Of a stretch of 64,000 bases of DNA, positions 1 through 64,000 are shown in pieces. The stretch lies in the IMG/VR virus record IMGVR_UViG_3300020193_000005, positions 32,001 to 96,000 of that record; one strand, given 5' to 3'. Position 1 is the stretch's first letter; every line of letters begins with the position of its first letter. This stretch comes from a virus. The notes under the pieces are model-generated. The model did not search any database. It saw nothing but the letters and a program-made list of their open reading frames with translations, and was not told where the DNA came from. Made by a program: the position numbers and the translations under genes.

Positions 1-3000
1 AGAAAACTGAACGGAATGGATCCCTCATCGGACAACAGGGTAGGTAGATCGACCATAGAAAGAGTCGTGTCGAGATCCGCAATCGGGCTCTCTGATCAGG
101 AAGCCGACCTCCTACGCAGAAGATTCGACGGAGAACTCCTTGAAGAGTCGGCCAGGAGAATGAGGATGGACAAAAACGCCGTTCGGAGAATGGAACAGCT
201 CGCTCTCAGAAAGATGCGGGATTTCATCGTGGCGGCGGAAAAATTCGAAAACGAAGCGGATTCCGGCGCGATGCGTCGCGGATCTGGAGGCACGGCGGCA
301 GACGCCGACCGCCCAAAAGGTCGTAGGTTTCCGGGGCGTAGAGCCCGGAAGACACCAGGTTTCACGATTCCCGAAATGGTGGAGTCGCTAAGCGACAGTT
401 ACGGCAGCGACATGTCCAGATCCGACATCATCGCCGCCGCCGTACTGATGCGCATAAGAAGATCGATGACCGACAAAATAGACTATCTACTGGCGAAGGG
501 AGCGAGAAGTAGGAGATTCTCCGCCCTGGCCGACGAAATAACCAAAGCCGACGCCGTCTACAAAGACGGCTCGACCACCGGATCCGCTTTCGTCAAGACC
601 GTTTTCGGCTCCAGCGCTGAATTGAAAAAACTGATCCAGAGAAGAGCGAACAGAATCGACGAGGTAAAAGACGTTGACGGAATAGTGAACGCAAGAACCG
701 CCGTAACCCTCGAGGAGGTCGGCGGCGACGTGAGGGAAGCCGCGCAAAAATTGGGCATTGATCCCAAGGTCGTGGAGAGACGGGCTATCGCTCACTCGAT
801 CATCGCCCAAGCGATAGCGACTCCGGAAACGCTGAAAATAGCGTCGCAGATAGATTCGCAATTCGCTTACGGGATCCTGTCGCCGAAACAAAAAACGCTT
901 ATCAAATTATGGTTGGCCGGTTTCAGCCCCGAGGAAATAGCCGAGACGCTAAACATGACGAGAGCCGACGCATGGAGGGATCTCGGAAGAGCGGTAAGAC
1001 GAATGTCCATGGGCAACCCCGAATGGGTGAGCGAAAAAAACAGAAGAACCATCGCTTCCGTTGATTTGGCCAGCGACGAAGCCGGAGTTTTCTCGGAGTT
1101 GACGCTTTCCGACGGATCGAAACACAGGAACTACCTATCAAAGAGCCCCATCGGTAGCGGAGCAAGCGGAGCAATGGCCAGGGCCGAGGTGGTGAGCGTC
1201 GCCACGGACGCCGGCGAGGAAAGTTACGTGATGGTTCCGGCGAGAGGGGACAGGAATCCTTCATCCTTCTCGCTCTTCCCGTTGAGAACCAGGAACGAGG
1301 ATTTGATTTACGAAGCCGTCGCGGCGGAGGCGAGCGGGATGCTCAATTCCGGTTTGTTCGCGAGAATAGTCACGGACGAATCCGGTGATCAGAAATTGTT
1401 CGCCGGATCCCTCGGAAAGAATTCGATAAAAACGCTATCGGAGATCGGAACCGTCAACGAGAGAACTCCGTTCGTGACGTCTCTCGCTTCGGACGAAAGG
1501 TACGGAAAAGCCCTTCTAGCGAAGTACGACGATCTAAGGAACGTCCTATCCGATACTCCGTTCTCGGAGAATCTGGGCGTGGACGACCGTCGTCTTTCCA
1601 GACTGTCGGAAATCTCGGAAAAAATAAGGAACTCGGCCGCCGTAACGCCGGAAGAAATAGTCGTCATGGATTCCATATTGTCCGAAATCGACGACTCGAG
1701 GCGATCGGCCATACGTCGCCTACCCCACGATTTCGACGAGGAGACGACCGATTCCTTCGTCAACGCCGCCGACGATAGGAGATTTTCGTACGCAGAAAAC
1801 GACGGCGGAAAAACTGTTCCGTACGCCAAAAGAATGCTCGGGTTGGGTTCGCCGAACGCGAGAGAATTTTACCTACGCGTCGGCAAAGACGGAAAACTTT
1901 ACAAGTGGAATCATCCGAACAATCTCGAAAACGACATAGGATCCTGGGCGGATTCCGCGGTCGGGGAGGAATTCATTCCGTCGAGAGACGACGTCAGGGC
2001 GATTGCTTACGACTCGACCGGCGTTACGAGATCCCTCGTTGGCGACGGAGATTCCGGGGCGATGAGTCTTCCCGGAGAGGGAACCGAGTACCGAGAGGAC
2101 GACAACGAAGTCGTCATAATTTCTGACGGTATTTCGGAAGCATCCATCGGCGGGGCGGCGTATTTGGCCATCGGTCAGAATAAACCCCTGTCTTTTGCGT
2201 ACTACAAGAAGGGATCGGGATGGGAAAAAAGATCGGTCGTTCCGAGGGATCTGGTCAGAGGGGTGTACAAAGCCGTGAAACGCGACGACGGATCAACCGT
2301 CTTCGTTTTCCATAAAGCCGACGCCCCGAAAGGATATTTGTTCCTTAGGGCTTTCGATCCGAATAGGAACGAGGCGAGAGAATTCAGGCTGGACAGAATC
2401 GGCGGAATCGGCAACCTGACGTCTCAACCCAAATCCACGAACGCCGCGCCGTCCGGAACTCCGCAGGGCAATACCCCGACGGGTTCGACGCCGCCGAAAC
2501 AAGTTTTCCCGAAACAAATTTTCACTCGTGCCGGCAAAGTCGGACAAGCGACCGTGTGGGTTGATCAACATCCGGTCAGACCGAGCGCCAGACAATCCGC
2601 GTACGAAAAGACGATCGTGGTCGCCGATGCCCCGGTGGCCGGCTATCTCGACGAAGCCTTGAAAGAAATCGGGGAAGGGAGTTTCTTGGAGGGTTATCAG
2701 GGCGACGCTTCGGTGGTGCTTTCGGTCCTGATGGACGCGCTCGGCGACGAAAAACATCCGTTGCACGACAGAGCCAACAAATACATGCTCGCCATGGAAT
2801 CGAAAAAATTAGGCAAACTCCTCGGTAGGACGGCATACAGAAAATCCGGCCTGCAAGGTCCTCCGCTCAGAAGAAGGGCCAAACCGTGGGGTGGCGACCG
2901 GGGAAATACCAAGTTGGCGGATTTCGAGTCGTGGACCGATCCGCAGCAGATGTACGACTGGGCGCGAACCGGGGACTATGTCCTTTTCGACGTGGAAACG

Positions 3001-6000
3001 ACCGGATCCCCGGGACTCGATGCATCCGCCGCCGAGATAGCGAGAAAAACCCCGCAGGGAAGGGTCGTTCAAATTGCCATGACCCCCGTAAAGAACGGAG
3101 TCCCGGGACAAACGAAAATTTGGTGGGTCAAACCATTGGACGACGACGGCAACGCAGTGGAGATGAGCGACTGGACGAAGGAAAACGTGCCCGGTCCCGA
3201 CGGTGCAAGAACGCTAACCGACCAGTTGGCGATGAACGATCCGAGATTCGTGGATCCCGCGGTCGCGTGGAGGGAGGTGTCCGATTGGCTCAAATCGGAA
3301 TTCGGGGATTCTCCGATTCTGGTCGGATACAATTCGGCCAACTTCGACATGCCGATCGCCGAAAGAATGATCGACGACCGAGATCTCAAAATTGGTTGGT
3401 TCGACGTCATGGTCCTCGCGGATCAGGTTCTGTACGCGGAAAGCCAGGCCTTCGACGACCTTAGCAAGATTTCCGTAGATAGAAGGAAATCCGGTCGGGT
3501 CGTACCCGGTTTCGCGGCGGGAACCGTGATTAGCATGGCCGGGTTTTCTAAGCGTCATAAAGCGAACCGAGGTTCCAGACTGATATTCGGACCCGCCAAC
3601 TTTCATCCGGTACTCGACGGCAGCGGGAAGCCCACGTTCAAGCCGGACGGCAAACCGAAGATGCAACCTAAGTTCAGGATAAACCTCGAGAGTCTCAAAG
3701 AGTGGGCCGGGGTGAAAACACGAAGAGCCGCCCACGCCGCCGACGTCGACAACGACGTCACGCACAGGGTGATGCTAGCCCTGACCGAACATCAAACGAA
3801 ACGCGGCAGGGCTCTTCACATGTTCGACAAAGACTTGCGAAATCAATTGGAAAGATACCTACGGGAAGAGTACGAATTCAGGGCGAGTACGCACGAAGCG
3901 AGGAAAAACCAGGGTTCTTTCTTCGGATTCAATTCGCCCAGAGCCGATAGCGGCGGCGCGAGACCGAATGAACCGGCCGACGTCGGGGACGCTACGACCG
4001 GTTACGCCGAATCGTACGGAAATGTCGTCGGCTCTCGGGAGACCGGGAGAAGAGTTGTGGGTAGACCGTCCGTAAGGGTAATCGGCGATTATCCGGGATT
4101 GCCGTTTTACGTCGTCTCCTCGAACGGGGAGGAAACAATCTTGATAGGACCGGAATTCTGGACGGACGGAATAGACCCGGACACGAGAGAACCGTTACTG
4201 CTTAGAAACCAGAAAGCTCTGATCCCGATGATCGGACAAGCCAGAAAATCCGGACGCGGTATTCAATTCGTCTACGGGAGGCGCGACGACGGATCACCGG
4301 TCAACTACGAAATATTCGCCCTCGAACTGGTGCCCGACGACGGCATGACGATGGAGGAGGCGAGAATAGCAACCGAACGAGATCGAAGAATCAGATTTAG
4401 TCTTGCCGGAACCCTAAGAAACGGAATGTCGTTTGAATTTTCTTTCAAGGACATAGGCAATCCCGACGCTCCACCGCCCAGAGCGAGCGAATACGTTCCA
4501 ATGACGGGCGAGGAAGTTTCGGGAGTCACGGACGCGATTCTCATGACTCCGGCCCAATACTCCGATCAGTTGATGAGAAAACGCGTCATTGCGTTGCGTA
4601 ATAGTCGTAGCGGGGGCTCCGGGTCGTCGACGTCGGGGACCGATTCCGGCGCGATGTCCGGTTTGACGAATCGCTACGGCGGTTCGGGGGGATTGGAAGC
4701 GTGGATACCCGACGAGAAATATAAGTCCTTCTCCTCCATGGACGAATCTCAGCTAAGAGCGATAGTCGAACGAACCAGGAGATCCGTGAACGATTTGATT
4801 CTCGCCGACAAGCTGAGAGGAGTCGCCGTCAACGAGGCGCTCGACAGGCTGAGAAACGCCGAGGCGGTTTTGGCACTTTCGCGCGGTCCGGTGATCGACG
4901 ACGCCGGTTTCTCCGTTTCGAGAGGACCCGACGGAACCGTTTCCGTTTCCGGATTCACGAATTTCTCTCCGTTCAAAGCGAGATCGTCCTACGCGTTGCC
5001 GACCGGAAGGAGTCGGCGAAAGGAGATGAACAAAAACGCGCAAATATCCCTGAAATTCGACAGGGAGATCGAGAACTCCCCCAAGGGAATGGCTCTCAGG
5101 ACTTTGGCGAGAAATTTGCGAATGGATCTTGACGAACTTGGATCTCGCCTCGAGTCCCACGATTTCGGCACGTATTCGGACGCCATCTATTCGTCAGAAA
5201 TGAGAAGGAACAAAAAGCTGTTCGATAACGGTTCTCTGACGCCGGAAAACTCTGGATTGTTCCTGCCGAGAGGTGCGAGTCGAATCGAAATGACCGCGAG
5301 AATGTCGAGCGCCGCTTCCTCCATCGGGTTGGGTTTCGGCGATTCCGGAGCGATGGCCATAGAAGGACCGTACACGAAAGACACCTCGAAATACGCGGGA
5401 ATGACCGACGACGAGCTGATCGACTCGTGGAACAAAACGCTTGCCGACCTGTTCGGCGTGACGGTGGAGGGAATTTCGCCGGAACGGATCGCAGAAACGA
5501 GCAGAGGTCGTTACGGCGACAGAAACTTCAACGCCAGGGCTCATTTGATCAAATCCCACCTGGAGGCGATAGCGAGCGAAATACGAAGAAGATTCTTCGC
5601 CAGCGAGGAAGGGAAAGCCGCGATAGATCAAATCCTCGAGGAAGGAAACGACTCCGGCGCCATGTCGTTGGATCCAGACAATAAACCGTTCTCGGGATCG
5701 TTGTGGCTGGATTCGAGACTACGGGAGATGTACGGAAGTCGCTGGCAAGAGATAGCCGCCGGGATAGGTAGACGATTTGCCAACTTCGGCGACAGGAATT
5801 GGAGCGACCCGACGGACGACGACGCGGTCGATCTTTATCACTACGCGGCCATGCTGCAACACGACGCTGTCGTGAGCGTGATGAAATCGGTCTCTGGCGC
5901 GGAAGATCGCTCCGAACTTGCGCGGAGGCTTACGAACAGCGCGGTGGGCGTAGTTGCTTTTATCTCGTTGCAAATACCGCTGACGACGGAGCAGATAGAG

Positions 6001-7041
6001 GATCAGATACAAAGAGGACGAATGATATCCAACATGCGAGAGCTCGCGGCGCTTGATCCGTACTCCAGGGTGGAGGCGATGATCGAAAAACGAAACGCGG
6101 AGATAGTGCAGAGAGTGATGGACGCAAAGAGGAGCACGCTGACCCCCGAGGAGTTTTCCGATTGGTACAAGGGAGTCATCGAAAGACTGGCCAGAAGCGA
6201 GACGACCTTGGCCGAATCTCCGGAGGGGTTATTCGGAGAGCCGGGGGATCAAGAAGCCCTGGATCAATTCATTGATTTCTACGAAAAAGACGCGGGAGTC
6301 TCCGGGAGGACTGGCGGAACCGACGACGGGGATTCCGGGAAAATGAGCAAGTCCTCGCGCCGTTCTTCGCCCAAAGCCGTTTACGATGCCAGGAGGATCT
6401 ACGGAGAGACTCCCGAAGAGATAGCCAAGCGACTCGGAATTGGAAAGGAAAAAGTACTGGAGCTGGAACAGCGATACGTCGACCAGGTCAACGCCAGAAT
6501 ATCCGCCGCGATTGATATCAAGAAAATGAAACTGAACCGCGAGAACTATTGGCCGGTGGAAGGAGTTCAAGAAGGCGCCATAAATCGAGTATACGATGAC
6601 GACACCTCCGTAGCTTTTTACACAATGTTTGACACGCTTCTGGGGCGAAGGAGCCGTGGCGGTCACTGGTGGTCTCCGCTCAACAAAGAAGGCGTGGCAA
6701 TTACCGAAAGAGAACTCAAGGGGTACCTCGCTTATCTTTCCCGGGTCGTCGACGTTTTGGATGATGAATACAAGGATCAGGAAGCCGCGAATTTGTTCAG
6801 GAGGAGCATAAAGATTCTTTCGGAAACTCTCAAAGACGGTTCGTACGGCGACGTCACTGGTGACTCCGGGGCTATGCGCAGGAACTTCGTAGAGCCCAGA
6901 TACGACATAAAACCACATCAGGGGGGGTGGGTCATCATAGACACGAAGAACAGAAACGCCATATCCAGCAGGGTTTTTAGCGACAGGCTCGAAGCGCTCA
7001 GGGGCGCGAAGCGAATGGACAGGGGGGAATCCGTCAATTAG
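1..7041 (+). CDS. Giant multidomain putative polyprotein A, 5' truncated. Contains sigma70-r4/LuxR-like and Fis-like HTHs, WYL domain(s) and a DEDDh exonuclease
   Basis: The frame is open from base 1 (no stop before the ATG at 16), so the gene probably starts upstream. HTH: LSDQEADLLRRRFDG..LEESARRM..VRRMEQLALRKMR. WYL: PLSFAY..KRSVVP..LFLRAFDPNRNEAREFRLDRI. Exo: FDVETTG/VGYNSANFD/AHAADVD. Eight DSGAM-type motifs. Confidence 0.9.
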   Translation, partial: RKLNGMDPSSDNRVGRSTIERVVSRSAIGLSDQEADLLRRRFDGELLEESARRMRMDKNAVRRMEQLALRKMRDFIVAAEKFENEADSGAMRRGSGGTAADADRPKGRRFPGRRARKTPGFTIPEMVESLSDSYGSDMSRSDIIAAAVLMRIRRSMTDKIDYLLAKGARSRRFSALADEITKADAVYKDGSTTGSAFVKTVFGSSAELKKLIQRRANRIDEVKDVDGIVNARTAVTLEEVGGDVREAAQKLGIDPKVVERRAIAHSIIAQAIATPETLKIASQIDSQFAYGILSPKQKTLIKLWLAGFSPEEIAETLNMTRADAWRDLGRAVRRMSMGNPEWVSEKNRRTIASVDLASDEAGVFSELTLSDGSKHRNYLSKSPIGSGASGAMARAEVVSVATDAGEESYVMVPARGDRNPSSFSLFPLRTRNEDLIYEAVAAEASGMLNSGLFARIVTDESGDQKLFAGSLGKNSIKTLSEIGTVNERTPFVTSLASDERYGKALLAKYDDLRNVLSDTPFSENLGVDDRRLSRLSEISEKIRNSAAVTPEEIVVMDSILSEIDDSRRSAIRRLPHDFDEETTDSFVNAADDRRFSYAENDGGKTVPYAKRMLGLGSPNAREFYLRVGKDGKLYKWNHPNNLENDIGSWADSAVGEEFIPSRDDVRAIAYDSTGVTRSLVGDGDSGAMSLPGEGTEYREDDNEVVIISDGISEASIGGAAYLAIGQNKPLSFAYYKKGSGWEKRSVVPRDLVRGVYKAVKRDDGSTVFVFHKADAPKGYLFLRAFDPNRNEAREFRLDRIGGIGNLTSQPKSTNAAPSGTPQGNTPTGSTPPKQVFPKQIFTRAGKVGQATVWVDQHPVRPSARQSAYEKTIVVADAPVAGYLDEALKEIGEGSFLEGYQGDASVVLSVLMDALGDEKHPLHDRANKYMLAMESKKLGKLLGRTAYRKSGLQGPPLRRRAKPWGGDRGNTKLADFESWTDPQQMYDWARTGDYVLFDVETTGSPGLDASAAEIARKTPQGRVVQIAMTPVKNGVPGQTKIWWVKPLDDDGNAVEMSDWTKENVPGPDGARTLTDQLAMNDPRFVDPAVAWREVSDWLKSEFGDSPILVGYNSANFDMPIAERMIDDRDLKIGWFDVMVLADQVLYAESQAFDDLSKISVDRRKSGRVVPGFAAGTVISMAGFSKRHKANRGSRLIFGPANFHPVLDGSGKPTFKPDGKPKMQPKFRINLESLKEWAGVKTRRAAHAADVDNDVTHRVMLALTEHQTKRGRALHMFDKDLRNQLERYLREEYEFRASTHEARKNQGSFFGFNSPRADSGGARPNEPADVGDATTGYAESYGNVVGSRETGRRVVGRPSVRVIGDYPGLPFYVVSSNGEETILIGPEFWTDGIDPDTREPLLLRNQKALIPMIGQARKSGRGIQFVYGRRDDGSPVNYEIFALELVPDDGMTMEEARIATERDRRIRFSLAGTLRNGMSFEFSFKDIGNPDAPPPRASEYVPMTGEEVSGVTDAILMTPAQYSDQLMRKRVIALRNSRSGGSGSSTSGTDSGAMSGLTNRYGGSGGLEAWIPDEKYKSFSSMDESQLRAIVERTRRSVNDLILADKLRGVAVNEALDRLRNAEAVLALSRGPVIDDAGFSVSRGPDGTVSVSGFTNFSPFKARSSYALPTGRSRRKEMNKNAQISLKFDREIENSPKGMALRTLARNLRMDLDELGSRLESHDFGTYSDAIYSSEMRRNKKLFDNGSLTPENSGLFLPRGASRIEMTARMSSAASSIGLGFGDSGAMAIEGPYTKDTSKYAGMTDDELIDSWNKTLADLFGVTVEGISPERIAETSRGRYGDRNFNARAHLIKSHLEAIASEIRRRFFASEEGKAAIDQILEEGNDSGAMSLDPDNKPFSGSLWLDSRLREMYGSRWQEIAAGIGRRFANFGDRNWSDPTDDDAVDLYHYAAMLQHDAVVSVMKSVSGAEDRSELARRLTNSAVGVVAFISLQIPLTTEQIEDQIQRGRMISNMRELAALDPYSRVEAMIEKRNAEIVQRVMDAKRSTLTPEEFSDWYKGVIERLARSETTLAESPEGLFGEPGDQEALDQFIDFYEKDAGVSGRTGGTDDGDSGKMSKSSRRSSPKAVYDARRIYGETPEEIAKRLGIGKEKVLELEQRYVDQVNARISAAIDIKKMKLNRENYWPVEGVQEGAINRVYDDDTSVAFYTMFDTLLGRRSRGGHWWSPLNKEGVAITERELKGYLAYLSRVVDVLDDEYKDQEAANLFRRSIKILSETLKDGSYGDVTGDSGAMRRNFVEPRYDIKPHQGGWVIIDTKNRNAISSRVFSDRLEALRGAKRMDRGESVN
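2160..2412 (+). other. WYL domain within polyprotein A
   Basis: AI.....LSFAY.......R.V.P..L....YLFLRAFD..R.E.R.FRLDRI matches the WYL signature. It starts about 35 aa after the DSGAM at 2050. Confidence 0.8.
2977..3780 (+). other. DEDDh (DnaQ-like) 3'-5' exonuclease domain within polyprotein A
   Basis: ExoI YVLFDVETTG, ExoII LVGYNSANFD, ExoIII AHAADVD. Confidence 0.85.
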
Positions 7042-7089
7042 GTCTTACCGAACGAACCGCTATTTTTTGATAAGTTTCCTACAAATGAG

Positions 7090-7111
7090 CTAAGACGTCT
7101 TAGAATAGGAG
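7090..7111 (+). promoter_or_regulatory. Perfect 14-bp palindrome overlapping a TAGAAT -10-like hexamer, followed by an AGGAG RBS
   Basis: CTAAGACGTCTTAG at 7090-7103, TAGAAT at 7101-7106, AGGAG at 7107-7111, ATG at 7117. Confidence 0.45.
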
Positions 7112-7116
7112 TTGCG

Positions 7117-7488
7117 ATGAAGCAAATTTTCTCATACGAAACCAAGTCGGCCAGCGGGCGCCTCTTCCTCGATATGCAGGAAAGCGGGGAGCTTTTCGGG
7201 GAGGATCCAGAAGAGGAGGATTCCTACGAATACGACGAACCCGAGGACGAGGACGAGGATTACGCGTCGGGTATCACCTTGCCCGCCAAGGTGGAGGATA
7301 TGTTTCGCGTAAAGTCGGCCATCGATCCGGTGTTGGAAAAGTACGGATTTGAGAGTTTCGCCGACGTCACCGGGATACACATTCCGAGAGCCAAAATGAT
7401 GGGACCGATACTGGTTGGGGAAATCAACGCCGCCCTGGATCGGGTTTACGCAAACCAGCCCAAAACCCCGAACGACGATTCCGTCTAG
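7117..7488 (+). CDS. Small acidic hypothetical protein (123 aa)
   Basis: AGGAG RBS 5 nt upstream; fills the gap after polyprotein A. Confidence 0.75.
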   Translation: MKQIFSYETKSASGRLFLDMQESGELFGEDPEEEDSYEYDEPEDEDEDYASGITLPAKVEDMFRVKSAIDPVLEKYGFESFADVTGIHIPRAKMMGPILVGEINAALDRVYANQPKTPNDDSV

Positions 7489-7544
7489 TCAAAGGTTGTA
7501 AGAACGTGGCCCGCAACCAGAGGTATTCCCGTAAAAAGCCAGTT

Positions 7545-7691
7545 ATGAGTTATCCTAATTCTGCACAACAAAACGGTTTGAGAACGAAATATCAATGCAT
7601 GACGACTGGCGAAAAACGTCCGTCGCCGTGCGGCAGTTGCGTTAAACCAAAAAACTGTCTCTCGACCGCAATGCAATACAAGGAGCGTTAA
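7545..7691 (+). CDS. Small Cys-rich hypothetical protein (48 aa, possible metal-binding)
   Basis: C-x10-C-x2-C-x5-C pattern. The stop abuts the next ATG. The ATG at 7545 was chosen over the GTG at 7506, but the start is uncertain. Confidence 0.5.
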   Translation: MSYPNSAQQNGLRTKYQCMTTGEKRPSPCGSCVKPKNCLSTAMQYKER

Positions 7692-7692
7692 A

Positions 7693-9717
7693 ATGGCGTC
7701 AGACAAACAGGCAACTTTGAAAATCGACGCCGACGGCAACGTCATGAGTTGCGCCAATGGTGCGATGACATCCGAATGCGGATACAAGGCTGGTTCTCTG
7801 GTTTGCGGTAAGTGCGGAGCGATGGCGGTGGAAGTCAAATACGGGATGATGCCGCAGGCCCAGGGATTCGAATGCAAGGCGAGCGGGAAGACGGTCATGG
7901 AGGCGTGCGAAGCTTGCCCGGGCGGTTGCGCCCCGATGGGGATGAAGCAAGAAGAAATGCCCGAAGAAGTTCTCGCCATGTTCAAAAAGAAAAAGCGGAA
8001 GAAAAAGATGGGTGCCGATGCCGAGGAAAAAGCCGCAGTACGGGCTTACGGCGACGTTTACGAAGACGACGAGGAAGAGGAAGAGGAAGAGGAAGAGGAA
8101 GAGATTGAGGACGGCGAAGAGGTCGAATACGAAGACGAGCCAACCCTTGCCGGTATGAGAGCTCCCGCTCCAGAGATGCAAGCCGAAGAGAGCGAGACTC
8201 CCGAGATGCAGGAGGAGGAGGGCGAGGACGAGGATCTCGTCGAGTCTCTCGCAATGGCCAGACCCCCCATGAGGAAGCGCAGAGCACCGATGATGCCTGC
8301 CCGCAGACCGATGAATGAGGAAGACTCGGAAATGATGCCTGCCCGCAGACCGATGAATGAGGAAGACTCGGAAATGATGCCTGCCCGCAGACCGATGGAT
8401 GAGGAAGACTCGGAAATGATGCCGGTCCGCAGACCGATGGATGAGGAAGACTCGGAAATGATGCCGGTCCGCAGACCGATGAATGAGGAAGACTCGGAAA
8501 TGATGCCAGCCGCCCGATCCATGCGGATGCCGGAAGAGGATGAAGAAGAAATGCCCGACAGATCCATGATGAGAAATCGTCGTCTTGCGACCATGGGATT
8601 CAAGGACGGCGAATTCGGAAATACCCCGTTCGTATGCTCAATCGAGCGCAAGGTTTATCCGGGAAACGCAAAAGTATGCGAGAACTGCCCGGGTGGATGC
8701 GTATCGGAGGGCGACATGCCGGCCCTTCTCGAGATCGAAGGAATCGCGGAGGACACTTTCGGGGGCAAGGTCCTGGATTCGGGATACTCCGACAGCGCGG
8801 ACGTCTTCGTGGTCGACATAGAACGCAAGGACGGCAAGCCGGTCGAGGCGTTTTTTGACGGCACCACAGGGGAATGTATGGGATGGCATCTTCTCAACGA
8901 AGAGGTCATGCAAGTCAAGTCCGCTTTTGAGGCTCCGCAAATGGTCAGTTTCTCGGACGCGGCGGAGATAGCCACCAAGAGCATCGCGGGGGACGTCGTC
9001 TCGATAGAAGCCGACCTGTTCGAGGGTTACGACGCCTATGCCGTGGAAATAGAGGGAGTGGACGGCAAGTCCTACGACGTGTTCGTGTCGCTTGACGGAG
9101 AAATACTCGGCTACGACACCTACACCCAGGAAGAGGCATCGGCGATCGAGTCGGAGGCGGCCGAACTCGCCCTCAAGAGGGCTCACGACGAGGTCGAGCG
9201 TAAGGAGATGGCGAGTAACGGAGAGGCCATGGACGACGGGGAAATGCCGATCAAAAACTCGGCGGATCTCAGGAACGCGATCATGTCCTGGCCGCGTTCG
9301 GCCAATAGGGACGCCGCCAAGCTTCATATCATGAGACGAGCGGCGGCGCTCGGTCTCGAGTCTTCGTTGCCGGCGGATTGGGTCGCTCAGGAGCTCGAGC
9401 AAGAGAAGTCCGACGCCAACTTCATGTCCTCTCTTCTTGAGTTCGAGATGATCGAAGCCGAATCCTCGGGAGACGATCCGGAGAGAATGGCCGAGATCTA
9501 TTTCAAGAAGATGTTCAGCGAGGAACGCAGGGGCGAACTCGCTAAGCGAGGAATGGCTCTCCCCGACGGTTCATATCCGATCGAGTCGGAAGAGGATCTA
9601 AAGAACGCGATTCAGGCGTACGGAAGAGCCAAGGACAAGGACAAAGCCAAGGCACATATTATGAAGAGGGCCAAGGCACTCGGCAAGGACGATCTAATTC
9701 CGGACAACTGGCGTTAG
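7693..9717 (+). CDS. Head-associated or scaffold-like protein. Cys-rich N-terminus, acidic tract, 14-aa tandem repeats, PepSY-like region and two C-terminal GSYPI..DL.NAI..GRA domains
   Basis: AAGGAG RBS. Repeated C..CPGGC motifs. Duplicated domain GEAMDDGEMPIKNSADLRNAI / GMALPDGSYPIESEEDLKNAIQAYGRAKDK, a type I recall from actinophage capsid-maturation proteins. Confidence 0.7.
   Translation: MASDKQATLKIDADGNVMSCANGAMTSECGYKAGSLVCGKCGAMAVEVKYGMMPQAQGFECKASGKTVMEACEACPGGCAPMGMKQEEMPEEVLAMFKKKKRKKKMGADAEEKAAVRAYGDVYEDDEEEEEEEEEEEIEDGEEVEYEDEPTLAGMRAPAPEMQAEESETPEMQEEEGEDEDLVESLAMARPPMRKRRAPMMPARRPMNEEDSEMMPARRPMNEEDSEMMPARRPMDEEDSEMMPVRRPMDEEDSEMMPVRRPMNEEDSEMMPAARSMRMPEEDEEEMPDRSMMRNRRLATMGFKDGEFGNTPFVCSIERKVYPGNAKVCENCPGGCVSEGDMPALLEIEGIAEDTFGGKVLDSGYSDSADVFVVDIERKDGKPVEAFFDGTTGECMGWHLLNEEVMQVKSAFEAPQMVSFSDAAEIATKSIAGDVVSIEADLFEGYDAYAVEIEGVDGKSYDVFVSLDGEILGYDTYTQEEASAIESEAAELALKRAHDEVERKEMASNGEAMDDGEMPIKNSADLRNAIMSWPRSANRDAAKLHIMRRAAALGLESSLPADWVAQELEQEKSDANFMSSLLEFEMIEAESSGDDPERMAEIYFKKMFSEERRGELAKRGMALPDGSYPIESEEDLKNAIQAYGRAKDKDKAKAHIMKRAKALGKDDLIPDNWR
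8290..8499 (+). repeat. 42-bp tandem repeat x5 encoding MMP(A/V)RRPM(N/D)EEDSE
   Basis: Unit ATGATGCCTGCCCGCAGACCGATGAATGAGGAAGACTCGGAA, five near-identical copies. Confidence 0.95.
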
Positions 9718-9728
9718 GAGTAGCCGCC

Positions 9729-12700
9729 GTGATCGGCGAAGAAAATAACGACCGCAAGGAGAACCCGAGAAGCAGGGTGTACTTGCCGTTCGGATTCAGG
9801 AAAAAATCCATCCCGAATCCCTATACGGCACGCGACGCCGACCTGGACAGACTCGTCCTCGAAGGGATACCGACCGTCAATCTGGGTCGCGGAATTCCGG
9901 ATCCGACGCCGTTCGGCGCGGATTCGGGGCTGATGCGGAGCCAATCGCGCAGGCGCTTGGCCAGAACTATCGGAAGATTGATTCCGAAAAATCGATCCGA
10001 CTCCGGGGCGATGGCGGACGAAAAAAAGCCCACGACCCCCTCGAGGAACGAAACTCCCTACGGCGGAGATCAGACGATAATCGAGCAAGTGGTCAGCGAG
10101 GCTCGTTTTCAAAAAGATTTGGCCTCCAGGGGGGAATGGAAGGAAATTCACTACGACCACTACGACTGGTGGGCTTACCCGATCGATAGGGGAAGTGCCC
10201 AGTACGGTGATTTCTACAACGTCGCCGGCGAACCCGTAAAGAGATTAAGAAACAACATGGATTTCATAAAGGCGCTCACGGATACGATTTTGGTTCAAAC
10301 CAGGGCGCTCGGATACAACCTTTACGAAAAAACTTGGATGCAGGATCCCGAGTGGGAAAAGGGTCAGGACTGGGGTCTTGCCTATCCCACGAGAATATGG
10401 AAGATGACCAGATCCGCCCAAATTTTCGGTTTGGAGGAGGAATTTGAATCGCTGATAAACATGCAAAAGGTTTTGCAGGAGAGCGGAATCCGATTCAACC
10501 ATCGCAAGTATTGGGAAAGCCCCGGAACGGTGGACGATGTTCCGCCCATCGAGAGTTACGACGAGCCGAAAACATACTTCCGTGACTACTCGTTGGGCGC
10601 GAAACCGCGAACCCCATACGGAGAAGGAGGGGGTTCGTCCCCGTATTATCCGACGGAATACGATGAATGGGAGGCGGGAATAGACACGGAGCCCAGAGTC
10701 GGCGAATTGGAGCCCGACGACTTCGAGTCGGCGGTCGCCGGGGCTTTCGAGTTGGCGGATTTACTCAGGGAAAAATCCGAAATCGGCGACCTGGAATATC
10801 CGTACCACCACATCTCGCCGGATCGGAGGGAAGACATTGCCGATACGATAGATTTCGCGCTCACCCTGATCCCGATCGTCGACGGAGACGGATTCGACAC
10901 GGACAGAAAAGAGACGGCCGACGCCCTGGAAAAATTCGTAGTCGGCGACGATTTGTATCGAGATGACTCCGAGCTGTTGGACGAATTGATTTTACAGTTG
11001 AGAGATTCGACATACGACGGATTCTTTTCGTTCGACGAAGACAGCGGGAGGATGTCCGTTGAGCCGAAAATGAATAGGTTCAATGATCGGGTGACGACTT
11101 TGTACAACGAAGGCAAGACCCGCGAAGAGATCGCCAAGGAGCTCGACCTAAGCGTCCGTCAAGTTGATTACCTCCTAAACAAGCTCTTCGCCGGCGGGTT
11201 GGCGAAATCCCGCCACACACAGCGGGAAAAGACGGAGGAACTCATCGAACGGGTGGTGACCATGCACAACGAGGGGAAACGCACCACGGAAATCGCCGAG
11301 GAGTTGGGGCTCACCAACAACAGGGTGCAAAGATACCAATACATTGCGAGACGACGGGGATTGCTGACGACGCCCCGGAAACGCACTACGGCAGAAACGG
11401 ATGAGTTGATGAACGAGGCCGCGAGGTTGTACAACGAGGGGAAACCCCGGATGGACATAGCGAAGGAAATGAATCTTCCCGGGGAAAAAATTGGCACTCT
11501 TCTGCAACGAGCGAACGAGCGCAAGCTGATTCGCGACTACAACCCTCAAGGATTGGGAAAATTCGGGAAAACCACACTGACCCCCGAAAAAATCTCCGCC
11601 GCCGCCGACGGGTACAGGCAGGGAAAGACGTTCGCGCAGATCGCGGAAGAACTCGCGGTCACGGAAACCGCCGCCCGCAAACTCGTTGTGCAGGCGAGAC
11701 GCTTGGGGCTGGACACGGGCTCCCCTCGCAGGCGAACTCCGTCCCAGATGGAGGAATTGCTTTTGGAGGTGGCGGTCAGATACGAGGAAGGAAAGACATT
11801 CGCCGAAATCGGTCAAGAACTGGACGTTACTCCGTCGGCTATCAGGGATATGGTCGACAGGGCCGTCACGCTCGGTTTGATTCGGAGACGCGAGCGAACG
11901 CGCAGCGACACGGACGAGTTGATGAACCAGGTCATGGCCAAGCGCAAGGAGGGCAAGACCAGACGAGAAATCGCGCAGGAACTGAACGTCCCCGAAAATC
12001 GGGTCGCATACTTGGTCCAGAGGGCCAGGTTGATGAAAGCATCCGAATCGACTTCGACCGACGGATTCGACGGCGAGACGGGGAGAATGTCGAGAGAACC
12101 GGAGAGAGGCGATCTGGTCAGATTCGGTAGAAGCTCAAATAATCGGTACGTAGATGAACCCGGATCGCTCGGCAGGGTGGTGAAGGTCGCCCGTGACGGA
12201 ACCATCTCCGCGGATTTTGGAAATGGTCCGATAAAGCTGATCCCCGGCGAGGACGATTTCCTAGTGATCCCGAGACAAGTCGACGCGCTGTACGAGCTGA
12301 CGGACAACGACGGCAACGTGATGTACCTACCGGTCGAGGACGTGACGTACCCCAAGATCACCCGCGCCATGGAGGAAGCGATGAAAGCCGGGTACAGAGA
12401 AACAGGAATCATCCGAGGAAACATGCGAACATTTTTCGACGAAGCCACGGGAACCTTCAAGACATCCAGAATCGAGTCGAGGATTCTCAACGCGGAGAAC
12501 ATTGCGCCGGAAACGACGGCACCGGTTCCCCCTCAACCCGGATACCCCGAGTTCACTCGAATCGTCGGTACCGACCGAGCGCGAGGCGGGGGCGTCGACT
12601 CCGGCGCGATGGAACTGCCGGACGGAATAGACGAGGAACTTGAGGATTACGTTTACGACGATCCGCTGTTCGGTCCATCCATAAAGCATCCTCTCTTTTT

Positions 12701-15700
12701 TTGGATAGCCCCGATCACCCCGGAAGTGACCGACCTGATAAACGCGTCTTTCGCGCAAAAACGAGCGTCCGCGGATGAAGCTTTGGCAAAAAAGAATTGG
12801 GGCAAATACATATACCTGCACGAACGCCCCTACCGTATCGACGCCTTCGAGGACGTCATGGACGAGATGACGGATCAGGAGTACTGGAGCCGACTCTCGG
12901 ACATATGGGTGGACAGCGAGAACATCGGGGCGCAACCGAGTCGCTGGAGAGAGCTGCTACTAAGCGACCGCGGTTCGCGCGAGTCCTTCATGAACGAGAA
13001 CGAACGCGCGGAACTGGCGAAATTGCCGCAAAAGTTCACCGTATACCGCGGTTATTCGGAAAACGATCAGGAAGAATTCGGGATGTCGTGGAGCACCGAC
13101 GCGGAAGTGGCGGAATGGTTCGCCAGAAGATTCGCCAGAGACGACGAAAAGATCATCATGGAGAGCTTGGAGATCTCCAAGGACGAAGTCTTCGCTTACG
13201 TCACGCGACGTGGCGAGGACGAAATAATACTGGACATACGCAACGTCGTGGAGAGAACGGCGAAGAAACAACAGTTGCCACGGAAACCAAAGACGAGAAT
13301 ACCCTCCAAAAATAGGAACCTGACTCCCCCCGGCGACAGCGGAGCGATGAGTTCGCTAAGCAAGGAACAGATCGACGAAATGACGCAAAGATACAAAGAC
13401 GGAGATTCCGTTCTGGAGTTGGCTAACGATTACTCAGTAACCCAGGGCACCGTCTACTATCACCTGAGAAGAAAAGGCGTCGCCAGAAGGCCGGTCGGAA
13501 GGCGGAAAAAGCCCGGGGGATTTTCTGCCATAAAACGAAGATTGAAGGATTCCCTGGGACAAATCGGACTATTCGCCGCCTTCTCCAACGATCCGCAAAA
13601 AACTCTGAGATCTTCCAACCAAATGAAAACTTACTTGCTTTCCGAACCCGTCCGAACACCGGACGACCTACATCCGGACGAGTTCGCATTGCGTCCGAAT
13701 TTCGTTCGAGCCGCGATAGCCGCCGGATTGGGACTATTCAAGGCATTGAACCATAAAACCTTCAAAGTTCAGGGTCCGATAGCTAGGGAATTCACGGAAC
13801 TAATGGTCGGACCCAAGATGGTCAACGACGCCATCGGAACGACGTACCCGACGCTCCAGGAATTGGGGGAAATATTCGCGGCCAACGCAATCGTCAGGGC
13901 GCGAATCAGGTCTCTTTTCGGAATCAATGATCCGACCGCGCTCGCGTGGGCGATCCAATCGGGAGCTCCACTCCGCGAAGGCGGAGAGAGGATATTCGAC
14001 ATACCCGAATCGCCTCCGTACACAAGAAACCTGGTGGGGGGTGGCTATGTCTATTTCGAGGGAATCGACAATAGAAGACCGTTCGTTCTATCGGTCATGG
14101 CGAATATGCCCGAAGCGGTGAGGAGCAAGTTGTACTGGGATAGTGACAAGATTCCGTGGAGCAAGAGAGACGTGCCCATAACTGTGGAGAAGGGGGAACT
14201 ACCAGGCGGTAGGAAATACGAACGATCGCCCGTGGACGAAGTTTTACCGCTTTTTGTTCCCGGTCACGATACGAGTCGATTGGATTTAATCAAGACGAAT
14301 CACTCTTCGCCGGACGGAGCGAGGCTGGCCCAATACGTGGAAATGGCGAAGGAAGAAATACGACAGTGGGCGGCGGATCACGACGAATGGGCCAGGAGAT
14401 GGGCACAAAGCGTATATCGAATCATGAGCGAAGCTGGTCTGAGCGACGACGAAATAGCGGAAGTGATAAACAGGGACTGGTTGCAAAACATAACTTTCGG
14501 AATCGGAGATGCGGGAGACATATTGCAAAACGCCATGTTTATGGCACTCCTTATGACGAGATCCAAGTTCGCCCCGGTGGTGCATCTAGAAAACGGATTT
14601 GACGATCCGAATTTGGCTCTTCATGAGTTCTTTCACGTCCACCTCGGTCAAGGCTTCACGAGACACGGCGAGTACGTCGCCTTCAGGGGACCCGCGGAAG
14701 TTTACGACTCCTGGTATCCCCACACGCTATTCGCCTTAACCTTCAACAGCGCTTTTTGGCAAAACGTAGTGAAAGAGTCGGGAGGAACGGAAGAGCTCAG
14801 GAAAGAAATGCGAAAAGCCGTCGAAAAAATGCTCGCCCCGGAGTACGACTCGGACGTTCGTCTTCTTTTTGAGCTTTTCCCGGAATATCAGCGCGCCTCG
14901 GCGGAAATCAGAAAGAAACTCAACGAAATGATCATGGCGGAAATAATTGAGGACTTCGAAGACTCCACGGGATTCAGGAGGGTAGCGGGAATGCCCAGAG
15001 CAACCGAAATAATAAATGCTCCTGGTTTCAGGATTCCCAAAAGACTATGGCCGTGGGGTTCCAGCTACGGAGGCAAGGAAAGAATCGCCGACGTCCAGGG
15101 TAAAACATACGCGAAGTTCGAGGAGAGAATTTTCGGGGTTCCGGATCCGACGTCCGGCGACGGCGGGAATACGGGGAAAATGTCGCTGGAAAGAACTCCG
15201 AAATTCGACGGCGGTCACAGTAGTAGGGGAAGGGGAACTCCGTTGGGTGACGGAAAGGACGTCGCAATGAGGGAGGTCGCCGACAGCGCGATCGTCGAGC
15301 TGGTCGGCAACCGAGGAAGTAGCTCGCTCACGACCCTAAGATTTCTCGGACCCTATAGGGCTGGAAGCAGGGTCGTGATGCTTGCGAGGAACGGCGAGTT
15401 ACGTGGCGTGCCGTTGAAGAACGAAACCAGATCGGCGATAGCCAACGCCCAGAGGAACGGAGCGAGATTCGTCGTGGGGGACATGCCCGACGTGGATTCT
15501 CAGTTCGTGGACTTTTTGGAGGAGATCGGAGCCGACTACACGATTTATCACGCCGGAAACTCCCCGAGATTCCGTCCCGGATCGAAAATCCCCGGGACGA
15601 ACGCGGGAACATTGTCCGAGACGAGAGCCGGCGAATCGGATTCTCCGAGTAGGTTGGAGACGATCGGAAGAAACTTGGCCACGGCGGCCGCCGAAGTGGT

Positions 15701-16271
15701 CGCCGCCGGTTTCGAAGTCAAGGTGTACGGAGGGCGATCCGACTCCCAGTCTGGCTCGAATCCGATCGGCGGGATGCTCTCCGCCCTGAACAAAATGAGG
15801 GAAAACCCCGATGCTCCTACGGGAAGAAAATTGGCGGGGTTGACGATGATGATGAGCGCTATGGAAAAATACCTGACGGATTCAACGAACCAACGCCTAG
15901 TCGTCGTCTCGAGGGGAGATCGGGTCGTCGGGGCGTCGTTGATCAAATTCCCGGAAAAGGACTCCGTGGCCGAACTCAGATACGCCGGTTCGTTGTCTCC
16001 CGTGAGGGGGGTCGGTAGCGCCATGGTCGCCGAAATCATGAGGCTCGCGGCGGACTCGGGCAGATCCATAATCGGAACTTCGTCTCAAGATTCGGTATCC
16101 TTTTGGAGAGGGGTCGGCGGGAAAGACGCCGATTGGGACGGTCCATATCGCGGAAATACGATATTTGAAATCGACGACGTGAGAAAGGTCGTCGCCGCGA
16201 TAGACGCCCGTCGCAAGGAATTGAGAGCCCAAAAACTACTAGGCACGACCGACGGGGGGAACCCTAGATGA
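9729..16271 (+). CDS. Giant putative polyprotein B (2180 aa). Order: leader peptide, OGFr_N/DUF1810-like, 6xHTH, DUF4314-like, ART-like, HTH plus HExxH, SLOG-like, GNAT
   Basis: AGGAG RBS before the GTG. Seven DSGxM-type motifs separate the domains. Motifs seen: HYDWWAYP, EGKT..EIA.EL repeats, YRG..MSWST..RGEDEII, HEFFH, FVVGDMPDVD, RGVGSAMV. Confidence 0.9.
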   Translation: MIGEENNDRKENPRSRVYLPFGFRKKSIPNPYTARDADLDRLVLEGIPTVNLGRGIPDPTPFGADSGLMRSQSRRRLARTIGRLIPKNRSDSGAMADEKKPTTPSRNETPYGGDQTIIEQVVSEARFQKDLASRGEWKEIHYDHYDWWAYPIDRGSAQYGDFYNVAGEPVKRLRNNMDFIKALTDTILVQTRALGYNLYEKTWMQDPEWEKGQDWGLAYPTRIWKMTRSAQIFGLEEEFESLINMQKVLQESGIRFNHRKYWESPGTVDDVPPIESYDEPKTYFRDYSLGAKPRTPYGEGGGSSPYYPTEYDEWEAGIDTEPRVGELEPDDFESAVAGAFELADLLREKSEIGDLEYPYHHISPDRREDIADTIDFALTLIPIVDGDGFDTDRKETADALEKFVVGDDLYRDDSELLDELILQLRDSTYDGFFSFDEDSGRMSVEPKMNRFNDRVTTLYNEGKTREEIAKELDLSVRQVDYLLNKLFAGGLAKSRHTQREKTEELIERVVTMHNEGKRTTEIAEELGLTNNRVQRYQYIARRRGLLTTPRKRTTAETDELMNEAARLYNEGKPRMDIAKEMNLPGEKIGTLLQRANERKLIRDYNPQGLGKFGKTTLTPEKISAAADGYRQGKTFAQIAEELAVTETAARKLVVQARRLGLDTGSPRRRTPSQMEELLLEVAVRYEEGKTFAEIGQELDVTPSAIRDMVDRAVTLGLIRRRERTRSDTDELMNQVMAKRKEGKTRREIAQELNVPENRVAYLVQRARLMKASESTSTDGFDGETGRMSREPERGDLVRFGRSSNNRYVDEPGSLGRVVKVARDGTISADFGNGPIKLIPGEDDFLVIPRQVDALYELTDNDGNVMYLPVEDVTYPKITRAMEEAMKAGYRETGIIRGNMRTFFDEATGTFKTSRIESRILNAENIAPETTAPVPPQPGYPEFTRIVGTDRARGGGVDSGAMELPDGIDEELEDYVYDDPLFGPSIKHPLFFWIAPITPEVTDLINASFAQKRASADEALAKKNWGKYIYLHERPYRIDAFEDVMDEMTDQEYWSRLSDIWVDSENIGAQPSRWRELLLSDRGSRESFMNENERAELAKLPQKFTVYRGYSENDQEEFGMSWSTDAEVAEWFARRFARDDEKIIMESLEISKDEVFAYVTRRGEDEIILDIRNVVERTAKKQQLPRKPKTRIPSKNRNLTPPGDSGAMSSLSKEQIDEMTQRYKDGDSVLELANDYSVTQGTVYYHLRRKGVARRPVGRRKKPGGFSAIKRRLKDSLGQIGLFAAFSNDPQKTLRSSNQMKTYLLSEPVRTPDDLHPDEFALRPNFVRAAIAAGLGLFKALNHKTFKVQGPIAREFTELMVGPKMVNDAIGTTYPTLQELGEIFAANAIVRARIRSLFGINDPTALAWAIQSGAPLREGGERIFDIPESPPYTRNLVGGGYVYFEGIDNRRPFVLSVMANMPEAVRSKLYWDSDKIPWSKRDVPITVEKGELPGGRKYERSPVDEVLPLFVPGHDTSRLDLIKTNHSSPDGARLAQYVEMAKEEIRQWAADHDEWARRWAQSVYRIMSEAGLSDDEIAEVINRDWLQNITFGIGDAGDILQNAMFMALLMTRSKFAPVVHLENGFDDPNLALHEFFHVHLGQGFTRHGEYVAFRGPAEVYDSWYPHTLFALTFNSAFWQNVVKESGGTEELRKEMRKAVEKMLAPEYDSDVRLLFELFPEYQRASAEIRKKLNEMIMAEIIEDFEDSTGFRRVAGMPRATEIINAPGFRIPKRLWPWGSSYGGKERIADVQGKTYAKFEERIFGVPDPTSGDGGNTGKMSLERTPKFDGGHSSRGRGTPLGDGKDVAMREVADSAIVELVGNRGSSSLTTLRFLGPYRAGSRVVMLARNGELRGVPLKNETRSAIANAQRNGARFVVGDMPDVDSQFVDFLEEIGADYTIYHAGNSPRFRPGSKIPGTNAGTLSETRAGESDSPSRLETIGRNLATAAAEVVAAGFEVKVYGGRSDSQSGSNPIGGMLSALNKMRENPDAPTGRKLAGLTMMMSAMEKYLTDSTNQRLVVVSRGDRVVGASLIKFPEKDSVAELRYAGSLSPVRGVGSAMVAEIMRLAADSGRSIIGTSSQDSVSFWRGVGGKDADWDGPYRGNTIFEIDDVRKVVAAIDARRKELRAQKLLGTTDGGNPR
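9816..9917 (+). repeat. Shared 34-aa N-proximal peptide, copy 1
   Basis: NPYTARDADLDRLVLEGIPTVNLGRGIPDPTPFG. Confidence 0.95.
11070..12035 (+). repeat. Six tandem divergent helix-turn-helix repeats (about 55 aa each)
   Basis: YNEGKTREEIAKELDLS, HNEGKRTTEIAEELGLT, YNEGKPRMDIAKEMNLP, YRQGKTFAQIAEELAVT, YEEGKTFAEIGQELDVT, RKEGKTRREIAQELNVP. Confidence 0.9.
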
Positions 16272-16516
16272 AATCAGACGACAAGAAAATTGGACAACTT
16301 CCGTCCCTGGAATGGTTGGACGAGGCGGCCGACGGAGCGGATGTTCCGATCGTGAAGGTAGTTCCGGATCCCAGGCACAGGGAGGCCGCCCTAAGGGAGG
16401 CTTATGCGTTGCTCGGCGAGATGAAACCCTACTTTGAGGCGGTTCGGGAGGATTTTTTGTCCGAGTCCAATGCCGTCGGCAAGATGATCAAAGATCGTAA
16501 ATATTCGGTTAGCTAA
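16268..16516 (+). CDS. Small hypothetical protein (82 aa), coupled to polyprotein B
   Basis: ATGA start/stop overlap at 16268-16271. Confidence 0.75.
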   Translation: MKSDDKKIGQLPSLEWLDEAADGADVPIVKVVPDPRHREAALREAYALLGEMKPYFEAVREDFLSESNAVGKMIKDRKYSVS

Positions 16517-16528
16517 GTTGATTATGTC

Positions 16529-16534
16529 TATAAT
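16529..16534 (+). promoter_or_regulatory. Putative -10 element (TATAAT)
   Basis: Consensus TATAAT in an AT-rich intergenic gap upstream of 16587. Confidence 0.45.
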
Positions 16535-16586
16535 TGTTGAAGTAGATCGCCAGAACCTCCCCCGCCAAGCAGAGGAACGACGCTAA

Positions 16587-19500
16587 ATGTCGCCGATATT
16601 CGAGAACATACCACCCAACTCAAAGGTGATAGCCAAGCACGGGTCGAAGGTCCTTTTCGGTCTTAGGAACGGGTCAACCGCCTTATACGATTCGAAAAGC
16701 GGATCCTTCAGGCGAGGGGACGACGCGGATTTGATGGCCATGGACGACTTTTCGTCGTCGCACAACGGCGAATGGGCGGACGACAGATTGAGGAGATTCG
16801 CCGCTTCTCGAAAAACCCTGAACCTGGGCTCCGATATTTCCTTCAAGGTGGTTCAAAAGCCTAGAAAAAGTTCCTCCCGAGACGACGTCGCACAACCACA
16901 AGACCTGGCCAACATGCTCCCCAGGGAGTTCGTCAACTGGGCCAGATCGTACGTTCCCGGGCAACGTTTACCGATCTCTCCCCCGGGTTACAGCGGAACC
17001 GATTCGTGTCTGGGTCAGAACGCCGGCGGTCGATCCTCCGCAAAAATGCCGAACGCCGACGAGTTGACTTCGATGATTCTGAGAACTTACGGTTTTCCGC
17101 AAACGGCGCCGGTCGACGCCACGAAGGAAATGCGCTCCGCTTACGAAAAGGGTCTCCTGGGCAGAACGATTAGGGAAATGGCGACCCCGAACATTCTCTC
17201 GATGGTCGCCGCGGCCAGGGGATTATGGGTTGACAGGTTGAACAAGATTCGCTGTTTGGGCGGACCCGCGGCGAACAGATTCACGAATATCTTCGGGGTC
17301 GGTTGCGACATTCCGTCGTCCCCGGCGGAATTGGCGCGCGACGCGGCTTCCGCGGCGAGAGAAGCGGCCGGAGACGCCTCTCGCGCCGTCGGCGAGGCAA
17401 TGGAGAGAGTCGGAGAAGCGCGAGCCGGAGTGGGAATAGCCAAAGAAAGAGTCGGCGAGACGATAGAAGCGACCGACGAGATTCCGGGCGATCTCTCCGT
17501 GACCAGAATGATCGGAGAGCTCCGACAGTCCGAACAAACGTTATTCGATACCGATACGGGACAAATGACCAGGCGCGCAGGGGGAAACCAACCGCTCCTC
17601 ATCAACTCGGCGAACGCGGTCGCCGATGAGACGAACAAGAAAGCCACGCGTCGCGTGCTTATTCACGAGGGCGCCCGCAGATGGATAAATTCCTGGGTCG
17701 AAAGACAAAAGGGCGAAGATCCGTCCAACCCCCTCGGCGTTATCAGATCGGCCATACGCAGACGCAGGAGTCGTCAACAGGCGACGACCACGGGAGCGCT
17801 GACGCCACAGCAGCTCAACGAGCAGGAAGTGAAGTTGTACGCACAGGGAGTGATTGAACTCATCAGACTAACGGATCCGGAGCTGGCGGACGAATTGAGC
17901 GAACCAAGCCATCTTTTGAACGACATCAACGATCCGGTCGCAGTGCGTAACGCAGGTAACCAAAATAGCAAAAACGTAATAGAAATGATGCTGACCGACG
18001 CCCTCGGCCCAGACGCCGGAAGGGACAGAGCGAAGCTACAGCGCTACGCGGCGAATTTATTCGCCATCTATCAGCCGTACATCGAAGATAGGCAAAATCA
18101 TCCCGAATTGAAACAAACTCCCGTCAACTTTGCGCCGCAGAAAAATTTGTGGGAAACATCGAACGTCGTAGCTTTCTTTACGGTTCCGGGTTTCGGCGGA
18201 GGCAGAAATCAGCCTCTTAGCAACTACGTCGCCCCAACGCCGACGAATCCAGGATATGCGGGTTCTGGGATGCTTGACCTTTTGGACAGGGGAGAGTTTC
18301 CCTTATTCGGAATGGGTTATCCGGGCAACAACGTCGTCGAGGCGGTAACGAGGAGCGGCGTAACCCCGCTGGACGGATACAAGCACACCACGGATTCGTT
18401 CTACAACAAAGTGGTCAAAAATATTGGATCAGGAAACGCTCCGTTTCACGGCGTGTACCTTTTTGACTCGAGACTCATAACCGAGCCCGAAAGTTTGATG
18501 CGACTATTCGATTCCCCGGACGGACATTTGCCCGTTTCGGGTTTGTCGCCGGCGGCGGTCCTCCAGCACACCTTGGAACACGAACCCAAACACTTGGTCG
18601 CGTTTTCGCAGAGGTTGAGATCGAATCTCGGATACACGGAAGCCGAATGGGCGGAAAGACTCGGAAGACAGTTCAAACTCGGGGGATCGGGATTGGAGGA
18701 CTCGAGGTTCGGCGATCCCATTCTGGGAGAGAATCCGGATCACGTTTACGGACCGATAGATCTTTTTAGGGACGCTAGGAGCGGGACTTTCATTCGTAGG
18801 CAGGTGGACGAACTGATGATAGCGCTACGACATCCGGACTACGAGGGGGTGGTTTTGCCCGACGGCCTGCGGGGGTGGAAAAGTACGGATCCGGTCCTCA
18901 ACGGAGCTCAAAAAATTGCGCTTCTATGGAAATTTTACGCCAACAACATATCCTGGGATCGCACTACGGCCCAAAACGTCCAGAACTTATACGCGTTGAA
19001 AGCCGGCAAGCAAGCGGCGGCGCAACTCGTTGCGGAAATAGACGAATCGCTCAAGAGACGCGGGTTCGACGACGGCGTTCGGCGAATACTCCAGCAAGCG
19101 ATCAGAGAAGATTTGATGTATTACGAAGACGGTCCCCTTGACCGAAGACGGATACTCGGTAGTTCCAGCGAAGACGCGTTGCATCAATCAATAAACGAAG
19201 CCGCCATCGACGCCGAGATAGCCCAACGAATCAGCGCGGGAACGCCCAATCCCGACAGAGATCAGGTAATAAACGATTTGATAGCGCAAGGAAGGGTGAT
19301 TCCGCTCGGCAGTCGACCGGATCCCGGTCGACCAGTAACGGGGCCACTGTCGCAACACAATCGACTTTCGGGACAGAACAGGTTGACGGAAAAGCAAATA
19401 GTGCTGGCGCAGAATTTCGTCGGCGACGCCTACGCCATGTCCTCGGCGATCGAGTTGGACGCCGAATTCAACACGGCCATTGCGCAACCCGATGCCCCGG

Positions 19501-22500
19501 AAAGAGTAAAACAATTTATCGCCGCTTACAGAGCAGTCGACCCGAACTTTACCGATAACGATTTTTACGACATCATAGAATTGATGGCCGGAAGAGAAGC
19601 CAGATACAGGTTGCAACATCCGAATCGGCCGAGTCCACCTCGGGCATCGGCCGCGCCGAATAGAAATTTGATCGGTGCGCCACCCGCTCAAGCGCGACAG
19701 GCATCCCCGCCCCAGGCACCCCCTGCGCTGGGCGGAGGATTGGGTCCGGGCGGAACTCCGCCGCCACCCGGTGGTGGTGGTGGTGGTGGTGGTGGTGGTG
19801 GTGGTGGTGTTACGCCGTCGCCTGGAGGAGGCACGCCGTCGCCTGGTACGCCGTCGCCTGGTACGCCGTCGCCCGGAGGAGGCACGCCGTCGCCTGGTAC
19901 GCCGTCGCCTGGGGGCGGTACGCCGTCGCCTGGTACGCCCGCCAAAAAACCTCGCAAAAAAAGAACGCCGAAACCCAAGCCGGGCGCGCAAACTCCCCCC
20001 GCTTCGCCGACACCTGGCGGGCAAACTCCCCCCGCTTCGCCGACACCTGGCGGGCAAACTCCCCCCGCTTCGCCGACACCTGGCGCTACGCCGGCGACCC
20101 CTAATCAGTCGCCGCTGCCTCAAGGCGGATCACCCGTTCCGAGACCCAGACCCACGACTCAACGCCCGCCGCAGGCGAAGAGAACCGGTCCGAAACCTTC
20201 CTCAAAGGCGGATACAACTACGGTGCAGAAAGCCGGAGCCTTGTCTGCCGATATAGTACAAACGATAGCGGTCGGCGACCCGAACGATTCGCAGTGGTTG
20301 CAGAAATCTCTCGACTCGTTGGACTCCGACGATCAAGCCGCCTCGGATCATAGGGCAAGGGCCGTTCAGAAAGTCGATCGAGCGTTGGACGATGTTGTCG
20401 CGTGGGCGAACGGTCGGCTGCTGCCGAAACCGGTCGGAATCCATCCCCATTACCCCATACAAATAGTTGCCGGTCCGGACGACAACCCGGCCGTGCGAGA
20501 GCTTAGACAGTCGACCGGTCCAAAAGACTTGTTGGACAGAATGGATCGACTCGGATACATCGTTCTCGATACCGAAACGGCGGGTCCCGACCTCGAGATT
20601 CACGGCGGAGCAATATTCCATTTCTACGCCAAAAAAAGAAATCCGGACGGCACCGTCGAGGAGCTTGATCTCTACATCAAACCGACCGTCACTCCGGCGA
20701 TGCCAGTCGATCGCTATCCGGACGCTTTCGAAACCCTTCCCGACGGAACGAGGATAGCGCGACTCTCCGAGGAGTTGACGAGCGGTCCCCAAAAAATGCT
20801 CGACAGAGCCGAATACGACAGAGCCGTAAGCCAGGGAATCGACAGAACCGAAGCGGCGGCGAGAATAGCCGCGTTTTTGAATCCCGATATGCCGGTCGTG
20901 ACGATGAACGGAAACAACTTCGATCTTCCGTTGCTGGACGAAATGCTCGACGAAGGCAGGGCGGCCGGAACCGTCGACAACGACTTCGGGCTTATCGATC
21001 TAGCCAGCGTCGACTTGTTGGCGATAGGTCACAACCTTCTTCGGGGTCGCCACGAACGTCACGATAGAAATCGCAAAGTTGCCGACTTGGCGAGACGTCT
21101 ATATAACGGGGATAAGATCCCGAGCGGACCAGAACTAATCGGTCCGTGGATGACTTCCAAAATAGGATCTCCAAAAGGAAGCGTGGAAGGTTACAATCCC
21201 GCGACTGCGGATATAAAAGAATTTTGGTCGGAAGACGGAGTCAAACACTTCGTAGAAACCCTTCCGGACGGGACGAAAATCAAGGGCGAGGCCATGACGA
21301 TGCTCAAGACGAACAACAAATTGGACGCTCTCGCCAACTACGCGGGAGTCCGCGCCCGCGCGACGCACGACGCCAAGGTGGACGTGGGCAAAACCGAAGA
21401 AACGATGAGAGCACTTCTCGAGCAAGGCGAAATACAAGGAATGAGCAAATACGCCTTCGATCACGAGGCGGCCGCCAAGGCCCAGGAGGCGCTCGGAATG
21501 GGCCCACCGCAGGGAGGAACCCTAGACAGGAAACGTCCGGGAGACGTAAGAAAAGCCAAGGGGACGGCGCAGAGACTCGCCGGTGGTCCGGGAACGAGAT
21601 CGTCCCGGACGGACACCGATCTCGACTTGGAACAAGACGAAAGAGTCGACGCGTTCGCTCCGTGGCCGGATGCCGCCTCGCGGACGGGAATGTCGGCTAA
21701 CCCCAATCTCCAGGTCATCGAACCGCAAGACGGAATGACCTCCGCGGAGAAAAATGAAATGACTACGTTGCTGGAAAAGCTCGAGGGATTGGATCAAATC
21801 AAGCAAGTAAGAAAAGCGACGAACCTCACCCCGGAGGAGAGACAACGACTAAAAATTCTCCTGACCAAAGCCGCGGACGCCTACAAAAAAGCGAAAACTC
21901 GCATCAGTGATTCGCAAGGAGATTTGACCGATGACGAAGGAATCCGAGCTTGGTTGGCCCAACTTGCGAAAATGGAAAAATTCATGAAGGAAAATCCGGA
22001 TTTGTACAGCGAGGAGGCGATACAGCTGATGGTCGACGGCGTCATCAACGGGGCGGGAAACCTAACCCCGGAATCGCTCGTGGCGATGGAAAGACGCGTG
22101 AACGATTTGATTACGAAGCTCGGATATCAGGGAGAATTTTTTCAAGATATGGTCGCGGCTCATTTGTCCGTCGCGCTCGACAGGGCCGTGCGGGAAATGC
22201 GTCGCCGAAACCCGTCGCTTAGCGCGAACGAAATCCGCGAACTTCTAGGCATGGATCCCGACGATACTCCGTTGGTTGTGGCCATACTCGGCGACTCTGG
22301 GGCGATGCGATCGGCGCGAAGAATCGCCGGAACACGCAGAATCGACGATATCGCTCCAGACTCGGGGGCGATGCGATCGACGCCGGTAGTCGCCAGAAAC
22401 CCCGACTCCTCCAGAAAGACGGCGGAAAAGACGGCGTCGATCCTGGGGAGAGCCGAATCCGTCGGGGTGGATATCGACAGACAAGAAAGAGAAGTAGTCC

Positions 22501-24170
22501 CCCGAATGGCTCAGAATAGAAAAAATGAGATTTTGAATCCTCAAATACTGGAAAGAAACAAACAAGACATCATCCAGGGACAAAATTTGCCGGATCACGT
22601 TGACAAATTCGTCGATCGTGCGGTCGGCGAGGGGAAAACCGATTTAGAAATACTCCAAGATCCTATTTTGAAAAGCGCAAATTCCAAGGATAGCTACGGC
22701 AAGCGTTTGGGGTTGGCTAGGCGAATAGCTATCGCCCGCGGCGACGAGAAACTCGTCGAACAAATAGACGAGTTCGTGGACGAGTTGCAGCGTTTCACGC
22801 CCGAACAGTACAACTCGGCGCTAGAGGAGGCCGTCGAAAAATTCAATAGCCCGTTCGACGAGCGACCGGTAGTCCTCGTACAAAGCCCGCTGGAAATAGT
22901 TTCCTCCGGCAGATATCGGACCGTTCACGACGGGATGTCTTCGCAGAACAACGAGAACCCCATGACCCGCGGAACGAACGTCCCGGAATTACGGAGGACA
23001 GCCGAGTCGATGACTTTGAACATTCCCTTCGAGGACGACGAACAAATCAGGTCGCTCAGACCCGCGTCGGCGATGGTGGCGCAAAGAACATCCAGCGAGG
23101 CCAGAAACGCGAAACTGCGCGAAATTTACGGCGACGACGTGGAGATCATGCACGACGGCCCCTCGATCGGGAAAGAAGCAAACTTGGAAATCACGGAGGG
23201 AACCAGCGCAGAACAAAAAGGGCAAGGGCGGCAGTACGGATTCAGCTCCATCATTCTCCGCCCCGAAACGGCGAACAGAACGCTCGCCGTCGACGGGGAC
23301 GTGATAAGCGATCAGGGCGAATCTGGCGGCAGAATCTCCGCCGCTGGCGCAAGACTGACGAATCTTTCCCGAAAAGGCGAAATCGCCTCGCTGTTCTTCG
23401 ATCCGCTGGCGCTACTGTTCGAGGAGAGAACCGGAAGAAGGGACACCGTCGCCAGCGTAAGAAACAGTCAAAACAAAAGATACGTAGAGGGTATGGTTCT
23501 TGGGTCTTTCGAGGTTTCCGACATCGAATCGGTGGTGGCTAATCCGTTATACCTTCGCGGATCCGGCAAAATTTGGGATTTCGATAAGAAAAAAACGAAC
23601 TTGGTCGGAGTTACTCCGCAGGCTAGTTTCACGAACCTAATCGCCGCCGCCAGACAGCGCGAAGACCTGGTTGACCGGTACGGAATAGACGTGGTGATCG
23701 ATTCGCCGTATCTGCCGTTGGACGAGGTCGAACCGTTCAACGCCCAAATGACCGAAACCTGGGTGGGCAGAAAAATCGCAAACGGGGATTGGACAGGGGT
23801 CACGAAGTCGGATCTCATAAAAAACAGACGAACCACCCCGTACGAAGCGTTGTTGAGATATCGAAAAGTGTTGGCGGAACGAGAGGGAACAATGGGGCTT
23901 CCGATTTTTGATCACCCCGACAACGACTTCAGGGACGAACCAGGACAAGTCAAAAATTTCGTCTCCATGATTGACGAAGAGTTGGCGAGAATCGGCGGGT
24001 TTGGCGGGGTTTCGGATTCGGGAGCGATGCGAAGCGCACGGGTAAAGATGCTCATTCAAAGAATAAAAATGGGACAAATGAGCGTAGGTGAAGCGGCCGA
24101 GCAACTGGGCGTATCGCCGTCGACCATTTACGCGTTGATGAGGAAGCCCGCCGAAGCGGTCGGGAGGTGA
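16587..24170 (+). CDS. Giant putative polyprotein C (2527 aa). HExxH peptidase-like region, Pro/Gly linker, DEDDh exonuclease, DUF3626-like domain, C-terminal HTH
   Basis: HEPKH; IVLDTETAG/MNGNNFDLP/THDAKVD; GRYRTVHD..LRP..QYG..IILRP..NRT...GD..YVEG.V.G....DI; final HTH GEAAEQLGVSPSTIY. Four DSGAM-type motifs. Confidence 0.9.
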   Translation: MSPIFENIPPNSKVIAKHGSKVLFGLRNGSTALYDSKSGSFRRGDDADLMAMDDFSSSHNGEWADDRLRRFAASRKTLNLGSDISFKVVQKPRKSSSRDDVAQPQDLANMLPREFVNWARSYVPGQRLPISPPGYSGTDSCLGQNAGGRSSAKMPNADELTSMILRTYGFPQTAPVDATKEMRSAYEKGLLGRTIREMATPNILSMVAAARGLWVDRLNKIRCLGGPAANRFTNIFGVGCDIPSSPAELARDAASAAREAAGDASRAVGEAMERVGEARAGVGIAKERVGETIEATDEIPGDLSVTRMIGELRQSEQTLFDTDTGQMTRRAGGNQPLLINSANAVADETNKKATRRVLIHEGARRWINSWVERQKGEDPSNPLGVIRSAIRRRRSRQQATTTGALTPQQLNEQEVKLYAQGVIELIRLTDPELADELSEPSHLLNDINDPVAVRNAGNQNSKNVIEMMLTDALGPDAGRDRAKLQRYAANLFAIYQPYIEDRQNHPELKQTPVNFAPQKNLWETSNVVAFFTVPGFGGGRNQPLSNYVAPTPTNPGYAGSGMLDLLDRGEFPLFGMGYPGNNVVEAVTRSGVTPLDGYKHTTDSFYNKVVKNIGSGNAPFHGVYLFDSRLITEPESLMRLFDSPDGHLPVSGLSPAAVLQHTLEHEPKHLVAFSQRLRSNLGYTEAEWAERLGRQFKLGGSGLEDSRFGDPILGENPDHVYGPIDLFRDARSGTFIRRQVDELMIALRHPDYEGVVLPDGLRGWKSTDPVLNGAQKIALLWKFYANNISWDRTTAQNVQNLYALKAGKQAAAQLVAEIDESLKRRGFDDGVRRILQQAIREDLMYYEDGPLDRRRILGSSSEDALHQSINEAAIDAEIAQRISAGTPNPDRDQVINDLIAQGRVIPLGSRPDPGRPVTGPLSQHNRLSGQNRLTEKQIVLAQNFVGDAYAMSSAIELDAEFNTAIAQPDAPERVKQFIAAYRAVDPNFTDNDFYDIIELMAGREARYRLQHPNRPSPPRASAAPNRNLIGAPPAQARQASPPQAPPALGGGLGPGGTPPPPGGGGGGGGGGGGGVTPSPGGGTPSPGTPSPGTPSPGGGTPSPGTPSPGGGTPSPGTPAKKPRKKRTPKPKPGAQTPPASPTPGGQTPPASPTPGGQTPPASPTPGATPATPNQSPLPQGGSPVPRPRPTTQRPPQAKRTGPKPSSKADTTTVQKAGALSADIVQTIAVGDPNDSQWLQKSLDSLDSDDQAASDHRARAVQKVDRALDDVVAWANGRLLPKPVGIHPHYPIQIVAGPDDNPAVRELRQSTGPKDLLDRMDRLGYIVLDTETAGPDLEIHGGAIFHFYAKKRNPDGTVEELDLYIKPTVTPAMPVDRYPDAFETLPDGTRIARLSEELTSGPQKMLDRAEYDRAVSQGIDRTEAAARIAAFLNPDMPVVTMNGNNFDLPLLDEMLDEGRAAGTVDNDFGLIDLASVDLLAIGHNLLRGRHERHDRNRKVADLARRLYNGDKIPSGPELIGPWMTSKIGSPKGSVEGYNPATADIKEFWSEDGVKHFVETLPDGTKIKGEAMTMLKTNNKLDALANYAGVRARATHDAKVDVGKTEETMRALLEQGEIQGMSKYAFDHEAAAKAQEALGMGPPQGGTLDRKRPGDVRKAKGTAQRLAGGPGTRSSRTDTDLDLEQDERVDAFAPWPDAASRTGMSANPNLQVIEPQDGMTSAEKNEMTTLLEKLEGLDQIKQVRKATNLTPEERQRLKILLTKAADAYKKAKTRISDSQGDLTDDEGIRAWLAQLAKMEKFMKENPDLYSEEAIQLMVDGVINGAGNLTPESLVAMERRVNDLITKLGYQGEFFQDMVAAHLSVALDRAVREMRRRNPSLSANEIRELLGMDPDDTPLVVAILGDSGAMRSARRIAGTRRIDDIAPDSGAMRSTPVVARNPDSSRKTAEKTASILGRAESVGVDIDRQEREVVPRMAQNRKNEILNPQILERNKQDIIQGQNLPDHVDKFVDRAVGEGKTDLEILQDPILKSANSKDSYGKRLGLARRIAIARGDEKLVEQIDEFVDELQRFTPEQYNSALEEAVEKFNSPFDERPVVLVQSPLEIVSSGRYRTVHDGMSSQNNENPMTRGTNVPELRRTAESMTLNIPFEDDEQIRSLRPASAMVAQRTSSEARNAKLREIYGDDVEIMHDGPSIGKEANLEITEGTSAEQKGQGRQYGFSSIILRPETANRTLAVDGDVISDQGESGGRISAAGARLTNLSRKGEIASLFFDPLALLFEERTGRRDTVASVRNSQNKRYVEGMVLGSFEVSDIESVVANPLYLRGSGKIWDFDKKKTNLVGVTPQASFTNLIAAARQREDLVDRYGIDVVIDSPYLPLDEVEPFNAQMTETWVGRKIANGDWTGVTKSDLIKNRRTTPYEALLRYRKVLAEREGTMGLPIFDHPDNDFRDEPGQVKNFVSMIDEELARIGGFGGVSDSGAMRSARVKMLIQRIKMGQMSVGEAAEQLGVSPSTIYALMRKPAEAVGR
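19770..20090 (+). repeat. Low-complexity linker: (GGT)13, TPSPG(GG) x7, QTPPASPTPG x3
   Basis: GGT x13 at 19770-19808, ACGCCGTCGCC(T/C)GG units at 19812-19935, 33-bp units from 19989. Confidence 0.95.
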
Positions 24171-24174
24171 CGAA

Positions 24175-27045
24175 ATGATTGAATCCGCCACGCAAAGATT
24201 CATTTCGGCGATGGGCGAAATCGACGCGACCAGAATGGAATCCAAGAAAAAGTCTCTCGGTCGGGACATGAATCCGTACACCGCCAGGGACGCCGATTTG
24301 GACAGATTGGTCCTCGAGGGAATAGCACGCGTAAACATGGGTAGGGGCATCCCCGATCCGACGCCGTTCGGAAACGTCGGAGCGATGACGCGGAATCAAC
24401 CCCCCCCGGCGAGACCCGAGAACAGATTGCGCAGGGCGGTCAGGCGTTCCATGCGCGACACCCCGAAGAGGGTCGCGAGGGGAACCAGCTCATTGCGACG
24501 ATACCTCGAGTCGAGCGACGGCGTCTCGGGGAGGATGGCCTCGGAAAGACCGATCGATCAAATTTTCCAGAATTTCAAAAGGGTGTCCATCGACGAGATA
24601 CGAAGCGGCGTAAATTCAGTCGTCGGGAAAGTCGATTCAGTCATGGGGCAACGACCGAGAACGATCGGCGAAATATTGAGAAATCTGAAAAGTTTGGAAA
24701 ATCTCATCAACGGAATGAATCCGGACGGATCGCCGACCCCGAACGGAGAGAATAGGAATTTTCGTTTGCTTCCCCTTTTTTTCATGGCGTCCACACAGAA
24801 TGCTCTTAGGGAAGCGATGGGAGATAGATTCGACGGAGAAAAAACGATTCCGTCGAAGCACGACATCGGCGTGTACTACGCGACGGCGTACTCGATGCTG
24901 GAGAATCCGGAGGCTTTTCGGGACGTCGATTTCATAATTCAGCCGATGTCCATGCCCGACATCTTCGGTCATCCGGGCGCAGAAGGATCAGTTTCGATGG
25001 TTCCGTCGTATTACTCCTTCCACGCGCGGCCGCCGAAAAGCAGCGTTAGGCGTGAAAGGGGCGGCGGGTTCGATACCTCCGGAGTAGCCGACACCTACGT
25101 GGCGTTCTCGCCGGTCAAGGACTATAGCGAAGGTCTAATGATAAACGTGACCCATAATCCAAGGATCGTCGGCGGTCGACTGCCGGTGCTCATGAGATTG
25201 GCGATGTACGGAGAAGAAGGGGACAAAGAAACGGTCGTCAAGGGTTTCATTGTGCCGAAGTCGCAAACCGGAAAACGATCCGTTACCGAGAAGTTTCAGG
25301 AGACGGAATTCGTGCACGAACGGCGGACCGGCGAAAGGGCGACGTTTCAGAGACTTTTGAAGGAAGCCAACGATTTCATGGATGCCTATTCGGAAGAAAT
25401 TTCTCCGTCGTTCGTTGTGGAGACGACGGGACTTGACATAGTGCTTTCGCTGATCGAAGAGGCTCAACGAATTTTCAAAAAAGCGAACGACGCGTTGGCC
25501 GAAGATCCATCCGTTTCGCCGTCAATGGTGGAAGCCATGCGCGACGAGGGCAAGCGGCTTATTGATCTGGCCGACATGACGGCCTCCATGGCTTTGGCTT
25601 TTCACGAATTCGGTCACTTTTTTGACAAAGTTGGCGACTACAAAAATAGTCCCGCCTACCCGGAGGCGTCCGATACGGGGGGTAGGGGTTTGAATACCGC
25701 GTACGAGTACAGAAGGGATCTGGCGATACTCGAATCGCTGAAAAAGGGAGAACCTTCGCCGTATCTTGAATCCGTCGCCGAAGAGCTTATGCACGGCAAA
25801 GTGAAGAACATTTTGAAAAACTTTTTGACCACGTACGTCGATATGACGGCCGCCCTAACGGCAATGGAGAGATTGTCGCTGGTCAGATCCTCCCTGAATC
25901 CGTTGATCGGCGACGTGGCGAAATTGGTAAACGACAACGACGGTTTAGCCGGCTGGGCCTGGGTGAAAATGGTAGTGACCGGACAAACCAAAACGGTCGA
26001 AGACGCGGTTTCTACGATCAAAATGGCGGGGCTCGTCAAAGTAAACCCGGATAATTCGCCCTCCAGGGTCGAAGCGGAGGCAAGGCGAATCATAGGGGAA
26101 TTGCGAAAAATATTCAGCTACGGGGCGGCCCGTGGCGTCGCTTGGGATATGCGCTCGCGCGCGTCGCGCCTGTTGACCCCCTCGGCTTTTGCCGCGCAAG
26201 CTATGGATAACGAAAATTTTAATTCCCTTTTGGCCAAGGCGGACGATCGGCAAAGAGCGATGATGCTCGCAGTGATGGCGGACGCCCTGGTTCGCGGCTA
26301 CGACAACCAACTAAAAACATCCATAGAAGCCACGAAAGAGCGAATCATCGAAAACGAAAGGTTGTTCAAGGGTGAAGGAGAGGTGCCCGATAAATACATG
26401 GGACTAAGAAGAAACGCGTGGCTTTCGGAGTGGCTGTCCGGGCAGTCGTTCAACGTCGACGGGTATGCGACGGGCTGGAGTAGTCTCATGTCCGAATTGA
26501 TTTCATCCAATCCCGACGTCGTCGTTGAGTTTCTGGAACTATTCGGCAGAAAGAACGCGATAGACGGTTGGTTTGACGCCGACGGCTCCTTCAGTAAAAA
26601 AGAATTCGTCAAAAGGGAAATAACAAGAAAACACGTAGACCAACCCAGTTCGTATAGTCCGATTCTTCACGCCATAAATAACGCCGTAAACGGCAGGGGT
26701 TATTCCGGATGGAAGGATCTGACCGACGACGAATCGGCGACTTTGGCCGCCGTGATCGGGAAAATAACTCAGTATGCGGATCAAACGGATTACGACATGG
26801 CGAATCCGAGACCCAAGCACGTTCAGGTCTCAAACGCCGAAACTTACGCGGAACTCAACGCCATCCTAAGCCTGAATATTCTTTCCTTCCTGAATGGGTT
26901 GACGCAAAGAGAGAGGGACATCGCCCTAAAATTGCGTTCGCAGATGATGTCAAGAGTAAACGAAATGCGAGGACGAATGTTGCGTAATTCCAGGCGATTG
27001 CGAACCCCCGAGGAACAAATGCGAACCCCCAAGGAGCAAAGATGA
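24175..27045 (+). CDS. Large protein D (956 aa) with the shared leader peptide and a zincin-like metallopeptidase motif
   Basis: GGAGG RBS. Leader at 24271. NVGAM and VSGRM motifs. AFHEFGH with a distal QYA..NAETYAE. Confidence 0.85.
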   Translation: MIESATQRFISAMGEIDATRMESKKKSLGRDMNPYTARDADLDRLVLEGIARVNMGRGIPDPTPFGNVGAMTRNQPPPARPENRLRRAVRRSMRDTPKRVARGTSSLRRYLESSDGVSGRMASERPIDQIFQNFKRVSIDEIRSGVNSVVGKVDSVMGQRPRTIGEILRNLKSLENLINGMNPDGSPTPNGENRNFRLLPLFFMASTQNALREAMGDRFDGEKTIPSKHDIGVYYATAYSMLENPEAFRDVDFIIQPMSMPDIFGHPGAEGSVSMVPSYYSFHARPPKSSVRRERGGGFDTSGVADTYVAFSPVKDYSEGLMINVTHNPRIVGGRLPVLMRLAMYGEEGDKETVVKGFIVPKSQTGKRSVTEKFQETEFVHERRTGERATFQRLLKEANDFMDAYSEEISPSFVVETTGLDIVLSLIEEAQRIFKKANDALAEDPSVSPSMVEAMRDEGKRLIDLADMTASMALAFHEFGHFFDKVGDYKNSPAYPEASDTGGRGLNTAYEYRRDLAILESLKKGEPSPYLESVAEELMHGKVKNILKNFLTTYVDMTAALTAMERLSLVRSSLNPLIGDVAKLVNDNDGLAGWAWVKMVVTGQTKTVEDAVSTIKMAGLVKVNPDNSPSRVEAEARRIIGELRKIFSYGAARGVAWDMRSRASRLLTPSAFAAQAMDNENFNSLLAKADDRQRAMMLAVMADALVRGYDNQLKTSIEATKERIIENERLFKGEGEVPDKYMGLRRNAWLSEWLSGQSFNVDGYATGWSSLMSELISSNPDVVVEFLELFGRKNAIDGWFDADGSFSKKEFVKREITRKHVDQPSSYSPILHAINNAVNGRGYSGWKDLTDDESATLAAVIGKITQYADQTDYDMANPRPKHVQVSNAETYAELNAILSLNILSFLNGLTQRERDIALKLRSQMMSRVNEMRGRMLRNSRRLRTPEEQMRTPKEQR
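24271..24372 (+). repeat. Shared 34-aa N-proximal peptide, copy 2
   Basis: NPYTARDADLDRLVLEGIARVNMGRGIPDPTPFG. Confidence 0.95.
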
Positions 27046-27344
27046 CCGAAACGAACGAAATGCCCCCGAAAGAAGAGATTGATCCGCTCAAGCAGAGGGA
27101 GATGGACGTCGCCGACGACATGTTCGGTTTTGGCAGAAAGAGCGCTAAAAAGGTTTTCCTTTCACTATTGACGGACAAAATGATGGAAAATGGAGTAAAG
27201 CCGGAATTAGCGAAGGACGTGGTGCTCTCGTTGTTGCCGGATTTGACCGAAATCGAAAAAGCCATCAGCGAAAATATAAGCTTTGCCGATCTGGCGAAAA
27301 GATACGAAAATTTCATGGATGGGGAATTGAGGGAAAATGAATGA
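27042..27344 (+). CDS. Small acidic hypothetical protein (100 aa)
   Basis: ATGA overlap with the upstream gene; AAGGAG RBS. Confidence 0.8.
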   Translation: MTETNEMPPKEEIDPLKQREMDVADDMFGFGRKSAKKVFLSLLTDKMMENGVKPELAKDVVLSLLPDLTEIEKAISENISFADLAKRYENFMDGELRENE

Positions 27345-27906
27345 GTTCTTGAACTCAAAAGCCGATCCGCTCGGAGGTCTTTTGCCCCAGGAGGTCGTAA
27401 CCGGCGACGTCATGCGCGGATACGGTCCCAGAAGGGGAAATCTGGAGAGATTGCTTCGCTACTGGAGACCGATCATGAAGAAGCCCGGCGGATTCAGGAG
27501 GTGCAGGGTCATTCTCGCCGATCATCCCGAGCTGTATCCGCTCAACAACATATGCGCCTGGTTGCATCACGAAACGACCGGATTATGGCCGAACGAAGGC
27601 TGTCACCACCCGGGCATGAAAAACTGCAGAAGAAAACTGCGCGGCGTCGTCAACGGATCGATCTGGAGCGACTCGGATTTCAACGACAGGCTCAAGAAAA
27701 TTACGAGGAGAAGGGGAAAGAAGGATCTCAGATCCAGTGGCGGTATCGACGCGGCCCAGACCTACGATCCGTTCGTGCCGGTCATAACGGACGACGACTG
27801 GAATCACGCCTGGGTGGTTTTGGACGACTTCGTAAAGATGGAACCGACCTTCGTCGCGTACGTTTGCTCGGACGATAACTGGGAGATGTTCGATTCGGAT
27901 GTCTGA
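27337..27906 (+). CDS. Conserved phage head-region protein, Cys/His-rich
   Basis: GNLERLLRYW..PGGFRRC..CAWLHHETTGLWP resembles a motif I recall from actinophage head modules. Overlaps both neighbours. Confidence 0.7.
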   Translation: MNEFLNSKADPLGGLLPQEVVTGDVMRGYGPRRGNLERLLRYWRPIMKKPGGFRRCRVILADHPELYPLNNICAWLHHETTGLWPNEGCHHPGMKNCRRKLRGVVNGSIWSDSDFNDRLKKITRRRGKKDLRSSGGIDAAQTYDPFVPVITDDDWNHAWVVLDDFVKMEPTFVAYVCSDDNWEMFDSDV

Positions 27907-29992
27907 CGCTATGGGCAACGACGACTGTTGCGGGAGTAGAACTCTCGTCAAGAGGACAATTTCGCCGGCGCTCGCCGTCATGCGAACAAACGTATACGAC
28001 GTGCCGCTGTATTTTTTTCGCAATAGACAGAAAACCGTGGACTACAAGTGTCTGATGACGAAATCCATATCCGAGAGAAGGACGACGAGTCATCAAATCA
28101 GCGTCAAGTCGGGGATAATTTCGTCGGACGACCCGGTCTCCAGGGCGGTTCAAACCGTGGGCGGAATTTTGATTCCGGGGAATATGTCCAGGATCAGGAG
28201 GCCTTTCAGATCCACCATCGGTTCGGCCGTGGTTACGGGACCACGGGGTCTGATTCCGTCCACGGTTTCCAGACTTTCGCCGGGAATGATCCCGAAACCG
28301 GACAGGGGATTTAGGTGTCCGGAGGGTTTTCAATTCGGGGGACAATTCACGGACAAGTACTACTCGACGTGCGGGAAAAAACTCTTTCAGCTAGCCCTGA
28401 CCGTGGGAGCGAATTTCGACAGATACGTAAAGCTGTCCTCCGCGGGCGCCCTGAGAAAATTCAGGATAAACGGATTCGAATTGTCTCCCATCTCCAGGGA
28501 GAGACAAATATCGGCATCGGATCAAATCTCGACCATTCGGAATCCCCAAATTGATATACCCGAAGTCGGCTCGTATAGCGTGTCCAAATTCAGGGAAGCA
28601 TTGCAATCCGTCGTGAAGGATATGACGGACAGGGGAGAGTCCTTGTCCCGCCTGGTGAGAAGGGACGGGTTGGTCCTGGAACCGCTCGTATCCGCCAAAG
28701 TCCTGAGGACGGTTCCGGACAACAAAAGCATGGAGGAATCCGCCTACGTGACGTTCGCTAAAAATCCCGCATACATAGGCGGAGACGAAATGTGGATGTT
28801 CTCCAACAGCGGAGTGAATTCGCTCGTTTACGTACTCCCCAACGGCGGAACCCTGACACTAAGAAAGAAAAGGAATCTATCGAACGGGGAACGAAGGAAG
28901 CTCGGGAGAACGATATCCGACGCCAGGAAAATGACCCTGTCCGACAATCCAGCGATCAGGTTGGAACACGTTTCCTCGGAAATGGACGGACCGATAGCGT
29001 ACGAACAAAATTTTAGCGACATAGATTTTCCCAACGATATGGTGATCGTGTTCGACGCGAAGACCAAAAAACAACGCCAGGTTCGCAAATGGCACAGGGA
29101 CGCATATCTTCTGGATCCGAAAAAGAGAGTGATCTCCGAAAGGTCTACGCAGATAGAGGACGTCGCCGGGATGCAGGACGATCTCGGCGAGGCCGTTTCC
29201 ATGCTGAACGACGGAGGGCAAATCGGAAACATAAGTCCGGAAATACGGATACCGGCTATGGAAAGATCCGGGGTTTTTAGAGCCAGGCGCGCCGGCGACC
29301 GCGCCACGGAGTATTACAACGGTCGGCAAAAACTCGTCGCCATGAGTTCCAGGGTCGAATTCGAGCACATCGGAGCAATGACGACCGCAGAAATACAGTC
29401 GCAATTGGGGGCGGTCGCTCCGTACGTTTGGTTCGCCGGATCGGGGATAAGAAGACCCTACATATATTCGATGCCCGACGGCGACAAGAACGCAACCAGA
29501 ACCTCGAGGGTAAGCGACGAAAGTTTCGCAAACGCGGAAGATATGACTCGACTGATGATCGCCGACATCCTCACCGATTCTCTGTCGAGAAATCCTTCGC
29601 TGATATACACCTCGCAGTTCGACGGAAAAAACAGGACCTATTCGGCGCCTCTTTCGCTGTCGGCGATGTCGGGAATGAACAGGAAGGAAAAAGAGAAGAG
29701 AATATCCGAGACTTCCGCGGAGGTAATGCGCGATCTTCGGGTCTCCATATATTCGGATTACTTCCGTTCGTTGAGGGCAGCTCAAAGAAAAAGATCCCTG
29801 TCGTTGCTGGAGGAACTCCTAGAGAGAGCTAAAATGTTCTCGTTCGCCGATTTTGCGAGAAGAATGGCCATAGACGGAAAAATGTCGGAAGCCGAACGCA
29901 TTCATCTCGAATCGGTGAAAAGACTCTACGAAAATAGGGTTCAACATCTGTACTCGGGCATAAAGACGATCAGGGAGATAATCGGTGAATAA
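27899..29992 (+). CDS. 697-aa protein with an RC..G..FT..C motif and a C-terminal degenerate HipA/PI3K-like kinase fold
   Basis: RCPEGFQFGGQFTDKYYSTC; AEIQSQLGAVAPYV..RLMIADILTDSLSRNPSLI. The ORF is solid; the fold call is tentative. Confidence 0.6.
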   Translation: MSDAMGNDDCCGSRTLVKRTISPALAVMRTNVYDVPLYFFRNRQKTVDYKCLMTKSISERRTTSHQISVKSGIISSDDPVSRAVQTVGGILIPGNMSRIRRPFRSTIGSAVVTGPRGLIPSTVSRLSPGMIPKPDRGFRCPEGFQFGGQFTDKYYSTCGKKLFQLALTVGANFDRYVKLSSAGALRKFRINGFELSPISRERQISASDQISTIRNPQIDIPEVGSYSVSKFREALQSVVKDMTDRGESLSRLVRRDGLVLEPLVSAKVLRTVPDNKSMEESAYVTFAKNPAYIGGDEMWMFSNSGVNSLVYVLPNGGTLTLRKKRNLSNGERRKLGRTISDARKMTLSDNPAIRLEHVSSEMDGPIAYEQNFSDIDFPNDMVIVFDAKTKKQRQVRKWHRDAYLLDPKKRVISERSTQIEDVAGMQDDLGEAVSMLNDGGQIGNISPEIRIPAMERSGVFRARRAGDRATEYYNGRQKLVAMSSRVEFEHIGAMTTAEIQSQLGAVAPYVWFAGSGIRRPYIYSMPDGDKNATRTSRVSDESFANAEDMTRLMIADILTDSLSRNPSLIYTSQFDGKNRTYSAPLSLSAMSGMNRKEKEKRISETSAEVMRDLRVSIYSDYFRSLRAAQRKRSLSLLEELLERAKMFSFADFARRMAIDGKMSEAERIHLESVKRLYENRVQHLYSGIKTIREIIGE

Positions 29993-32900
29993 CGATCTCG
30001 TTTTCGCCCCGATTCGCGACGTCTATACGGATCTGATATTTTCCGTGCTGCTGAGCGACGGAATAAAGTGCAAGGCGATAGGAAACATGAACCAGGGCGA
30101 CGACTGGGCGCGTTGGGCGAACGGGTCGGGCCTGAGTAGTTCGCTAATACTGGATTCGCTCGACTACACGTTACGAGCCGACGAGTTCTCTCCCCTAACG
30201 GAGTCGTCCCTGATCTCCGTCAAGTCGATCCTCACGGCGGACGCATACGACGCGCTTTCCGTTTCGCTGGATGGCATTTCCATCAAGTCTCAACCCGACG
30301 ACGACGAATCGCAAGCCGACGAGGATCTCCCGGAGCCCGAACAGGAGCCCGTTTCCGCCATATCGGTGATCGAGGTGGGGATGTCGTTGTTCGACGCCCA
30401 ATTCAAGAAATTGGCGGTCGACTACAAGGCGAATTATCAGAATACGAAGATAGACGTGTCCTCCTTGGCGCTGAGCGTAAAAGCCACCAAGTCCGTGTGG
30501 GCAAATAAAGCGGACGGCGTCGCTTGGAAATCATTGGTCAGCAACTCCTACTCCGACGATCCTGGCAAATTGATTTACGGAAAGATGTACGGGCGCGGTC
30601 TATCGCGGCGTTTCGCCATGTCCGTAAAAGCGGTTTCCAACATGGATCCGCGAACGGCGAGGGACGCCGATTCGGACAGATTGGTCCTCGAGGGCATTCC
30701 CACAGTGAACTTGGGTAGGGGGGTTCCCGATCCGACCCCGTTCGGTGCAGCGAGGCTCGCCAGAAGAACCAGAAAAAACCGAGATTACGCCGTAGCCGAC
30801 GGTAAAAACAGAAAGCGAAGAATGGAGTCCCGTTTCTCCGCCGAAATCAGGACGGGCGGATTGGATTCAACAGCCGTCGGAGGGCGCGATTACTTAAAAG
30901 ACGACGAATCCGATTCCGGAAAAACGACGTTGAACAGAAGAATGAATCGCAGAACCGCGGGAAGCTCGACGAGCGCGACCGCGAGAGGAACGAGCGCTTC
31001 GTTCGATTCGGGCAATCCGGCCCAGTCGGCGACGCGCTCAACTAGAGGAAGGTTTCCGAAGACTTCCAGGATCATTCAAAAAATAAGGAACAATCCTCCG
31101 GTGAGGAGATTGTCGGAAAACGTTTTCGGGGATCGCAAGATTTCGGGAAAGAAGCCGAGACTCGACAAAAGGACGATGGCCAATCGATCGACCGGGTGGC
31201 TGAATAAACTTTCCGAGAGAATAGCCTCCGCCAGTCCCCCGAAAATGGACACCGGTTCGCCGATAAGGGAAAATAGAAGAAGAAAATCGCCCTTCGCCGG
31301 CGAGAGCGACACCGGTCGGATGAGGCGCGTCGTCTACAGCCAGACGACACCGATGAGGAGTTTGTTCGGATTGAGAAACTCAATGGACGACGATTCCGCC
31401 AACAGAAAGAATCTCTCCGAATATACGCCGACCGAAAGGGCGCTGATACTCGGAGAGGCGAAAAAGGTCAGAAGCGACCTTCTCTCGCAATGGAGATCGC
31501 GTTTGGGTCTATCCGAAGACGCCGACGTACTCGAAGACGGAATTTTGACCTATATCCAGGATCAGGAAGCACGTGGAAAAAACGTCTATCCGCTCCAGGT
31601 TCAGGCACATAATTTGCTGATCCTCGACGAAATGCTCTGGGATGCGGAAACGAAACCCGACAAGAACATGGACAACATGTGGTGGAACCTCAAGGAAAAC
31701 GCTAGAGCCAGAATAGTTTCCGATTCTGGCGTTCTCGTTCCTAGCGCCCAAAAACAGGGGGACAACGATCTTTCCAGGCCACCGGCTCGTCCGGTAAAAA
31801 CCCCGATAACCGCTCCTCCTCCGAAGAGCGCCGACGAAATCGTCAAAACTCAGGTCGCGGCAAACGACAATCCCTGGAAGATGGATAAAAATACGAGAGA
31901 TCAGGTCATGTCGGATCTGGGCGAATGGTTGAAAAACTCTCCGGAATTCCTAACGTTTAGCGATAGGTTCGGCGAAAACGAAACCGAGTGGGACGAATTC
32001 AGCCCGTCGGAACAATCCGCGTTGAAGAGGGAAATGGGATACCGCGAGAATGAATTGGTCAACACCATAAACGAAATAATGACGCCGACGTCTGCGAACC
32101 AAAAGGATTACCGAATCAACGGCAGAATCACCCCGGAATCGTTGAGAAACATGACGAACGATTCCTACGTTTCCCTCAATCCCGGCGGCGCAAATCTCTA
32201 CCCAGACATCAGATCCCTGATCGCCATCATGGATCTTCTGGGGGCTCCGAACTGGGACGTAAAAACCCAGAAAGAAGCGTGGAAGGCGATCGGAAACAGA
32301 AACAGGAATGTCGTGTCGAAGCGCGCCGACATACTCCGGAGAGATTTGAGACGCGGGGGTAGGTACGGCGGCGTCGTCGGAGAGCGAACGCAGGTTACGC
32401 CTAAATCCAGGGCGACGGAGACCGAAAAGCCGGTAGAGCGGCCGGTCGAGCCGGTCACGACCGAACCGACGCAAACCCAGAATCCGTCGGTTCGAGCGAC
32501 GCAGTCGCGTCCGTCCATCAACCTGCCCAGAACCGCTAGAGGGGGCGCCGTAAAAACGGTGACGCTCGTCGACGAGGACGGGAAAGAAATCGTCAAAGAG
32601 GTTTCCGCATTCGGGGATCCCTTCCAATACGACCACGAAGATCAGTACGTTGACCGAAACGGAACTCTTTATTTATACGAAAGGCAGAGCAAGCTCTACA
32701 GAAATCCCGTCACGGGTGAATATCTCGAGAACTATTCGGATCCGGGCATGGAAGTTGACGTCGGCATAGATTCCGAACTAGAGCATCCACCGGTAAACCA
32801 GAGGGTACAAAAGTCGGCGAAAGTCGGGAATGTCGTCTCCTACCCGCAACAAAACGTCGGTGGCAAGCAGCAAAAACCCAGGTTCTTCAGTAAAATTTCG

Positions 32901-35900
32901 AATCTCAGGCTAGCCAGGGACGGGGGGAAAAATTCCGACAAACTAAGCCATTTCCAGGTTTTCGCGACGGCTCTCGGAATTTCCGAATCGGAACTGTTGG
33001 AGAGACTCGGCATGACGGCGGATAGTGGCGGAAAGGTCTTTTATCTTGCGCCTGGCGTTTTGGAAGGTCTGAGCCCGGACACGGCGAGACAAGCCTACGA
33101 AATTATGTTGATGCTAGACGACGAATACATGACGGACGATATGAAAATCGAGGAGTTGACGACCCTCGACGTAATAGACGCAAGCGAGTTGTTCGCCGAC
33201 GGTCGTCGGGCGACGGCGGCCGAGGTGTACGCCTACTACGTCGATCCAGACTTGTTGGATTTGGGTTATTCTGCGGATCCGGGGATTTACGGTCTTGCTC
33301 CCGGAACGGCCAAAGAACGAGTTCTGGCCCACTACATCTCGGGTTCTCTCCTTCTCCCGAGAGACAAAGATCCAAGCTACGGCGACTCCAACTTCGCGGT
33401 GGCGATGCCGGACGGTTCAAAATTGGTCATAGGTCACGACGTCGGTTCTAGAGGCAGCGCGCGAGCCATTCAGTATCCGAAATACCTGAACATGGATCTG
33501 ACGACGAGGCAAATCGTGGTTCCTTTCGATTTATTCCTCGAAGGACAGAGTCGCTTCGTCAACCGATACAACCAAATCGGGGTTCCGCTCATTCCGGGTA
33601 TTCCCGACATCGGAGACGTAAGACTGAGCGTTCCGAAATTGGTCGCCGTTAGGTATCATCCTGCCGGCGTCGCCAGACAGAGGGGCTCGTATTGGAAGGG
33701 ATCCCCGAACGACGAGCCGATGCGCGTCCTGGCCAGGAAGGTGAATAAGGCGATATTAGACGACACGGATTCGGATTGGTTTGAGGCCATAAGAGACGCG
33801 GTGAGGAAGTACAACCAAGCGTCCAACCAAATGCAAACGGCTCTAGCCGAATGGAGAAAAATCAGGGGTAATCGCAGCAGGGTAAAGGGACCGAAACGCT
33901 CATTCATCATGGAACAGGAAAAATTGGAGGCGATCGGAAAAATAATCACCGAAATACTGGCTCCGAACGCGCATAAAGCCCTCAATAGGGTGCGCGGGAC
34001 CAAGTCCGCTACCGCGAAAACGAGGAACCAGGTTCAACGGATGAGGTTCAACAGGTCGTCGAGCGCCGGAGCGAAGAACTCGCCAGATCTGGAAGAACGA
34101 CAACTTTATCCGACTCACGACGAAGCCGGAAATATTATCGTAAGGAGTCCGGAGACGTTGATCGAGTTGTCGAAACTCAACCACACCGAGGGATTTTTGC
34201 CCATGATCAAGCTCGACGTAAAACCAGATAGCGATTACGAGATTTCTCAACTAACCGAAGATCAAATTAGGAGCCTGGCCAGCATAAGGCTCGCCGAGGA
34301 AACGTTGATTGATCCGAGCGACCCGGATTTCGAACTATCGGAAGAATTGAAAATAGAGAGCTCCTCTGAACAGAACGAGGAGAGAGTGGCGAGGGCATCG
34401 GCCAGAAAAAAAATGTCGCAAAAGGTGGCACTGGATCTCGCCGGCTACACCTACAAACCCGTCGCGGCGACTCAGGTTGAATTCATGGAGTTGCTTGCTG
34501 ACGCCGACGAACTTGACCCCGTACCAGAGGATAAATTGCCGACGAATTATCCCTTAGACGCAGACTGGACCGTGCTGCCGATAGTGAGGGGAATAAATCA
34601 CAAAATAGACGTTAGAAAACCAATTAGAGAAAAATTATTTAAATGGTTTTTCGGCGGAAACAAATTTACCGACGAGGCGGCGAAGGAACTTATTGACGGT
34701 CCTTATTTCGTTCCCTCCGGCTACAACGGCGCCGTCGGCGGCGAAGGTTTGAACTTTTATCACGCCAGCGGTGGCGGCTCCGGTGGCTACACTGGCGGGA
34801 AAAACGACAAAGTCATGATGGCCGTGATGCCGAACGCGAGAATTTTCCACCGCGGTTTGTTGAAGTATCTTGCGACGCAAATGACCGTGCTACACCAAAT
34901 GGTGTCAGCGGCGATCTACTCGGACTCCGGCGTTGAGAGAGAATTACCGATAGACGAAGACGCCTGGAACTCGAAAAACTTCGATTTCGCAGATAATCCG
35001 AAGATCTACTCGCATTTCTACTCGCCGTACGGGGGGGCTTACCAAAACTACGAAGTCAGGTACATCGACGACGACGGAAGCATCGCGCAATATACCGTCT
35101 CGGGCTCTCAGGGTTTCGGCGATTCCCTGGATATATCGAACGTTCAGGCACAAGAACAAGAACCCGTTCCGAAGAAACCGAACCAAGAAGACACAAGAAC
35201 GCTCTCCGAGCAGAGATACGATATTTTCAGAAACCTGTGGTTCGGTATTTTCGGGGAAGAACCTTCGGAGAAATACAGGGGCCTCGACTCGAGCGACGCC
35301 AAAACCATGAACGAACTACTGGAAGAAATAATGAAGAAACTCGTCACGGTCGTTCCGGCCCAAGCCCAGGAAAGACGAAAAAGGGGCGATAGTTTGACGC
35401 CGAAGTCGAGGCGCACGGGGATTGCTGACGACGCCCCAAATAGAAGTTTTCCGATTGATCCGAGATTTTTTGACATTGACTTCGTAGCGGAGACGAGCTT
35501 CAATGCCGACTATTACCTAAGTCCGGAAGAGCTTCGCGAATATTCAATTGCGGAATGGGCGAAGAGAACCAGGGCGCAGATGCTGTCGTGGTTCATTCAG
35601 GCGGAGATAGCCAAGGGTGCCGAAATAGCAAAAGCCAGATTGGCTGGCAAAATCCCGTGGAACGAAGAAATAAGGAAGTATGTCGCCTTCCAGGAGGTGC
35701 TGCTAAGACTTGAGGACGAAGTCGTACTGGGAACGATAATAGGAGTCGACGGATACTGGAGCGACGACGACACGGATGAACTGCTCAAACTCACGGAAAC
35801 ACCGGCAATCTCCGAAAGGTCGATTGGGAGAATGTTTGTTCGGAACAATAAAATGATCTTTTCTCCCGTTTACCAAGGGAACTTGGGCGGGCAATTCATG

Positions 35901-36107
35901 CTTTTGAACAGAACCGCCGTCGTCGCCAACGACCGAACGTTATATCCGTCACAGGTCGGAGAATTTTTGCAGTCCCTGAGGAGCGCGTTCGGCAAGCCCG
36001 GTGGTCGAGAACGGTATGCGCCTACGGGGAACATGTTCAATAATTCAGTAAGGTCTACTTCCTGGTGGAAGAGGCTAGGATTGAAGGCGCCCTATGGCCG
36101 ATCCTGA
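29985..36107 (+). CDS. Giant protein E (2040 aa) with the shared leader peptide, a DTGRM site and a possible C-terminal ART-like toxin domain
   Basis: GGAG RBS and GTG start overlapping the previous gene. Leader at 30645. IVRG..GAVGGEGLNFY..IGVDG..MLLNRTAVV. Confidence 0.85.
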   Translation: MNNDLVFAPIRDVYTDLIFSVLLSDGIKCKAIGNMNQGDDWARWANGSGLSSSLILDSLDYTLRADEFSPLTESSLISVKSILTADAYDALSVSLDGISIKSQPDDDESQADEDLPEPEQEPVSAISVIEVGMSLFDAQFKKLAVDYKANYQNTKIDVSSLALSVKATKSVWANKADGVAWKSLVSNSYSDDPGKLIYGKMYGRGLSRRFAMSVKAVSNMDPRTARDADSDRLVLEGIPTVNLGRGVPDPTPFGAARLARRTRKNRDYAVADGKNRKRRMESRFSAEIRTGGLDSTAVGGRDYLKDDESDSGKTTLNRRMNRRTAGSSTSATARGTSASFDSGNPAQSATRSTRGRFPKTSRIIQKIRNNPPVRRLSENVFGDRKISGKKPRLDKRTMANRSTGWLNKLSERIASASPPKMDTGSPIRENRRRKSPFAGESDTGRMRRVVYSQTTPMRSLFGLRNSMDDDSANRKNLSEYTPTERALILGEAKKVRSDLLSQWRSRLGLSEDADVLEDGILTYIQDQEARGKNVYPLQVQAHNLLILDEMLWDAETKPDKNMDNMWWNLKENARARIVSDSGVLVPSAQKQGDNDLSRPPARPVKTPITAPPPKSADEIVKTQVAANDNPWKMDKNTRDQVMSDLGEWLKNSPEFLTFSDRFGENETEWDEFSPSEQSALKREMGYRENELVNTINEIMTPTSANQKDYRINGRITPESLRNMTNDSYVSLNPGGANLYPDIRSLIAIMDLLGAPNWDVKTQKEAWKAIGNRNRNVVSKRADILRRDLRRGGRYGGVVGERTQVTPKSRATETEKPVERPVEPVTTEPTQTQNPSVRATQSRPSINLPRTARGGAVKTVTLVDEDGKEIVKEVSAFGDPFQYDHEDQYVDRNGTLYLYERQSKLYRNPVTGEYLENYSDPGMEVDVGIDSELEHPPVNQRVQKSAKVGNVVSYPQQNVGGKQQKPRFFSKISNLRLARDGGKNSDKLSHFQVFATALGISESELLERLGMTADSGGKVFYLAPGVLEGLSPDTARQAYEIMLMLDDEYMTDDMKIEELTTLDVIDASELFADGRRATAAEVYAYYVDPDLLDLGYSADPGIYGLAPGTAKERVLAHYISGSLLLPRDKDPSYGDSNFAVAMPDGSKLVIGHDVGSRGSARAIQYPKYLNMDLTTRQIVVPFDLFLEGQSRFVNRYNQIGVPLIPGIPDIGDVRLSVPKLVAVRYHPAGVARQRGSYWKGSPNDEPMRVLARKVNKAILDDTDSDWFEAIRDAVRKYNQASNQMQTALAEWRKIRGNRSRVKGPKRSFIMEQEKLEAIGKIITEILAPNAHKALNRVRGTKSATAKTRNQVQRMRFNRSSSAGAKNSPDLEERQLYPTHDEAGNIIVRSPETLIELSKLNHTEGFLPMIKLDVKPDSDYEISQLTEDQIRSLASIRLAEETLIDPSDPDFELSEELKIESSSEQNEERVARASARKKMSQKVALDLAGYTYKPVAATQVEFMELLADADELDPVPEDKLPTNYPLDADWTVLPIVRGINHKIDVRKPIREKLFKWFFGGNKFTDEAAKELIDGPYFVPSGYNGAVGGEGLNFYHASGGGSGGYTGGKNDKVMMAVMPNARIFHRGLLKYLATQMTVLHQMVSAAIYSDSGVERELPIDEDAWNSKNFDFADNPKIYSHFYSPYGGAYQNYEVRYIDDDGSIAQYTVSGSQGFGDSLDISNVQAQEQEPVPKKPNQEDTRTLSEQRYDIFRNLWFGIFGEEPSEKYRGLDSSDAKTMNELLEEIMKKLVTVVPAQAQERRKRGDSLTPKSRRTGIADDAPNRSFPIDPRFFDIDFVAETSFNADYYLSPEELREYSIAEWAKRTRAQMLSWFIQAEIAKGAEIAKARLAGKIPWNEEIRKYVAFQEVLLRLEDEVVLGTIIGVDGYWSDDDTDELLKLTETPAISERSIGRMFVRNNKMIFSPVYQGNLGGQFMLLNRTAVVANDRTLYPSQVGEFLQSLRSAFGKPGGRERYAPTGNMFNNSVRSTSWWKRLGLKAPYGRS
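30645..30746 (+). repeat. Shared 34-aa N-proximal peptide, copy 3
   Basis: DPRTARDADSDRLVLEGIPTVNLGRGVPDPTPFG. Confidence 0.95.
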
Positions 36108-36537
36108 TGAAAATAACCTGACCGCGGAAGAAATTTATTCCATGATCGCCGATTTTGCCGAACTTTCGGAATCGGCGAAATATCCTCCTTTTTCGGTTTC
36201 GCACGTACCGAACCAGTTGCTTGAGGCGTTGAACAGGGAGTTCGAGGACGTCGTGCTCCGCGGAAAGTCCTACGATTCTTTTGACAAAGTGAAGGAGGAA
36301 TTCGCCGAGGGCATCTCCGAGGCCAGGGCTTGGTCCAAATTGTTCGATACTCCGAAGGACGCGGCCATCGAATACCTGAGGAGGAGTTACGAGAAATTGG
36401 GCAGGGATCCGAAGAGCACTCTCGCCATGGCGAGGGGAATGCACGAACGGCTCGGACGAACCTACGATTCCAATAAAATCATTCCACCTCTGGCGGAACA
36501 TATGGGGTTTGGTCAATACGAATCGCAGGACGAATGA
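36094..36537 (+). CDS. Small acidic hypothetical protein (147 aa)
   Basis: Overlaps the end of protein E and the start of the next gene. Confidence 0.75.
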   Translation: MADPDENNLTAEEIYSMIADFAELSESAKYPPFSVSHVPNQLLEALNREFEDVVLRGKSYDSFDKVKEEFAEGISEARAWSKLFDTPKDAAIEYLRRSYEKLGRDPKSTLAMARGMHERLGRTYDSNKIIPPLAEHMGFGQYESQDE

Positions 36538-37397
36538 TGTCCGACGACCCCAACTCGAAAAGACAAGTGGCGAAAATAGCCAGATACATGGGGTGCAGGG
36601 GGGTTCATTTATCCTCCGAAGGAAAATGGCTTCCGTGCGCGGATGCCGAAACCCTGAGAAGACTGAGCACCGCCGCCGAGGACGATTCGTGGATAAAAAA
36701 GTACGAGAAGTCGCTGTTCCTGCTTCCCGGCGGGATCGTGGCCGAAAAAACGGCTTACACCAAACCCAAATTGAGGGAGTCTATAAAGAACAGAATCATG
36801 GCGGGATCGCGCGGCGGAAAACCGGGTCAATGGTCGGCTAGAAAAGCCCAATTGGTGGCCATTGAATACCGTAAGGCCGGCGGCGGATACAGGGGGAAGA
36901 AAACAAAAAAACAAAGATCTCTCTCCAAGTGGACGAAGGAAAAATGGACCACGTCCGACGGCAAGCCGGCGATAAGAAAAGGAGGGACCAGACGGTATCT
37001 ACCGTCCAAGGCGTGGCGCAAGCTGACGCCCGCACAGAAAAGAGCCACCAATCGCAAAAAAATAAGCGGCAGCAGGAAAGGTAGGCAGTTCGTCGCCAAT
37101 ACCGATGCCGCCGCGGAAGCCAGACGATCGGCGACTAAATCTCTGATTTCCCAAATGTCAACCAAATCAATCGTCGTACAGAATTTCTCCGAGCTCAACG
37201 GTCGCGGTTCCAAGAGAAAAAAGAGGGGGAGGCGCTGGGAAAAATTGCACGAAAGGGGTCCTTTCTCCGCCCTCGGAACGCCCGGTCTTGGGATCACCTC
37301 AAGCCCGGGAGTGATCTCGGCATCGCTGACCAAGAGGCTCTACGACGCTAGCGACGACGTCAAAAATTATCTGGATATCAAAAGACGTAGCTACTAA
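36534..37397 (+). CDS. Very basic protein with a GC.G.H..W.PC motif and a DUF5872-like domain
   Basis: YTKPKLRESIKNRIMAGSRGGKPGQWSARKAQLVAIEYRKAGGGY..SLSKWTKEKW..RYLP; ATGA overlap. Confidence 0.75.
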   Translation: MMSDDPNSKRQVAKIARYMGCRGVHLSSEGKWLPCADAETLRRLSTAAEDDSWIKKYEKSLFLLPGGIVAEKTAYTKPKLRESIKNRIMAGSRGGKPGQWSARKAQLVAIEYRKAGGGYRGKKTKKQRSLSKWTKEKWTTSDGKPAIRKGGTRRYLPSKAWRKLTPAQKRATNRKKISGSRKGRQFVANTDAAAEARRSATKSLISQMSTKSIVVQNFSELNGRGSKRKKRGRRWEKLHERGPFSALGTPGLGITSSPGVISASLTKRLYDASDDVKNYLDIKRRSY

Positions 37398-37403
37398 CGC
37401 CAC

Positions 37404-37441
37404 GGATACCGAGGAAAGAGTATCCTTATCGGTACGATAAG
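37404..37441 (+). promoter_or_regulatory. Adjacent inverted repeats upstream of the 6466-aa gene, overlapping a TACGAT -10-like hexamer
   Basis: GGATAC-N10-GTATCC (37404-37425) and CTTATCG-GTA-CGATAAG (37425-37441). Confidence 0.35.
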
Positions 37442-37474
37442 CGCGCCGCGCCGTCGATACACACGGAAGAAACG

Positions 37475-40400
37475 ATGACCGAAGATCACGAACAAGGCGA
37501 TTGTTGCCCGCTCTCGCCGGACGGGCATTCGCCCGAGGAAAAATCGTTTTCTTTCGGTCCGAGACAAGTCAGGCCCGACGAATTTGACGCATTTGTTGAC
37601 AAGGAATCCGCTAGATCGAGGGCTCGACAACTCGGGTGCATAGGAATCAGGCAGTACAGTTCGACCGCCGGCGGTTTGATATGGATGCCCTGTAGTAACG
37701 AATCGGACTACAGAAGGGTGACCGGCAGAAGTCCCCTGGGAAGAAGGGAAAGAAGACGGATTCTTCGAAACGAAATTGAATCCGTCATGAAGAAAAAAGA
37801 TCTGGGCCCGTCACTCGGAATGAGCGACGCAAGGGACATGAACCCCGCCACGGCCATAGACGCCGACCTGGACAGACTCGTACTCGAGGGAATACCGACG
37901 ATCAACCTCGGTCGCGGGGTGCCGGATCCCACTCCGTTCGGAACGGAAATTCCGAAAATTCCGGAAACTCGAAGAGTGTTGGACGCGCCGGAAAAAATTG
38001 AGGCGAGAACGCCGGACGAACCCAGGAAGAAAAAACTGAAGCGGATACGCAAAATAATCGAACCCGTCGTCGCGCCAAAGGCGTCCCCTCTTTCGTCTGC
38101 GGCGAAAAAATTCGGAAAAATCAACTTTCAAAAAATAACGAAGAAAAAGAAACCGAAGAAGAAAAAACTCAACTATTCGACGGTTATCGGCAACATGGAG
38201 AAACTCCTGACGGATTTTCCCGTCGACTACTCCTTCGTTCCGAAACCGATCTCCGACGATGCGAGATCGAAGCTCGGCTTGACGGGGGCGGCGGGACTAC
38301 CGGCCGAAAGAATAAGATCCGGCGCGGCGATCGCGGAAATTTCGGAACAATCCATAAACTCCATGAAAAATATTTTCCAAATGATCGGATCGCAGACCGG
38401 AAATCAATACGCGTCCTTGATTGATTCGCGAATAGCGAAGATGAATTCAGCCCAGAGACCCGTCGCCCCTCGGCCGCCGACCGGATCGGCGACCTTACTG
38501 GGCGCCATTCTCTCCGTTCAGCGTTCCAATAACGAGGAGTTCATCGGAACATACGGAGTTGGGGATTCCGATTTGTTCTCGGAGAATTACGTATCGTCCA
38601 TGGAGAAACTCATATCGCAGGGATTTTTTCCGGAGACCGCGTCCTATCTGGTTTCCAATTTCAACGACATGGACGGAGGGCAGAGAAAAGCGGCGAACAT
38701 GCTCGGCATGTCGGATCGCTCCCTCAGGAGACTGAGGCGGGCGGCCGAGAAATCGAACAAGGTCTTCGGGGTCGGTACGGAAACGATCGGCTTGGCGAAG
38801 GTGGACTCGGATCCTTTTGAGGTGGCGACCGCGGTCCTATTGGCGAGAAACTATCTTCTAGAGAACGCTCGCAAAAACGGCGTCGATTACGACATGTGGC
38901 GGGCCGTCAGCGAATTGACCGGGGCGAACAAGCAGGTCACGCGCCGAATGTTTTCCTCGATTTTTTCCGCGAACAGAGATTATCTCGGGGAGGTTTACGG
39001 GGACTCTCGAAACGTCTCCGAGTACGGTAACGGGCTACTGAGGCTCGCCAGCGGCGCGGCGGCGAACATGTCGGAGAACGACGCGACCGACCTGAACTCG
39101 ATGATGAACGACAGCGATTCCGGGGCTATGGCCATATACATTCCCCCCTCGAATCGGAGACCGAGGGATATCAACCCCAAAGCATCCCTGATTTACCCGA
39201 TGCACAAACGTCAATCCGGTAGTTGGAGCGAAATAGCCAAAGACGTTCAAAAAATTCTGCGAAAGATAAAGAAGAACTTTCGCCACGTGGGGGACGCAGA
39301 ACCGAAGCGATTCTCGTCTCTGGAAAAAGACATCGGGCAGATCCTGTTGGAATTGTTGCCCTACAGTTTCACCGACTACGCGAGGGAGATAGCGATACTT
39401 CAGGCGATACTGAGGGATAGGGTCGAATTCAATCTTCTTCCCATCGGAGAAGTGGGGAGTAACATCGGAGGAAAATTCGTTCCGGACGTACAGAAACTCT
39501 CCGTGTTGGGGCAAAACGGATTGTTGGATTTGTTCGAACCGATCAATGCGGTCAACGCTAGAACGCCAGAAAGAGACCTCGTTCCGAAACCCCTAAGTCT
39601 CGTGAGGGCGATATCTCTTCTAACGGAGGCGCTCGATATCGCCTCCCGAGCCGCTTCCGAAATTCTCGCCACGACCGGCAGGGAGCGATTTTACGGTGAC
39701 ATCGGTTTGAGAACGAGACAGGAACTCGAAAGGCGAGACAAGTCAGCAGTCAATTTTCTAGTTTCCGACGCCTACCGCACCAGAGACTACGCCGAAGACG
39801 TGGATGGGTTCTCCCCGTATGAGCAACTCGTCATTTTCGGTCGAGGAATGAAGACGACAACGGACGACGTCGGGCAGATTCGCGATTACCTCAGCGATCG
39901 CCTGAGAAGATTGGAGAGAATCACCAATTTCGGTGGCACGATGGATGCCAGCAAAATAAACATGTTCGAAGCGACCGAGTCGGGGCTCGGCGACGAAATT
40001 ATCGACGCAATCAGGGGCATAAACGAAGCTTGGTTCAACACTCTTCTCCCCTCCTACGTCAAACCGGTACCGGTGGCGGATCCGTCGACTCGAGAAATTC
40101 GCGAATTGTCCCCGGGGAGTACGGCGAGAAGGTACAGAACGGCGAAACAATTCTCCGACGCGCTGGCCGAGACGTTTGACTCGCTATACATGCGAAACGC
40201 TTCGCCGGATCTCCCGTCATCTCTTTTCGACCCGGAAGGCGAAACGATAGTCAAGGACAGATTCTTCGACGCCTACGAAGAACTTTTGCCGCTGATACTG
40301 GATCCCGAGAATCCGAGTCGCCCAGCGTTTACGTATTCGGAGATAGATGCGGCGATCCGGGAATCTTTCGCCGAACTATTGGATCGAAAGCCAAGAGGCG

Positions 40401-43400
40401 TCGCAGAGTTGATGAAGAATCTATTGAACGACGGTCTCATGGAGGACGTAAAGAGAAACTTAAGGAATAGGTTCGGCGGTTACGACGCGTCCTTGGGCGG
40501 AGATCCGCGGGTGACGGAAAAATTCAGGTTCGTAGACGCTCAATCGATCATACCTCGCCTGACCAGGGAGCGTTCGGCGAGAAGGCTCAGGAGGGCGACC
40601 GCCTCGGTTTCCGACGACGGAGATTCGGGAAGAATGGGCGGTTTTTCCGTTCCGAGACCCATCCAGTCGGCGACCGGCGGAACCCCCGGGGGAATCGGCT
40701 TTGATAAGAATTACGTGCGATCCGGTGATCTCGCCAACGAGATGCGTCAAATAGACGAAAACAGCAAAAGGTTTTGGGACATGGTCGACGACAAGGTGTC
40801 GTTACGGGTGGCGGCGCGCGGATTGGCTCTACTCGAAGACCTAAAAGATCCTCAAAAACTTAGATCACTCATCGACGACATTTCTTCCCTTGCCCCGACG
40901 ATCAACGGCCAGAGACTGGAGCCCTATTCGAATAACGATGCCATCGCCATAGTGAAGGGGATGAAGGATTTATTCGATAGAAACGAATTGTCGGATATTG
41001 CGAATAATTCGGTTACCTACGATCCGGACAGACCGTGGACGGCGAACGTGATGACCTTCCTGATGGGCAGGCAAACGGGGAAAAATCCGCTACCGAAACA
41101 GTTTTTCGGGGCGCACCCCGACAAGCTCAGAGACTTGAGATTCGCGCCCCTTTATTACGACAACAACATGAGAACCCTGAGACCGTTCATGGAGTCTCTA
41201 GGAATCGGATCCGACGGAGAGATGATCAAATTCGCAATGACGGGAAGACCGATTACCGGGAGTAGAAAGCACACGAGTCCGAAGAACAAGGACAATCAGG
41301 AAGCCAATTACGTGGGAGACGTGATGGCGATGTTCGTAGAGGGTCCGGAATCTTTGTCGAGGTACTCGGGCGGCGACAACGAGAACGATCCGAGAAGAAA
41401 CTCCGACGTTGGCATAGGTCAGGCTTTCGAATACGCGTATCAGGTTTATCTGCGCGATCCGAGAAGAAAAATGAACGGTTCCCCGCTTTTGACGGTGGTC
41501 GGCGATCCCGCTAGAGAATTCGCGGTGAGGAACGATTTCCGTAAACGCATTCACGACCTGTGGAACGAAGCGGAAAGAGTCTACGGCAGAGAGATACAGG
41601 GAAGGCCGGCGCCGATTCAGGACGAAGCGTTGTATTACGCGGCGACGCAGGCGGTCAAATTGGCGGAGACGAATTCGTCAAGATTGGTCACGAGAGAAGA
41701 TTTCTCCGAGGTTATGGACGTCATCCTACGAAACGATATGGGAAGGGGATTTAGCACCTTCGGAGAAATCGCAACGGCTATTTTGGGAGAAAAAGCCGAA
41801 GCTTTCCGCGAACTTTCCGGTGAGGATTTGCGAAAAGCCGTAATCAACTCCATGACCCCCGAGTTGAAGAAGAAATTGACGGACAAAAAAAAGAGAATGA
41901 AAACGGCGGAAGAAATCTTCTTCGCCTCGGCTGTGGCGATCGCCGATTTCCCGTGGGATTCGGACGACGATCATTCAAATAAGAAGAAAGAGGATTGGAT
42001 TGAAGTCGGAAAGAGAATCGGGGAGCTGAACCAAGCCTCGGTTTTTTACGACGAATTTTATAAGTATTTGTCGGAAAACGGAGGGGATAACGCCAAGTAT
42101 TTTGACGCGCGATTCGGGAAGTTCATCACATCCAATCAATTGAGCGTGATAGTCGACGACATAGCGCCAGGATTAACCGAGGGAATCTTCGCCGGAGAAT
42201 CGGGTCGCATGTCGAAGGGCGAAATGATGAGCGAGGAAGAATACAAAGCCATTGTCGCGGCTCGCAATGCCATCGTAGAAAGAGTCAGGCGAAGCAGGTT
42301 TTTGTCCTCCCTTGATTTCGCCCAGGAAAAAGTCGACGAAATCAACGAATTAGCCGAGAAGGCCGACAAGCTGATCGAATGGAAGAGAGCGAGACTCCTG
42401 AGCCTTGTCACGCCGCGCGATGGCGCACTGACGGACGACGACTGGTTCGTCTACGCCGCGATAGGCGGTTTCTATCGACCCTTCCGATCGATATTCCTGC
42501 AAAGATTTGACGAAAAAAGCGCTCCGATCAGCGTGACAACGGCGAGAGATAAGCTTCGCACGTTCATAGCCGAGGCCGGATCGGACGTCGTTAGGGAACT
42601 GTTCGGATGGGTTTCGACCGCGATCAGGGGGGAGGAAGACGAGCCGACCGAGGACGGAGAAACCAAGTTTAGAACGGTCTACGAGCTGACCTCCGACGGC
42701 GGAGTATCGCCGATTTTGGATCGACCCGACCTATTCGAGCGATCCGACGACGCAAGAAACGAAATATCGTACATAGATCCGAAGGCCAAAGAACCGATCA
42801 TGGTGAGAGCCGAAGACGGGAGCCTGATACCGAAACAGAAATCCCCGGCCGAATTGAGGAAAGCCAGCACTCCCATCAAGGTATTGACTCCCTACGGAAA
42901 ACTCAACAAAGCGATACTTGACGGAGCGCTAAGAGCCGGTCTCGTCGCGATGCCGTCGGCGGACGAGGCCGAGAACGAATTACCCCTAGATATAGCACTC
43001 TCCGTCTTCGGGGGAGAATTGCCTCTCATCGAATTGCCGAAATCCTGGCACGAACCGCTGAGCGACGAGGAGCTTGAGCTCACCTTCACGCGAGCCGATT
43101 TGGCCGAAATAAGTAAGCAAGTAAAATTGTTCAACAGAAGATTTGCGCTGGAGATGCTCACAGGGGAAAAGGTTTCCCCGGACGTTAGCCAGAAGGTAGT
43201 CCGCGGAAAAGCGGAATTTATCGCCACGCCGGAACAGTTGAGTCAGAATCAGGCGTTGGAAGCCATGAACCCGCTGAATCAATCGAGCGTAAAGTCCTTC
43301 GTGAATACTCTTTCGCCCGAACAGTTGAAAACGATCGGTGCGTTGTTCGGATCCGATCAATCCTCCGCCATCAAGCTGACGCCGGAAATGTTGCTCGCCG

Positions 43401-46400
43401 CCAACGGCGGGTTGGATGAAGTCAATCTGAGCGTCGCCAAATTAATCGTTGAGGCGGCGAAAAAAGTCGCATTTCTGAGGAGAACGGAAAACGGCGACGA
43501 TTTGATAAACCAAAGAGTTGCGACCATCCTCGGCGACTCATCTTTGGGCGACAACGAAAAAAAGGTGATAACCGCCGTCGGCTCCGGCGACTCGGACGCG
43601 GCGAAAAAAGCCTTCATTGATCTCCCGAGAGAGTCCGCGGCTTCCTTGTCTCGATCGTTGCTCAAACCCATTTACGACCTATCGGCGAAGGATGCTCAGG
43701 GAAATTTGGTCGCCGGGATCGCCGACGTCACGCAGACGGACGCGGAATCGGGTCTGCAGTGGACGAGAAATCTACTGGAACATGTTTTGTCGATGCCCGA
43801 ACCTTTGCAGTTTTTGGAGGAGTTCAGGAAGGGGTTGAAAACGGGTGCGGCGAGACGCGCGGTGATAGAGGTTGGCACCTCCAGAACGGCAGACCCGGGA
43901 GCAGAAACAACGGCTCTCCGAACCGTCAAACTCGACGGAGAGTGGATGAAGCGTTTCGTGATCGGAAAACCCGTCGACGGAAAAGGGTACATAATAATGA
44001 GAGTTCTGGACGGCCAGGACAGAACGAGATTGGACGAAATGCGAGAAAAAATACAAAATTTCTCCGGTTCCTCTAGCGAAGCCGCCGAAATAATCTCGTT
44101 GATGACCGACGAAGAAGTAACGAATTTTCTCATCAACAAGGTTTACCCGGCTTTGGTGGCGAAAGGAATGCGCGACAAATTCTCCTTCGGAATGGCCCAA
44201 GTGACGGCGGAACTTGACGCAAAAATGAGATCCATAGGCAGAAGACTGCGTAAATCCTCTTCCGTTACGGAAATCCTCGACGCGACGGAGGCGGCGATAG
44301 CCGAGGCGTTCGACGGCAGAACCAGGGACATGCTGACCCGGGAGGAACTCGTACAGTACGGGGATCTCGTTGCGTACTTCGCCGCCGGCGGAAAGCAGAT
44401 TCTCCCTCCGGAAAAATACCGATCGGCTCTTGCGGAAATGGCGGCGGAGCGACGAAGAGTGGTGCAAAGAATAAAGGATCGGGCGGACGAGGAAACGAGG
44501 GAGGAAGAGGAACTATACGAGGCGATGATGGATCCGCCCATCGAGCAGTCTCTCCTGGAGGCCTTGCAAAGAGCGAGGGATCCGCAAACCATCGCCGATT
44601 TGGCGGAGCAGGAAGAGCTGTACAGGATCATGGGCGGCGGCAGAATACCCGGATCCGGTTTGAGGCCTTACGACGGAGTAGACGAGAATCTGGGGGAGTC
44701 GACTTTCTGGAAAATGTTCCGCCCCGACCCGGTGACGGACGACGATTCCGAACAGAACCGTTTCGGGGAGGGCGATCCGTTCGGACAATCCGATACCGGA
44801 CGCATGACCATGCCGCTGCCTCCCCCGCCCCCCGACCCGGCGGTCAACATCGGGGATAGGGAGTATTCGAGACTGACCAAGGAGAACGCCGAAAGAACTT
44901 TCGGCGCATGGACATATCAGATGATATTCAGAAACTATTCGACCATATTCGGGGGAAGGGGTACCGGGGCACCGCACATATCTCCGCAATCATATCCGAC
45001 AGCGCCGCTGACCAGAAATCCCTATCATTACGACAGGGCTCGACGCGCGATAGACGCGATGTGGAGATTGACGACGGGCGACGTGCCGGAGGCCGTCCGT
45101 ATACGTCTGGAGAACGACGAGAAAGTTCAACTGGAACAAGCCAAGGAGTGGTTGGACGATTTGATTTGGGTCACCGCGGAATACATGCGCATGGCGGGCA
45201 TTGACGTGCCGGACGACTACGACCCGAAATTGGCCGCGAACAAGAACAATCCGATACAACGCATCTTCTTGGACAACATGGCGGAGGCGACTCTTCTCGC
45301 CCTTTACTTCCCGTTCACTTTCAAGATACCGGTGAGGAGTTCGGGAACGGAAGGCGCCGCCGATTGGGTTCCACAGGACGACCAGGATTTCAATGTGGAA
45401 GGGTTGAATTCGGCGGACAGACCAAATCTTATTTACGCCGCTTATCACTCGATCGTGGCCGGGGACTTCTCGGTGTCGAGCGGCATCGATTCCGGAGGAA
45501 GGGACATCTCCAGGTGGATATTCAACCCGAAACCGCAAAACGAAGGACCCGTTACCCCGCTCGGACCCATAGAAACGGAAATTTACGGATCACGGGATGA
45601 CGGAACCCCGCCGACAGACGTCGTGAGCGACGCCACTTCGGGCGGCGAACAAGACGACGGTTCGCCGTTCCTGGAGGATCCGCTAATCAAAGAACTTACC
45701 GATTTCATCGCCACGATTATCCTGAATCCGTTTGGCGGCAGTGAATACTCGTTCAACGAATGGCTCGATCAGGCTAATCGGTACTCAAAAATTCTGGGCT
45801 CTTCGCACTACGAGAAGAGAGGTAGCGGAAAAGGCCTGATTGATCTCGTGACAGAAGATCGTAGCGTCATCAACGTGGACAAGGTGTTGTCCGAGATAAT
45901 CAAGACCGGCGGCGCAGGCGACGAATTCTCGACGCCGGATTCCCTGATTTCCTTCGGGGATCTATCCATCGCCGATCCGGACTACGGTCCTTCGTTCCCG
46001 GGTGTTTCGGACGAAATCAACGCTCCGTCCATGTTCGACAACATGTCCCCTCAGGAGATATCAAAACAAAGAAAAATCGGAATATCTTCGACCAGCAAGG
46101 CGAGCCAGGCCGCGCGAGCGGGATGGTGGGCTTCGCTTCAGTCCGGAAAACACCCGATGGAGATAGCTTCCTCGGAAAAAACCAGCGACGGAATCAACTG
46201 GCATCCGGACATAGTGGAAGAGGGAATACGCAAACACGCGAAGCAAAACGGCATTGCGTCTTCTGTCGTTGACGCGGCTTTCGACGCCGCCGAAAAGGCA
46301 TACGAAGCGAAAAATTTGAGCACGGCGAAACTCAAATCGATCGCCGCGATAAGAGAAATAGTCGACGCGAACCCGAACAATCTGGCGAAAGTTTTCAACG

Positions 46401-49400
46401 ATTTGGAAGAACTACTGAAACAAAGAGAGTCGGAGAGAAAAGAAACGTCGAATCAATACCAGGAAAGAATAAGAAGACCGATTCTGGCCCACGCCGCGAC
46501 GCTGAAAGCCTACGAAGAAATCCTGAAGGTAAAGCTGAAAGAATTGAACGACTTGATGGCCGGCGATAAGACGTCAAAATCCGAGGCGGTAGACAAATAC
46601 AGAAAAGCAGTCGTAGGCGTGTATGCCGACATCGTCAATATCACCAGAGCGATCAGGAAGATGCATAGAGACTCCGTTGCGTCGAAAAGGGCATTGGATG
46701 CAATCGACGAAGAGATTGAACAAATTCGGGACTACGTCCAAAGAGCCGCGAAGGCCGTAAACGTCTCGGTAAAAGCAATAAATCAAAGAATGCAAATGAT
46801 TCGAGCGATAAAGAACGGAATAGCCGCCAGTGGCACGGACAGCGGAGCGATGTCGATTCCGATGAAGTTCGGGAGCGAAATTCTCTACATTCCGGCGAAT
46901 CCGAGAATCACGCGGGAAAAACCGCAGTCCCTTCTGTCGTCTTTCGAGAAGGCGTTGGTCAGGGCGGCCGCGACCATCGGCGACGGCACCAACGAAATCC
47001 CCGAACAGGCCTCGCTGGTTCTCCCGAATCTGCGAATGATCCGCTCTGGTTTGTTCGAGGAGTTCGTCGGTTTGCCGAATAGAAATTCGGTTCGGTCGAT
47101 AGGAAACTCCCTCAGGGTTGCGCTCAACAAATTCGCCTCGGCGGTTACCGCCGAGGAATTCCTGAGAGAGTCGATGGGCGACAGATTCGTAAATTTCCGC
47201 TCCTTGGGCTTCAATCTTCTCCCGGAAAAGACTAGAAGAATCGCCGAGGACGCCATCCTCGACGGAACCATGGTTTCTTCCGCCAATAACGGCGTCACCG
47301 AAAACGACGCCATAGGCGCGATGATCATGCACGCCGAAGCAACGGAGGCGGTCAGGAACGCCATAATCGGGAGCTCGATACGGGACGCGGCGGAATACCT
47401 AAACGTCTCCCAGGACACGGTGCGAGACGCGATAGAGACGGAAAGCAAGTTGGCCGATTTGACAAGAGACGTGACGAGGGCTCATTCCCTGGCGAGACGT
47501 CTATCCAAGTCGAACGATAGGAGATACACGTCGAACTTCGTGAGACGAAAGTTTTACGACCTAATCCAGGACGGGTTCCCGGAGGAAAGACTTCTGTATC
47601 CCTCAACGTTCTCGAGAAATCAGGCGGTGGCCGCAGCACAAAATGCCTTGAGGGTCAACGAAATTTACGGTCTCACGGAACAGGAACTAATGGCCGCTTC
47701 CGGATCGGACGAAGAAATATCTAGGTTGATTTCCTACCTAAGAACCAGGGAAGCCAAAGCGTCGGCGAGAAAGTTCAACGACTTGCCAGAAAACTGGACG
47801 AGAATGTCGTTCGCCGAAAAGAACTCTTGGTTGTCGTCCGAGGAGGGCCTGCGCGCTTTCGGAAGATTTGGAGTAATGGTTCAGGCACAGTTGATTCAAC
47901 AAGAAATAAACGATTTCGGAATACCCGACGGTCCAGTTTTTGCGATGGGAACGAAGATATTCGAAAAAGAAACGATGATTCCGTCGATGATAAACGAAAG
48001 AGGAGTTAGCAGGCTGTTCGTCGCCGACCCGTTGACATCGTACGATCTGCTTCGTTCGGGGAATAATTCGTACTTGATGCTTGAGGATAGATTGCCGTCG
48101 TTGTACGAGATATCCGACGAGGGTATGGCGAGGTTCCTGAATTCCTCTCCGGAATTGATTTCCGAATTCAGAAACGGAAATCTCATGCTTTCGGAAAAAG
48201 CCGCCGAAAAAATTGCCAAAGCCGTCGGCTTGGATTACGCGGAAATATGGGGTATGCGCAGACCGCAGATAGCTACCAACGAGGGGAATTTCTACTGGCT
48301 GGCGAGCAACTGGGCGCTCGTGGGTCCGACGATATCGGCGATCAACGACGGAACGCCGACCAATTCCATATCCGATTTGGTGAACGACGGGGGGAGAAAG
48401 ATACCGCAGAAAGTAAGCGAGTTGATTTCCTCCGGGGTGGTCGACGCTTTCTACGACGCGGTCAATCCGAACGGAATAACCCAGGCCGACGCCGACGGGT
48501 ACATCGCGTCGCTGGGCAAAAAGAAACGAAAGGAAGTAATATCGATTCTGGCTTCCGCTGGTTACGGGGAATCCGAAATCGTGGCGAGCACCGGTTTCAA
48601 CCCGAACACGGTTAGAAACGTTCTCAGGGAGACGAGAATGTCGGGCATGGCTCCCGCGGCCGTCGGTTCACGAGAGTGGACGATGAGCAACGCTCGGGCC
48701 ATCAGGGCGGACTCCAAGAACGGCGTATCCAAGCGGGAGTTGATGAGAAAGTACGGAATAGGCGCCAGGAGCCTGAACTCGATTCTTTCCGAGGGGTCTT
48801 CGGTCGCGTACAGGTCGGCTTACCGTTCGGATTCCGGAGCGATGGCGAGCAGAAGACTGAACGACGAGGCGAAGGTCGCAAGACGCGAGGCGACGGATCA
48901 AGACAAAATCGTCGTCGGCGAGGAGATGGGAATAACCAAGGACGTTATGGGGAACGAAATACGGGACATACCCGGATTCCACCCGATAGTCGCGCGCGTG
49001 GCGAATCCTTTCGAGGCGGAAAACGGAGCCGGGCTCAACGCTGACGGAACCAATAAGGTCGAGTCGCCGGAAAATACCGTGATTGAAAACATCGTTATGA
49101 TGTGGAAGTCAATTACCGATCTCTTCGTGAACTACGCCCTATCCGGGGGAAGAATAAGACTTCCCTCCGACAAATTCCGTTACGTCGCCGGATTCGGAGA
49201 AGACGTCCTGGTGGATCTGGTCTGGGCGGACAAAGTATCCAACATGGGTAGGGAGACGAACTCCTACGGAACGACGTACGCTAAAACTCAGCTTGACGCG
49301 ATGCGGGGGGAATTCAGTTTCGCCATCAAAACTTTGCTGAAAAAAGTGATGGAAGAAAAAGAACTTCGGGGGGGAATCGACGGTCTTGCCAACGCGATCG

Positions 49401-52400
49401 CCGGTCAGCTCGGTCTCGTCCCGAGTTTGTTCGGATACATGTTCGCCATGCACGAAAATTTGGACGAGGTAATACAAGATTCGACTCCGGGTAGATCGCG
49501 CACCCCGTTCAAGCCGTTCGGCACGCAATACAAACGAGCCCTCAAGGCGGTGCTCGCGGCCGACGACCTCTCTCAAACAATTAACGGGGTTCGTAAATCC
49601 GAGGACGCAATCAGCCCGCTCTTGCGCGATCCGAGACAGATGATGAAGTACATTCCGGAGGATCTGAAGCGACGTTACACGGAGACCATTACAACGACCG
49701 ACTCCGAACCGGCACAGGTTGAGGTGTCGGGATTCAACGGACAAGAAGACGTGCGGGTTCTCGCCTACGTGGCATCCACAATCGCCGACCTCGCAAGTGG
49801 CGACGTTGATCGATACTTCGATGAGACGTCCCCTGGTGACACGACGATGTATTTCAACAGTCCGGAAGGAAAATTCATCGCCCTGATGGTGGCGCTGGGC
49901 AACATCAGACCGACATTTAGGTATCTACCGTACGCAAACACCCTCGGTATGTACTACAGCGGAAACGAAAACGACGAAGTGCTTGACGGTTCGGGTTTCG
50001 TGCGTGAGGTAATTTCGGAGATAGAACAAAACTACGCCGCGTGGGCGGAGCGATTCATTGATCGGTTGACCCCGATGGTGAACGACGGGGATCAAAATAT
50101 GCGACTTTACGACGTGTCAAATTTCCGTGATCCGCTTACGGATGGATCGAATTGGGGAAAGAGAGTTTTCCTCGACGGAACAAATTTCAACAACAGCATC
50201 AAAGATGCGCTATTCCTGCAAGGGCAAATCGACGACTCCGATCAGCCGACTTCCATGGTGTTGCAACTGTCGATGACTGGAGACGGGAGCGTCGTGCCGA
50301 GTTTGTCGGTCCTGGATTCGATCATTGCGCCGATGGAGGAGGCTTATTTTTTCGCTCCAGATATCAGGGACGGCATACCGGTCTCGAATTCGGGATTTTC
50401 GTTCGTCATGCCGTCGCCGATGCGGGAAACAATCAGGAGAGCGAGGGGCGACATAACCGCCGAGGGCATATTGGCGGCCGGAGAAATGGGCATAAGCATC
50501 CCTTCGTCCGAGATCGTCGAAGAGAAGTTGAGCAATTTCATTACGCCCGAAAATTACGGGGGAGACACCGAATATTATCCGGGCATAGAAAATATGATCC
50601 GTTGGATGGTGGAACGAGGACTCGCCTCGGAGATAGTAAGGGGTCTCGATTCTCAATCGCCCGGCAGTAAGTACTCAGTCGATCCCGCCGTATTGGAAGA
50701 AATAGACATTTTGACGAGAAGCGAACCCGACTTGTTTCCGAGCGGCGGCCGCTCCGCCCCCATAGATTACACGCTCTCCCCGGATTTGGCGGCTTTGGAA
50801 AAGCTAGTGAAAGCGCCGAACGTATCCACGTCGGTTCCGCTATTCAAGAGGCAGGATTACTTCCACCTAAGGGACGCCATCCCCTATCTCGTATCGCTAC
50901 TCGAGGTGATGAAACAGCGGAATACGGCGACGTTGCCGCCTTCGTACGATCTCATGCCGATCCTGAACGCAGAAACAGGCGACGTCATAGGTATGTCCCC
51001 CGGCAACATTGTTGATTCGGGTATCGATCCGACGGTATCCCTGAACCCGAATTACTGGCCGAGGGCGACGAGATTTTCACAGATGATCATAGAAGCCGTA
51101 CAGCAATCCGAAAAAATCGCCGGCTTTCCCGCGGAGCTAAAACAAATAGTCAACGAAATGACCCCGAGGGAGTTTGCCCTTCTCGATTGGATCGTTTCCA
51201 TGAATCAGTCGTTACAACCCATTTTTGAGTTGTGGGACACGAGCACGCTTGTGGCATTCGAACAAGAAGGATCGCATCCTTCGTTCAACACTAGGCGCAC
51301 GATGGCGGGCACAACCGAGTATCCGTCCAGCATCTTCTCGACTGGCGAGAGGGCGTCCGGACTGCCGCTCGTAGTTCCGCCGAAAAACGTCAGAGGTCAG
51401 CAATTGACGGCGTTCGATGGCCAGGATCAGGTGCTGGATCAGGTTCCTTTCGGTTCGGAAAGAATTGAGTTCGGCGGAACGCAACCCAACAGCGTCGTCG
51501 ACGATCAGGTCTACGCCTACGCAATGGATCAAATATTCAAAAAACTCGCGTCCTACGGATCCAAGTCGTCGGAAACTTTGGTAAACGAAGTGATTTTCAA
51601 CTCTCCGGTAATCCAAACGCTAAAAAACAAAACGCAGATAGACGACGACGACCTGAGAACGCTCCTTGACGACGGCAAGGAATCCGGGGAAGTGGTGGCG
51701 ATGATTTTGTCCGACCTTTTGGCCGAGGGGATCATGCGGGCGGCCGTTAGAGAATCCGGAGCGAATATAAGGTACGCTCCGTTCTCGAGCGGAGACGAAT
51801 CAATCAGGGTCGACGGCGTTCGGGGAGAAAATCTCCGCAAGTTTTTGGACGCGGTCCGACCCAGGCGAGATTTTTACGGATTTTGGTCGATGTACGGACC
51901 CGACGTCGTTTATTCCCTTCCCAACAACGACGAGCCTTATCTTCCGATTTGGGAAGACGACCGCAAACTGACGGAGTTTTTCGGCGTTCGACCTTACGCA
52001 CCGGAAATTTTCTTCCCATACGGATCAACGGAAAAACTGGAGAACGACGCCTCCCTGAAGGGCAGTCTCGTAGGAACCAACGAATTGTTCGACGCTCTAC
52101 AAAGAAGTCCGTCCCGCTGGTGGTGGGATAGACAGGCGCCGCTAATCGGATCAACGGCAGACGATGGAAACGTTACGACCCCGGAAGCGATCGTCGACGA
52201 TGCCGAAAGAACGGCGTCCCAGTACGTATTGAACATGTCCCCGGACGAGCTGATCGAATACCTTCTCTCCGTCCAAGAGAGCGCATCGGGAAGAAGAACG
52301 GAAGAATCGGGAGTCGCAGTTAGACCGCCGAATTTACCGTCGATTTTGCGACGAGCTTTCGGCGACATGAACGATTTGACTTTCGAAAACATTCCGTATA

Positions 52401-57263: not shown

Positions 57264-58637
57264 ATGTCGGAAGACACGAGCAGACTCCGCGAGTTGCAGT
57301 CAGCGCTCCGCGAGAAGATGCAGCAAAACAAGGACATCGCGGATTCCTTCCGCGTTGACAACGGAGCGGTCGTCGTTACGACCGAGCAGAAGTCGGCGTT
57401 CGACAAGAACATGTCCGACATCCGCGAGATCAAGGGACTCATCGAGGGTCTCGAGTCGCTGAAGAACATTCAGGACTGGGGTTCGGCTCCGGTCGACGCT
57501 TCGGTCGCTGCTCAAGCAGCCGCCCATGCTCCTCAGCAGGCTCCCCGCCCGTCAAGCGTCGGACAAGCGTTCGTCGAATCGGTCGAGTTCAAGGCGCTCA
57601 ACAACGGACGCAACGGCGCGAACATGCCGTCGGCGTTCCAGTACCAGGGTGCCCTGACGGCCTACGGTCAGAAGGACATCTACACGGCGCTGCCGACGAC
57701 GGGTCTCGTGGCTCGCGCCGGCGGTCTTGATGACTTCGGCACGATCCAGCGCGATCCGATGGTCACCCCACCGCAGCGCACGAAGCGCGTCCGCGACCTT
57801 TTCCCGGTCCGTACGACTTCGGCCGCGGTGATCGAGTACTTCCAGCACATCGGCTTCACCACACCGGTGACCGGTGCCGTTGGCGCTGATCGCACTCGCG
57901 GAACCAACAACGCAGCCGCGGTCGCCGAGCGCACCAGCGGAGCGTTCACGTCCAAGCCGCAGTCGAGCTTCCAGTTCGTCGGTCAACAGGCTCCCGTTCG
58001 CACTCTCGCGCACTGGGAAGCCGCGCACCGCAACGTGCTGGCGGATGAACCGCAGCTTCGTTCGATCATCGACAACGAGCTCATGTACGGCTTGCGCCTT
58101 CAGGAGGACTCGCAGATTCTCAGCGGAGACGGCACCGGCGAGAACCTTCTCGGCGTGCTGAACACCCAGGGCGTTCAGGAATACTCCTGGTCGTCGGGTG
58201 CCAACGCTTCGGCGAACTCAAAGGCGGACACCAGGGCGGATGCGATTCGTCGCGCCGCTACCTTGGCGTTCCTCGCCTACTACGAACCAAGCGGCGTGAT
58301 TCTCCACCCCAGTGACTGGGAGAGAATCGAGCTGGCGAAGGACGGAAACGGTCAGTATCTCGTGGCGGTCTCCGTCGCGTTGGGCGGCGAGCCCCGCGTC
58401 TGGCGCATCCCAGTGGTCGAAACCCCGGCGATCCCGGTGGGTACGGCGCTGGTCGGTGCGTTCGGCACCGGAGCCCAGCTGTACGACCGCGAGCAGGCGA
58501 GCATCAGGGTCAGCGAGCAACACGCCGACTTCTTCGTCCGCAACGCAATCGTCATCCTGGCCGAGCAGCGCCTGGCGCTGGCGGTCAAGCGTCCGGAGTC
58601 GTTCGTCAAGGTCACGTTCGACAACGCGCCAGCCTGA
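57264..58637 (+). CDS. Major capsid protein, HK97 fold, with an N-terminal coiled-coil delta domain
   Basis: AGGAGG RBS at 57251-57256 supports the ATG at 57264. VRDLFPV, VRTLAHW, LADEPQLRSIIDNELMYGL..ED.QILSGDGTGENLLG, FVRNAIVILAEQRLALAVKRPESFVK. Confidence 0.96.
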   Translation: MSEDTSRLRELQSALREKMQQNKDIADSFRVDNGAVVVTTEQKSAFDKNMSDIREIKGLIEGLESLKNIQDWGSAPVDASVAAQAAAHAPQQAPRPSSVGQAFVESVEFKALNNGRNGANMPSAFQYQGALTAYGQKDIYTALPTTGLVARAGGLDDFGTIQRDPMVTPPQRTKRVRDLFPVRTTSAAVIEYFQHIGFTTPVTGAVGADRTRGTNNAAAVAERTSGAFTSKPQSSFQFVGQQAPVRTLAHWEAAHRNVLADEPQLRSIIDNELMYGLRLQEDSQILSGDGTGENLLGVLNTQGVQEYSWSSGANASANSKADTRADAIRRAATLAFLAYYEPSGVILHPSDWERIELAKDGNGQYLVAVSVALGGEPRVWRIPVVETPAIPVGTALVGAFGTGAQLYDREQASIRVSEQHADFFVRNAIVILAEQRLALAVKRPESFVKVTFDNAPA

Positions 58638-58655
58638 TCTGATCTGAGCTGACGC

Positions 58656-58730
58656 AAAAGCTTCGTCCCCGTCCTAGCCGAGGAACATTCGGTCGGGGCG
58701 GGGGTGTCGCTTTTAACGGCTTTATTTTTT
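58656..58730 (+). terminator. Probable intrinsic terminator after the capsid gene
   Basis: CCCCGTCCT..GCCGAG/TTCGGT..GGGGCGGGG stem flanked by AAAAGC/GCTTTT, followed by a T-rich tract. Confidence 0.65.
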
Positions 58731-58767
58731 CGTCGTTATTTTGAAGTTGTATAATTTGTATTGAGCC

Positions 58768-59166
58768 ATGAACAATCCTTTGGACATCCTTAATGGAATA
58801 ATGTCGGGGAAATTGAAGCTCGTCGTCGTGGACGCTCCGCCGGAAAAACCGAAGCTTTCTCCGGACGAACAGGCTCTCTCCGACGCTCTCGTGGCGATCG
58901 CCGACAGATACGGAAAATTCAACGAGGACGAAACCGGGATTTGGGCGGGCTACGACTCCCCGAAGGAGAATCTCGTCAAGGAAATAGGGGTCAAATGCGC
59001 TAATTGCGCGCTCTACCAAGGCAACGGAGTCTGCAGAATAATCGCGCAAAAGGTGGAAGATGAGGGTAAGTGCAGGTTCGCCGTAATACCGGACGGCGTG
59101 GTCAAAGGAATATACGATCCGAGTAAATCAGTTTTTTCTTCGCGTAAGAAGAGAAGAAAGAAATGA
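58768..59166 (+). CDS. Hypothetical protein with a HiPIP-like four-Cys motif
   Basis: KCANCALY....C.II...V...G.C.F; TATAAT at 58750-58755. Confidence 0.65.
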   Translation: MNNPLDILNGIMSGKLKLVVVDAPPEKPKLSPDEQALSDALVAIADRYGKFNEDETGIWAGYDSPKENLVKEIGVKCANCALYQGNGVCRIIAQKVEDEGKCRFAVIPDGVVKGIYDPSKSVFSSRKKRRKK

Positions 59167-59570
59167 GCAAGGAAAGATTCTGGTACGGAGCGAGAGTGCT
59201 GAACGTGGTTGACGGGGACACCGTGGACCTCATGATCGACCTCGGGTTCAACATTCACCACAAGATCAGGGTCCGCCTCTTCGGAGTGAACACCCCCGAG
59301 TCGAGGACCAAGGACGCGGCCGAGAAGGAGATGGGCCTGAAAGCCAAGTCGTTCACCAAGGACTGGCTGGACAGGCACCAGTGGGTTTTCGTCAACACCA
59401 TTCCGGACAAGAACGACAAGTACGGAAGGATCCTCGCAAAGGTCTACTCCTCGGACAAGGTGGACGACCCGACGACGGCGTGCCTCAACGTCGACATCGT
59501 GCAGGCGGGTTTCGCCAGGGAGTACTATGGCGTCGGCGACAAGACCTGGGCGGAGTACAAGACCAAGTGA
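59163..59570 (+). CDS. Thermonuclease (SNase-like)
   Basis: NVVDGDTVD, RVRLFGVNTPE, DKYGRILA. Confidence 0.93.
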   Translation: MSKERFWYGARVLNVVDGDTVDLMIDLGFNIHHKIRVRLFGVNTPESRTKDAAEKEMGLKAKSFTKDWLDRHQWVFVNTIPDKNDKYGRILAKVYSSDKVDDPTTACLNVDIVQAGFAREYYGVGDKTWAEYKTK

Positions 59571-59776
59571 AGAAAAACGAACAGTACGAGCTCGACGATC
59601 GTTTCTCCCTACTGGAGGAGAGAATAAGAAGACTCGAGTCGGTCATCGAGGCAATCGTCGAATCCAAGACGGAACCGGATCGAGGATTCGCGACGAAACC
59701 GGATATCGAGTCTTTCAACGCCCTGGGAATAGCTACGGTCGCCCAGATATACCTGGCGAAGAAAGCGAACCGGTAA
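59567..59776 (+). CDS. Small hypothetical protein (69 aa)
   Basis: GTGA overlap with the nuclease stop; GGAG upstream. It is the 3' part of track ORF 59381..59776. Confidence 0.6.
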   Translation: MKKNEQYELDDRFSLLEERIRRLESVIEAIVESKTEPDRGFATKPDIESFNALGIATVAQIYLAKKANR

Positions 59777-59790
59777 ACGGAGAGCGGAAA

Positions 59791-60702
59791 CTAACGCAGT
59801 TCCCTTAGAAGGCAAATTCCGACGACGCGGGCGAGCTCCACCGGAACCGCGTTCCCGATCATTTGTTCGATCTCCGATTTGTTTCCTACGAGCCGAAATG
59901 AGCGCGGAAAGGTTTGGATGCGAGCTCGCTCGGCCATCGTGAGCGGACGAAGGATCGGCGTCACTTCGCACGCGTCGTTTGGATGACCCGGGTAGCCAGG
60001 GGGAACCGGACGATTCACTCCGCGAATCGTTGCGCTGGGCTCGTCGATCGAATAAACCGCGCGCCTTGAATAATTTCGGGGGTGTCGGTAGTAGTACTCG
60101 ATACCGAACTCGTCGCCCAAGTACTCCCTGACGGTCATCGGTTGCGAACTGGCCATTGCCGCGACTTTCTTGGCGATACCGCCTTCATCCGCGCCGTTGA
60201 GAATACCTACGCAGAAAAGCCTTTTCCTTATCTGCGGAACACCGAAGAAGCTGGCGTCGAGAAGCAACTCCGTTATCCGATAACCCGATTTTGAAAGGAT
60301 TGATTTCGCCTTGGCATAGGCAACGCTCAGCCGCGCTCGTTCAACGTTCTCCATCACGAACGCCGCTGGTTTTATTGTCGCAACAATTTGAGCGAAAGAA
60401 TTGGTTAGATCGGCACGACCGGCTTCAATTCGTTTTCCGGCGCTCGAAAAGTCCTGACAGGGCGGACCGCCGATGATTACCTCCGGTCGCAGGATCTTCA
60501 GTTCGGGCACGACCGAGGTCACCCTGGAGAGGTCGGTCTTGAGAATCGGGTGATTGAAGTTGGTCGAGTAGCAGTTGACGGCAGGATCCCAGGAGTCGAA
60601 CGCGGCGACGACTTCAAACCCAGCTCTCTCAAAACCGAGACTCATGCCACCGCAACCGGAAAATAGGTCGACCACGCGTGGTTTGGCTCGTCGTCCCGTC
60701 AA
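59791..60702 (-). CDS. DNA (cytosine-5) methyltransferase
   Basis: Motif I DLFSGCGG, IV GGPPCQDFS, VI MENV, VIII PQIRKR, X IGNAVP. Confidence 0.96.
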   Translation of the reverse strand: MTGRRAKPRVVDLFSGCGGMSLGFERAGFEVVAAFDSWDPAVNCYSTNFNHPILKTDLSRVTSVVPELKILRPEVIIGGPPCQDFSSAGKRIEAGRADLTNSFAQIVATIKPAAFVMENVERARLSVAYAKAKSILSKSGYRITELLLDASFFGVPQIRKRLFCVGILNGADEGGIAKKVAAMASSQPMTVREYLGDEFGIEYYYRHPRNYSRRAVYSIDEPSATIRGVNRPVPPGYPGHPNDACEVTPILRPLTMAERARIQTFPRSFRLVGNKSEIEQMIGNAVPVELARVVGICLLRELR

Positions 60703-62645
60703 GACTCAAAGCCCCTGTCCAGGAACGACATGACGAGTCGCCTGACCGACTCGTCCTCTCCCTCCTCGTGGTTCCCGTCCACGGCCGCGTTGACGACCTC
60801 TCGCTTCGACTCGATCAATCCGTAGATACTTTCGTCCACGGTGCCGTCGGCGATGGAGTAGGTGACCATCACCGATCCCTTTTGTCCGATCCTGTGACAT
60901 CTCGAGTAAAGCTGATCCACGTCGGCGGGAGTCCACGGCAATTCCACGAAGAGAACTTTTTGCGCCGCCGTAAGCGTGTGACCGGTTTTCGCCGCCTGAA
61001 TGGACAAAACTATCACCGGCGCATCCTCCACGGATAGCGTCTGGAACTTCTTCTTCGCCTCTTCCACCTCCTCGACTTTCATACCGCCCTGAATCTTGAG
61101 ACCCCCGAACTCGGCGGCCAGCTCGTCGACGACGTCCCTGTGGTGGGCGGCGATGACGACCTTCTGGCCGGCCTCGATGTTCGCCTGCACCCACTCCTTG
61201 ATGGATTCCATCTTCGCCTTGGCGGCGAGTCTGCGCAAAACCGAGATCTTGACCAAATGTAGGTGCGACTCGGCTTTCATTTTCGCCATCACGGCGGCCG
61301 AACGCGGGGACTTACCGAGCTCCTTGGCTATCTCCTTGGCTCGTTCGACGAGATACTCGACGATATCGTCCTCGGCTTTGGCGTATTCTTTCGCTTGCTT
61401 CTCCGTCATGCCCACGTGATACATATCGTGTACGACGTCGGGTAGTTCGGTCAAGACCTGATCCTTGGTTCTTCTGATGTAGCAGGAGGAGCGGAGTTTG
61501 TCGTTCAACTCCTCGAGGTTGGAAGATCCGGTCAGAATCCAGTGACCGAACTTGTCCTTGAAGGCGGCGCAGTAACGGCGATAGAACCCCCACTCTCCCC
61601 CGAGTTCGTTGATTCTGCCGATGATGGACAGCTGGCTGGCGTACTCCATGGGCCTATTGGTGACCGGGGTGCCCGTGAGACACAGGATCAGACCGTCGTT
61701 TATCGACTTGGATATCTTTGTGGCGGCCCTCGTGCGCTGAGCTTCCTTGGTTTTTAGGTAGTGGGATTCGTCACAGACGAAACTTTCGTAGTTGCCACTT
61801 ATCAATTTGTGCCAGTGATGAATGTTGGAATATCCGATCACCAGTACGTCGTGTCGCTCGTCGACGGGGAAATTCTTTCTATCCGTGACGACGGATATCG
61901 TTCTGTGCGGAGCCCACCTAGAGAACTCGGCTTTCCAGTTCAGAACCAGGTTCGGGGGACAGGCGACCACGACAGGATAGGCGACCCCGCCGTTTTGTTC
62001 GTGGTACTCCAAGCTGGCTATCGCCTGCAAAGTCTTTCCGAGACCCATGTCGTCGGCGATGAAACACCTTCTGGCGTTTACCGCGTACGCCACGCCGGCT
62101 CGCTGGTACGGCATCAGATTCCCGACGATCTTTTCTATCTCTATGTCCGAGCTCTCGGCGCGCGAAGCCTCACGCATGGCTTTGCTCTTTTCGAACAACC
62201 TACCCACCTCGCTCCTGAGCGAGTCCGGAACGGAAATTTTGTGCGAGTCCGCCCAACCGACGACCTCGCGCACGGAACTTTTCGGGGCTCGCCAAGCCTT
62301 GGTCTGTTTGTCCCAGGTAACCCCGGGTATCTTCTTGATGTGGCGAACCTTCACCTCGTCGAAACCGACGTCAATATGTATCCACTCCTCGCCGAACGTT
62401 ATTCCGCTCGGATCGTGCAATTTTTTCGGAGCGTCGAATCTGGCCACGGCGGCGGTCATGCGAAAACCCCTCGCCATGGCGAATTCTCTGGCTTCGACTA
62501 TGGAAGTGACTGGAATTCTCCATATTTTGCCCAGCTTGTCCCATTTTGCGCCTTTGATTTTTTTGATCGCTTCAACGTCGTCCTTCTCGTACGGGAAAAC
62601 GAGAAATAGATGATCGTCGCCGAGATCTATGAGTTTCTGGTTCAC
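60699..62645 (-). CDS. SNF2-family (SMARCAL1/HARP-like) helicase
   Basis: ADDMGLGKT, DESH, LTGTP, Q..SRCHRIGQ, and two N-terminal IKKI.G..WD...K.WR.P repeats. The GTG at 62645 overlaps the WhiB stop (GTGA). Confidence 0.93.
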   Translation of the reverse strand: MNQKLIDLGDDHLFLVFPYEKDDVEAIKKIKGAKWDKLGKIWRIPVTSIVEAREFAMARGFRMTAAVARFDAPKKLHDPSGITFGEEWIHIDVGFDEVKVRHIKKIPGVTWDKQTKAWRAPKSSVREVVGWADSHKISVPDSLRSEVGRLFEKSKAMREASRAESSDIEIEKIVGNLMPYQRAGVAYAVNARRCFIADDMGLGKTLQAIASLEYHEQNGGVAYPVVVACPPNLVLNWKAEFSRWAPHRTISVVTDRKNFPVDERHDVLVIGYSNIHHWHKLISGNYESFVCDESHYLKTKEAQRTRAATKISKSINDGLILCLTGTPVTNRPMEYASQLSIIGRINELGGEWGFYRRYCAAFKDKFGHWILTGSSNLEELNDKLRSSCYIRRTKDQVLTELPDVVHDMYHVGMTEKQAKEYAKAEDDIVEYLVERAKEIAKELGKSPRSAAVMAKMKAESHLHLVKISVLRRLAAKAKMESIKEWVQANIEAGQKVVIAAHHRDVVDELAAEFGGLKIQGGMKVEEVEEAKKKFQTLSVEDAPVIVLSIQAAKTGHTLTAAQKVLFVELPWTPADVDQLYSRCHRIGQKGSVMVTYSIADGTVDESIYGLIESKREVVNAAVDGNHEEGEDESVRRLVMSFLDRGFES

Positions 62646-62884
62646 GCGACGACCTTGTTTTTGGATCTGATTTTGCGGCGCTGATTTTCCGTGGTTCCAC
62701 CCCAAATACCGTAGAGAATCTCGTTGTCCAACGCGTATTTCAAACACTCCTCCCTAACTACGCAAGCGCTACACAGGGCGAGGGCGCCTTTCACGGAATG
62801 CTTGTTGGCTGGGAAAAAGGACACTTTCGGGGTGTCGGCGCAATTGGCTTTCTTGCGCCACGATTGACCGGGTACGAAAAACAT
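62642..62884 (-). CDS. whiB: WhiB-family Fe-S transcription factor
   Basis: WRKKANC..FFP..ALCSACVVREECL.YAL....GIWGGTTE.QR. An AAGGAG RBS supports the ATG at 62884. Confidence 0.93.
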   Translation of the reverse strand: MFFVPGQSWRKKANCADTPKVSFFPANKHSVKGALALCSACVVREECLKYALDNEILYGIWGGTTENQRRKIRSKNKVVA

Positions 62885-62952
62885 GATAATTAGCTCCTTA
62901 TGAGTAGCAACAACACTACCCCTCCCGTACGCCGAAAACAACCCCAAAACAC

Positions 62953-62964
62953 TAGAATTTAGAC
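62953..62964 (+). promoter_or_regulatory. TAGAAT -10 element 6 nt before the ATG; probable leaderless promoter
   Basis: TAGAATTTAGAC-ATG, with no SD sequence. Confidence 0.5.
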
Positions 62965-63315
62965 ATGCGGATCGTACACGAAATTACAGATTCCGAGATG
63001 CTTGACGATGCCATAAACTCGGGTCTGAACGTCGTCGTGGACGTATGGGCGGAGTGGTGCGGTCCGTGCGCCGTCGTCGCACCGATGTTGCTGGAGTTGT
63101 CCGAGTGGAATCCGCATATCCTCTTTTACAAGCTGAACGTCGACGAACTTCCGGATTTGGCCAAAAGGTTCAACGTCATGAGCATTCCGACGCTTCTGTT
63201 CTTCAAGGAAAAGAAACTCGCCGATACGATCGTCGGGGCGACGAGTAGACAGGCGCTGGGAGAAAAAATCTACGGTGCGTACGGTCGCCCGCCGTATTGG
63301 ATGGTCGCGCCGTAG
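62965..63315 (+). CDS. trxA: Thioredoxin
   Basis: VDVWAEWCGPC, VMSIPTLLFFK. Confidence 0.93.
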   Translation: MRIVHEITDSEMLDDAINSGLNVVVDVWAEWCGPCAVVAPMLLELSEWNPHILFYKLNVDELPDLAKRFNVMSIPTLLFFKEKKLADTIVGATSRQALGEKIYGAYGRPPYWMVAP

Positions 63316-63320
63316 TCGGC

Positions 63321-63938
63321 TCACTGAGCCGACAGTTGTCTCAGGAACTCTCCGCGCTCCCACATGATCCCTAGCGCCGAGTAGCCCATGACGTCCACGA
63401 CGCTGTCGTAGATGGACTCGTTTTCGGCTTCTTCGTCGGCGACGCCCTTCGAAATGAGGTTTTCCAACCTTGCGACCTTGTCCTGCATCCTGATGATGAG
63501 ACCGATTCGTCCGAATCTGGATATGTTGCCGTGACCGTAATCCTTCTGTTTTTTGACGAGCACGTTGTGGATCTCGGAAAGGACTTTGTCGCTCTCCAAT
63601 CCGTTCCTGTAGCAAGCGATGAGACCGAATTCGTGTCCGAAAATCCCGACGCTTTGCCATAACTGAGAAATTTGTTCGGAATCGTTTTCGCGGCGTTCCA
63701 AACTTGAGCCGTCGTCGGAGAACTGCGTGGCGATCAGTTTGTCCACGGACTTCCTGAGTCTCCCGAGTCGCTCGGCGACGTCCTCTCCGGAGTACTCCAT
63801 CCTCGTCAACCAGTGCGACAACGACCACCCCTTACAGGAATACTGGGAGTTCGATTCGGGCAAAAACTCCGCGAGAGCCAGGTAGGCGGACTCCTGCCAC
63901 GAACCTCGGATTTGGTCAGTTGGAGAGTATCGCGGCAT
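63321..63938 (-). CDS. DUF1599/Nmad1 (nucleotide-modification-associated) domain protein
   Basis: LVKKQKDYG..NI..FG..G.IIRMQDKVARLENL..ESIYDS..D..GY. Confidence 0.8.
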   Translation of the reverse strand: MPRYSPTDQIRGSWQESAYLALAEFLPESNSQYSCKGWSLSHWLTRMEYSGEDVAERLGRLRKSVDKLIATQFSDDGSSLERRENDSEQISQLWQSVGIFGHEFGLIACYRNGLESDKVLSEIHNVLVKKQKDYGHGNISRFGRIGLIIRMQDKVARLENLISKGVADEEAENESIYDSVVDVMGYSALGIMWERGEFLRQLSAQ

Positions 63939-64000
63939 ATTGCTTCGCTATCCATTCCGCGACCGGGGAAGCGACCCCGTTGCCGCATTGCTTGTATCTA
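63916..64000 (-). CDS. 3' end of a second C5 DNA methyltransferase (partial)
   Basis: Manual translation of 63999->63916 gives RYKQCGNGVASPVAEWIAKQYAAILSN*, which is motif X. Not in the ORF track. Confidence 0.75.
   Translation of the reverse strand, partial: RYKQCGNGVASPVAEWIAKQYAAILSN

Follow-up and report, generated by a model that had tools for sequence, protein, structure and literature searches.

What are the giant ORFs that fill the interval between the portal and capsid genes of this phage, and why does the same short peptide recur along them? The window analysed here, a stretch of 64,000 nucleotides, lies in a 109-kb viral contig from an uncultured phage, whose full genome is estimated at ~150 kb by scaling 109 kb at 73% completeness. 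The phage is contractile-tailed, and its nearest cultured relatives are actinophages. Between the portal gene and the gene of the HK97-type capsid, ~61 kb is taken up by ten co-oriented ORFs, six of which carry DSGAM-type motifs (tags) and four of which are untagged (Table 1). The original prediction was that the six giant ORFs are polyproteins cut at these tags by one site-specific protease, with phage head proteases as the model. All six ORFs were recovered; the first, whose 5' end is open in the window, begins 4,211 nt before it and holds five more sites in its upstream part.

Table 1 Positions of ORFs, tags and other features (window coordinates unless stated otherwise)
Feature	Position	Strand	Description
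ORF1, part in the window	1..7041	+	3,750-aa polyprotein; start at genome position 27789 (window -4211)
ORF1 N-terminus	upstream of the window		S78 prohead protease (residues 32-177), DUF6321, DUF4314, copy of the 34-aa box
ORF1 tags	DSGAM: 259, 2050, 4642, 5341, 5650, 6862; variants: 1162, 6331	+	
ORF2	7693..9717	+	674 aa, untagged; acidic, Met/Pro-rich repeat protein; conserved core gene of the head cluster
ORF3	9729..16271	+	2,180-aa polyprotein: N-terminal box, tags, HTH-rich modules, phrog_4776 module, HEFFH module
34-aa conserved box, ORF3 copy	9816..9917	+	NP.TARDADLDRLVLEGIP..N.GRG.PDPTPFG
Further box copies	24271-24372, 30645-30746, 37841-37942		one more in ORF1, upstream of the window
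ORF3 tags	DSGAM: 9999, 12597, 13335; variants: 9921, 11040, 12075, 15168	+	
ORF4	16587..24170	+	2,527-aa polyprotein; one module, of 1,575 aa, bears the clade-wide HExxH (HEPKH, nt 18579-18593)
ORF4 tags	DSGAM: 22293, 22359, 24015; variant: 17553	+	
ORF5	24175..27045	+	956 aa; N-terminal box, tag directly after it, followed by a module of 835 aa that contains HEFGH (nt 25603-25617)
ORF5 tags	variants: 24373, 24523	+	
ORF7	27899..29992	+	697 aa, untagged; conserved core gene, which in most relatives immediately precedes the capsid gene
ORF8	29985..36107	+	2,040 aa; box at residues 221-254, one tag (variant, 31308), 1,594-aa module
ORF10	37475..56875	+	6,466-aa polyprotein; box at residues 123-156, 10 tags
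ORF10 tags	DSGAM: 39116, 46838, 48830, 53801, 54830, 55775; variants: 40622, 42197, 44792, 54317	+	
ORF10 NUDIX module	55133-55510	+	Pfam and fold
ORF10 zeta-toxin-like P-loop kinase module	56084-56626	+	Pfam (Zeta_toxin) and fold
Major capsid protein, HK97 fold	57204..58637	+	~120-aa N-terminal delta-like region; likely start ATG 57264
G-A-N-M in capsid	57615..57626	+	11 residues after conserved E-F-K-[AS]; 14 capsid proteins aligned

The 32 tags predicted for the window, 18 exact DSGAM copies and 14 variants, are all real and lie in frame in large plus-strand ORFs. When the upstream part of ORF1 is included, the block holds 21 DSGAM copies and 37 sites in total, giving ~47 predicted products instead of the 35-40 first proposed. 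DSGAM is the commonest pentamer of the block, and in the large ORFs DSGA is always followed by Met. The enrichment over shuffled sequence was strong: in the 18,362 aa of large ORFs, 18 DSGAM were found where composition predicts 0.02 (mean of 500 shuffles 0.01, maximum 1), and the broader pattern [DEN][ST]G.M was seen 29 times against 1.03 ± 0.98 (maximum 5). Codon use among the 21 exact copies is as free as had been claimed, with Ser written as TCC (12), TCG (5), AGC (3) or TCT (1), and Gly by each of its four codons. Because the codons differ between copies and come from both Ser families, selection acts at the level of the peptide and not through DNA-level homogenisation or a recombination hotspot; a DNA-level repeat or recombination junction was ruled out on the same ground. 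The tags share a pattern of a small residue at P3, a free P2, a fixed P1 and then S, A, G, T or R at P1', and some stand in tandem, 7-26 aa apart.

The tags sit at the borders of modules. They were never found inside a Pfam or PHROG domain, and 10 of the 10 sites covered by two AlphaFold2 models fell in low-confidence linkers. In the ORF10 model (m525306d1198d), where 19.6% of residues are below pLDDT 50, four of four tags were in linkers with pLDDT<50; the six of six in pLDDT<50 segments of the ORF3 model (m7eb8454d44d3) have little weight because that model is poor, with 49% of its residues below 50. Domains of unrelated effector types occur together in the same ORFs (Sigma70_r4/HTH, WYL, an exonuclease-like PHROG, DUF4314, NUDIX and Zeta_toxin). 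Sigma70_r4, WYL and the exonuclease-like PHROG each lie within ORF1 modules by Pfam and PHROG searches, and a phrog_4776 match at ORF3 residues 969-1179 fills the module at 962-1202. A point against cutting at the tags is that untagged stretches reach 1,657 aa and that four ORFs are untagged altogether. Pfam and PHROG searches with ORF8 gave zero matches. Among the untagged ORFs, ORF2 is 53% identical to the ORF after the protease ORF in the relative G006 and contains the repeat RRPM-NEEDSEMMP five times (8293-8515). ORF7 is 30% identical over 711 aa to a 678-aa ORF of the same relative, and an ORF of ~680 aa precedes the capsid gene at many relatives' loci.

The related viral contigs number more than 300, counted from contig and metagenome numbers alone, and modules have clearly been shuffled between lineages. 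A look for equivalent motifs in related genomes showed that homologous giant proteins have other peptides at the same joints: PTASM, AEAGM, ISGRM, ITGAM, PVGSM or GLTGA[L/I], and LSSG in one lineage. In collinear homologues (33-41% identity), ORF10 residues 3786, 5443, 5615, 5786 and 6101 align with PTASM, [DE]AGM, NAGM, AEAGM and PVG[SK]M. Opposite the ORF10 tags, 15 homologues carry tags specific to their lineage, and at two sites the Met is invariant in 16 of 16 aligned sequences with flanks of ~10-20% identity. Across 24 giant homologues the pattern is one of lineage-own tags, and in each relative the top pentamer of the portal-capsid block is its own tag: ISGRM 13 times in G003, EAGM 18 times in G001 (mostly [TAP]EAGM), ITGAM seven times and ITGSM three times in G004, and LSSG nine times in G006. 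In one lineage the tag Met is replaced by Leu or Ile. A recurrent peptide in G007, STRS, was not counted among the tags.

The motifs had not been seen in the capsid or downstream genes. This holds for DSGAM in the capsid, but the capsid has a conserved G-A-N-M, and a tape-measure-like protein encoded outside the window, by a gene unlinked to the block, carries NSGAM twice; its counterparts have LAGRMG/LNGRMG in G003 and LTGAM in G004. Because related phages hold different peptides at the same joints, the tag is most likely one that a protease cuts. Each lineage shows its own tag at those joints, suggesting that tag and reader co-evolve, and since all sites of a genome switch together between lineages, including the unlinked tape measure, one trans-acting reader would be needed. 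Our literature search found nothing specific on this clade or on a Met-type tag.

The head context of the block is real, because the first polyprotein opens with an S78 prohead protease next to the portal-MuF gene, the portal with its C-terminal Phage_Mu_F domain being encoded directly upstream of ORF1. The order is portal-MuF, S78-headed ORF1, the remaining ORFs and the capsid gene, which places S78 between the genes for the portal and the major capsid protein. The capsid protein matches Phage_capsid PF05065 (E=6e-43, 147.6 bits) and is 66-78% identical to those of 80 viral contigs and 47% identical to that of Gordonia phage DalanDe. Its G-A-N-M is kept in every lineage, with ATM in DalanDe, and G-A-N-M and E-F-K-[AS] may be regarded as two candidate maturation sites. 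The copies of the 34-aa box are 59-83% identical to one another by self-BLAST. BLAST against longer stretches placed the box in four ORFs of G001 and two of G003, and in the 10-kb flanks of 80 loci the strict box pattern matched this phage's own copy only. In ORF3, ORF5 and one G003 ORF, a tag follows the box directly. The box is a candidate capsid-targeting or docking peptide, and by analogy the box-then-tag arrangement resembles a removable targeting propeptide.

We think it probable, judging from these sequence comparisons, that the DSGAM-type motifs are cleavage tags joining the modules of capsid-cargo polyproteins. The parts of the original interpretation that stand are peptide-level tags between modules, conserved joints, linker positions and head context; the head protease as the enzyme is doubtful, and the scale is not without precedent. 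We infer the following route for packaging, cleavage and delivery. The box near the N-terminus of five polyproteins would bring the chains into the procapsid, a phage-encoded protease would cut the tags to yield the ~47 products, and these would exit with the DNA upon infection. Among the recognisable products would be many DNA binders of the HTH/sigma-like type, along with WYL, NUDIX, a zeta-like kinase and a module resembling an exonuclease.

Which enzyme would read the tags? S78 is the only protease recognised by HMM (Peptidase_S78 PF04586 at ORF1 residues 32-177, 44.8 bits where the cut-off is 21; also phrog_80, a head maturation protease, at E=8e-26), and a PDB search with the protease-bearing ORF1 N-terminus gave zero matches. 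The His of VVWGH and the Ser of EWSIGY, the putative catalytic pair of S78, are invariant across seven lineages. Behind the protease domain, all seven lineages have an invariant [IL]S[IV]K[AS], and the capsid delta region has conserved E-Q-K-S, E-I-K-G and E-F-K-A (E-x-K-[SAG]). Taken together with the EIKS sites of DalanDe, they suggest that S78 has kept a Lys-directed specificity like that of HK97. The modules of ORF3, ORF4 and ORF5 contain HExxH motifs (HEFFH, HEPKH and HEFGH). The ORF4-type module has homologues in G001, G003 and G004, with H, E, H, F, G, R and a downstream I-D invariant in the four lineages. Searches of the HExxH modules against Pfam (E up to 5) returned nothing relevant, the ESM Atlas gave no usable match or cluster, and profiles A2 and A3 matched no peptidase in the PDB. 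The A2 profile had a PDB match to an RNA 2'-phosphotransferase (E=0.014), which was judged not significant. A phmmer search over 1.84 billion representatives found only three to four relatives of the modules, and a word-based search found one.

It is doubtful that the head protease reads the tags: the S78 core of this phage (DSGAM) has 91% identity to that of G001 (EAGM) and 71-81% to those of the ISGRM, ITGAM and LSSG lineages, and the Lys site after it is invariant. Since lineages with unrelated tags share a conserved S78 core with a conserved Lys site behind it, we lean slightly towards an HExxH module, a putative peptidase, as the reader. In this version a putative fast-evolving zincin-like cargo module would cut before the invariant hydrophobic residue. 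We would give it somewhat less than an even chance, place S78 cutting after Met behind it, and leave the rest to another enzyme. The S78 version, which we count within the cleavage reading and on its own consider rather doubtful, has the ORF1 protease itself acting within the procapsid on [small]-x-M (P3-P2-P1) and cutting behind the Met. S78 is physically fused to the cargo, the tag pattern mirrors the A-x-E followed by Ser of SPN3US gp245, the capsid G-A-N-M lies in every lineage close to where the maturation border is expected, and SGRM occurs inside the protease proteins of G003 and G004. However, the core is too conserved to explain DSGAM, EAGM and LSSG easily, the Lys sites suggest another specificity, one lineage has Leu or Ile for Met, and a purely intracapsid protease does not explain the tags of the tape measure, because that is not a head protein. 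T4 gp21 and phiKZ gp175 cut after Glu. Host enzymes can also process phage heads, as with staphylococcal phage 80alpha, whose head proteins are cut by the host L27 protease Prp. A host protease, with each lineage's tags adapted to its own host's enzyme, would account for tape-measure cutting outside the head and for lineage-varying tags beside a conserved S78, but the pentapeptide specificity of housekeeping proteases rarely shifts between related hosts, and tags already differ between phages that share 91% identity in S78 and 78% in the capsid; we regard it as improbable.

The tags might also stay uncut, serving as conserved linkers, as docking peptides that bind, for example, a chaperone, a modifying enzyme or the inside of the capsid, or as a junction convention from module shuffling. 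Modules are indeed shuffled between lineages, and flexible linkers would equally suit a binding peptide. This seems unlikely, since the genome-wide joint change of the tag, including the tape measure, calls for a trans-acting reader; furthermore, the codons differ between copies, and the tandem sites and box-then-tag order look like protease propeptides. Lastly, the giant ORFs could be nested genes whose internal translation starts are the tag Met codons: all tags end in ATG, and the residue after Met is often S, A or T, like a natural N-terminus. However, SD-like sequences precede 6 of 37 tag ATGs versus 62 of 462 other internal ATGs, which is no enrichment, and GTG/TTG opens 29 of 53 mechanically called ORFs versus 0 of 37 tags. 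PTASM-type tags cannot encode an SD, Leu or Ile replaces Met in one lineage, and uninterrupted frames run to as many as 6,466 codons. Internal starts were rejected as extremely improbable, given the lack of an SD excess and of GTG/TTG variants and the Leu/Ile lineage. Returning to cleavage with an HExxH reader, a further and tentative proposal is that each lineage has a private, fast co-evolving protease-tag code apart from the Lys-directed capsid protease. A cargo zinc protease would then cut head cargo and tape measure, possibly only after ejection into the host; in that case ~2 MDa of unprocessed chains would be delivered and would process themselves into ~47 effectors in the cell.

The original interpretation knew of no such scale among tailed phages, but the scale is not without precedent. 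The concept overlaps that of the polyvalent phage proteins, which combine 2-15 domains and whose embedded assemblin-like or zincin peptidases were proposed to release the domains, in analogy with RNA-virus polyproteins (Iyer, Burroughs, Anand, de Souza, Aravind 2017, PMC5512222). A zincin-like MPTase hub domain occurs in ~36% of them (PMC5512222). As here, polyvalent proteins are giant and multi-domain, combine unrelated effector domains, are encoded beside portal/MuF and are predicted to travel with the DNA. They have no defined cut-site code, whereas here 37 joints along 61 kb carry a discrete pentapeptide that differs with lineage at conserved positions and is also on the tape measure; their assemblin-like peptidase is C-terminal, in contrast to that of the present system, which stands at the N-terminus of the first chain. 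Should the tags prove to be cut sites, ~61 kb in this clade would be spent on ready-made proteins delivered with the DNA. The idea of polyprotein-like processing of Iyer et al. becomes directly testable, since exact termini are predicted for which metaproteomes of virions or of lakes can be searched. The tags would provide a simple rule to split otherwise unannotatable giant ORFs into functional units. Their turnover at fixed joints would be a natural experiment in protease-substrate co-evolution, which could yield sets of orthogonal protease-site pairs.

The tags can also be likened to the sites in T4 IPI-III and Alt (which have capsid-targeting sequences and are cut by gp21) and in the substrates of phiKZ gp175 and SPN3US gp245, which are packaged, ejected proteins that lose an N-terminal propeptide at a short P3-x-P1 motif with Ser at P1'. 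From packaged proteins, SPN3US gp245 removes N-terminal propeptides by cutting behind A-x-E where Ser follows, and SPN3US has 14 sites in nine proteins (PMC10052503). These proteases form the T4 gp21 group with Glu at P1 ([LI]-x-E or [S/A/G]-x-E), whereas the fixed residue here is Met, or in one lineage Leu or Ile, and never Glu. Their substrates are separate gene products losing one propeptide, in contrast to the chains of up to 14 modules here, and lineage-private tags are not reported in the papers examined.

In HK97, the delta-domain of gp5 is removed between Lys and Ser. HK97 gp4 (MEROPS S78) belongs by HMM to the same family as the ORF1 protease and acts with the same capsid fold, and a conserved Lys-[SA] is present here both after the protease and in the delta region. 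Whereas gp4 is a stand-alone protein of ~225 aa, S78 here heads the whole ORF1 chain, 61 kb from the capsid gene. DalanDe (Bendigovirus), the nearest cultured relative by its capsid, shares a myovirus head module and an over-long protease protein, gp27 (1,633 aa, 'capsid maturation protease'), with ~16 kb from portal to capsid. The protease domain of gp27 lies near its C-terminal part, unlike the N-terminal domain here. In DalanDe a repeated x-G-x-M tag is absent; its repeated peptide is EIKS, found four times in the delta region and once after the protease domain.

The 109,136-bp IMG/VR contig, of which the window is bases 32001-96000, is rated 73% complete. Ten co-oriented plus-strand ORFs fill window positions 1-56875; the next gene, which closes the block, encodes a capsid protein of HK97 fold (PF05065, E=6e-43). 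ORF1 is open at the left end of the window; its true start is 4,211 nt upstream and its length 3,750 aa, and a Caudovirus prohead serine protease (Peptidase_S78, 44.8 bits, cut-off 21; phrog_80, E=8e-26) makes up the first 180 residues, with DUF6321 and DUF4314 coming next. The gene preceding ORF1 encodes a portal with a C-terminal MuF domain and is itself preceded by the large terminase; further upstream, on the opposite strand, are the genes for sheath and baseplate J as well as a 1,776-aa tape-measure-like ORF. About 61 kb of ORFs occupy the place that in a typical HK97-like phage contains no more than protease and scaffold. Among cultured phages, actinophage myoviruses are the closest (Gordonia phages DalanDe and GMA6, Brevibacterium phage Cantare), with capsids ~47% identical.

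The ORFs were translated and every ..G.M pentapeptide was listed, which recovered all 18 DSGAM and 14 variant sites of the original prediction at their positions. DSGAM is the commonest pentamer of the block, and M comes after every DSGA. In the 18,362 residues of the window ORFs DSGAM was seen 18 times vs 0.02 expected (500 shuffles: mean 0.01, maximum 1), and [DEN][ST]G.M 29 times vs 1.0 ± 1.0 in shuffles, so the motif is enriched over the shuffled background. Because the tag codons vary freely, as claimed (TCC, TCG, TCT and AGC for Ser; all four codons for Gly), selection acts on the peptide, and a DNA-level repeat as the source of the tags was rejected. The full block including the upstream part of ORF1 contains 21 DSGAM and 37 tag sites, and cuts at all 37 would give ~47 predicted products, their median length being close to 300 aa; the original prediction had put the number at roughly 35-40.

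The tags had been described as never lying inside a recognised domain, and indeed no Pfam or PHROG domain of the ORFs spans any tag site. Several domains nearly fill one module exactly: phrog_4776 covers ORF3 residues 969-1179, inside module 962-1202, and a sigma-factor PHROG in ORF1 ends at 1489, with the tag at 1491. When predicted domain borders were mapped onto the motifs, all four tags of an AlphaFold2 model of ORF10 residues 5360-6466 (16-row alignment; 19.6% of residues with pLDDT <50) were in segments of pLDDT <50 (79-95, 248-272, 416-433 and 712-750). In the ORF3 model (residues 31-1225), 6/6 tags likewise fell in segments of low confidence; this adds little, as such segments make up 49% of the model. 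The ORF10 model ends in two modules, the first with a NUDIX fold and the second with that of a zeta-toxin-like kinase, and its helical module between the tags at 5443 and 5615 may be a Clp N-terminal-like domain. ORF10 homologues P0004-P0025 carry a precomputed Clp_N (PF02861) match.

A capsid protein search gave 320 related viral contigs (66-78% identity). DSGAM was absent from 80/80 fetched flanks of these contigs, each of which had an over-represented peptide of its own. When whole portal-to-capsid blocks of relatives were fetched and their pentamers ranked, the top pentamer of each was its own tag: ISGRM in genome G003 (13 copies), EAGM, mostly [TAP]EAGM, in G001 (18), ITGAM or ITGSM in G004 (7 and 3) and LSSG in G006 (9). 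Contig L054 has GLTGA and then Leu or Ile at the position of the others' Met. The last 3,200 residues of ORF10 are collinear with giant ORFs of contigs L005, L006, L007, L010 and L016 (33-41% identity), and its sites 3786, 5443, 5615, 5786 and 6101 align with PTASM, [DE]AGM, NAGM, AEAGM and PVG[SK]M, respectively. In the alignment with 15 database homologues, Met was invariant at two ORF10 sites and P3 was always Gly or Ala; in the flanks of the aligned tags identity falls to 10-20% with many gaps. The equivalent motifs to be looked for in related genomes are therefore present, as different lineage-own peptides at conserved joints. The tape-measure-like protein, a tail gene product from the other strand, has a tag near its N-terminus that also varies with the lineage (LAGRMG and LNGRMG in G003, LTGAM in G004); in our phage, hydrophobic helices come after residue 130. 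Judging from sequence comparison, the simplest account of this pattern would be one trans-acting reader co-evolving with all its sites.

The comparison supports well the prediction, as yet unproven, that the tags are cleavage sites of polyproteins. Internal translation initiation at the tag Met was rejected; an uncut docking peptide and cutting by a host protease are alternatives that fit the data less closely. Cleavage by one site-specific protease gained comparative support. The S78 protease is one candidate for it: it is the only protease recognised by HMM libraries, it heads the first chain, the tag rule (small P3, free P2, fixed P1, small P1') parallels the A-x-E|S rule of SPN3US gp245 (PMC10052503), and G-A-N-M is conserved in the capsid, close to where the maturation border is expected. 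However, our phage and G001 share 91% identity in the S78 core despite different tags, and identity to the lineages with ISGRM, ITGAM and LSSG is 71-81%; genome G007 has a recurrent peptide, STRS, outside the tags compared. Moreover, [IL]S[IV]K[AS] is invariant after the S78 domain in 7/7 lineages, E-Q-K-S, E-I-K-G and E-F-K-A are kept in the capsid delta region of all lineages, and DalanDe has EIKS four times in that region and once after the protease domain. The conserved core together with the kept Lys sites suggests a conserved, Lys-directed, HK97-like S78 specificity and a tag reader distinct from it. The EIKS and ELKS peptides of DalanDe are likely a Lys-directed S78 site set of a cultured relative.

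HExxH occurs in ORF3 (HEFFH, nearly invariant among homologues), ORF4 (HEPKH) and ORF5 (HEFGH). The ORF4-type module recurs in G001, G003 and G004 with invariant H, E, H, F, G and R and with I-D ~56 residues downstream, and is otherwise very divergent (17-27% identity). Searches with the HExxH modules matched no known peptidase, either by family or by structure. The P1' pocket of a zincin would be a good fit for a fixed hydrophobic residue (Met, Leu or Ile), and we lean slightly towards such a zincin candidate, rather than S78, as the tag reader. The HExxH-bearing ORF4 module (1,575 aa) also contains a (G)GTPSPG repeat. The protease-headed polyprotein of G006, of the LSSG lineage, contains MHETIHWT, which we take to resemble the ArdC-type MPTase signature.

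Polyvalent proteins with embedded assemblin-like and zincin peptidases have been defined and likened to viral polyproteins (Iyer et al. 2017, PMC5512222), and packaged proteins of T4, phiKZ and SPN3US are trimmed by protease; the 1,633-aa 'capsid maturation protease' of DalanDe lacks such a tag. What we did not find in the literature searched is a discrete tag present at each joint, the private form that it takes in each lineage at conserved positions, or its copy in a tape measure.

Coordinates of individual features (L002 and L003, pieces of our own contig; L085, DalanDe; L108+L109, G006)
Feature	Position	Strand	Detail
Tape-measure-like ORF	genome 6289-11619 (L002:6289-11619)	minus	NSGAM at residues 95 and 105
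Portal, fused to Phage_Mu_F	genome 25427-27715 (L003:5427-7715)		Phage_Mu_F at residues 670-758
ORF2 tandem 14-aa repeats	window 8293-8515		five, ARRPMNEEDSEMMP type
ORF4 (G)GTPSPG repeat	window 19812-19934		seven in a row
ORF9	window 36534-37397		no tag
ORF10 N-terminus	window 37475-37700
ORF10 helical module	window ~53837-54295		residues ~5455-5607
Methylase and helicase	window 59791-62747	minus	back to back
DalanDe capsid	L085:19995-21365		EIKS x4 in delta region
DalanDe gp27	L085:14943-19844		EIKS and ELKS right after protease domain
G006 polyprotein	L108+L109 joined, 623-9463		MHETIHWT at residue 1006

A 34-aa box, NP.TARDADLDRLVLEGIP..N.GRG.PDPTPFG, is found near the N-terminus of ORF1, ORF3, ORF5, ORF8 and ORF10 (59-83% identical in BLAST hits spanning it); G001 and G003 also have it in several of their giant ORFs. 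A tag directly follows it in ORF3, ORF5 and one G003 ORF, and a Lys-[SAD] dipeptide is 8-20 residues upstream. By analogy with T4 capsid-targeting sequences, the box is a candidate capsid-targeting or docking propeptide. ORF2 and ORF7 are untagged and are both conserved in G006, and many relatives have an ORF of similar size to ORF7 directly before the capsid gene; ORF2 and ORF7 look like core head genes with cargo inserted between them. ORF2 (674 aa, 53% identical in G006) is very acidic and Met- and Pro-rich, with Cys-rich ends, tandem repeats and a weak PepSY match, and may be a scaffold-like head protein. ORF9 and the ORF10 N-terminus have weak DUF3721 matches, and ORF9 has further matches to phrog_17747 and phrog_14910. 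Shortly after the capsid gene come genes for a C-5 cytosine DNA methylase (E=1e-59) and a SNF2-family helicase (E=1.5e-32).

Follow-up and report, generated by a model that had tools for sequence, protein, structure and literature searches.

Could one short peptide address giant and otherwise unrelated phage proteins to the capsid? To our knowledge, capsid-targeting peptides are experimentally known in only a few phages (T4, P1 and, for its protease, HK97), and none of these signals is known to us to be common to several cargo proteins of megadalton scale within an HK97-type system. The DNA analysed here (the window: 64,000 nucleotides, positions 32,001 to 96,000 of the 109-kb virus record IMGVR_UViG_3300020193_000005) raises this question, as the original prediction made from its sequence had described a 34-residue peptide near the start of four giant proteins and had proposed it to be a cleavable capsid-targeting signal. 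Coordinates are given as window positions on the + strand, except where they are called genome positions.

The peptide and the proteins that bear it

The peptide, hereafter the tag, has the consensus (N/D)PxTAxDADxDRLVLEGIxxxNxGRGxPDPTPFG, with 25 of its 34 residues invariant among the copies in this genome. The four copies originally described were all recovered, in proteins C (9816..9917), E (24271..24372), H (30645..30746) and J (37841..37942), but the number of tagged proteins rose to five, as another copy is present in protein A, some 2.4 kb before the window begins (genome 29532-29633, aa 582-615). A tag profile recovered the copies at E values of 7e-30 to 2e-26 and found nothing above noise beyond these five over the 109-kb record. 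There is one tag per bearer whatever its size, always ahead of the cargo. An all-against-all BLASTP of the giant proteins supported the view that they are otherwise unrelated: the five tagged proteins have no similarity in common other than the tag region, and one extra match of 108 aa links A and C.

All five bearers, which add up to 15,392 residues of tagged cargo, are encoded within 61.5 kb between a portal gene with a fused MuF domain and an HK97-type capsid gene. Protein A (3750 aa, genome 27789-39041, its 3' part at 1..7041) begins with an S78 prohead protease (aa 32-177), with His72 and Ser136 invariant in 55 homologs, and also has a DUF6321 domain (aa 241-312) and, as further domains, DUF4314, a sigma-70 r4-like helix-turn-helix and WYL; its 11 DSGxM sites all come after the tag. 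It is followed by a 123-aa ORF (7117..7488), which resembles the C-terminal domain found in relatives' short protease proteins and appears to be a detached end of the ancestral A protein. Next to it lies protein B (674 aa, 7693..9717), with no tag, a net charge of -77, six MMP(A/V)RRPM-EEDSE repeats and a conserved C-terminal half. Protein C (2180 aa, 9729..16271; tag at aa 30-63) has a helix-turn-helix array and five DSGxM sites, and protein J (6466 aa, 37475..56875; tag at aa 123-156) has eight such sites and NUDIX and zeta-toxin domains near its C-terminus. No known domain was found in E (956 aa, 24175..27045; tag at aa 33-66) or in H (2040 aa, 29985..36107; tag at aa ~219-254), the latter being also free of DSGxM sites. 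Protein D (2527 aa, 16587..24170) is an internal counter-example, with three DSGAM sites and no tag. A PHROGs search did not assign a function to B, E, F, G or any of the small ORFs. The unrelated domains in A, C and J, the portal-capsid interval and the presence of a processing peptidase are all as expected of polyvalent proteins.

The tag had been called N-proximal, which is accurate for C (aa 30) and E (aa 33) but not for J (aa 123), H (aa ~219-221) or A (aa 582), and in none of the five does it occupy the extreme N-terminus, as a T4-type signal does. In H it is preceded by an N-terminal domain of ~220 aa that is present in H-class orthologs too, in J by a domain of ~120 aa that is a small separate protein in relatives without J, and in A by the protease and a conserved module reaching ~aa 575. 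The tags of A and J come after modules that occur in relatives as head-block genes of their own or, for A, as shorter proteins; if these modules enter the prohead already, an extra address would seem redundant.

The same two tags stand at the junction of conserved head-module parts and variable giant cargo, which would also suit a peptide without a function of its own, left as a scar by cassette duplication or by a recombination hotspot that shuffles cargo genes. We disfavour this explanation, which seems to us barely plausible. The copies are only 71-86% identical in nucleotides, with pairwise pS of 0.37-0.71 and pN of 0.05-0.18 in this genome, and they are not recent DNA duplicates. Synonymous sites are near saturation and yet the peptide has been kept, indicating that selection acts on the peptide. 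Furthermore, the tag is retained across contigs of 49-61% G+C, and its core Asp residues persist in the 55 homologs (D590 and D592 invariant, D588 more than 90% conserved). The tag copies of this genome are on average 85% identical, and those of E and H are nearer to their own paralogs than to their orthologs in the related contig G004 (50%), despite divergent synonymous sites; this likeness within the genome fits one shared receptor.

Relation to the prohead protease and predicted structure

Homologous protease proteins have a DxDxD(G/R) element just after their protease/DUF6321 module. It is found in 99 of 115 short protease and DUF6321 homologs (~86%), at aa 430-720, and the giant A proteins of 11 more distant contigs have a diverged tag in the same place. 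Judged by these sequence comparisons, the tag is an expanded form of the DxDxD(G/R) element of the phage's own protease protein, a relationship that is new here. An xMP motif lies downstream of the element in 95 of the 99 DxDxD-bearing short homologs, at a median distance of 25 aa.

AlphaFold2 gave the tag alone a pLDDT of 55 and no secondary structure. When A(1-680) was predicted with 55 sequences, the tag had a pLDDT of 38-48 and no strands, the neighbouring domains reaching 80-93. The tag is thus predicted to be unfolded, alone or in its native chain, and these values give no sign of packing in cis on the protease.

The ancestry of the peptide in the protease protein itself could also mean that it is a protease-recruitment or processing-junction element, which serves as a binding site for the S78 protease or as the mark of the first cut, with capsid entry decided elsewhere; the Met-type motif that follows the element in the 95 short homologs, and in several cargo proteins, points the same way. 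We consider this unlikely, given that cut-type motifs and tag do not go together in D (three DSGAM sites, no tag) or in H (a tag, no DSGxM site) and, more weakly, that the predicted A(1-680) leaves the tag unpacked on the protease or other N-terminal domains.

The original prediction had further likened the core of the tag to a Ca-binding loop. Dockerin-type DxDxDG Ca2+ loops are Asp-rich and mediate modular docking. At the motif level the likeness is borne out: the Asp/Asn expected at positions 1, 3 and 5 are there as DADxD in all five copies, and the sixth residue among the 99 DxDxD homologs is mostly G (58, giving DxDxDG; N in 18, R in 15), as it is in the J tag of G004. It fails at the sixth residue of this genome's own copies, where all five have R instead of Gly. 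A Ca-binding loop with a structural or switching role apart from addressing, such as Ca-dependent compaction or activation of the giants, would make sense of the frequent G and of D1, D3 and D5, which are invariant or nearly so in 55 homologs, but it is very unlikely in our view: besides the R at position 6, conservation reaches well past the loop (NPxTA, GRG, PDPTP), structure prediction leaves the peptide unfolded, and each protein has a single copy whatever its size, always before the cargo.

Distribution in related phages and candidate receptors

A profile search of 1.84 billion protein representatives returned 34 single-stretch matches, nearly all in proteins of 850-6391 aa, with two short ones (220 and 496 aa). 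The position of the tag is set by ortholog class, at about aa 26, 35-50, 120, 225 or 535-580. These database bearers are proteins of related uncultured phages, and the peptide was found in no cellular protein among the representatives; its presence there would have spoken against the original prediction. Weak multi-stretch cellular matches (P0043-P0048) cover only 12-14 residues around DxDRxVL and were not counted as tag; from their sequences, we take their repeats to be Kelch-like or haemolysin-type. Pfam gave no credible match for 18 tag segments at E up to 10, the dockerin model included, a comparison of the tag profile with PDB sequences gave no match at E up to 10, and no description of the tag was found in the literature on DUF6321 and this phage group.

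Head-gene linkage of the matches was assessed on IMG/VR contigs. Contigs G001, G003, G004 and G020 have 2-5 tag copies each, in syntenic giants. The predicted confinement of the tag to head modules was upheld in that the portal-capsid arrangement recurs, but not without exception: in G035, a protein of 2706 aa that is encoded 14 kb past the capsid gene has a second copy at its head, suggesting that the tag follows giant cargo rather than a particular locus. No tag was detectable in seven contigs with giant A proteins, and the profile had no match in the head module of Gordonia phage Gray, whose capsid protein is 45% identical and whose protease is instead fused to an acidic scaffold-like region. 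The uncultured clade, which is very large and probably actinobacterial, has over 1500 protease homologs, with this capsid protein encoded on over 378 viral contigs.

A few candidates can be proposed for what the tag may bind. We favour the HK97-fold major capsid protein (57204..58637, likely start 57264), either through its N-terminal scaffold (delta) domain of ~120-140 aa or through its inner face. The motif GANM (57615..57626), with N and M invariant in 43 homologs, lies at the boundary of its delta domain and body; it is a putative site of maturation cleavage and, as the cargo linkers do, ends in Met. Protein B, a candidate scaffold or core protein, is one possible receptor, and the portal is an alternative candidate.

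The portal could also be the partner in a different sense, if the peptide were an exit or engagement signal that binds the MuF-fused portal or the tail channel and orders ejection, with no role in loading. MuF domains are known to carry phage toxins in association with the portal (PMC5576092), and each of the three tag-rich contigs in which the portal gene is included has a portal-MuF fusion. Set against this, MuF occurs in 8 of 24 contigs, five of which have no multi-copy tags, and the element is present in the protease proteins of contigs without MuF (G007-G010, G017 and others). A cut site right after the tag, as in C and E, would sever it from the cargo before ejection, and the ~60-90 copies of an HK97-type protease per prohead exceed the capacity of a 12-fold portal (PMC12749128). 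We therefore regard a signal for portal engagement as quite unlikely. Portal-MuF was likewise rejected as a universal partner: many contigs have the element in their A protein and lack MuF, and others have MuF without multi-copy tags.

Proposed docking and cleavage, and comparison with known systems

The motifs described at the end of two tags are exactly as first reported: PFG-A-DSGLM in C, where DSGLM (9921..9935), one residue past the tag, is a putative protease cut site whose cleavage would free the cargo of its tag, and PFG-NVGAM in E, where NVGAM (24373..24387) is a variant cut-type motif directly after the tag. The accompanying rule that the tag always lies ahead of the first DSGxM site applies to A (first site at aa 782), C (65) and J (548), but E has only the NVGAM variant and H has none. 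Only in C and E does a linker-type motif come 0-1 residues past the tag; in A and J the first one is 170-390 aa further on, and H has none. A linker 0-20 aa past the tag does recur, as in C and E of this genome (G000), in a 1264-aa protein of G003 and in C and J of G004, among others. In more distant relatives the linkers are of a non-Met type (RFSSG, RLSSG) and the capsid protein still has GANM, which weakens the connection between linkers and the capsid protease. The three DSGAM sites of the untagged D imply either that the tag is not the sole way in or that such sites are uncut inside proheads.

We lean, with moderate confidence, towards the tag being a portable prohead-docking peptide that would be released from its cargo by cleavage. 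The cleavable capsid-targeting signal first proposed is supported in so far as the bearers lie between portal and capsid genes, one of them with an S78 protease, the arrangement recurs, cellular matches were not found among the representatives, a cut motif is frequent, and the peptide can be traced to the protease protein. A simple T4-like signal does not agree with tags that are internal in three of the five bearers, with DSGAM sites in the untagged D, or with a tagged H without DSGxM. The 34 residues would form the core of a portable address module of ~55-80 aa without an autonomous fold, in which an (E/K)K(A/S)LG..IG motif is followed by the NPxTAxDADxDRLVLEG...GRGxPDPTPFG core, then by basic residues resembling RLARR and, in many cases, by a cut motif that ends in Met. 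The peptide originated in the prohead-protease protein A and, in this sub-lineage, was copied onto the four other bearers. While the prohead assembles, it would bind a site inside the shell and thereby enclose its bearer, the DxDxD loop possibly binding Ca2+ during docking. The S78 protease would then cut the Met-type linkers, releasing the parts downstream of the tag into the lumen of the capsid as individual modules for delivery alongside the DNA. The tag would remain with the upstream part, which is little in C and E and is the protease module in A.

A bolder version of this docking model, which we offer tentatively and rate as possible rather than probable, is that a disordered and perhaps Ca2+-dependent peptide of ~35-55 residues, derived from a docking segment of the protease, is enough for the enclosure of whatever protein is fused behind it, as large as 700 kDa, with the protease freeing cargo at programmable Met-type linkers; more than half of the recovered genome would then consist of deliverable polyproteins. 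If docking is real, it would explain how these phages fill their heads with polyproteins, the protease's own address having been reused as a general tag, and it would provide a defined handle by which foreign proteins could be loaded into HK97-fold shells. The processing hypothesis for DSGAM-type linkers also becomes testable through the tag.

Among known systems, the cargo-loading peptides of encapsulins are short, unfolded and C-terminal, with ~10 residues that dock cargo on the inside of an HK97-fold shell; unlike the tag, they have no Asp loop. HK97 gp4 is reported by Duda, Oh and Hendrix (2013, J Mol Biol 425:2765) to have a capsid-targeting tail C-terminal to its catalytic domain. The tag and its ancestral element share this relative position, directly after and C-terminal to the catalytic domain of a protease of the same S78 family, and in both systems the capsid protein has its own N-terminal scaffold domain. 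Read by eye, the gp4 sequence has no DxDxD, PDPTP or obvious tag-like motif. Here, in contrast to gp4, there is a DxDxD(G/R) core, then a cut-type motif, copied onto four other proteins (956-6466 aa), and targeting is the presumed function.

Polyvalent proteins (Iyer et al. 2017, PMC5512222), described from phages and conjugative elements, are giant multi-domain proteins. In portal/terminase phages, where they are encoded near portal and terminase genes, they are predicted to be packaged, to undergo processing by a peptidase and to be delivered alongside the DNA. The helix-turn-helix arrays, WYL, NUDIX and zeta toxin found here fit this theme as it is set out in the available sections of that account, which mention no shared address peptide or fusion to an S78 prohead protease and describe the peptidase as mainly a zincin-like metallopeptidase (PMC5512222). 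The T4 targeting sequence of IPI-III and Alt resembles the tag in being a short peptide common to unrelated packaged proteins, ahead of a head-protease cut site, which here is putative (Mullaney and Black 1996, cited in PMC9024508). The T4 sequence has ~10 residues at the extreme N-terminus and binds the gp22 scaffolding core, with cleavage by the T4-type gp21 protease at an LxE-type site, whereas here we find 34-55 residues, internal in three of five bearers, and an S78/HK97-type system with Met-type linkers. Finally, the N-terminal packaging signal of P1 DarB likewise addresses a very large (250 kDa) anti-host protein, in a phage whose major capsid protein has its own scaffold domain (PMC9024508). 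The Dar proteins of P1 have no common consensus (PMC9024508), whereas in the genome analysed here one peptide is common to five proteins.

Tag copies in the portal-capsid block

The window covers bases 32001-96000 of an IMG/VR virus record that is linear, 109,136 bp long and of an estimated 73% completeness. Upstream of the window its minus strand carries genes for a tail sheath, a baseplate J protein and the large terminase, which makes this a contractile-tailed phage. A block of plus-strand genes starts with a portal protein (762 aa) to which a MuF domain is fused, followed by A (3750 aa), a 123-aa ORF, B (674 aa, window 7693-9717), C (2180 aa), D (2527 aa), E (956 aa), F (189 aa, window 27337-27906, without known family), G (697 aa), H (2040 aa), I (287 aa, window 36534-37397) and J (6466 aa), and ends with the gene of a 477-aa major capsid protein of HK97 fold (Phage_capsid, E = 6e-43). 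The interval from portal to capsid measures 61.5 kb and takes up 56% of the record. Gordonia Bendigovirus phages and Brevibacterium phage Cantare have capsid proteins with 44-47% identity to this one, and NCBI assigns one A homolog to an Ilumatobacteraceae MAG; both hint that the host is probably an actinobacterium.

Several further features of this region were observed. The MuF domain (PF04233) is C-terminal on the portal protein (genome 25427-27715, upstream of the window), a fusion present in 8 of 24 related contigs; where it occurs outside the tag-rich group, the protease proteins are short. A PAPS reductase (cysH-like) gene lies at genome 18131-19261, also upstream of the window, and the capsid gene is followed on its 3' side (window 59163-62747) by a plus-strand nuclease gene and then, on the opposite strand, by genes for a C-5 cytosine methylase and a SNF2-family helicase. 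F is the best-conserved protein of the block, with 77-85% identity in the closest relatives (G001, G004 and G020), where it exceeds the capsid protein, and 59-67% in more distant ones. In D an N-terminal stretch of ~290 aa is conserved.

The original prediction had placed a 34-residue tag near the N-terminus of four giant proteins, and all four copies are present at exactly those positions (starting at window 9816, 24271, 30645 and 37841). A profile built from them revealed a fifth, in A, at genome 29532-29633 (A residues 582-615), upstream of the window. An N-proximal location holds for C (starting at aa 30) and E (aa 33), but not for J (aa 123), H (aa 219) or A (aa 582). The copies are invariant at 25 of 34 residues, and in BLASTP comparisons among the giants nothing but the tag region is shared by all of A, C, E, H and J. 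Pairwise, they show many synonymous differences (pS 0.37-0.71 against pN 0.05-0.18), so conservation acts on the peptide rather than on the DNA and the copies are old.

Sequence and profile searches returned no credible Pfam family match and no PDB sequence match for the tag. AlphaFold2 predicted no structure for the peptide alone (pLDDT 55). In a model of A residues 1-680, pLDDT rose to 80-93 in the protease, in the helices of DUF6321 and in two other domains, the tag region stayed at 38-48 without strands, and there was no sign of the tag packing in cis on the protease. As modelled, the tag behaves as a linear binding motif rather than as a domain.

Distribution and descent from the protease protein

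A tag profile search over 1.84 billion protein representatives gave 41 matches, 34 of them in a single stretch. Nearly all of these 34 proteins are 850-6391 aa long, two being short (220 and 496 aa), and their tags lie at about aa 26, 35-50, 120, 225 or 535-580, positions that agree with the C, E, J, H and A classes of orthologs. The remaining weak multi-stretch matches were discounted as tags, since they cover only about a dozen residues around DxDRxVL and their repeats look Kelch-type or haemolysin-type on reading.

In the related IMG/VR contigs G001, G003, G004 and G020 the gene order is retained and 2-5 tags occur in each, and two fragments, G002 and G005, each have a single tag, in an A-class and a J-class ORF, respectively. 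The capsid clade comprises more than 378 viral contigs and 2484 database proteins at E below 1e-30; among the 36 larger contigs searched, a strong multi-copy tag was found in G020 alone. Just two giants, one A-like and one D-like, are present in complete relatives, for example G007 and G009. In these two contigs the first ~120 residues of J (window 37475-37840) form a small separate protein adjoining the capsid gene, and in G003 protein I is fused to the N-terminus of a J-like giant, ahead of the tag. The only tag seen outside the portal-capsid block is the second copy of contig G035, a diverged tag that has a perfect DVDGDG core followed by PDPTPSSMP and starts a 2706-aa protein (L168-L169, G035 12489-20609, minus strand). 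As this copy lies 14 kb beyond the capsid gene, the tag associates with giant cargo and not with genome position.

Our main new result is the descent of the tag from the protease protein. The A-like, protease-headed giants of G007, G009 and nine further contigs have a diverged tag at the equivalent place, for example DPFTARDANLNGIVGEGLF...PDPTPDG and DLDPRTRVDKNRDGTLFD...PDPTPDG. The short common form of A, which combines protease and DUF6321 within 750-1050 aa and has 1560 homologs at E below 1e-40, carries at this position either a shorter element, (F)DGDGDG(F/M)xTGxDGxDN(I/V)PY, or an intermediate, DPDAIDADxDR(I/L)VQEGTPFERP. DxDxD occurs there in 99 of 115 short A-type proteins, with G (58), N (18) or R (15) as the sixth residue of the element; 95 of the 99 have an xMP motif, typically PRMMP, at a median of 25 aa downstream, and in 76 short A proteins an [STA]GxM motif follows farther on. 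In a 55-sequence alignment (A numbering) D590 and D592 are as invariant as the catalytic His72 and Ser136, and D588 is more than 90% conserved. Furthermore, the EEK-x-LG motif upstream of the element in protease proteins matches the (E/K)K(A/S)LG..IG ahead of the cargo tags. A segment of the protease protein longer than the 34 residues was thus copied onto C, E, H and J. The 123-aa ORF after A (window 7117-7488) is similar to the domain at the C-terminal end of the short protease proteins, which suggests that the giant cargo of A was inserted behind the tag and ahead of this domain, now a separate ORF.

Linkers and putative cut sites

The full-length giants contain 27 DSGxM sites (window 259-55789), 11 in A, 5 in C, 3 in D and 8 in J. 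As originally described, these sites come after the tag in the tagged giants that have them (A, C and J), and a site of this type stands immediately behind the tag in C and E. The giants of every lineage have their own recurrent short motif: SGAM in the genome studied here (25 observed against 0.32 expected), PTASM in G001 (TASM, 10 against 0.18), ISGRM in G003 (SGRM, 13 against 0.15), xAGM and FAxAAM in G004, EAGM in G020 (17 copies) and, without a terminal Met, RFSSG in G007 and RLSSG in G009. Such lineage-specific motifs point to a co-evolving linker or cut site. The lineage motif lies 0-20 residues after the tag in C and E, in a 1264-aa protein of G003, in C and J of G004 and in several database matches.

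In the capsid protein GGRNGANM lies where the scaffold domain meets the body (window 57615-57626), with N and M invariant in 43 homologs, possibly marking a maturation cut site; the terminal Met is common to this motif and the cargo linkers. For the tag-bearing lineages, a Met-ending cut site of the S78 protease can reasonably be inferred, with the caution called for by the non-Met linkers found in distant relatives. B has a net charge of -77 and contains six tandem MMP(A/V)RRPM-(N/D)EEDSE units. Its ends are rich in Cys, two repeats of a DGxYPI...DLxNAI...GRA motif lie towards the C-terminus, and identity in its C-terminal half amounts to 52-74% within the clade. B may serve as a scaffold or core protein and be cut up at the MMP units.

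A proposed docking role and known systems

The original prediction interpreted the tag as a cleavable capsid-targeting signal docking cargo to the prohead, scaffold or portal, and we likewise favour a docking, or address, peptide. The element is ancestral in the protease, the one protein whose enclosure in the prohead is obligatory, and it sits where HK97 gp4 has its targeting tail; Duda et al. are said to have described this tail in 2013, after the catalytic region of the protease. Moreover, it was added to giants that are far too large for later entry and so must be enclosed during shell assembly, and a cut-type motif commonly lies between tag and cargo, as in T4. Several points speak against docking: D, with its three DSGAM sites, is untagged, H is tagged but lacks any DSGxM site, the tags of A and J lie behind modules that are separate head-block genes in relatives (shorter proteins in the case of A), and the tag was undetectable in seven contigs with giant A proteins.

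A further reason for docking is that the tags within this genome, whose synonymous sites diverge, are closer to each other (mean 85%) than those of E and H are to their G004 orthologs (50%), which would suit a single shared receptor. With HK97-type proteases at ~60-90 copies in each prohead (PMC12749128), the capsid-protein lattice or its scaffold domain would be a more likely ancestral receptor than the 12-fold portal. The main alternative candidate is the acidic protein B, with its conserved C-terminal half, which would parallel the T4 scaffolding core. As for the cargo, the C-terminal part of J (window 47375-56875) contains a NUDIX domain and a zeta-toxin-type kinase domain, and C and A contain arrays of sigma-70 region 4-like helix-turn-helix units, a content that fits a payload aimed at the host.

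In its predicted role the tag is comparable to the capsid targeting sequence of T4, the DarB signal of P1 and the tail of the HK97 protease, and the giants fit the polyvalent proteins of Iyer et al. 2017. By sequence the tag belongs to none of these: it does not occupy the position that defines the T4 signal, and no tag-like motif was obvious on reading the HK97 gp4 sequence. What appears to be new is that, in an S78/HK97-type system, five giant cargo proteins carry one address-like peptide that has a DxDxD(G/R) core and comes from the protease protein.

Follow-up and report, generated by a model that had tools for sequence, protein, structure and literature searches.

A giant phage polyprotein built from autonomous modules that end in a junction signal conserved as peptide

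Polyprotein B, encoded by an uncultured tailed phage, strings together eight or more distinct modules, among them a helix-turn-helix (HTH) array, a DUF4314-like module, an ART-like module and an HExxH core. The modules are autonomous, disordered linkers lie between them, and each ends in a junction signal that is conserved as peptide. We consider it fairly probable that B is a tag-directed capsid cargo polyprotein with predicted cleavage at the junctions, and that it evolves by module exchange.

Results

Genome setting of polyprotein B

The gene lies in a 64,000-nucleotide stretch of a viral genome record (IMGVR_UViG_3300020193_000005:32001-96000), here called the window, and coordinates are counted from its first letter (Table 1). 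The whole record is 109 kb with an estimated completeness of ~73%; the host is probably an actinobacterium, judging solely by the nearest capsid relatives. The gene order runs from the portal (+MuF) gene through polyprotein A, which has an N-terminal Peptidase_S78 domain, to B, C, D, E, F and H and then to the HK97-fold capsid protein, placing B between portal(+MuF) and capsid. Giant polyproteins take up ~61 kb of the 109-kb record.

Table 1. Polyprotein B, its units and the junctions between them (nucleotides counted within the window).
Feature	Residues of B	Nucleotides	Strand	Remarks
Polyprotein B	2180 aa in all	9729..16271	+	uninterrupted ORF; GTG start, AGGAG 8 nt upstream
U1	1-68	9729..9932	+	N-terminal leader; contains the tag
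Tag	~29-63	9813-9917	+	NPxTAxDADLDRLVLEGIPxVNLGRGxPDPTPFG, within U1
Junction 1	65	9921..9935	+	DSGLM
U2	69-94	9933..10010	+	basic spacer peptide bounded by two junctions
Junction 2	91	9999..10013	+	DSGAM
U3	95-441	10011..11051	+	backbone module, in every relative
Junction 3	438	11040..11054	+	DSGRM
U4	442-786	11052..12086	+	six ~58-aa HTH repeats; Sigma70_r4_2
Junction 4	783	12075..12089	+	ETGRM (variant)
U5	787-960	12087..12608	+	DUF4314/SH3-like accessory module
Junction 5	957	12597..12611	+	DSGAM
U6	961-1206	12609..13346	+	ART-like module and ~24-aa disordered basic linker; phrog_4776
Junction 6	1203	13335..13349	+	DSGAM
U7	1207-1817	13347..15179	+	backbone module; N-terminal HTH (~aa 1-50 of unit) and conserved ~480-aa core
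HEFFH of U7	1632-1636	14622-14636
Junction 7	1814	15168..15182	+	NTGKM (variant)
U8N	1818-~1982	15180..15674	+	accessory module
U8C	~1983-2180	15675..16268	+	fused to U8N without junction motif

The junction is selected as a peptide

Seven [D/E/N]-[S/T]-G-x-M junctions partition B, and cutting before each junction Met reproduces exactly the units of 68, 26, 347, 345, 174, 246, 611 and 363 aa (sum 2180) of the original prediction. That prediction had DSGxM at the borders, which holds strictly for five of the seven; the other two, ETGRM and NTGKM, are nevertheless true module borders, since the homologous modules of relatives are preceded there by their own junction motif. In B, chance would give 0.02 strict sites and 0.11 loose ones, but 5 and 7 are present, and the giant head-region ORFs together have 27 strict sites where 0.24 are expected (maximum of 3 in 2000 shuffles). 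All of these strict sites fall in ORFs A, B, C and H; of the remaining ORFs in the 109-kb genome that reach 200 aa, none contains one. Neither the capsid protein nor the portal protein carries the junction motif.

Related phages use one of three lineage dialects (I to III) at the same module borders, in which the junction reads DSGxM, GEAGM or GPVGxM; its Met is invariant across all three, and the residue after D-S-G-x-M is mostly S, R, T or A. The junction codons vary at every synonymous position, Ser being written both TCN and AGC, and synonymous variation is likewise found in dialects II and III, indicating that selection acts on the peptide. The comparison with a DNA-level, integron-like cassette array therefore fails. 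Structural models show the junction flanks to be disordered (pLDDT <50 for the last 12 residues of U6 and for the ends of U3). A chain carries up to 13 sites, and pairs of junctions enclose short spacers of 21-26 aa (U2; residues 1908-1924 of C; residues 722-743 of P0005, a relative). Neither the U8N-U8C border nor that between HTH and core inside U7 has a junction, so some module borders are unmarked.

Identity of the modules

The expectation of one module per interval mostly holds, the exceptions being U3 (a helical N-domain and a C-terminal helical bundle), U7 (HTH and conserved core) and U8 (a pair of modules found apart from each other in relatives). The tag assigned to U1 is borne out: the same ~35-aa sequence is common to polyproteins A, B, D, F and H, and is present in relatives too. 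A, with the S78 (HK97-type) prohead protease at its head, is thus among the tag-bearing proteins, and we regard the tag as a putative capsid-targeting signal. U2 reads as the basic 26-mer that had been described; its position is occupied by a ~300-aa module in P0005 and a ~390-aa region in dialect-II relatives, an 'empty slot' in B.

The N-domain of U3 (U3 aa ~17-175) contains many invariant residues, including HxxHYDWW.(Y/F)PIDRGS, and is joined to the C-terminal bundle by a disordered linker. Its proposed OGFr_N/DUF1810-like character is a weak lead: U3 itself has no Pfam match, OGFr_N is weakly matched by 2 of 34 free-standing homologues of the N-domain (best E 0.002), and the DUF1810 model has no match in the genome. 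Fold comparison aligned 123 of the 140 residues of chain 2jek (Rv1873), which we take to represent DUF1810, at a Z of 6.9 that is within helical noise. The label of U4 as a sixfold HTH array is strong (Sigma70_r4_2, E 9e-26). For U5, the direct Pfam match to DUF4314 (PF14192) scores 14.6 bits (E 0.033), short of the gathering threshold of 27, and the label leans on a transitive link: across 63 aa, U5 has 51% identity (E 3e-15) with a stretch of polyprotein A which itself matches DUF4314 (47.2 bits, 2e-12).

The ART-like label of U6 is supported by its residues and, more tentatively, by its fold. The model (pLDDT 89.6, secondary structure ending by ~aa 223) has ART-fold proteins as ~45 of its top 50 re-aligned PDB matches, including Tpt1/KptA, ExoS, ART2.2, Vis, ParT, PARPs and the A subunits of cholera and pertussis toxin, albeit at a Z of only 3.5-5.8 and a best Foldseek E of 0.03. 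U6 has YRG at 146-148, S-W-S at 160-162 and E-D-E at 203-205 (U6 numbering). Across 37 sequences G148, E203 and E205 are invariant, and at least 90% of the sequences keep S160, W161 and T162, an R / S-W-T / E-x-E pattern that agrees with the Arg, Ser-x-Ser/Thr and Glu-x-Glu catalytic pattern of R-S-E ADP-ribosyltransferases.

U7 had been read as HTH plus HExxH. Its HEFFH and a downstream GQGFTRHGEY are invariant in relatives, but the HTH match is weak; searches of Pfam, NCBIfam and PDB sequences found no match to a peptidase family, and we treat U7 as a candidate zincin. U8N is also found ahead of U7 in dialect-II relatives and in the otherwise unrelated giant proteins P0016 and P0017. Its SLOG-like (DprA/LOG/YpsA) assignment is a weak lead: Pfam gives no match, and the clusters closest to U8N in a language-model comparison (DprA, YpsA and YAcAr) score 0.81-0.84, short of the 0.9 from which such neighbours are trusted. 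U8C forms a separate unit behind DSGSM in P0005. GNAT, its proposed identity, had no match in Pfam, NCBIfam or PADLOC, and U8C has no near-length homologues. By eye, its R-G-V-G-S-A resembles an acetyl-CoA motif.

Modules turn over at the junctions

The claim that the modules are separable cassettes stood up among ~20 related polyproteins, in which module order is not invariant and indels are not placed away from the motifs. A backbone of tag, U3 and U7 is kept across related phages, and the architecture otherwise differs in almost every relative: modules between or after the backbone elements are gained, lost, swapped (U5-U6 or U6-U5), exchanged or moved (U8N before or after U7), with breakpoints at or a few residues from junctions. 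Among 90 non-independent end points of similarity between B and its relatives, 20 are no more than 5 aa from a junction, where 3.6 are expected and 5000 draws gave 13 at most; 57 are no more than 30 aa away, with 18.8 expected. P0003, a relative with 90% identity, lacks U5 and the sixth HTH repeat, the right edge of the deletion lying in the linker before DSGAM; P0005, besides its module at the U2 slot, has a 22-aa spacer in place of U4-U5-U6, all edges being at junctions.

Between dialects I and II, the backbone is 42-45% (U3) and 31-32% (U7) identical, as against 71-83% for the accessory U5, 76-84% for U6 and 64-76% for U8N. Within dialect II, U5 reaches only 66-75% in non-sister pairs, so constraint alone is insufficient to account for its similarity across dialects. 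Copies of U5 from different dialects thus resemble one another about as closely as copies from a single dialect, with the backbone at 31-45%, and we conclude that U5 was exchanged recently; its homology begins one residue past the junction Met, and the junction is written in the local dialect. Trees of U5 and of U3 share one unrooted topology, so it is distances, not tree conflict, that argue for exchange. U6 shows a weaker trend, for which stronger constraint could explain much, and may also have been exchanged between lineages.

Free-standing relatives of U6 form 65 clusters of ~230-250 aa and occur as single genes in mycobacteriophages, and among relatives the U3 N-domain has 460 representatives, many of them ~155-190 aa long. 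Given so many length-matched homologues, in-frame capture of once-independent genes would be the more economical direction for these two modules.

Discussion

On the reading that we prefer, the tag would load the polyprotein into the prohead, and a phage-encoded protease would then cut every junction and free the modules as separate proteins. These (the DNA-binding HTH array, the SH3-like module, the ADP-ribosyltransferase-like enzyme, the HExxH protein and others) would exit the capsid together with the DNA and affect the host at an early stage of infection. The junctions being in frame, unstructured and interchangeable, any linker-to-linker recombination should yield a functional product, and this would account for modules turning over like cassettes. 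Our first candidate for the cutter, put forward only tentatively, is the S78 prohead protease. Since capsid and portal are without the motif, it would need a second specificity, and its catalytic core is 82-87% identical over 200 aa across the three dialects, with the same surroundings of the catalytic His and Ser, which is hard to square with the reading of dialect-specific P4-P5 residues.

These same two observations would suit cutting by a different enzyme, whether the HExxH protein of U7, an unrecognised module or a host protease, possibly after ejection. We think this unlikely, although it has points in its favour: by cutting before Met, a metalloprotease would restore N-termini that begin with Met, U7 with its invariant HExxH and conserved downstream block is part of the B backbone, and embedded metallopeptidases have been proposed to release polyvalent proteins (PMC5512222). 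However, no U7 homologue was found in G001, a complete 174-kb dialect-III genome whose junctions nonetheless number more than 12, the Pfam, NCBIfam and PDB sequence searches link U7 to no peptidase family, and in none of A, C, D, E, F and H does Pfam detect a further protease. It is improbable, in our estimate, that B stays an intact polyvalent protein whose motif is a linker element for docking to a head component, for threading during ejection or as a hinge. N4 vRNAP and some other giant virion proteins are packaged unprocessed (PMC5512222), and the unmarked module borders would also fit an uncut chain, but a five-residue, peptide-selected signal in disordered linkers changes in concert genome-wide. 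Concerted change of all junctions in a genome points to one reader acting in trans, for which a protease is the simplest candidate, and it is hard to see what the 21-26-aa spacers would do in a chain that stays intact.

Met at the junctions admits another explanation, that its codons are internal translation starts, or relic starts of captured genes, giving separate module proteins from one mRNA. An ATG ends every junction, module sizes agree with those of free-standing genes, and the GGN-GAG-GCN of dialect II can resemble a ribosome-binding site. We nevertheless hold this to be highly improbable, and the earlier suggestion that captured genes retained their start Met in the motif fares no better. 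A Shine-Dalgarno (SD)-like core 4-10 nt upstream was found at 0 of 33 junction ATGs, compared with 28 of 377 other in-frame ATGs and 9 of 14 gene starts; synonymous positions are free in all dialects, and dialect III is without SD-like bases. The Met, invariant in three dialects, also flanks spacers too short ever to have been genes, and the free-standing U6 relatives have their median start ~10 residues ahead of the U6 Met.

Among the closest comparisons are the polyvalent proteins that phages and conjugative elements encode, for which proteolytic release has been proposed (Iyer, Burroughs, Anand, de Souza and Aravind, 2017; PMC5512222). B resembles them in having unrelated HTH, ART-like and (as candidates) metallopeptidase-type and GNAT-type domains in one giant polypeptide, within the range of 2-15 unrelated effector-type domains; in its gene, which lies among virion late genes of the portal-terminase type beside portal-MuF; in its mosaic domain combinations; and in the proposed co-delivery with DNA and proteolytic domain release. 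The candidate in B for an embedded hub domain of the MPTase metallopeptidase type is U7, which has the invariant HEFFH and no family or PDB match. B differs in that its borders carry a sharp junction peptide with lineage dialects, whereas the passages of PMC5512222 on cleavage and linkers name no recurrent motif, and in the shared, putatively targeting tag, the S78 prohead protease heading one chain and the ~61/109 kb devoted to such proteins.

Short motifs mark the sites at which the prohead proteases of T4-type and giant phages process head and ejection proteins (PMC10052503); T4 internal proteins and Alt have a capsid-targeting sequence cut by gp21, and phiKZ-like ejection proteins are cut by gp175/gp245 at A-x-E (PMC10052503, PMC7411985). 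The tag gives B and its tagged companions a short common N-terminal signal of this kind, its prohead-targeting role being putative, and a short cleavage consensus, a P1' Ser preference and ejected products would be shared as well, being predictions for B. Unlike B, with its up to 13 predicted sites freeing whole modules, such cargo is encoded by separate genes and cleaved mainly to remove propeptides; the B system also has a candidate protease of the S78/HK97 type and a small-small-Met motif. Eukaryotic RNA virus polyproteins are likewise single translation products, with sites for a protease of the virus between their functional units and with these sites co-varying with lineage, cleavage being predicted for B, but B belongs to a DNA phage, holds accessory modules rather than a replication core, turns its modules over rapidly and has a candidate protease only. 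With integron arrays B shares ordered, interchangeable units, content that varies between relatives and a constant flanking framework; its units are, however, in frame within a single ORF, without an integrase or a DNA-level recombination site.

A further proposal, which we regard as quite unlikely, is that the junction peptide is processing site and evolutionary capture device in one. A Met-ending junction in a disordered linker would allow a free gene to be joined in frame via the few linker residues before its start codon, and a dedicated junction protease cutting just before Met would give the captured protein back a native-like N-terminus, each phage lineage co-evolving its own protease-junction dialect. 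If true, this would be a peptide-level counterpart of the integron and a general route by which tailed phages build and reshuffle arsenals of injected effectors.

Polyprotein B lies among giant ORFs between portal and capsid

The virus record is linear, 109,136 bp long and ~73% complete (CheckV estimate), and the window covers positions 32001–96000 of it. Polyprotein B is encoded by 2180 codons without a stop, within a portal-to-capsid interval that takes up ~61 kb of the record. The closest capsid proteins are those of Gordonia and Brevibacterium myophages (45–47% identity). In Gordonia phage Gray, the nearest cultured phage, the same interval is filled by ordinary separate genes, including those for an RNA ligase, a VIP2-like ART and a 971-aa HTH protein; homology of B with these separate genes was rejected, as only the portal, protease and capsid match.

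The C-terminal ~390 aa of the 674-aa protein upstream of B are 65–74% identical in all relatives, far above the conservation of the cargo. A weak PepSY match was all that was found for this protein, which may have a structural role in the head or act in its assembly. The capsid ORF is listed with a GTG start; an ATG 60 nt downstream (57264), with AGGAGG 7 nt ahead of it, is the likelier true start, and the ~170 residues that follow it resemble a coiled-coil delta/scaffold domain.

Features of the head region and related loci. Coordinates are those of the window unless a protein or locus is named (L001, this phage's own locus numbering).
Feature	Position	Strand	Remark
Portal protein		+	first in order; C-terminal Mu-F domain
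A, 3750 aa		+	after portal; first ~180 residues Peptidase_S78 (HK97-type) prohead protease
S78 domain	L001 15789–16400		
Two smaller ORFs		+	between A and B
674-aa protein	7693–9717		directly upstream of B; no tag, no junction
B	9729–16271	+	
ORFs of 2527, 956, 697, 2040 and 6466 aa		+	after B
Three small ORFs (100, 189, 287 aa)		+	interspersed among the giant ORFs after B
HK97-fold major capsid protein	57204–58637	+	end of cargo region, after the 6466-aa ORF
U1 of B, with the tag	9729–9932		
Tag in A	L001 17466–17669		
Tag in D	24175–24384		
Tag in F	30552–30758		
Tag in H	37772–37978		
Basic spacer U2	9933–10010		
Basic spacer in C	22308–22358		aa 1908–1924
Basic spacer in P0005	aa 722–743		
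U8N–U8C border	15600–15720		B aa ~1958–1997; no junction
C-terminal part of H	55133–56872		aa 5887–6466
C stop/D start	24170/24175		4 nt apart
Fused C/D ORF	L011 12511–17787; L013 12481–17766; L015 12559–16569		

A junction peptide divides B into modules

The motif [D/E/N]-[S/T]-G-x-M occurs seven times in B (residues 65, 91, 438, 783, 957, 1203 and 1814), five times as strict DSGxM and otherwise as ETGRM and NTGKM. Cutting before each Met reproduced exactly the originally described units of 68, 26, 347, 345, 174, 246, 611 and 363 aa (U1 to U8). The five strict sites compare with 0.02 expected; when the giant ORFs were pooled, 27 were observed against 0.24 expected (maximum of 3 in 2000 shuffles), and the genome's remaining ORFs of 200 aa or more had none. 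Every synonymous position of the junction codons varies (GAT/GAC; TCC/TCG/TCT, AGC; all four Gly codons; GCG/GCC/GCT), so what is conserved is a peptide and not a DNA sequence; on this ground a DNA-level repeat or recombination site was rejected. The residue after the Met is S, R, T or A at 31 of 33 sites in this genome, and the flanks of the junctions are disordered in the predicted structures.

In H (6466 aa), a NUDIX domain (aa ~5887–6012) and a Zeta-toxin kinase domain (aa ~6204–6384) each lie within their own DSGxM interval, so that the arrangement of one module per interval holds there too. At the upstream edge of U8C, the second half of U8, the relative P0005 reads G-D-S-G-S-M where B has E-S-D-S-P-S-R and P0003 E-S-D-S-S-G-R; the border in B is possibly a decayed junction. 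Strongly basic spacers of 17–26 aa, each flanked by two junctions, occupy slots that hold whole modules in relatives, suggestive of slots that were emptied or of linkers left over. At its end the spacer U2 reads R-L-I-P-K-N-R-S, similar to R-I-P-S-K-N-R-N in the linker behind U6.

The junction Met had been predicted to be the start of a captured gene, kept within the motif. This found no support, since the Met is invariant in all junction variants and bounds spacers of 21–26 aa, too short to have been genes, and free-standing relatives of U6 begin a median of ~10 residues upstream of the U6 Met. Relative to these free-standing forms, U6 gained a 24-aa C-terminal linker. Internal translation starts at the junction Met were also rejected: an SD-like core was found at 0 of 33 junction ATGs versus 9 of 14 real starts, and the synonymous positions vary. 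Capture of independent genes probably remains the simpler direction, because free-standing forms are so widespread.

Residues ~29–63 of B form a tag, NPxTAxDADLDRLVLEGIPxVNLGRGxPDPTPFG, which is common to A, D, F and H at 74–83% identity in otherwise unrelated surroundings. Most copies carry K-[S/A/D]-L-G-P, then R-[N/D]-M immediately ahead of N/D-P-x-T-A; B has S-I-P where the others have R-N-M. K|SLG resembles the HK97 capsid maturation site, and K-[S/A/D]-L-G-P may be a second cleavage code freeing or trimming the tag. As a second general code, K-[S/A/D]-[L/I]-[G/P] was discarded (10 sites versus 4.4 expected, no overall enrichment); the only place where it recurs consistently is directly ahead of the tag.

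Identities of the modules

U4 matched Sigma70_r4_2 (E 9e-26) and contains six HTH repeats of ~58 aa each. U5 matched DUF4314 weakly (E 0.033), and a segment of A with 51% identity to U5 matches DUF4314 at 2e-12. U6 falls in phrog_4776, and its free-standing relatives (~230–250 aa, 65 clusters) include single mycobacteriophage genes. Its predicted fold is confident (pLDDT 89.6), its structural neighbours are almost all ART-fold proteins, with modest scores (Z at most 5.8), and the family conserves Y-R-G, S-W-T and E-x-E; on these motifs and this model we accept U6 as ART-like.

The N-terminal domain of U3 (U3N), helical and ~160 aa long, belongs to a family with 460 representatives, of which many stand alone at 155–190 aa. 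Its original OGFr_N/DUF1810 label is a reasonable but unproven lead: OGFr_N was weakly matched by 2 of 34 free-standing relatives, and chain 2jek (Rv1873), which we take to be a DUF1810 structure, aligned over 123 of 140 residues with a Z of 6.9 that is within helical noise. The DUF1810 model had no match in the phage's own genome, and Foldseek with the U3 model matched nothing. In U7, a weak HTH at the N-terminus precedes a conserved core in which HEFFH...GQGFTRHGEY is invariant; U7 gave no family or PDB match. The neighbours of U8N, the first half of U8, are DprA/YpsA/YAcAr, all low-scoring; U8C gave no match, and a search for near-length homologues found none. PDB sequence or profile searches with U3, U6, U7 and U8 returned no usable match, and U3N, the U7 core, U8N and U8C matched nothing in Pfam, NCBIfam, PADLOC or PHROGs. 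Base composition per unit was uninformative as a mark of recent foreign origin (GC3 0.60–0.72, no outlier).

Module order varies among relatives and breaks at junctions

A database search identified 15 other proteins sharing modules with B, 13 of them B-like; an alignment-guided IMG/VR scan gave eleven syntenic loci (A-like, ~550–600-aa, a3-like, B-like and C-like ORFs), and a profile search brought further relatives. An IMG/VR scan with U7 as single protein query found nothing. The tag and U3 are kept in all B-like proteins and U7 ends most of them, while the content between and after differs. U8N is also present within two giant proteins otherwise unrelated to B.

Module architectures of B and its relatives (X, other module).
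Protein or locus	Architecture
B	U2-U3-U4-U5-U6-U7-U8N-U8C
P0003 (90% identical)	without U5 and without HTH repeat six
P0005	~300-aa module for U2; 22-aa spacer for U4-U5-U6; U8C alone behind U7
P0009	U4-like-U5-U6-U7
P0008	X-U5-U6-U7
P0004	U4-X-U6-U5-U8N-U7
P0007	X-U6-U5-U8N-U7
P0006	U4-X-U6-U8N-U7
P0011	U4-U8N-U7
P0087	tag-U3-U7 only
L011–L015	tag-U3N only

Unit-level matches of U5, U6 and U8 start at residue 1 or 2. Similarity end points lie at most 5 residues from a junction in 20 of 90 cases (3.6 expected; the highest count in 5000 random draws was 13) and at most 30 residues away in 57 of 90 (18.8 expected); the 90 end points are non-independent, the relatives being kin, and the direction of the excess is unambiguous. 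Architectures vary and end points cluster at junctions; an invariant order with indels away from the motifs is therefore not what these relatives display, in keeping with the original prediction of an in-frame cassette array.

At the same module borders, one group of relatives has (D)-[G/A]-E-A-G-M (dialect II; DSGxM being dialect I) and another G-P-[V/A]-G-x-M (dialect III), and the junctions of P0010 read [D/E]-T-G-x-M. All dialects place a terminal Met after small residues, and synonymous positions vary within each. A junction that is uniform per genome, selected as a peptide and shifting in concert between lineages points to a single, putative trans-acting reader.

ORF boundaries move among relatives too: in dialect-III phages a single ORF encodes all of D together with ~250 aa from the N-terminus of C; in L007 and the window phage these belong to two ORFs. 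The S78 domain heads a giant ORF of 3190–5469 aa in every genome where it was found; between L027–L030 and this phage it is 82–87% identical, with cargo backbones at 30–45% and different junction dialects.

U5 appears to have moved recently between dialects

Divergence of modules between and within dialects.
Module	Identity, I vs II	ML distance, I vs II	Identity within II, non-sister pairs
U3	42–45%	2.5–3.3	63–76%
U7	31–32%	3.6–4.0	60–69%
U5	71–83%	0.24–0.53	66–75%
U6	76–84%	0.19–0.33	
U8N	64–76%		

In U3, a third clade is as distant from B as from P0004 (49% and 46% identity, respectively), so B is not simply fast-evolving. The divergence of U5 between dialects is no greater than within one, which, judged from the sequences, requires a recent transfer of U5 between them; the cross-dialect similarity of U6 may come partly from stronger constraint. 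Tree conflict was dropped as proof of transfer, since the unrooted U3 and U5 trees share one topology and thus only the distance argument stands; an AU test on U5 rejected the grouping first assumed for the backbone. Homology of U5 starts right after the junction Met (S-R-x-x-E-R-G-D-L) and fades ~10–25 residues ahead of the next junction, and the junctions around it are always in the dialect of the host lineage.

Proposed processing of B and its significance

We propose that B is capsid cargo: the tag would bring it into the prohead, cleavage by a protease would follow at the junctions, whose flanks are predicted to be disordered, and the freed modules would exit with the DNA. This accords with T4 and phiKZ-like phages, where cargo loading, cutting and ejection with DNA are known (PMC10052503), and with a similar scheme proposed for polyvalent proteins (PMC5512222). 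The S78 prohead protease of A is a candidate cutter, as the sole Pfam-recognisable protease in the head module and one that heads a tagged polyprotein; however, the capsid and portal proteins carry no junction motif, and the S78 catalytic core differs very little between phages of the three dialects. The case for the putative zincin U7 as the universal junction protease is weakened by a complete 174-kb dialect-III genome, in which junctions are present but no homologue of U7 was detected.

Searches of the literature on phage polyproteins with prohead-protease sites yielded only the polyvalent-protein paper and work on T4/giant-phage maturation, and the searched passages of PMC5512222 describe no recurrent junction peptide. 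The present work contributes comparative evidence on one polyprotein, namely the variable order, the breakpoints at junctions, the three dialects and the apparent recent exchange of at least U5.

Injection of proteins alongside the DNA is established for phages, and catalogues of giant multi-domain 'polyvalent' proteins exist; to our knowledge, their organisation, release and renewal have been largely conjecture. This locus provides a testable grammar: the loading tag is common to several proteins, the junctions are marked by one sharply defined peptide, the backbone is small and constant, and the accessory modules demonstrably change lineage while each junction keeps to the dialect of its own lineage. 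Should the junctions be cut, a single short motif would suffice to predict from sequence which mature products come from tens of kilobases of phage ORFs that lack annotation. Dozens of uncharacterised modules would then also be delimited as independent units for work on structure and function; among these are an ART-like family that is widespread and a helical family of ~160 aa whose relatives number in the hundreds. Cutting could also suggest a possible route for bringing engineered cargo into capsids.

Follow-up and report, generated by a model that had tools for sequence, protein, structure and literature searches.

In RNA viruses, a single ORF is translated into a polyprotein that yields many products, and a consensus sequence is read by a co-evolving virus protease (3C, NS3, and nsp5-type). 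The polyvalent proteins (Iyer, Burroughs, Anand, de Souza, and Aravind 2017; PMC5512222) carry 2–15 domains per polypeptide. Packaging and injection are predicted for them, as is their processing into functional units by a zincin-like metallopeptidase; no linker motif is described for them, and the word "linker" is absent from that paper. According to the same account, the virion RNA polymerase of phage N4 is packaged without being cut, and giant head proteins thus need not be cleaved. T4 internal proteins possess a capsid targeting sequence and are cut by gp21, and the head proteins of phiKZ and SPN3US are cut at A-x-E by gp175 and gp245, respectively (PMC10052503, PMC9026906).

We studied a 64,000-nucleotide stretch (the window) of an uncultured 109-kb phage, in which ORF F (37475..56875, + strand) starts with ATG, encodes 6466 aa, and lies immediately 5′ of the capsid gene. 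This ORF contains ten sites of the form [DE][ST]G[ARS]M, namely six DSGAM and one each of DSGRM, ESGRM, DTGRM, and DSGSM, while residue shuffles of the protein gave a mean of 0.07 sites. Judging from the sequence, the pentapeptide Asp-Ser-Gly-Ala-Met most likely serves as a cleavage site from which many capsid-packed, injected proteins are released, and ORF F as a whole is probably a head-module polyvalent polyprotein that would be packaged, cut at its linkers, and ejected into the host. We found no description of such a linker-punctuated cargo polyprotein in the literature.

The motif is sharply bimodal in ORF F, with ten perfect sites against three near-misses (4/5 residues) that lack the surrounding context. 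DSGAM is the commonest 5-mer in the head-module proteins (21 copies in 19,577 aa). A six-frame scan of the 109-kb genome revealed 29 linker sites, all on the + strand and all within ORFs A, B, C, E, and F; it returned none elsewhere, and the tape measure has no linker site. The linkers are short, rich in Gly, Ser, and Asp, and end in (G/S)-D-S-G-(A/R)-M. Met is invariant at 29/29 sites as well as in five close relatives, and the residue that follows it at cargo sites is S, R, A, or T. Both TCN and AGC occur as Ser codons at the sites, both AGR and CGN as Arg codons, and the full codon sets are used for Gly and Ala; because the motif codons vary synonymously, the signal lies at the peptide level. 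That the repeats are recombination joints for module shuffling, acting on DNA and playing no role in the protein, is scarcely credible: modules are clearly shuffled at linkers between phages, as such joints would allow, but the 15-nt sites differ synonymously, leaving little DNA identity to recombine on, and the conservation is at the amino-acid level. Interpretation of the motif as a DNA repeat was accordingly rejected on the synonymous variation between sites.

D-[ST]-G-A is also the signature of retropepsins. A retropepsin active site at the motif was considered and rejected, since the sites lie in Gly/Ser/Asp-rich linkers between unrelated modules, no conserved barrel surrounds them, and relatives have AGM or TASM instead.

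Cutting before each Met divides ORF F into eleven units, all on the + strand, with precisely the lengths that the original prediction had listed. U1 (37475..39127, 551 aa) comprises a Cys-rich DUF3721-like N-terminus (Pfam DUF3721 at 43–76, below the cut-off), a 36-aa tag, a Lys-rich stretch, and a body without assignment. It ends at linker site 1 (DSGAM, 39116..39130), where the relatives have xAAM at the homologous place. U2 (39128..40633, 502 aa), U3 (40634..42208, 525 aa), U4 (42209..44803, 865 aa), and U5 (44804..46849, 682 aa) match no known family and are delimited by site 2 (DSGRM, 40622..40636), site 3 (ESGRM, 42197..42211), site 4 (DTGRM, 44792..44806), and site 5 (DSGAM, 46838..46852). 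U6 (46850..48841, 664 aa) carries several HTH-like elements and ends at site 6 (DSGAM, 48830..48844). U7 (48842..53812, 1657 aa) has no internal site, matches no known family, and ends at site 7 (DSGAM, 53801..53815). The 3′ part of the gene consists of U8 (53813..54328, 172 aa), site 8 (DSGSM, 54317..54331), U9 (54329..54841, 171 aa, helical, with no match to a known family), site 9 (DSGAM, 54830..54844), U10 (54842..55786, 315 aa), site 10 (DSGAM, 55775..55789), and U11 (55787..56872, 362 aa). Searches of PHROGs and NCBIfam returned no match for seven units (U1–U5, U7, and U9), and no usable ESM Atlas match was obtained for U5 and U7. These seven, which the original prediction suggested may be new effector folds, also match no Pfam family above the cut-off, and none of them yielded a confident fold.

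The three domain assignments made earlier from the letters alone were all borne out. U10 holds a Nudix hydrolase domain (Pfam NUDIX at residues 98–223 of 315, E 1.8e-9, 38.2 bits vs a cut-off of 21.1) with helical extensions on both sides. Its Nudix box is intact (G-x5-E-x7-REATEEVGL, against the consensus G-x5-E-x7-REUxEExGU), and a Foldseek search with the predicted model retrieved NrtR/ADP-ribose pyrophosphatase Nudix domains (TM 0.79). U11 is a zeta/PezT-like P-loop kinase (Pfam Zeta_toxin at 100–280 of 362, E 2.2e-10, 40.8 bits vs a cut-off of 22.3), has the Walker A sequence GGPSGAGKS, and matched 1gvn_B and 2p5t_B in Foldseek (predicted model). U8 is a Clp-N (ClpC N-terminal) domain without the ATPase: a six-sequence profile matched the ClpC/ClpC2 N-domains of the PDB (E 3.6e-11, positions 9–133 of 173), and its model matched the ClpC1 NTD (Foldseek, TM 0.80), while Pfam missed Clp-N when run on the single U8 sequence. 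U6 had been credited with four HTH elements, which are only partly supported: HTH_23 at 167–199 is above the Pfam cut-off, a weaker one at 422–473 has PHROGs backing (E 1e-5), and those at 574–594 and 608–651 are weak. The agreement between units and domains, which had been put forward as strong internal evidence for protein boundaries, is only moderate evidence; three of the eleven units match one domain each, and the domains cover 40–75% of the unit.

No domain spans a motif position: zero crossings were counted among the Pfam, PHROG, and PDB-profile hits and the unit-wise BLAST matches, and none of the approximately 15 Pfam domain hits in ORFs A, B, C, and F crosses a linker site. Stand-alone homologues of U8, U9, and U10, which would share the limits of the units, were essentially not found in a word-indexed search of 5.8 billion proteins; U8 and U9 had none, and the sole candidate for the Nudix unit was a 275-aa protein on a 1.3-kb contig, which is probably a fragment. 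In an AF2 model of U8–U11 built from a six-sequence alignment, all three joints fall within stretches of pLDDT <50, and three separate folds (U8, U10, and U11) were recovered from it by Foldseek. The model is poor (mean pLDDT 53.7, 44% of residues <50), so the position of the joints is weak evidence (about 0.09 by chance).

Comparison with related phages was more informative on the module borders. Five related viral contigs, with capsids 73–78% identical, encode colinear orthologues of ORF F of 4975–5553 aa. The six 3′ joints all fall in shared alignment columns in these five relatives, and site 1 has a counterpart too, but each relative uses a uniform motif of its own: [ED]AGM, [IP]TASM, AEAGM, x[DN]AGM, or GP[VIST]G[SRKA]M. 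In unit-wise BLAST with U4–U11, every match was confined to one motif-delimited interval of the relative; U4 and U5 each map to a single interval per relative, and U6 maps 1:1 to intervals. The best-conserved part of ORF F is residues 1–166 of U1 (59–71% identical in relatives), and the first ~575 aa of U7 have no counterpart there. Five loci (L041, L051, L056, L062, and L072) have the Nudix and zeta modules in different orders, with the local motif (ITG[AS]M, LTGA, or ISGRM) still flanking them, and more distant relatives have Met-free motifs at their module borders (LSSG, STRS, and LTGA[ILV]). Two further loci, L042 and L044, encode the zeta module in an ORF of its own, with the local-motif Met as its first start codon; a −1 frameshift, suspected at CCAAAAAAAG, may connect this "separate" ORF with the upstream protein. 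The cultured relative Gordonia phage DalanDe encodes a 1633-aa protease protein with scattered small-small-Met sites and no enriched k-mer. The original claim that the motif marks protein boundaries is thus strongly supported for module borders, mainly by comparative evidence, since the joints are kept while the motif differs, shuffled modules are locally flanked by it, and one module is a separate ORF starting from the motif Met. That these borders become protein ends through real cleavage is what we infer from this pattern.

The split-off zeta ORF bears on another explanation, in which translation starts internally at the motif Mets, one mRNA yields each unit separately, and the residues upstream reflect a ribosome-binding signal. 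An invariant Met at the 29 sites and in the five close relatives, its use as the first start codon in L042 and L044, and the somewhat G-rich upstream bases that Gly codons provide would all suit this explanation, but we consider it very unlikely. Every motif codon varies synonymously, contrary to an RNA signal, and the Met-free motifs occupy module borders in relatives; nor would internal starts account for 19.4 kb without a stop codon. Predicted anti-Shine-Dalgarno pairing upstream of the motif Mets (mean −3.8 kcal/mol) differs little from that at other internal ATGs (−3.0 kcal/mol, p = 0.06) and does not reach that of real starts (−5.3 kcal/mol), and internal ribosome-binding sites at the motif Mets are therefore not supported.

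A motif acting at the peptide level could also serve without being cut, as an inter-domain linker or a docking motif for the capsid interior, the portal, a chaperone, or a host factor, with ORF F staying one giant protein. Giant uncut virion proteins have a precedent in the N4 virion RNA polymerase (PMC5512222), and a short linear motif in disordered linkers would likewise be conserved at the peptide level. We regard such a role as unlikely, however, because a passive joint needs no strict pentapeptide that is uniform in each genome and swapped as a set in relatives. Moreover, the motif is found at every module border and nowhere else, it persists upstream of the Met of the split-off module, and ejection via the tail would be difficult for eleven folded modules in a 6466-aa chain. 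We thus favor cleavage at the linkers, with the scissile bond placed either before or after Met.

ORF F is one of six giants that sum to about 17,900 aa and are placed between a portal-MuF fusion and an HK97-type capsid gene, with sheath, baseplate J, and terminase genes nearby; the head-module block makes up 56% of the genome. All are encoded on the + strand. ORF A (3′ part at 1..7041) is 3750 aa as a whole, with its start and S78 prohead-protease domain upstream of the window (Peptidase_S78 at 32–177, along with DUF6321 and DUF4314), and has 10 linker sites, 7 of them in the window. ORF B (9729..16271, 2180 aa) is a tagged polyprotein with 5 linker sites, ORF C (16587..24170, 2527 aa) has 3, and the tagged ORF E (29985..36107, 2040 aa) has 1. 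ORF D (24175..27045, 956 aa) is tagged, with HEFGH at nt 25603–25617 and a C-terminal NxETYAE, and is the candidate linker protease. HExxH motifs are also carried by ORFs B and C. The tag is a near-identical 36-aa sequence common to ORFs A, B, D, E, and F, which occupies residues 121–156 of U1 (nt 37835–37942) and is also found N-terminally in many giant proteins of the database; we infer that it is a capsid-targeting sequence. The HK97-fold major capsid protein (57204..58637, + strand; Phage_capsid, E 6e-43) is without the linker motif. At its delta-domain, the junction belongs to the K|S[IV]G type and is constant in 58/80 loci whatever the cargo motif; K, R, or M precedes S/T, and Met is at the presumed P1 in two relatives (RAM|TVG and RHM|SIG).

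The enzyme that would cut the linkers is most readily sought in ORF D, the HExxH protein, which is our leading though tentative candidate; the S78 protease fused to ORF A is a weaker one, and some other or host protease a slightly weaker one still. Orthologues of ORF D are present in 5/5 relatives (about 30% identity), and H477, E478, H481, E889, and E893 are invariant among 13 sequences, giving the pattern HExGH...NxExYAE. The protein evolves fast: in two relatives that use a different motif, the near-invariant S78 domain is 85–95% identical and ORF D about 30%. The best structural match of ORF D was the catalytic domain of anthrax lethal factor (Z 9.8), a value within the chance range for helical models. 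Foldseek returned nothing below E 0.001, PDB sequence and profile searches and Pfam returned nothing, tblastn found no homologue in 50,697 cultured-phage records, and there was no detectable similarity between ORF D and the HEPKH-bearing part of ORF C.

Cutting of the sites by the S78 prohead protease of ORF A, on the classical scheme of T4 or phiKZ and with Met as P1, appears doubtful to us, although several observations agree with it. The S78 protease lies in cis, at the start of polyprotein A, and T4-type and phiKZ-type prohead proteases cut many head proteins at one motif (PMC10052503). The cargo sites have M followed by S, R, A, or T, two relatives have Met at the capsid junction, and the motifs of S78-bearing relatives have a small-small-Met core in common with DSGAM and depart from it only upstream of that core. 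On the other hand, the cargo motif is missing from the capsid protein, whose junction stays the same among relatives that differ in cargo motif, the S78 domain is highly conserved in relatives with other motifs, and the motifs of more distant relatives contain no Met. These features are more easily reconciled with a dedicated linker endopeptidase, for which ORF D is the candidate.

On the polyprotein reading, ORF F would consist of an N-terminal targeting region with the 36-aa tag and eleven independently evolving modules on short disordered linkers. It would be synthesized late and loaded into the procapsid via the tag together with ORFs A–E, a phage-encoded endopeptidase reading the pentapeptide would then cut the ten linkers, and the pieces (Clp-N, Nudix, zeta-like kinase, the HTH array, and seven unknown units) would be ejected with the DNA to act early in the host. 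More tentatively, the phage may belong to a clade of (probably actinobacterial) myoviruses with a private cleavage code, in which a lineage-specific linker is paired with a fast-evolving, capsid-targeted, lethal-factor-like zincin and the effector modules are swappable. Under such a code, dozens of modules would be kept in a few giant genes occupying more than half of the genome, loaded via one 36-aa tag, and freed separately; the invariant Met could give each piece a native-like N-terminus, or a start codon once a module splits off.

Provided that the linkers are cut, six genes of one phage would supply on the order of 40 separate proteins, most with an unknown fold, and what has been a loose prediction for polyvalent proteins would become a defined, readable grammar of tag, linker, and protease. 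Cleavage would also make the motif a sequence-only means of delimiting unknown effector modules of phages in metagenomes, by the hundreds. Because the motifs are lineage-specific, protease-site co-evolution could be studied in them as a natural system, and the pair of tag and linker could be put to use for loading chosen proteins into phage capsids and releasing them. The presence of Clp-N, Nudix, and zeta-kinase units suggests that host proteolysis and nucleotide or cell-wall metabolism are early targets of interference.

Among the known systems, ORF F resembles the polyvalent proteins in that unrelated conflict-type domains (Clp-N, Nudix, zeta, and HTH) are combined in one polypeptide among virion genes. 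It differs from them in that one strict pentapeptide, replaced as a set from one related phage to the next, separates its modules, and in that the candidate peptidase is the separate tagged ORF D rather than a domain of ORF F, in which no zincin-like metallopeptidase domain of the kind associated with polyvalent proteins was found. Zeta and Clp-N are absent from the text of PMC5512222, and Nudix appears there only as a neighboring or fused domain. The shared tag recalls the internal proteins of T4 and phiKZ, with their procapsid targeting, cutting at one short consensus, and ejection with DNA. In SPN3US, however, 13/14 mapped cuts remove an N-terminal propeptide, whereas those predicted here separate unrelated modules; in addition, capsid and cargo share a motif in the T4/phiKZ type, while the capsid junction in our phage (K|S[IV]G) differs from the cargo motif. 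The MuF polymorphic toxins (PMC5576092) likewise combine a head-associated N-terminal domain with variable, supposedly injected modules, and MuF is fused to the portal here, but these toxins have a single toxin module per protein, an immunity gene, and no repeated cleavage linker, an arrangement that we did not see in our phage. RNA-virus polyproteins supply replication and structural proteins in eukaryotic hosts, whereas the present case is a dsDNA tailed phage with accessory cargo and predicted processing; under a private cleavage code, its protease and sites would co-evolve, and the dsDNA phage would have a polyprotein strategy comparable to that of RNA viruses.

ORF F (37475–56875, + strand), encoded on a single 109,136-bp viral contig of which the window represents bases 32001–96000, comprises 6466 open codons and starts with ATG, a start supported by the N-terminus M-x-E...GDCCP, which is common to its orthologues in five related contigs. 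ORF F contains ten matches to the pentapeptide [DE][ST]G[ARS]M, and cutting before each Met yields units (U1–U11) of exactly the predicted sizes: 551, 502, 525, 865, 682, 664, 1657, 172, 171, 315, and 362 aa. By comparison, residue-shuffled F contained 0.07 sites on average. The motif is all-or-none: besides the ten perfect sites, just three near-misses match at four of the five positions, and these lack the Gly/Ser-rich context. Taken together, the genome's sites yield the extended logo (G/S)-D-S-G-(A/R)-M-(S/R/A/T), and DSGAM is the most frequent 5-mer of the head-module proteins (21 copies). The likeness of D-S/T-G-A to the retropepsin active-site signature was considered and dismissed as a coincidence in this setting.

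Across the complete contig, scanning in six frames detected 29 sites, all on the + strand and all within five ORFs: A (3750 aa), B (2180 aa), C (2527 aa), E (2040 aa), and F. These ORFs occupy a 61-kb block, which accounts for 56% of the genome and is delimited at one end by a portal protein whose C-terminal domain is Mu-F and at the other by an HK97-fold major capsid protein. The portal–MuF fusion is encoded upstream of the window (genome 25427–27715; L082:13427–15715), with Phage_portal at 74–397 and Phage_Mu_F at 670–758. The N-terminus of ORF A, also upstream of the window, carries a Peptidase_S78 prohead protease domain (S78, residues 32–177), followed by DUF6321 and DUF4314. Sheath, baseplate-J, and terminase genes identify the phage as a myovirus. 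Short peptides are repeated in tandem in low-complexity stretches of ORF A (PEKVP ×8, genome 30186–30429, upstream of the window, right after the first DSGAM site) and of ORF C ((G)TPSPG ×7, window 19812–19935). Just beyond the 3' end of the capsid gene, the opposite strand (window 59791–62747, − strand) encodes a C-5 cytosine DNA methylase (303 aa) and a SNF2-family helicase (682 aa).

At the sites, Ser is encoded by TCC, TCG, TCT, or AGC and Arg by AGG, AGA, CGG, or CGC, and all Gly and all Ala codons are used. This free synonymous variation indicates that selection acts at the level of the peptide rather than of DNA or RNA, and contradicts the idea that the motif is a DNA-level recombination signal.

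The original prediction placed known domains within particular units and regarded the motif as marking protein boundaries. The Nudix hydrolase of U10 (Pfam NUDIX, 98–223, with an intact Nudix box) and the zeta-like kinase of U11 (Zeta_toxin, 100–280, with an intact Walker A motif) both exceeded the gathering score. Clp-N was not detected in a Pfam search of U8 and was identified with a six-sequence profile against the N-domains of ClpC2/ClpC1 (E 3.6e-11, positions 9–133 of 173). Four HTH elements had been proposed for U6; the one at 167–199 was above the Pfam cut-off and the one at 422–473 was backed by PHROGs, while the other two were weak. The U1 body, U2–U5, U7, and U9 had no match in Pfam, PHROGs, or NCBIfam, and the ESM Atlas returned nothing for U5 or U7. 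An AF2 model of U8–U11 built from six sequences was poor (mean pLDDT of 53.7); its joints 172/173, 343/344, and 658/659 lie within stretches below 50 (157–230, 325–374, and 632–739, respectively), and Foldseek on this poor model recovered three separate folds, with TM scores of 0.79 for Nudix, 0.80 for the ClpC1 NTD, and 0.51–0.59 for zeta/PezT. None of approximately 15 Pfam matches across A, B, C, and F crosses a site. Thus, no domain or fold that spans the motif, which would have spoken against the prediction, was found.

IMG/VR contains 286 relatives of the capsid protein, and the protein is approximately 46% identical to its counterparts in cultured Gordonia phages (genus Bendigovirus) and Brevibacterium phage Cantare. 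Giant ORFs also lie upstream of the capsid gene in the relatives; DSGAM is absent from these ORFs, and each relative has its own recurrent peptide: [TAN][ED]AGM in L001 (G001), [IP]TASM in L002 (G002), [AGP]EAGM in L003 (G003), x[DN]AGM in L005 (G004), GP[VIST]G[SRKA]M in L008 (G005), ITG[AS]M in L051, GGLTGA[MILV] in L041, (R)LSSG in L031 and L014, and STRS in L061. Five contigs were extended to obtain complete final polyproteins of 4975–5553 aa. These are colinear with F and mostly just 23–40% identical to it, although the capsids are 73–78% identical; the N-terminal 160 aa (59–71%) and the Nudix unit (49–60%) are better conserved. In a MAFFT alignment, the relatives' own motifs share columns with the six 3' joints of F, and the counterpart of site 1 is an xAAM variant in four of the five. 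When U4–U11 were searched individually by BLAST, every match fell inside one motif-delimited interval of the relative, with a two-residue overhang as the sole exception. The motif Mets could instead serve as internal initiation sites, but this is unlikely given that some motifs of the relatives are Met-free and that the Shine–Dalgarno signal is no greater than at ordinary internal ATGs.

Colinear orthologues are unable to show true module borders, which are revealed by shuffled contexts. In L051, over 1100 residues separate the Nudix module from the zeta module downstream of it; the former is bounded by GISGAM and GITGAM, and the latter begins directly after KITGAM. The Nudix module is flanked by KITGSM and RLTGRM in L062 and ends at GLTGA in L041 and GITGA in L072; ISGRM precedes the start of the zeta module in L056. 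L042 and L044 encode the zeta module as an ORF of its own. The earliest possible start codon of this ORF is the Met aligned with that of U11, before which the local motif persists in frame (PKLSGAM, KIAGSM). The same motif punctuates the 1088-aa and 1471-aa ORFs of these loci (RRVTGSM, RKLSGSM, TRVTGSM, and KKITGSM). At L042:8560–8700 and L044:8610–8735, the ORFs 5' of the split zeta gene (707 and 710 aa) terminate on CCAAAAAAAGC(A/G)TAA, and the −1 frame from the A-run is open for 29–35 codons, through the phage's own linker motif into the zeta ORF, which makes a programmed −1 frameshift fusing the upstream protein and zeta a plausible candidate. With or without frameshifting, the genetic break lies within the linker. 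The split zeta ORF is the one positive outcome for the expected stand-alone genes with the same limits; word-indexed searches detected no near-length homologues of U8 or U9 and one match to U10, a probable fragment.

We propose that the linkers are cutting sites and that the modules would be freed inside the head or after ejection. Because the scissile bond may be either before or after Met, the unit sizes are good to one or two residues. That the motif is an uncleaved docking linker is improbable in our estimation. A near-identical 36-aa peptide, (D)MNPxTAxDADLDRLVLEGIPx[IV]NLGRG[VI]PDPTPFG, is found once in each of A, B, D, E, and F, close to the N-terminus, and likewise close to the N-termini of many database proteins of 1000–3700 aa. 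No part of F is better conserved than the region that contains the peptide; in the AF2 model of D, this region is disordered. We read the peptide as a putative capsid-targeting tag, comparable with the capsid targeting sequence of T4. It is directly followed by a variant site in B (window 9729–16271; PFGADSGLM) and D (24175–27045; PFGNVGAM), and so may be clipped by the same enzyme; D has an additional VSGRM at residues 118–122.

Concerning that enzyme, D (956 aa) ranks first as a tentative choice, with a probability somewhat short of even; S78 ranks second and is doubtful, and another or host enzyme ranks third. S78 would be favored by the small-small-Met core common to the motifs of close relatives and by the two relatives whose capsid junction has Met as its presumed P1 residue. 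However, the capsid protein lacks the cargo motif, and its delta-domain junction reads K (in rare cases R, M, or Y) and then [ST][IVL]G, similar to the HK97 K|S site, and does not vary in 58 of 80 loci irrespective of the cargo motif. Moreover, the S78 domain is 85–95% identical in G001 and G004, although the motifs of these two are not that of F. These features place D before S78, as does the fact that D bears the tag and is divergent yet retains invariant residues: its orthologue is a single 893–981-aa gene in all five relatives with a mutual identity of just ~30%, and H477, E478, G480, H481, D484, and E511 and the C-terminal N887-x-E889-x-Y-A-E893 are invariant among 13 family members. Each D orthologue has a small-small-Met site just past the tag. 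The family is small and clade-specific, with only ~11 representatives among 1.84 billion. The invariant HExGH and NxExYAE are ~400 residues apart with a long helical insert between them, and D may be a split lethal-factor-like zincin. In a comparison of its AF2 model (pLDDT of 67, pTM of 0.62) with 48,161 chains, the best match was the anthrax lethal factor catalytic domain (Z of 9.8, barely above generic helical bundles; rmsd of 4.1 Å over 195 residues); Foldseek and sequence searches with D yielded no matches.

In the cultured Gordonia phage DalanDe, a 1633-aa 'capsid maturation protease' gene adjoins the capsid gene on its upstream side, and this phage could be a laboratory model for such processing. 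The protein (L081, ON755184.1, record 22424–27325) has ~1100 aa without assignment before its S78 domain and scattered small-small-Met-[ST] sites (GGGM-T, NGAM-R, SGRM-T, and DTGM-T).

Literature searches brought up no relevant account of phage polyproteins that carry cleavage linkers. Conceptually nearest is the polyvalent protein, for which packaging, injection, and MPTase processing were predicted and no linker motif was described (Iyer et al. 2017); a strict linker motif distinguishes F and its sister giants. A single motif serves prohead proteases of the T4 and phiKZ types for the cleavage of many head proteins. Of the 14 cuts mapped in SPN3US, however, 13 take off an N-terminal propeptide, and the capsid shares the common motif, whereas the capsid here is devoid of the cargo motif. 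Judging from sequence, the apparently new element is a linker code, strict and specific to each lineage, that punctuates putative capsid-cargo polyproteins, here of extreme scale.
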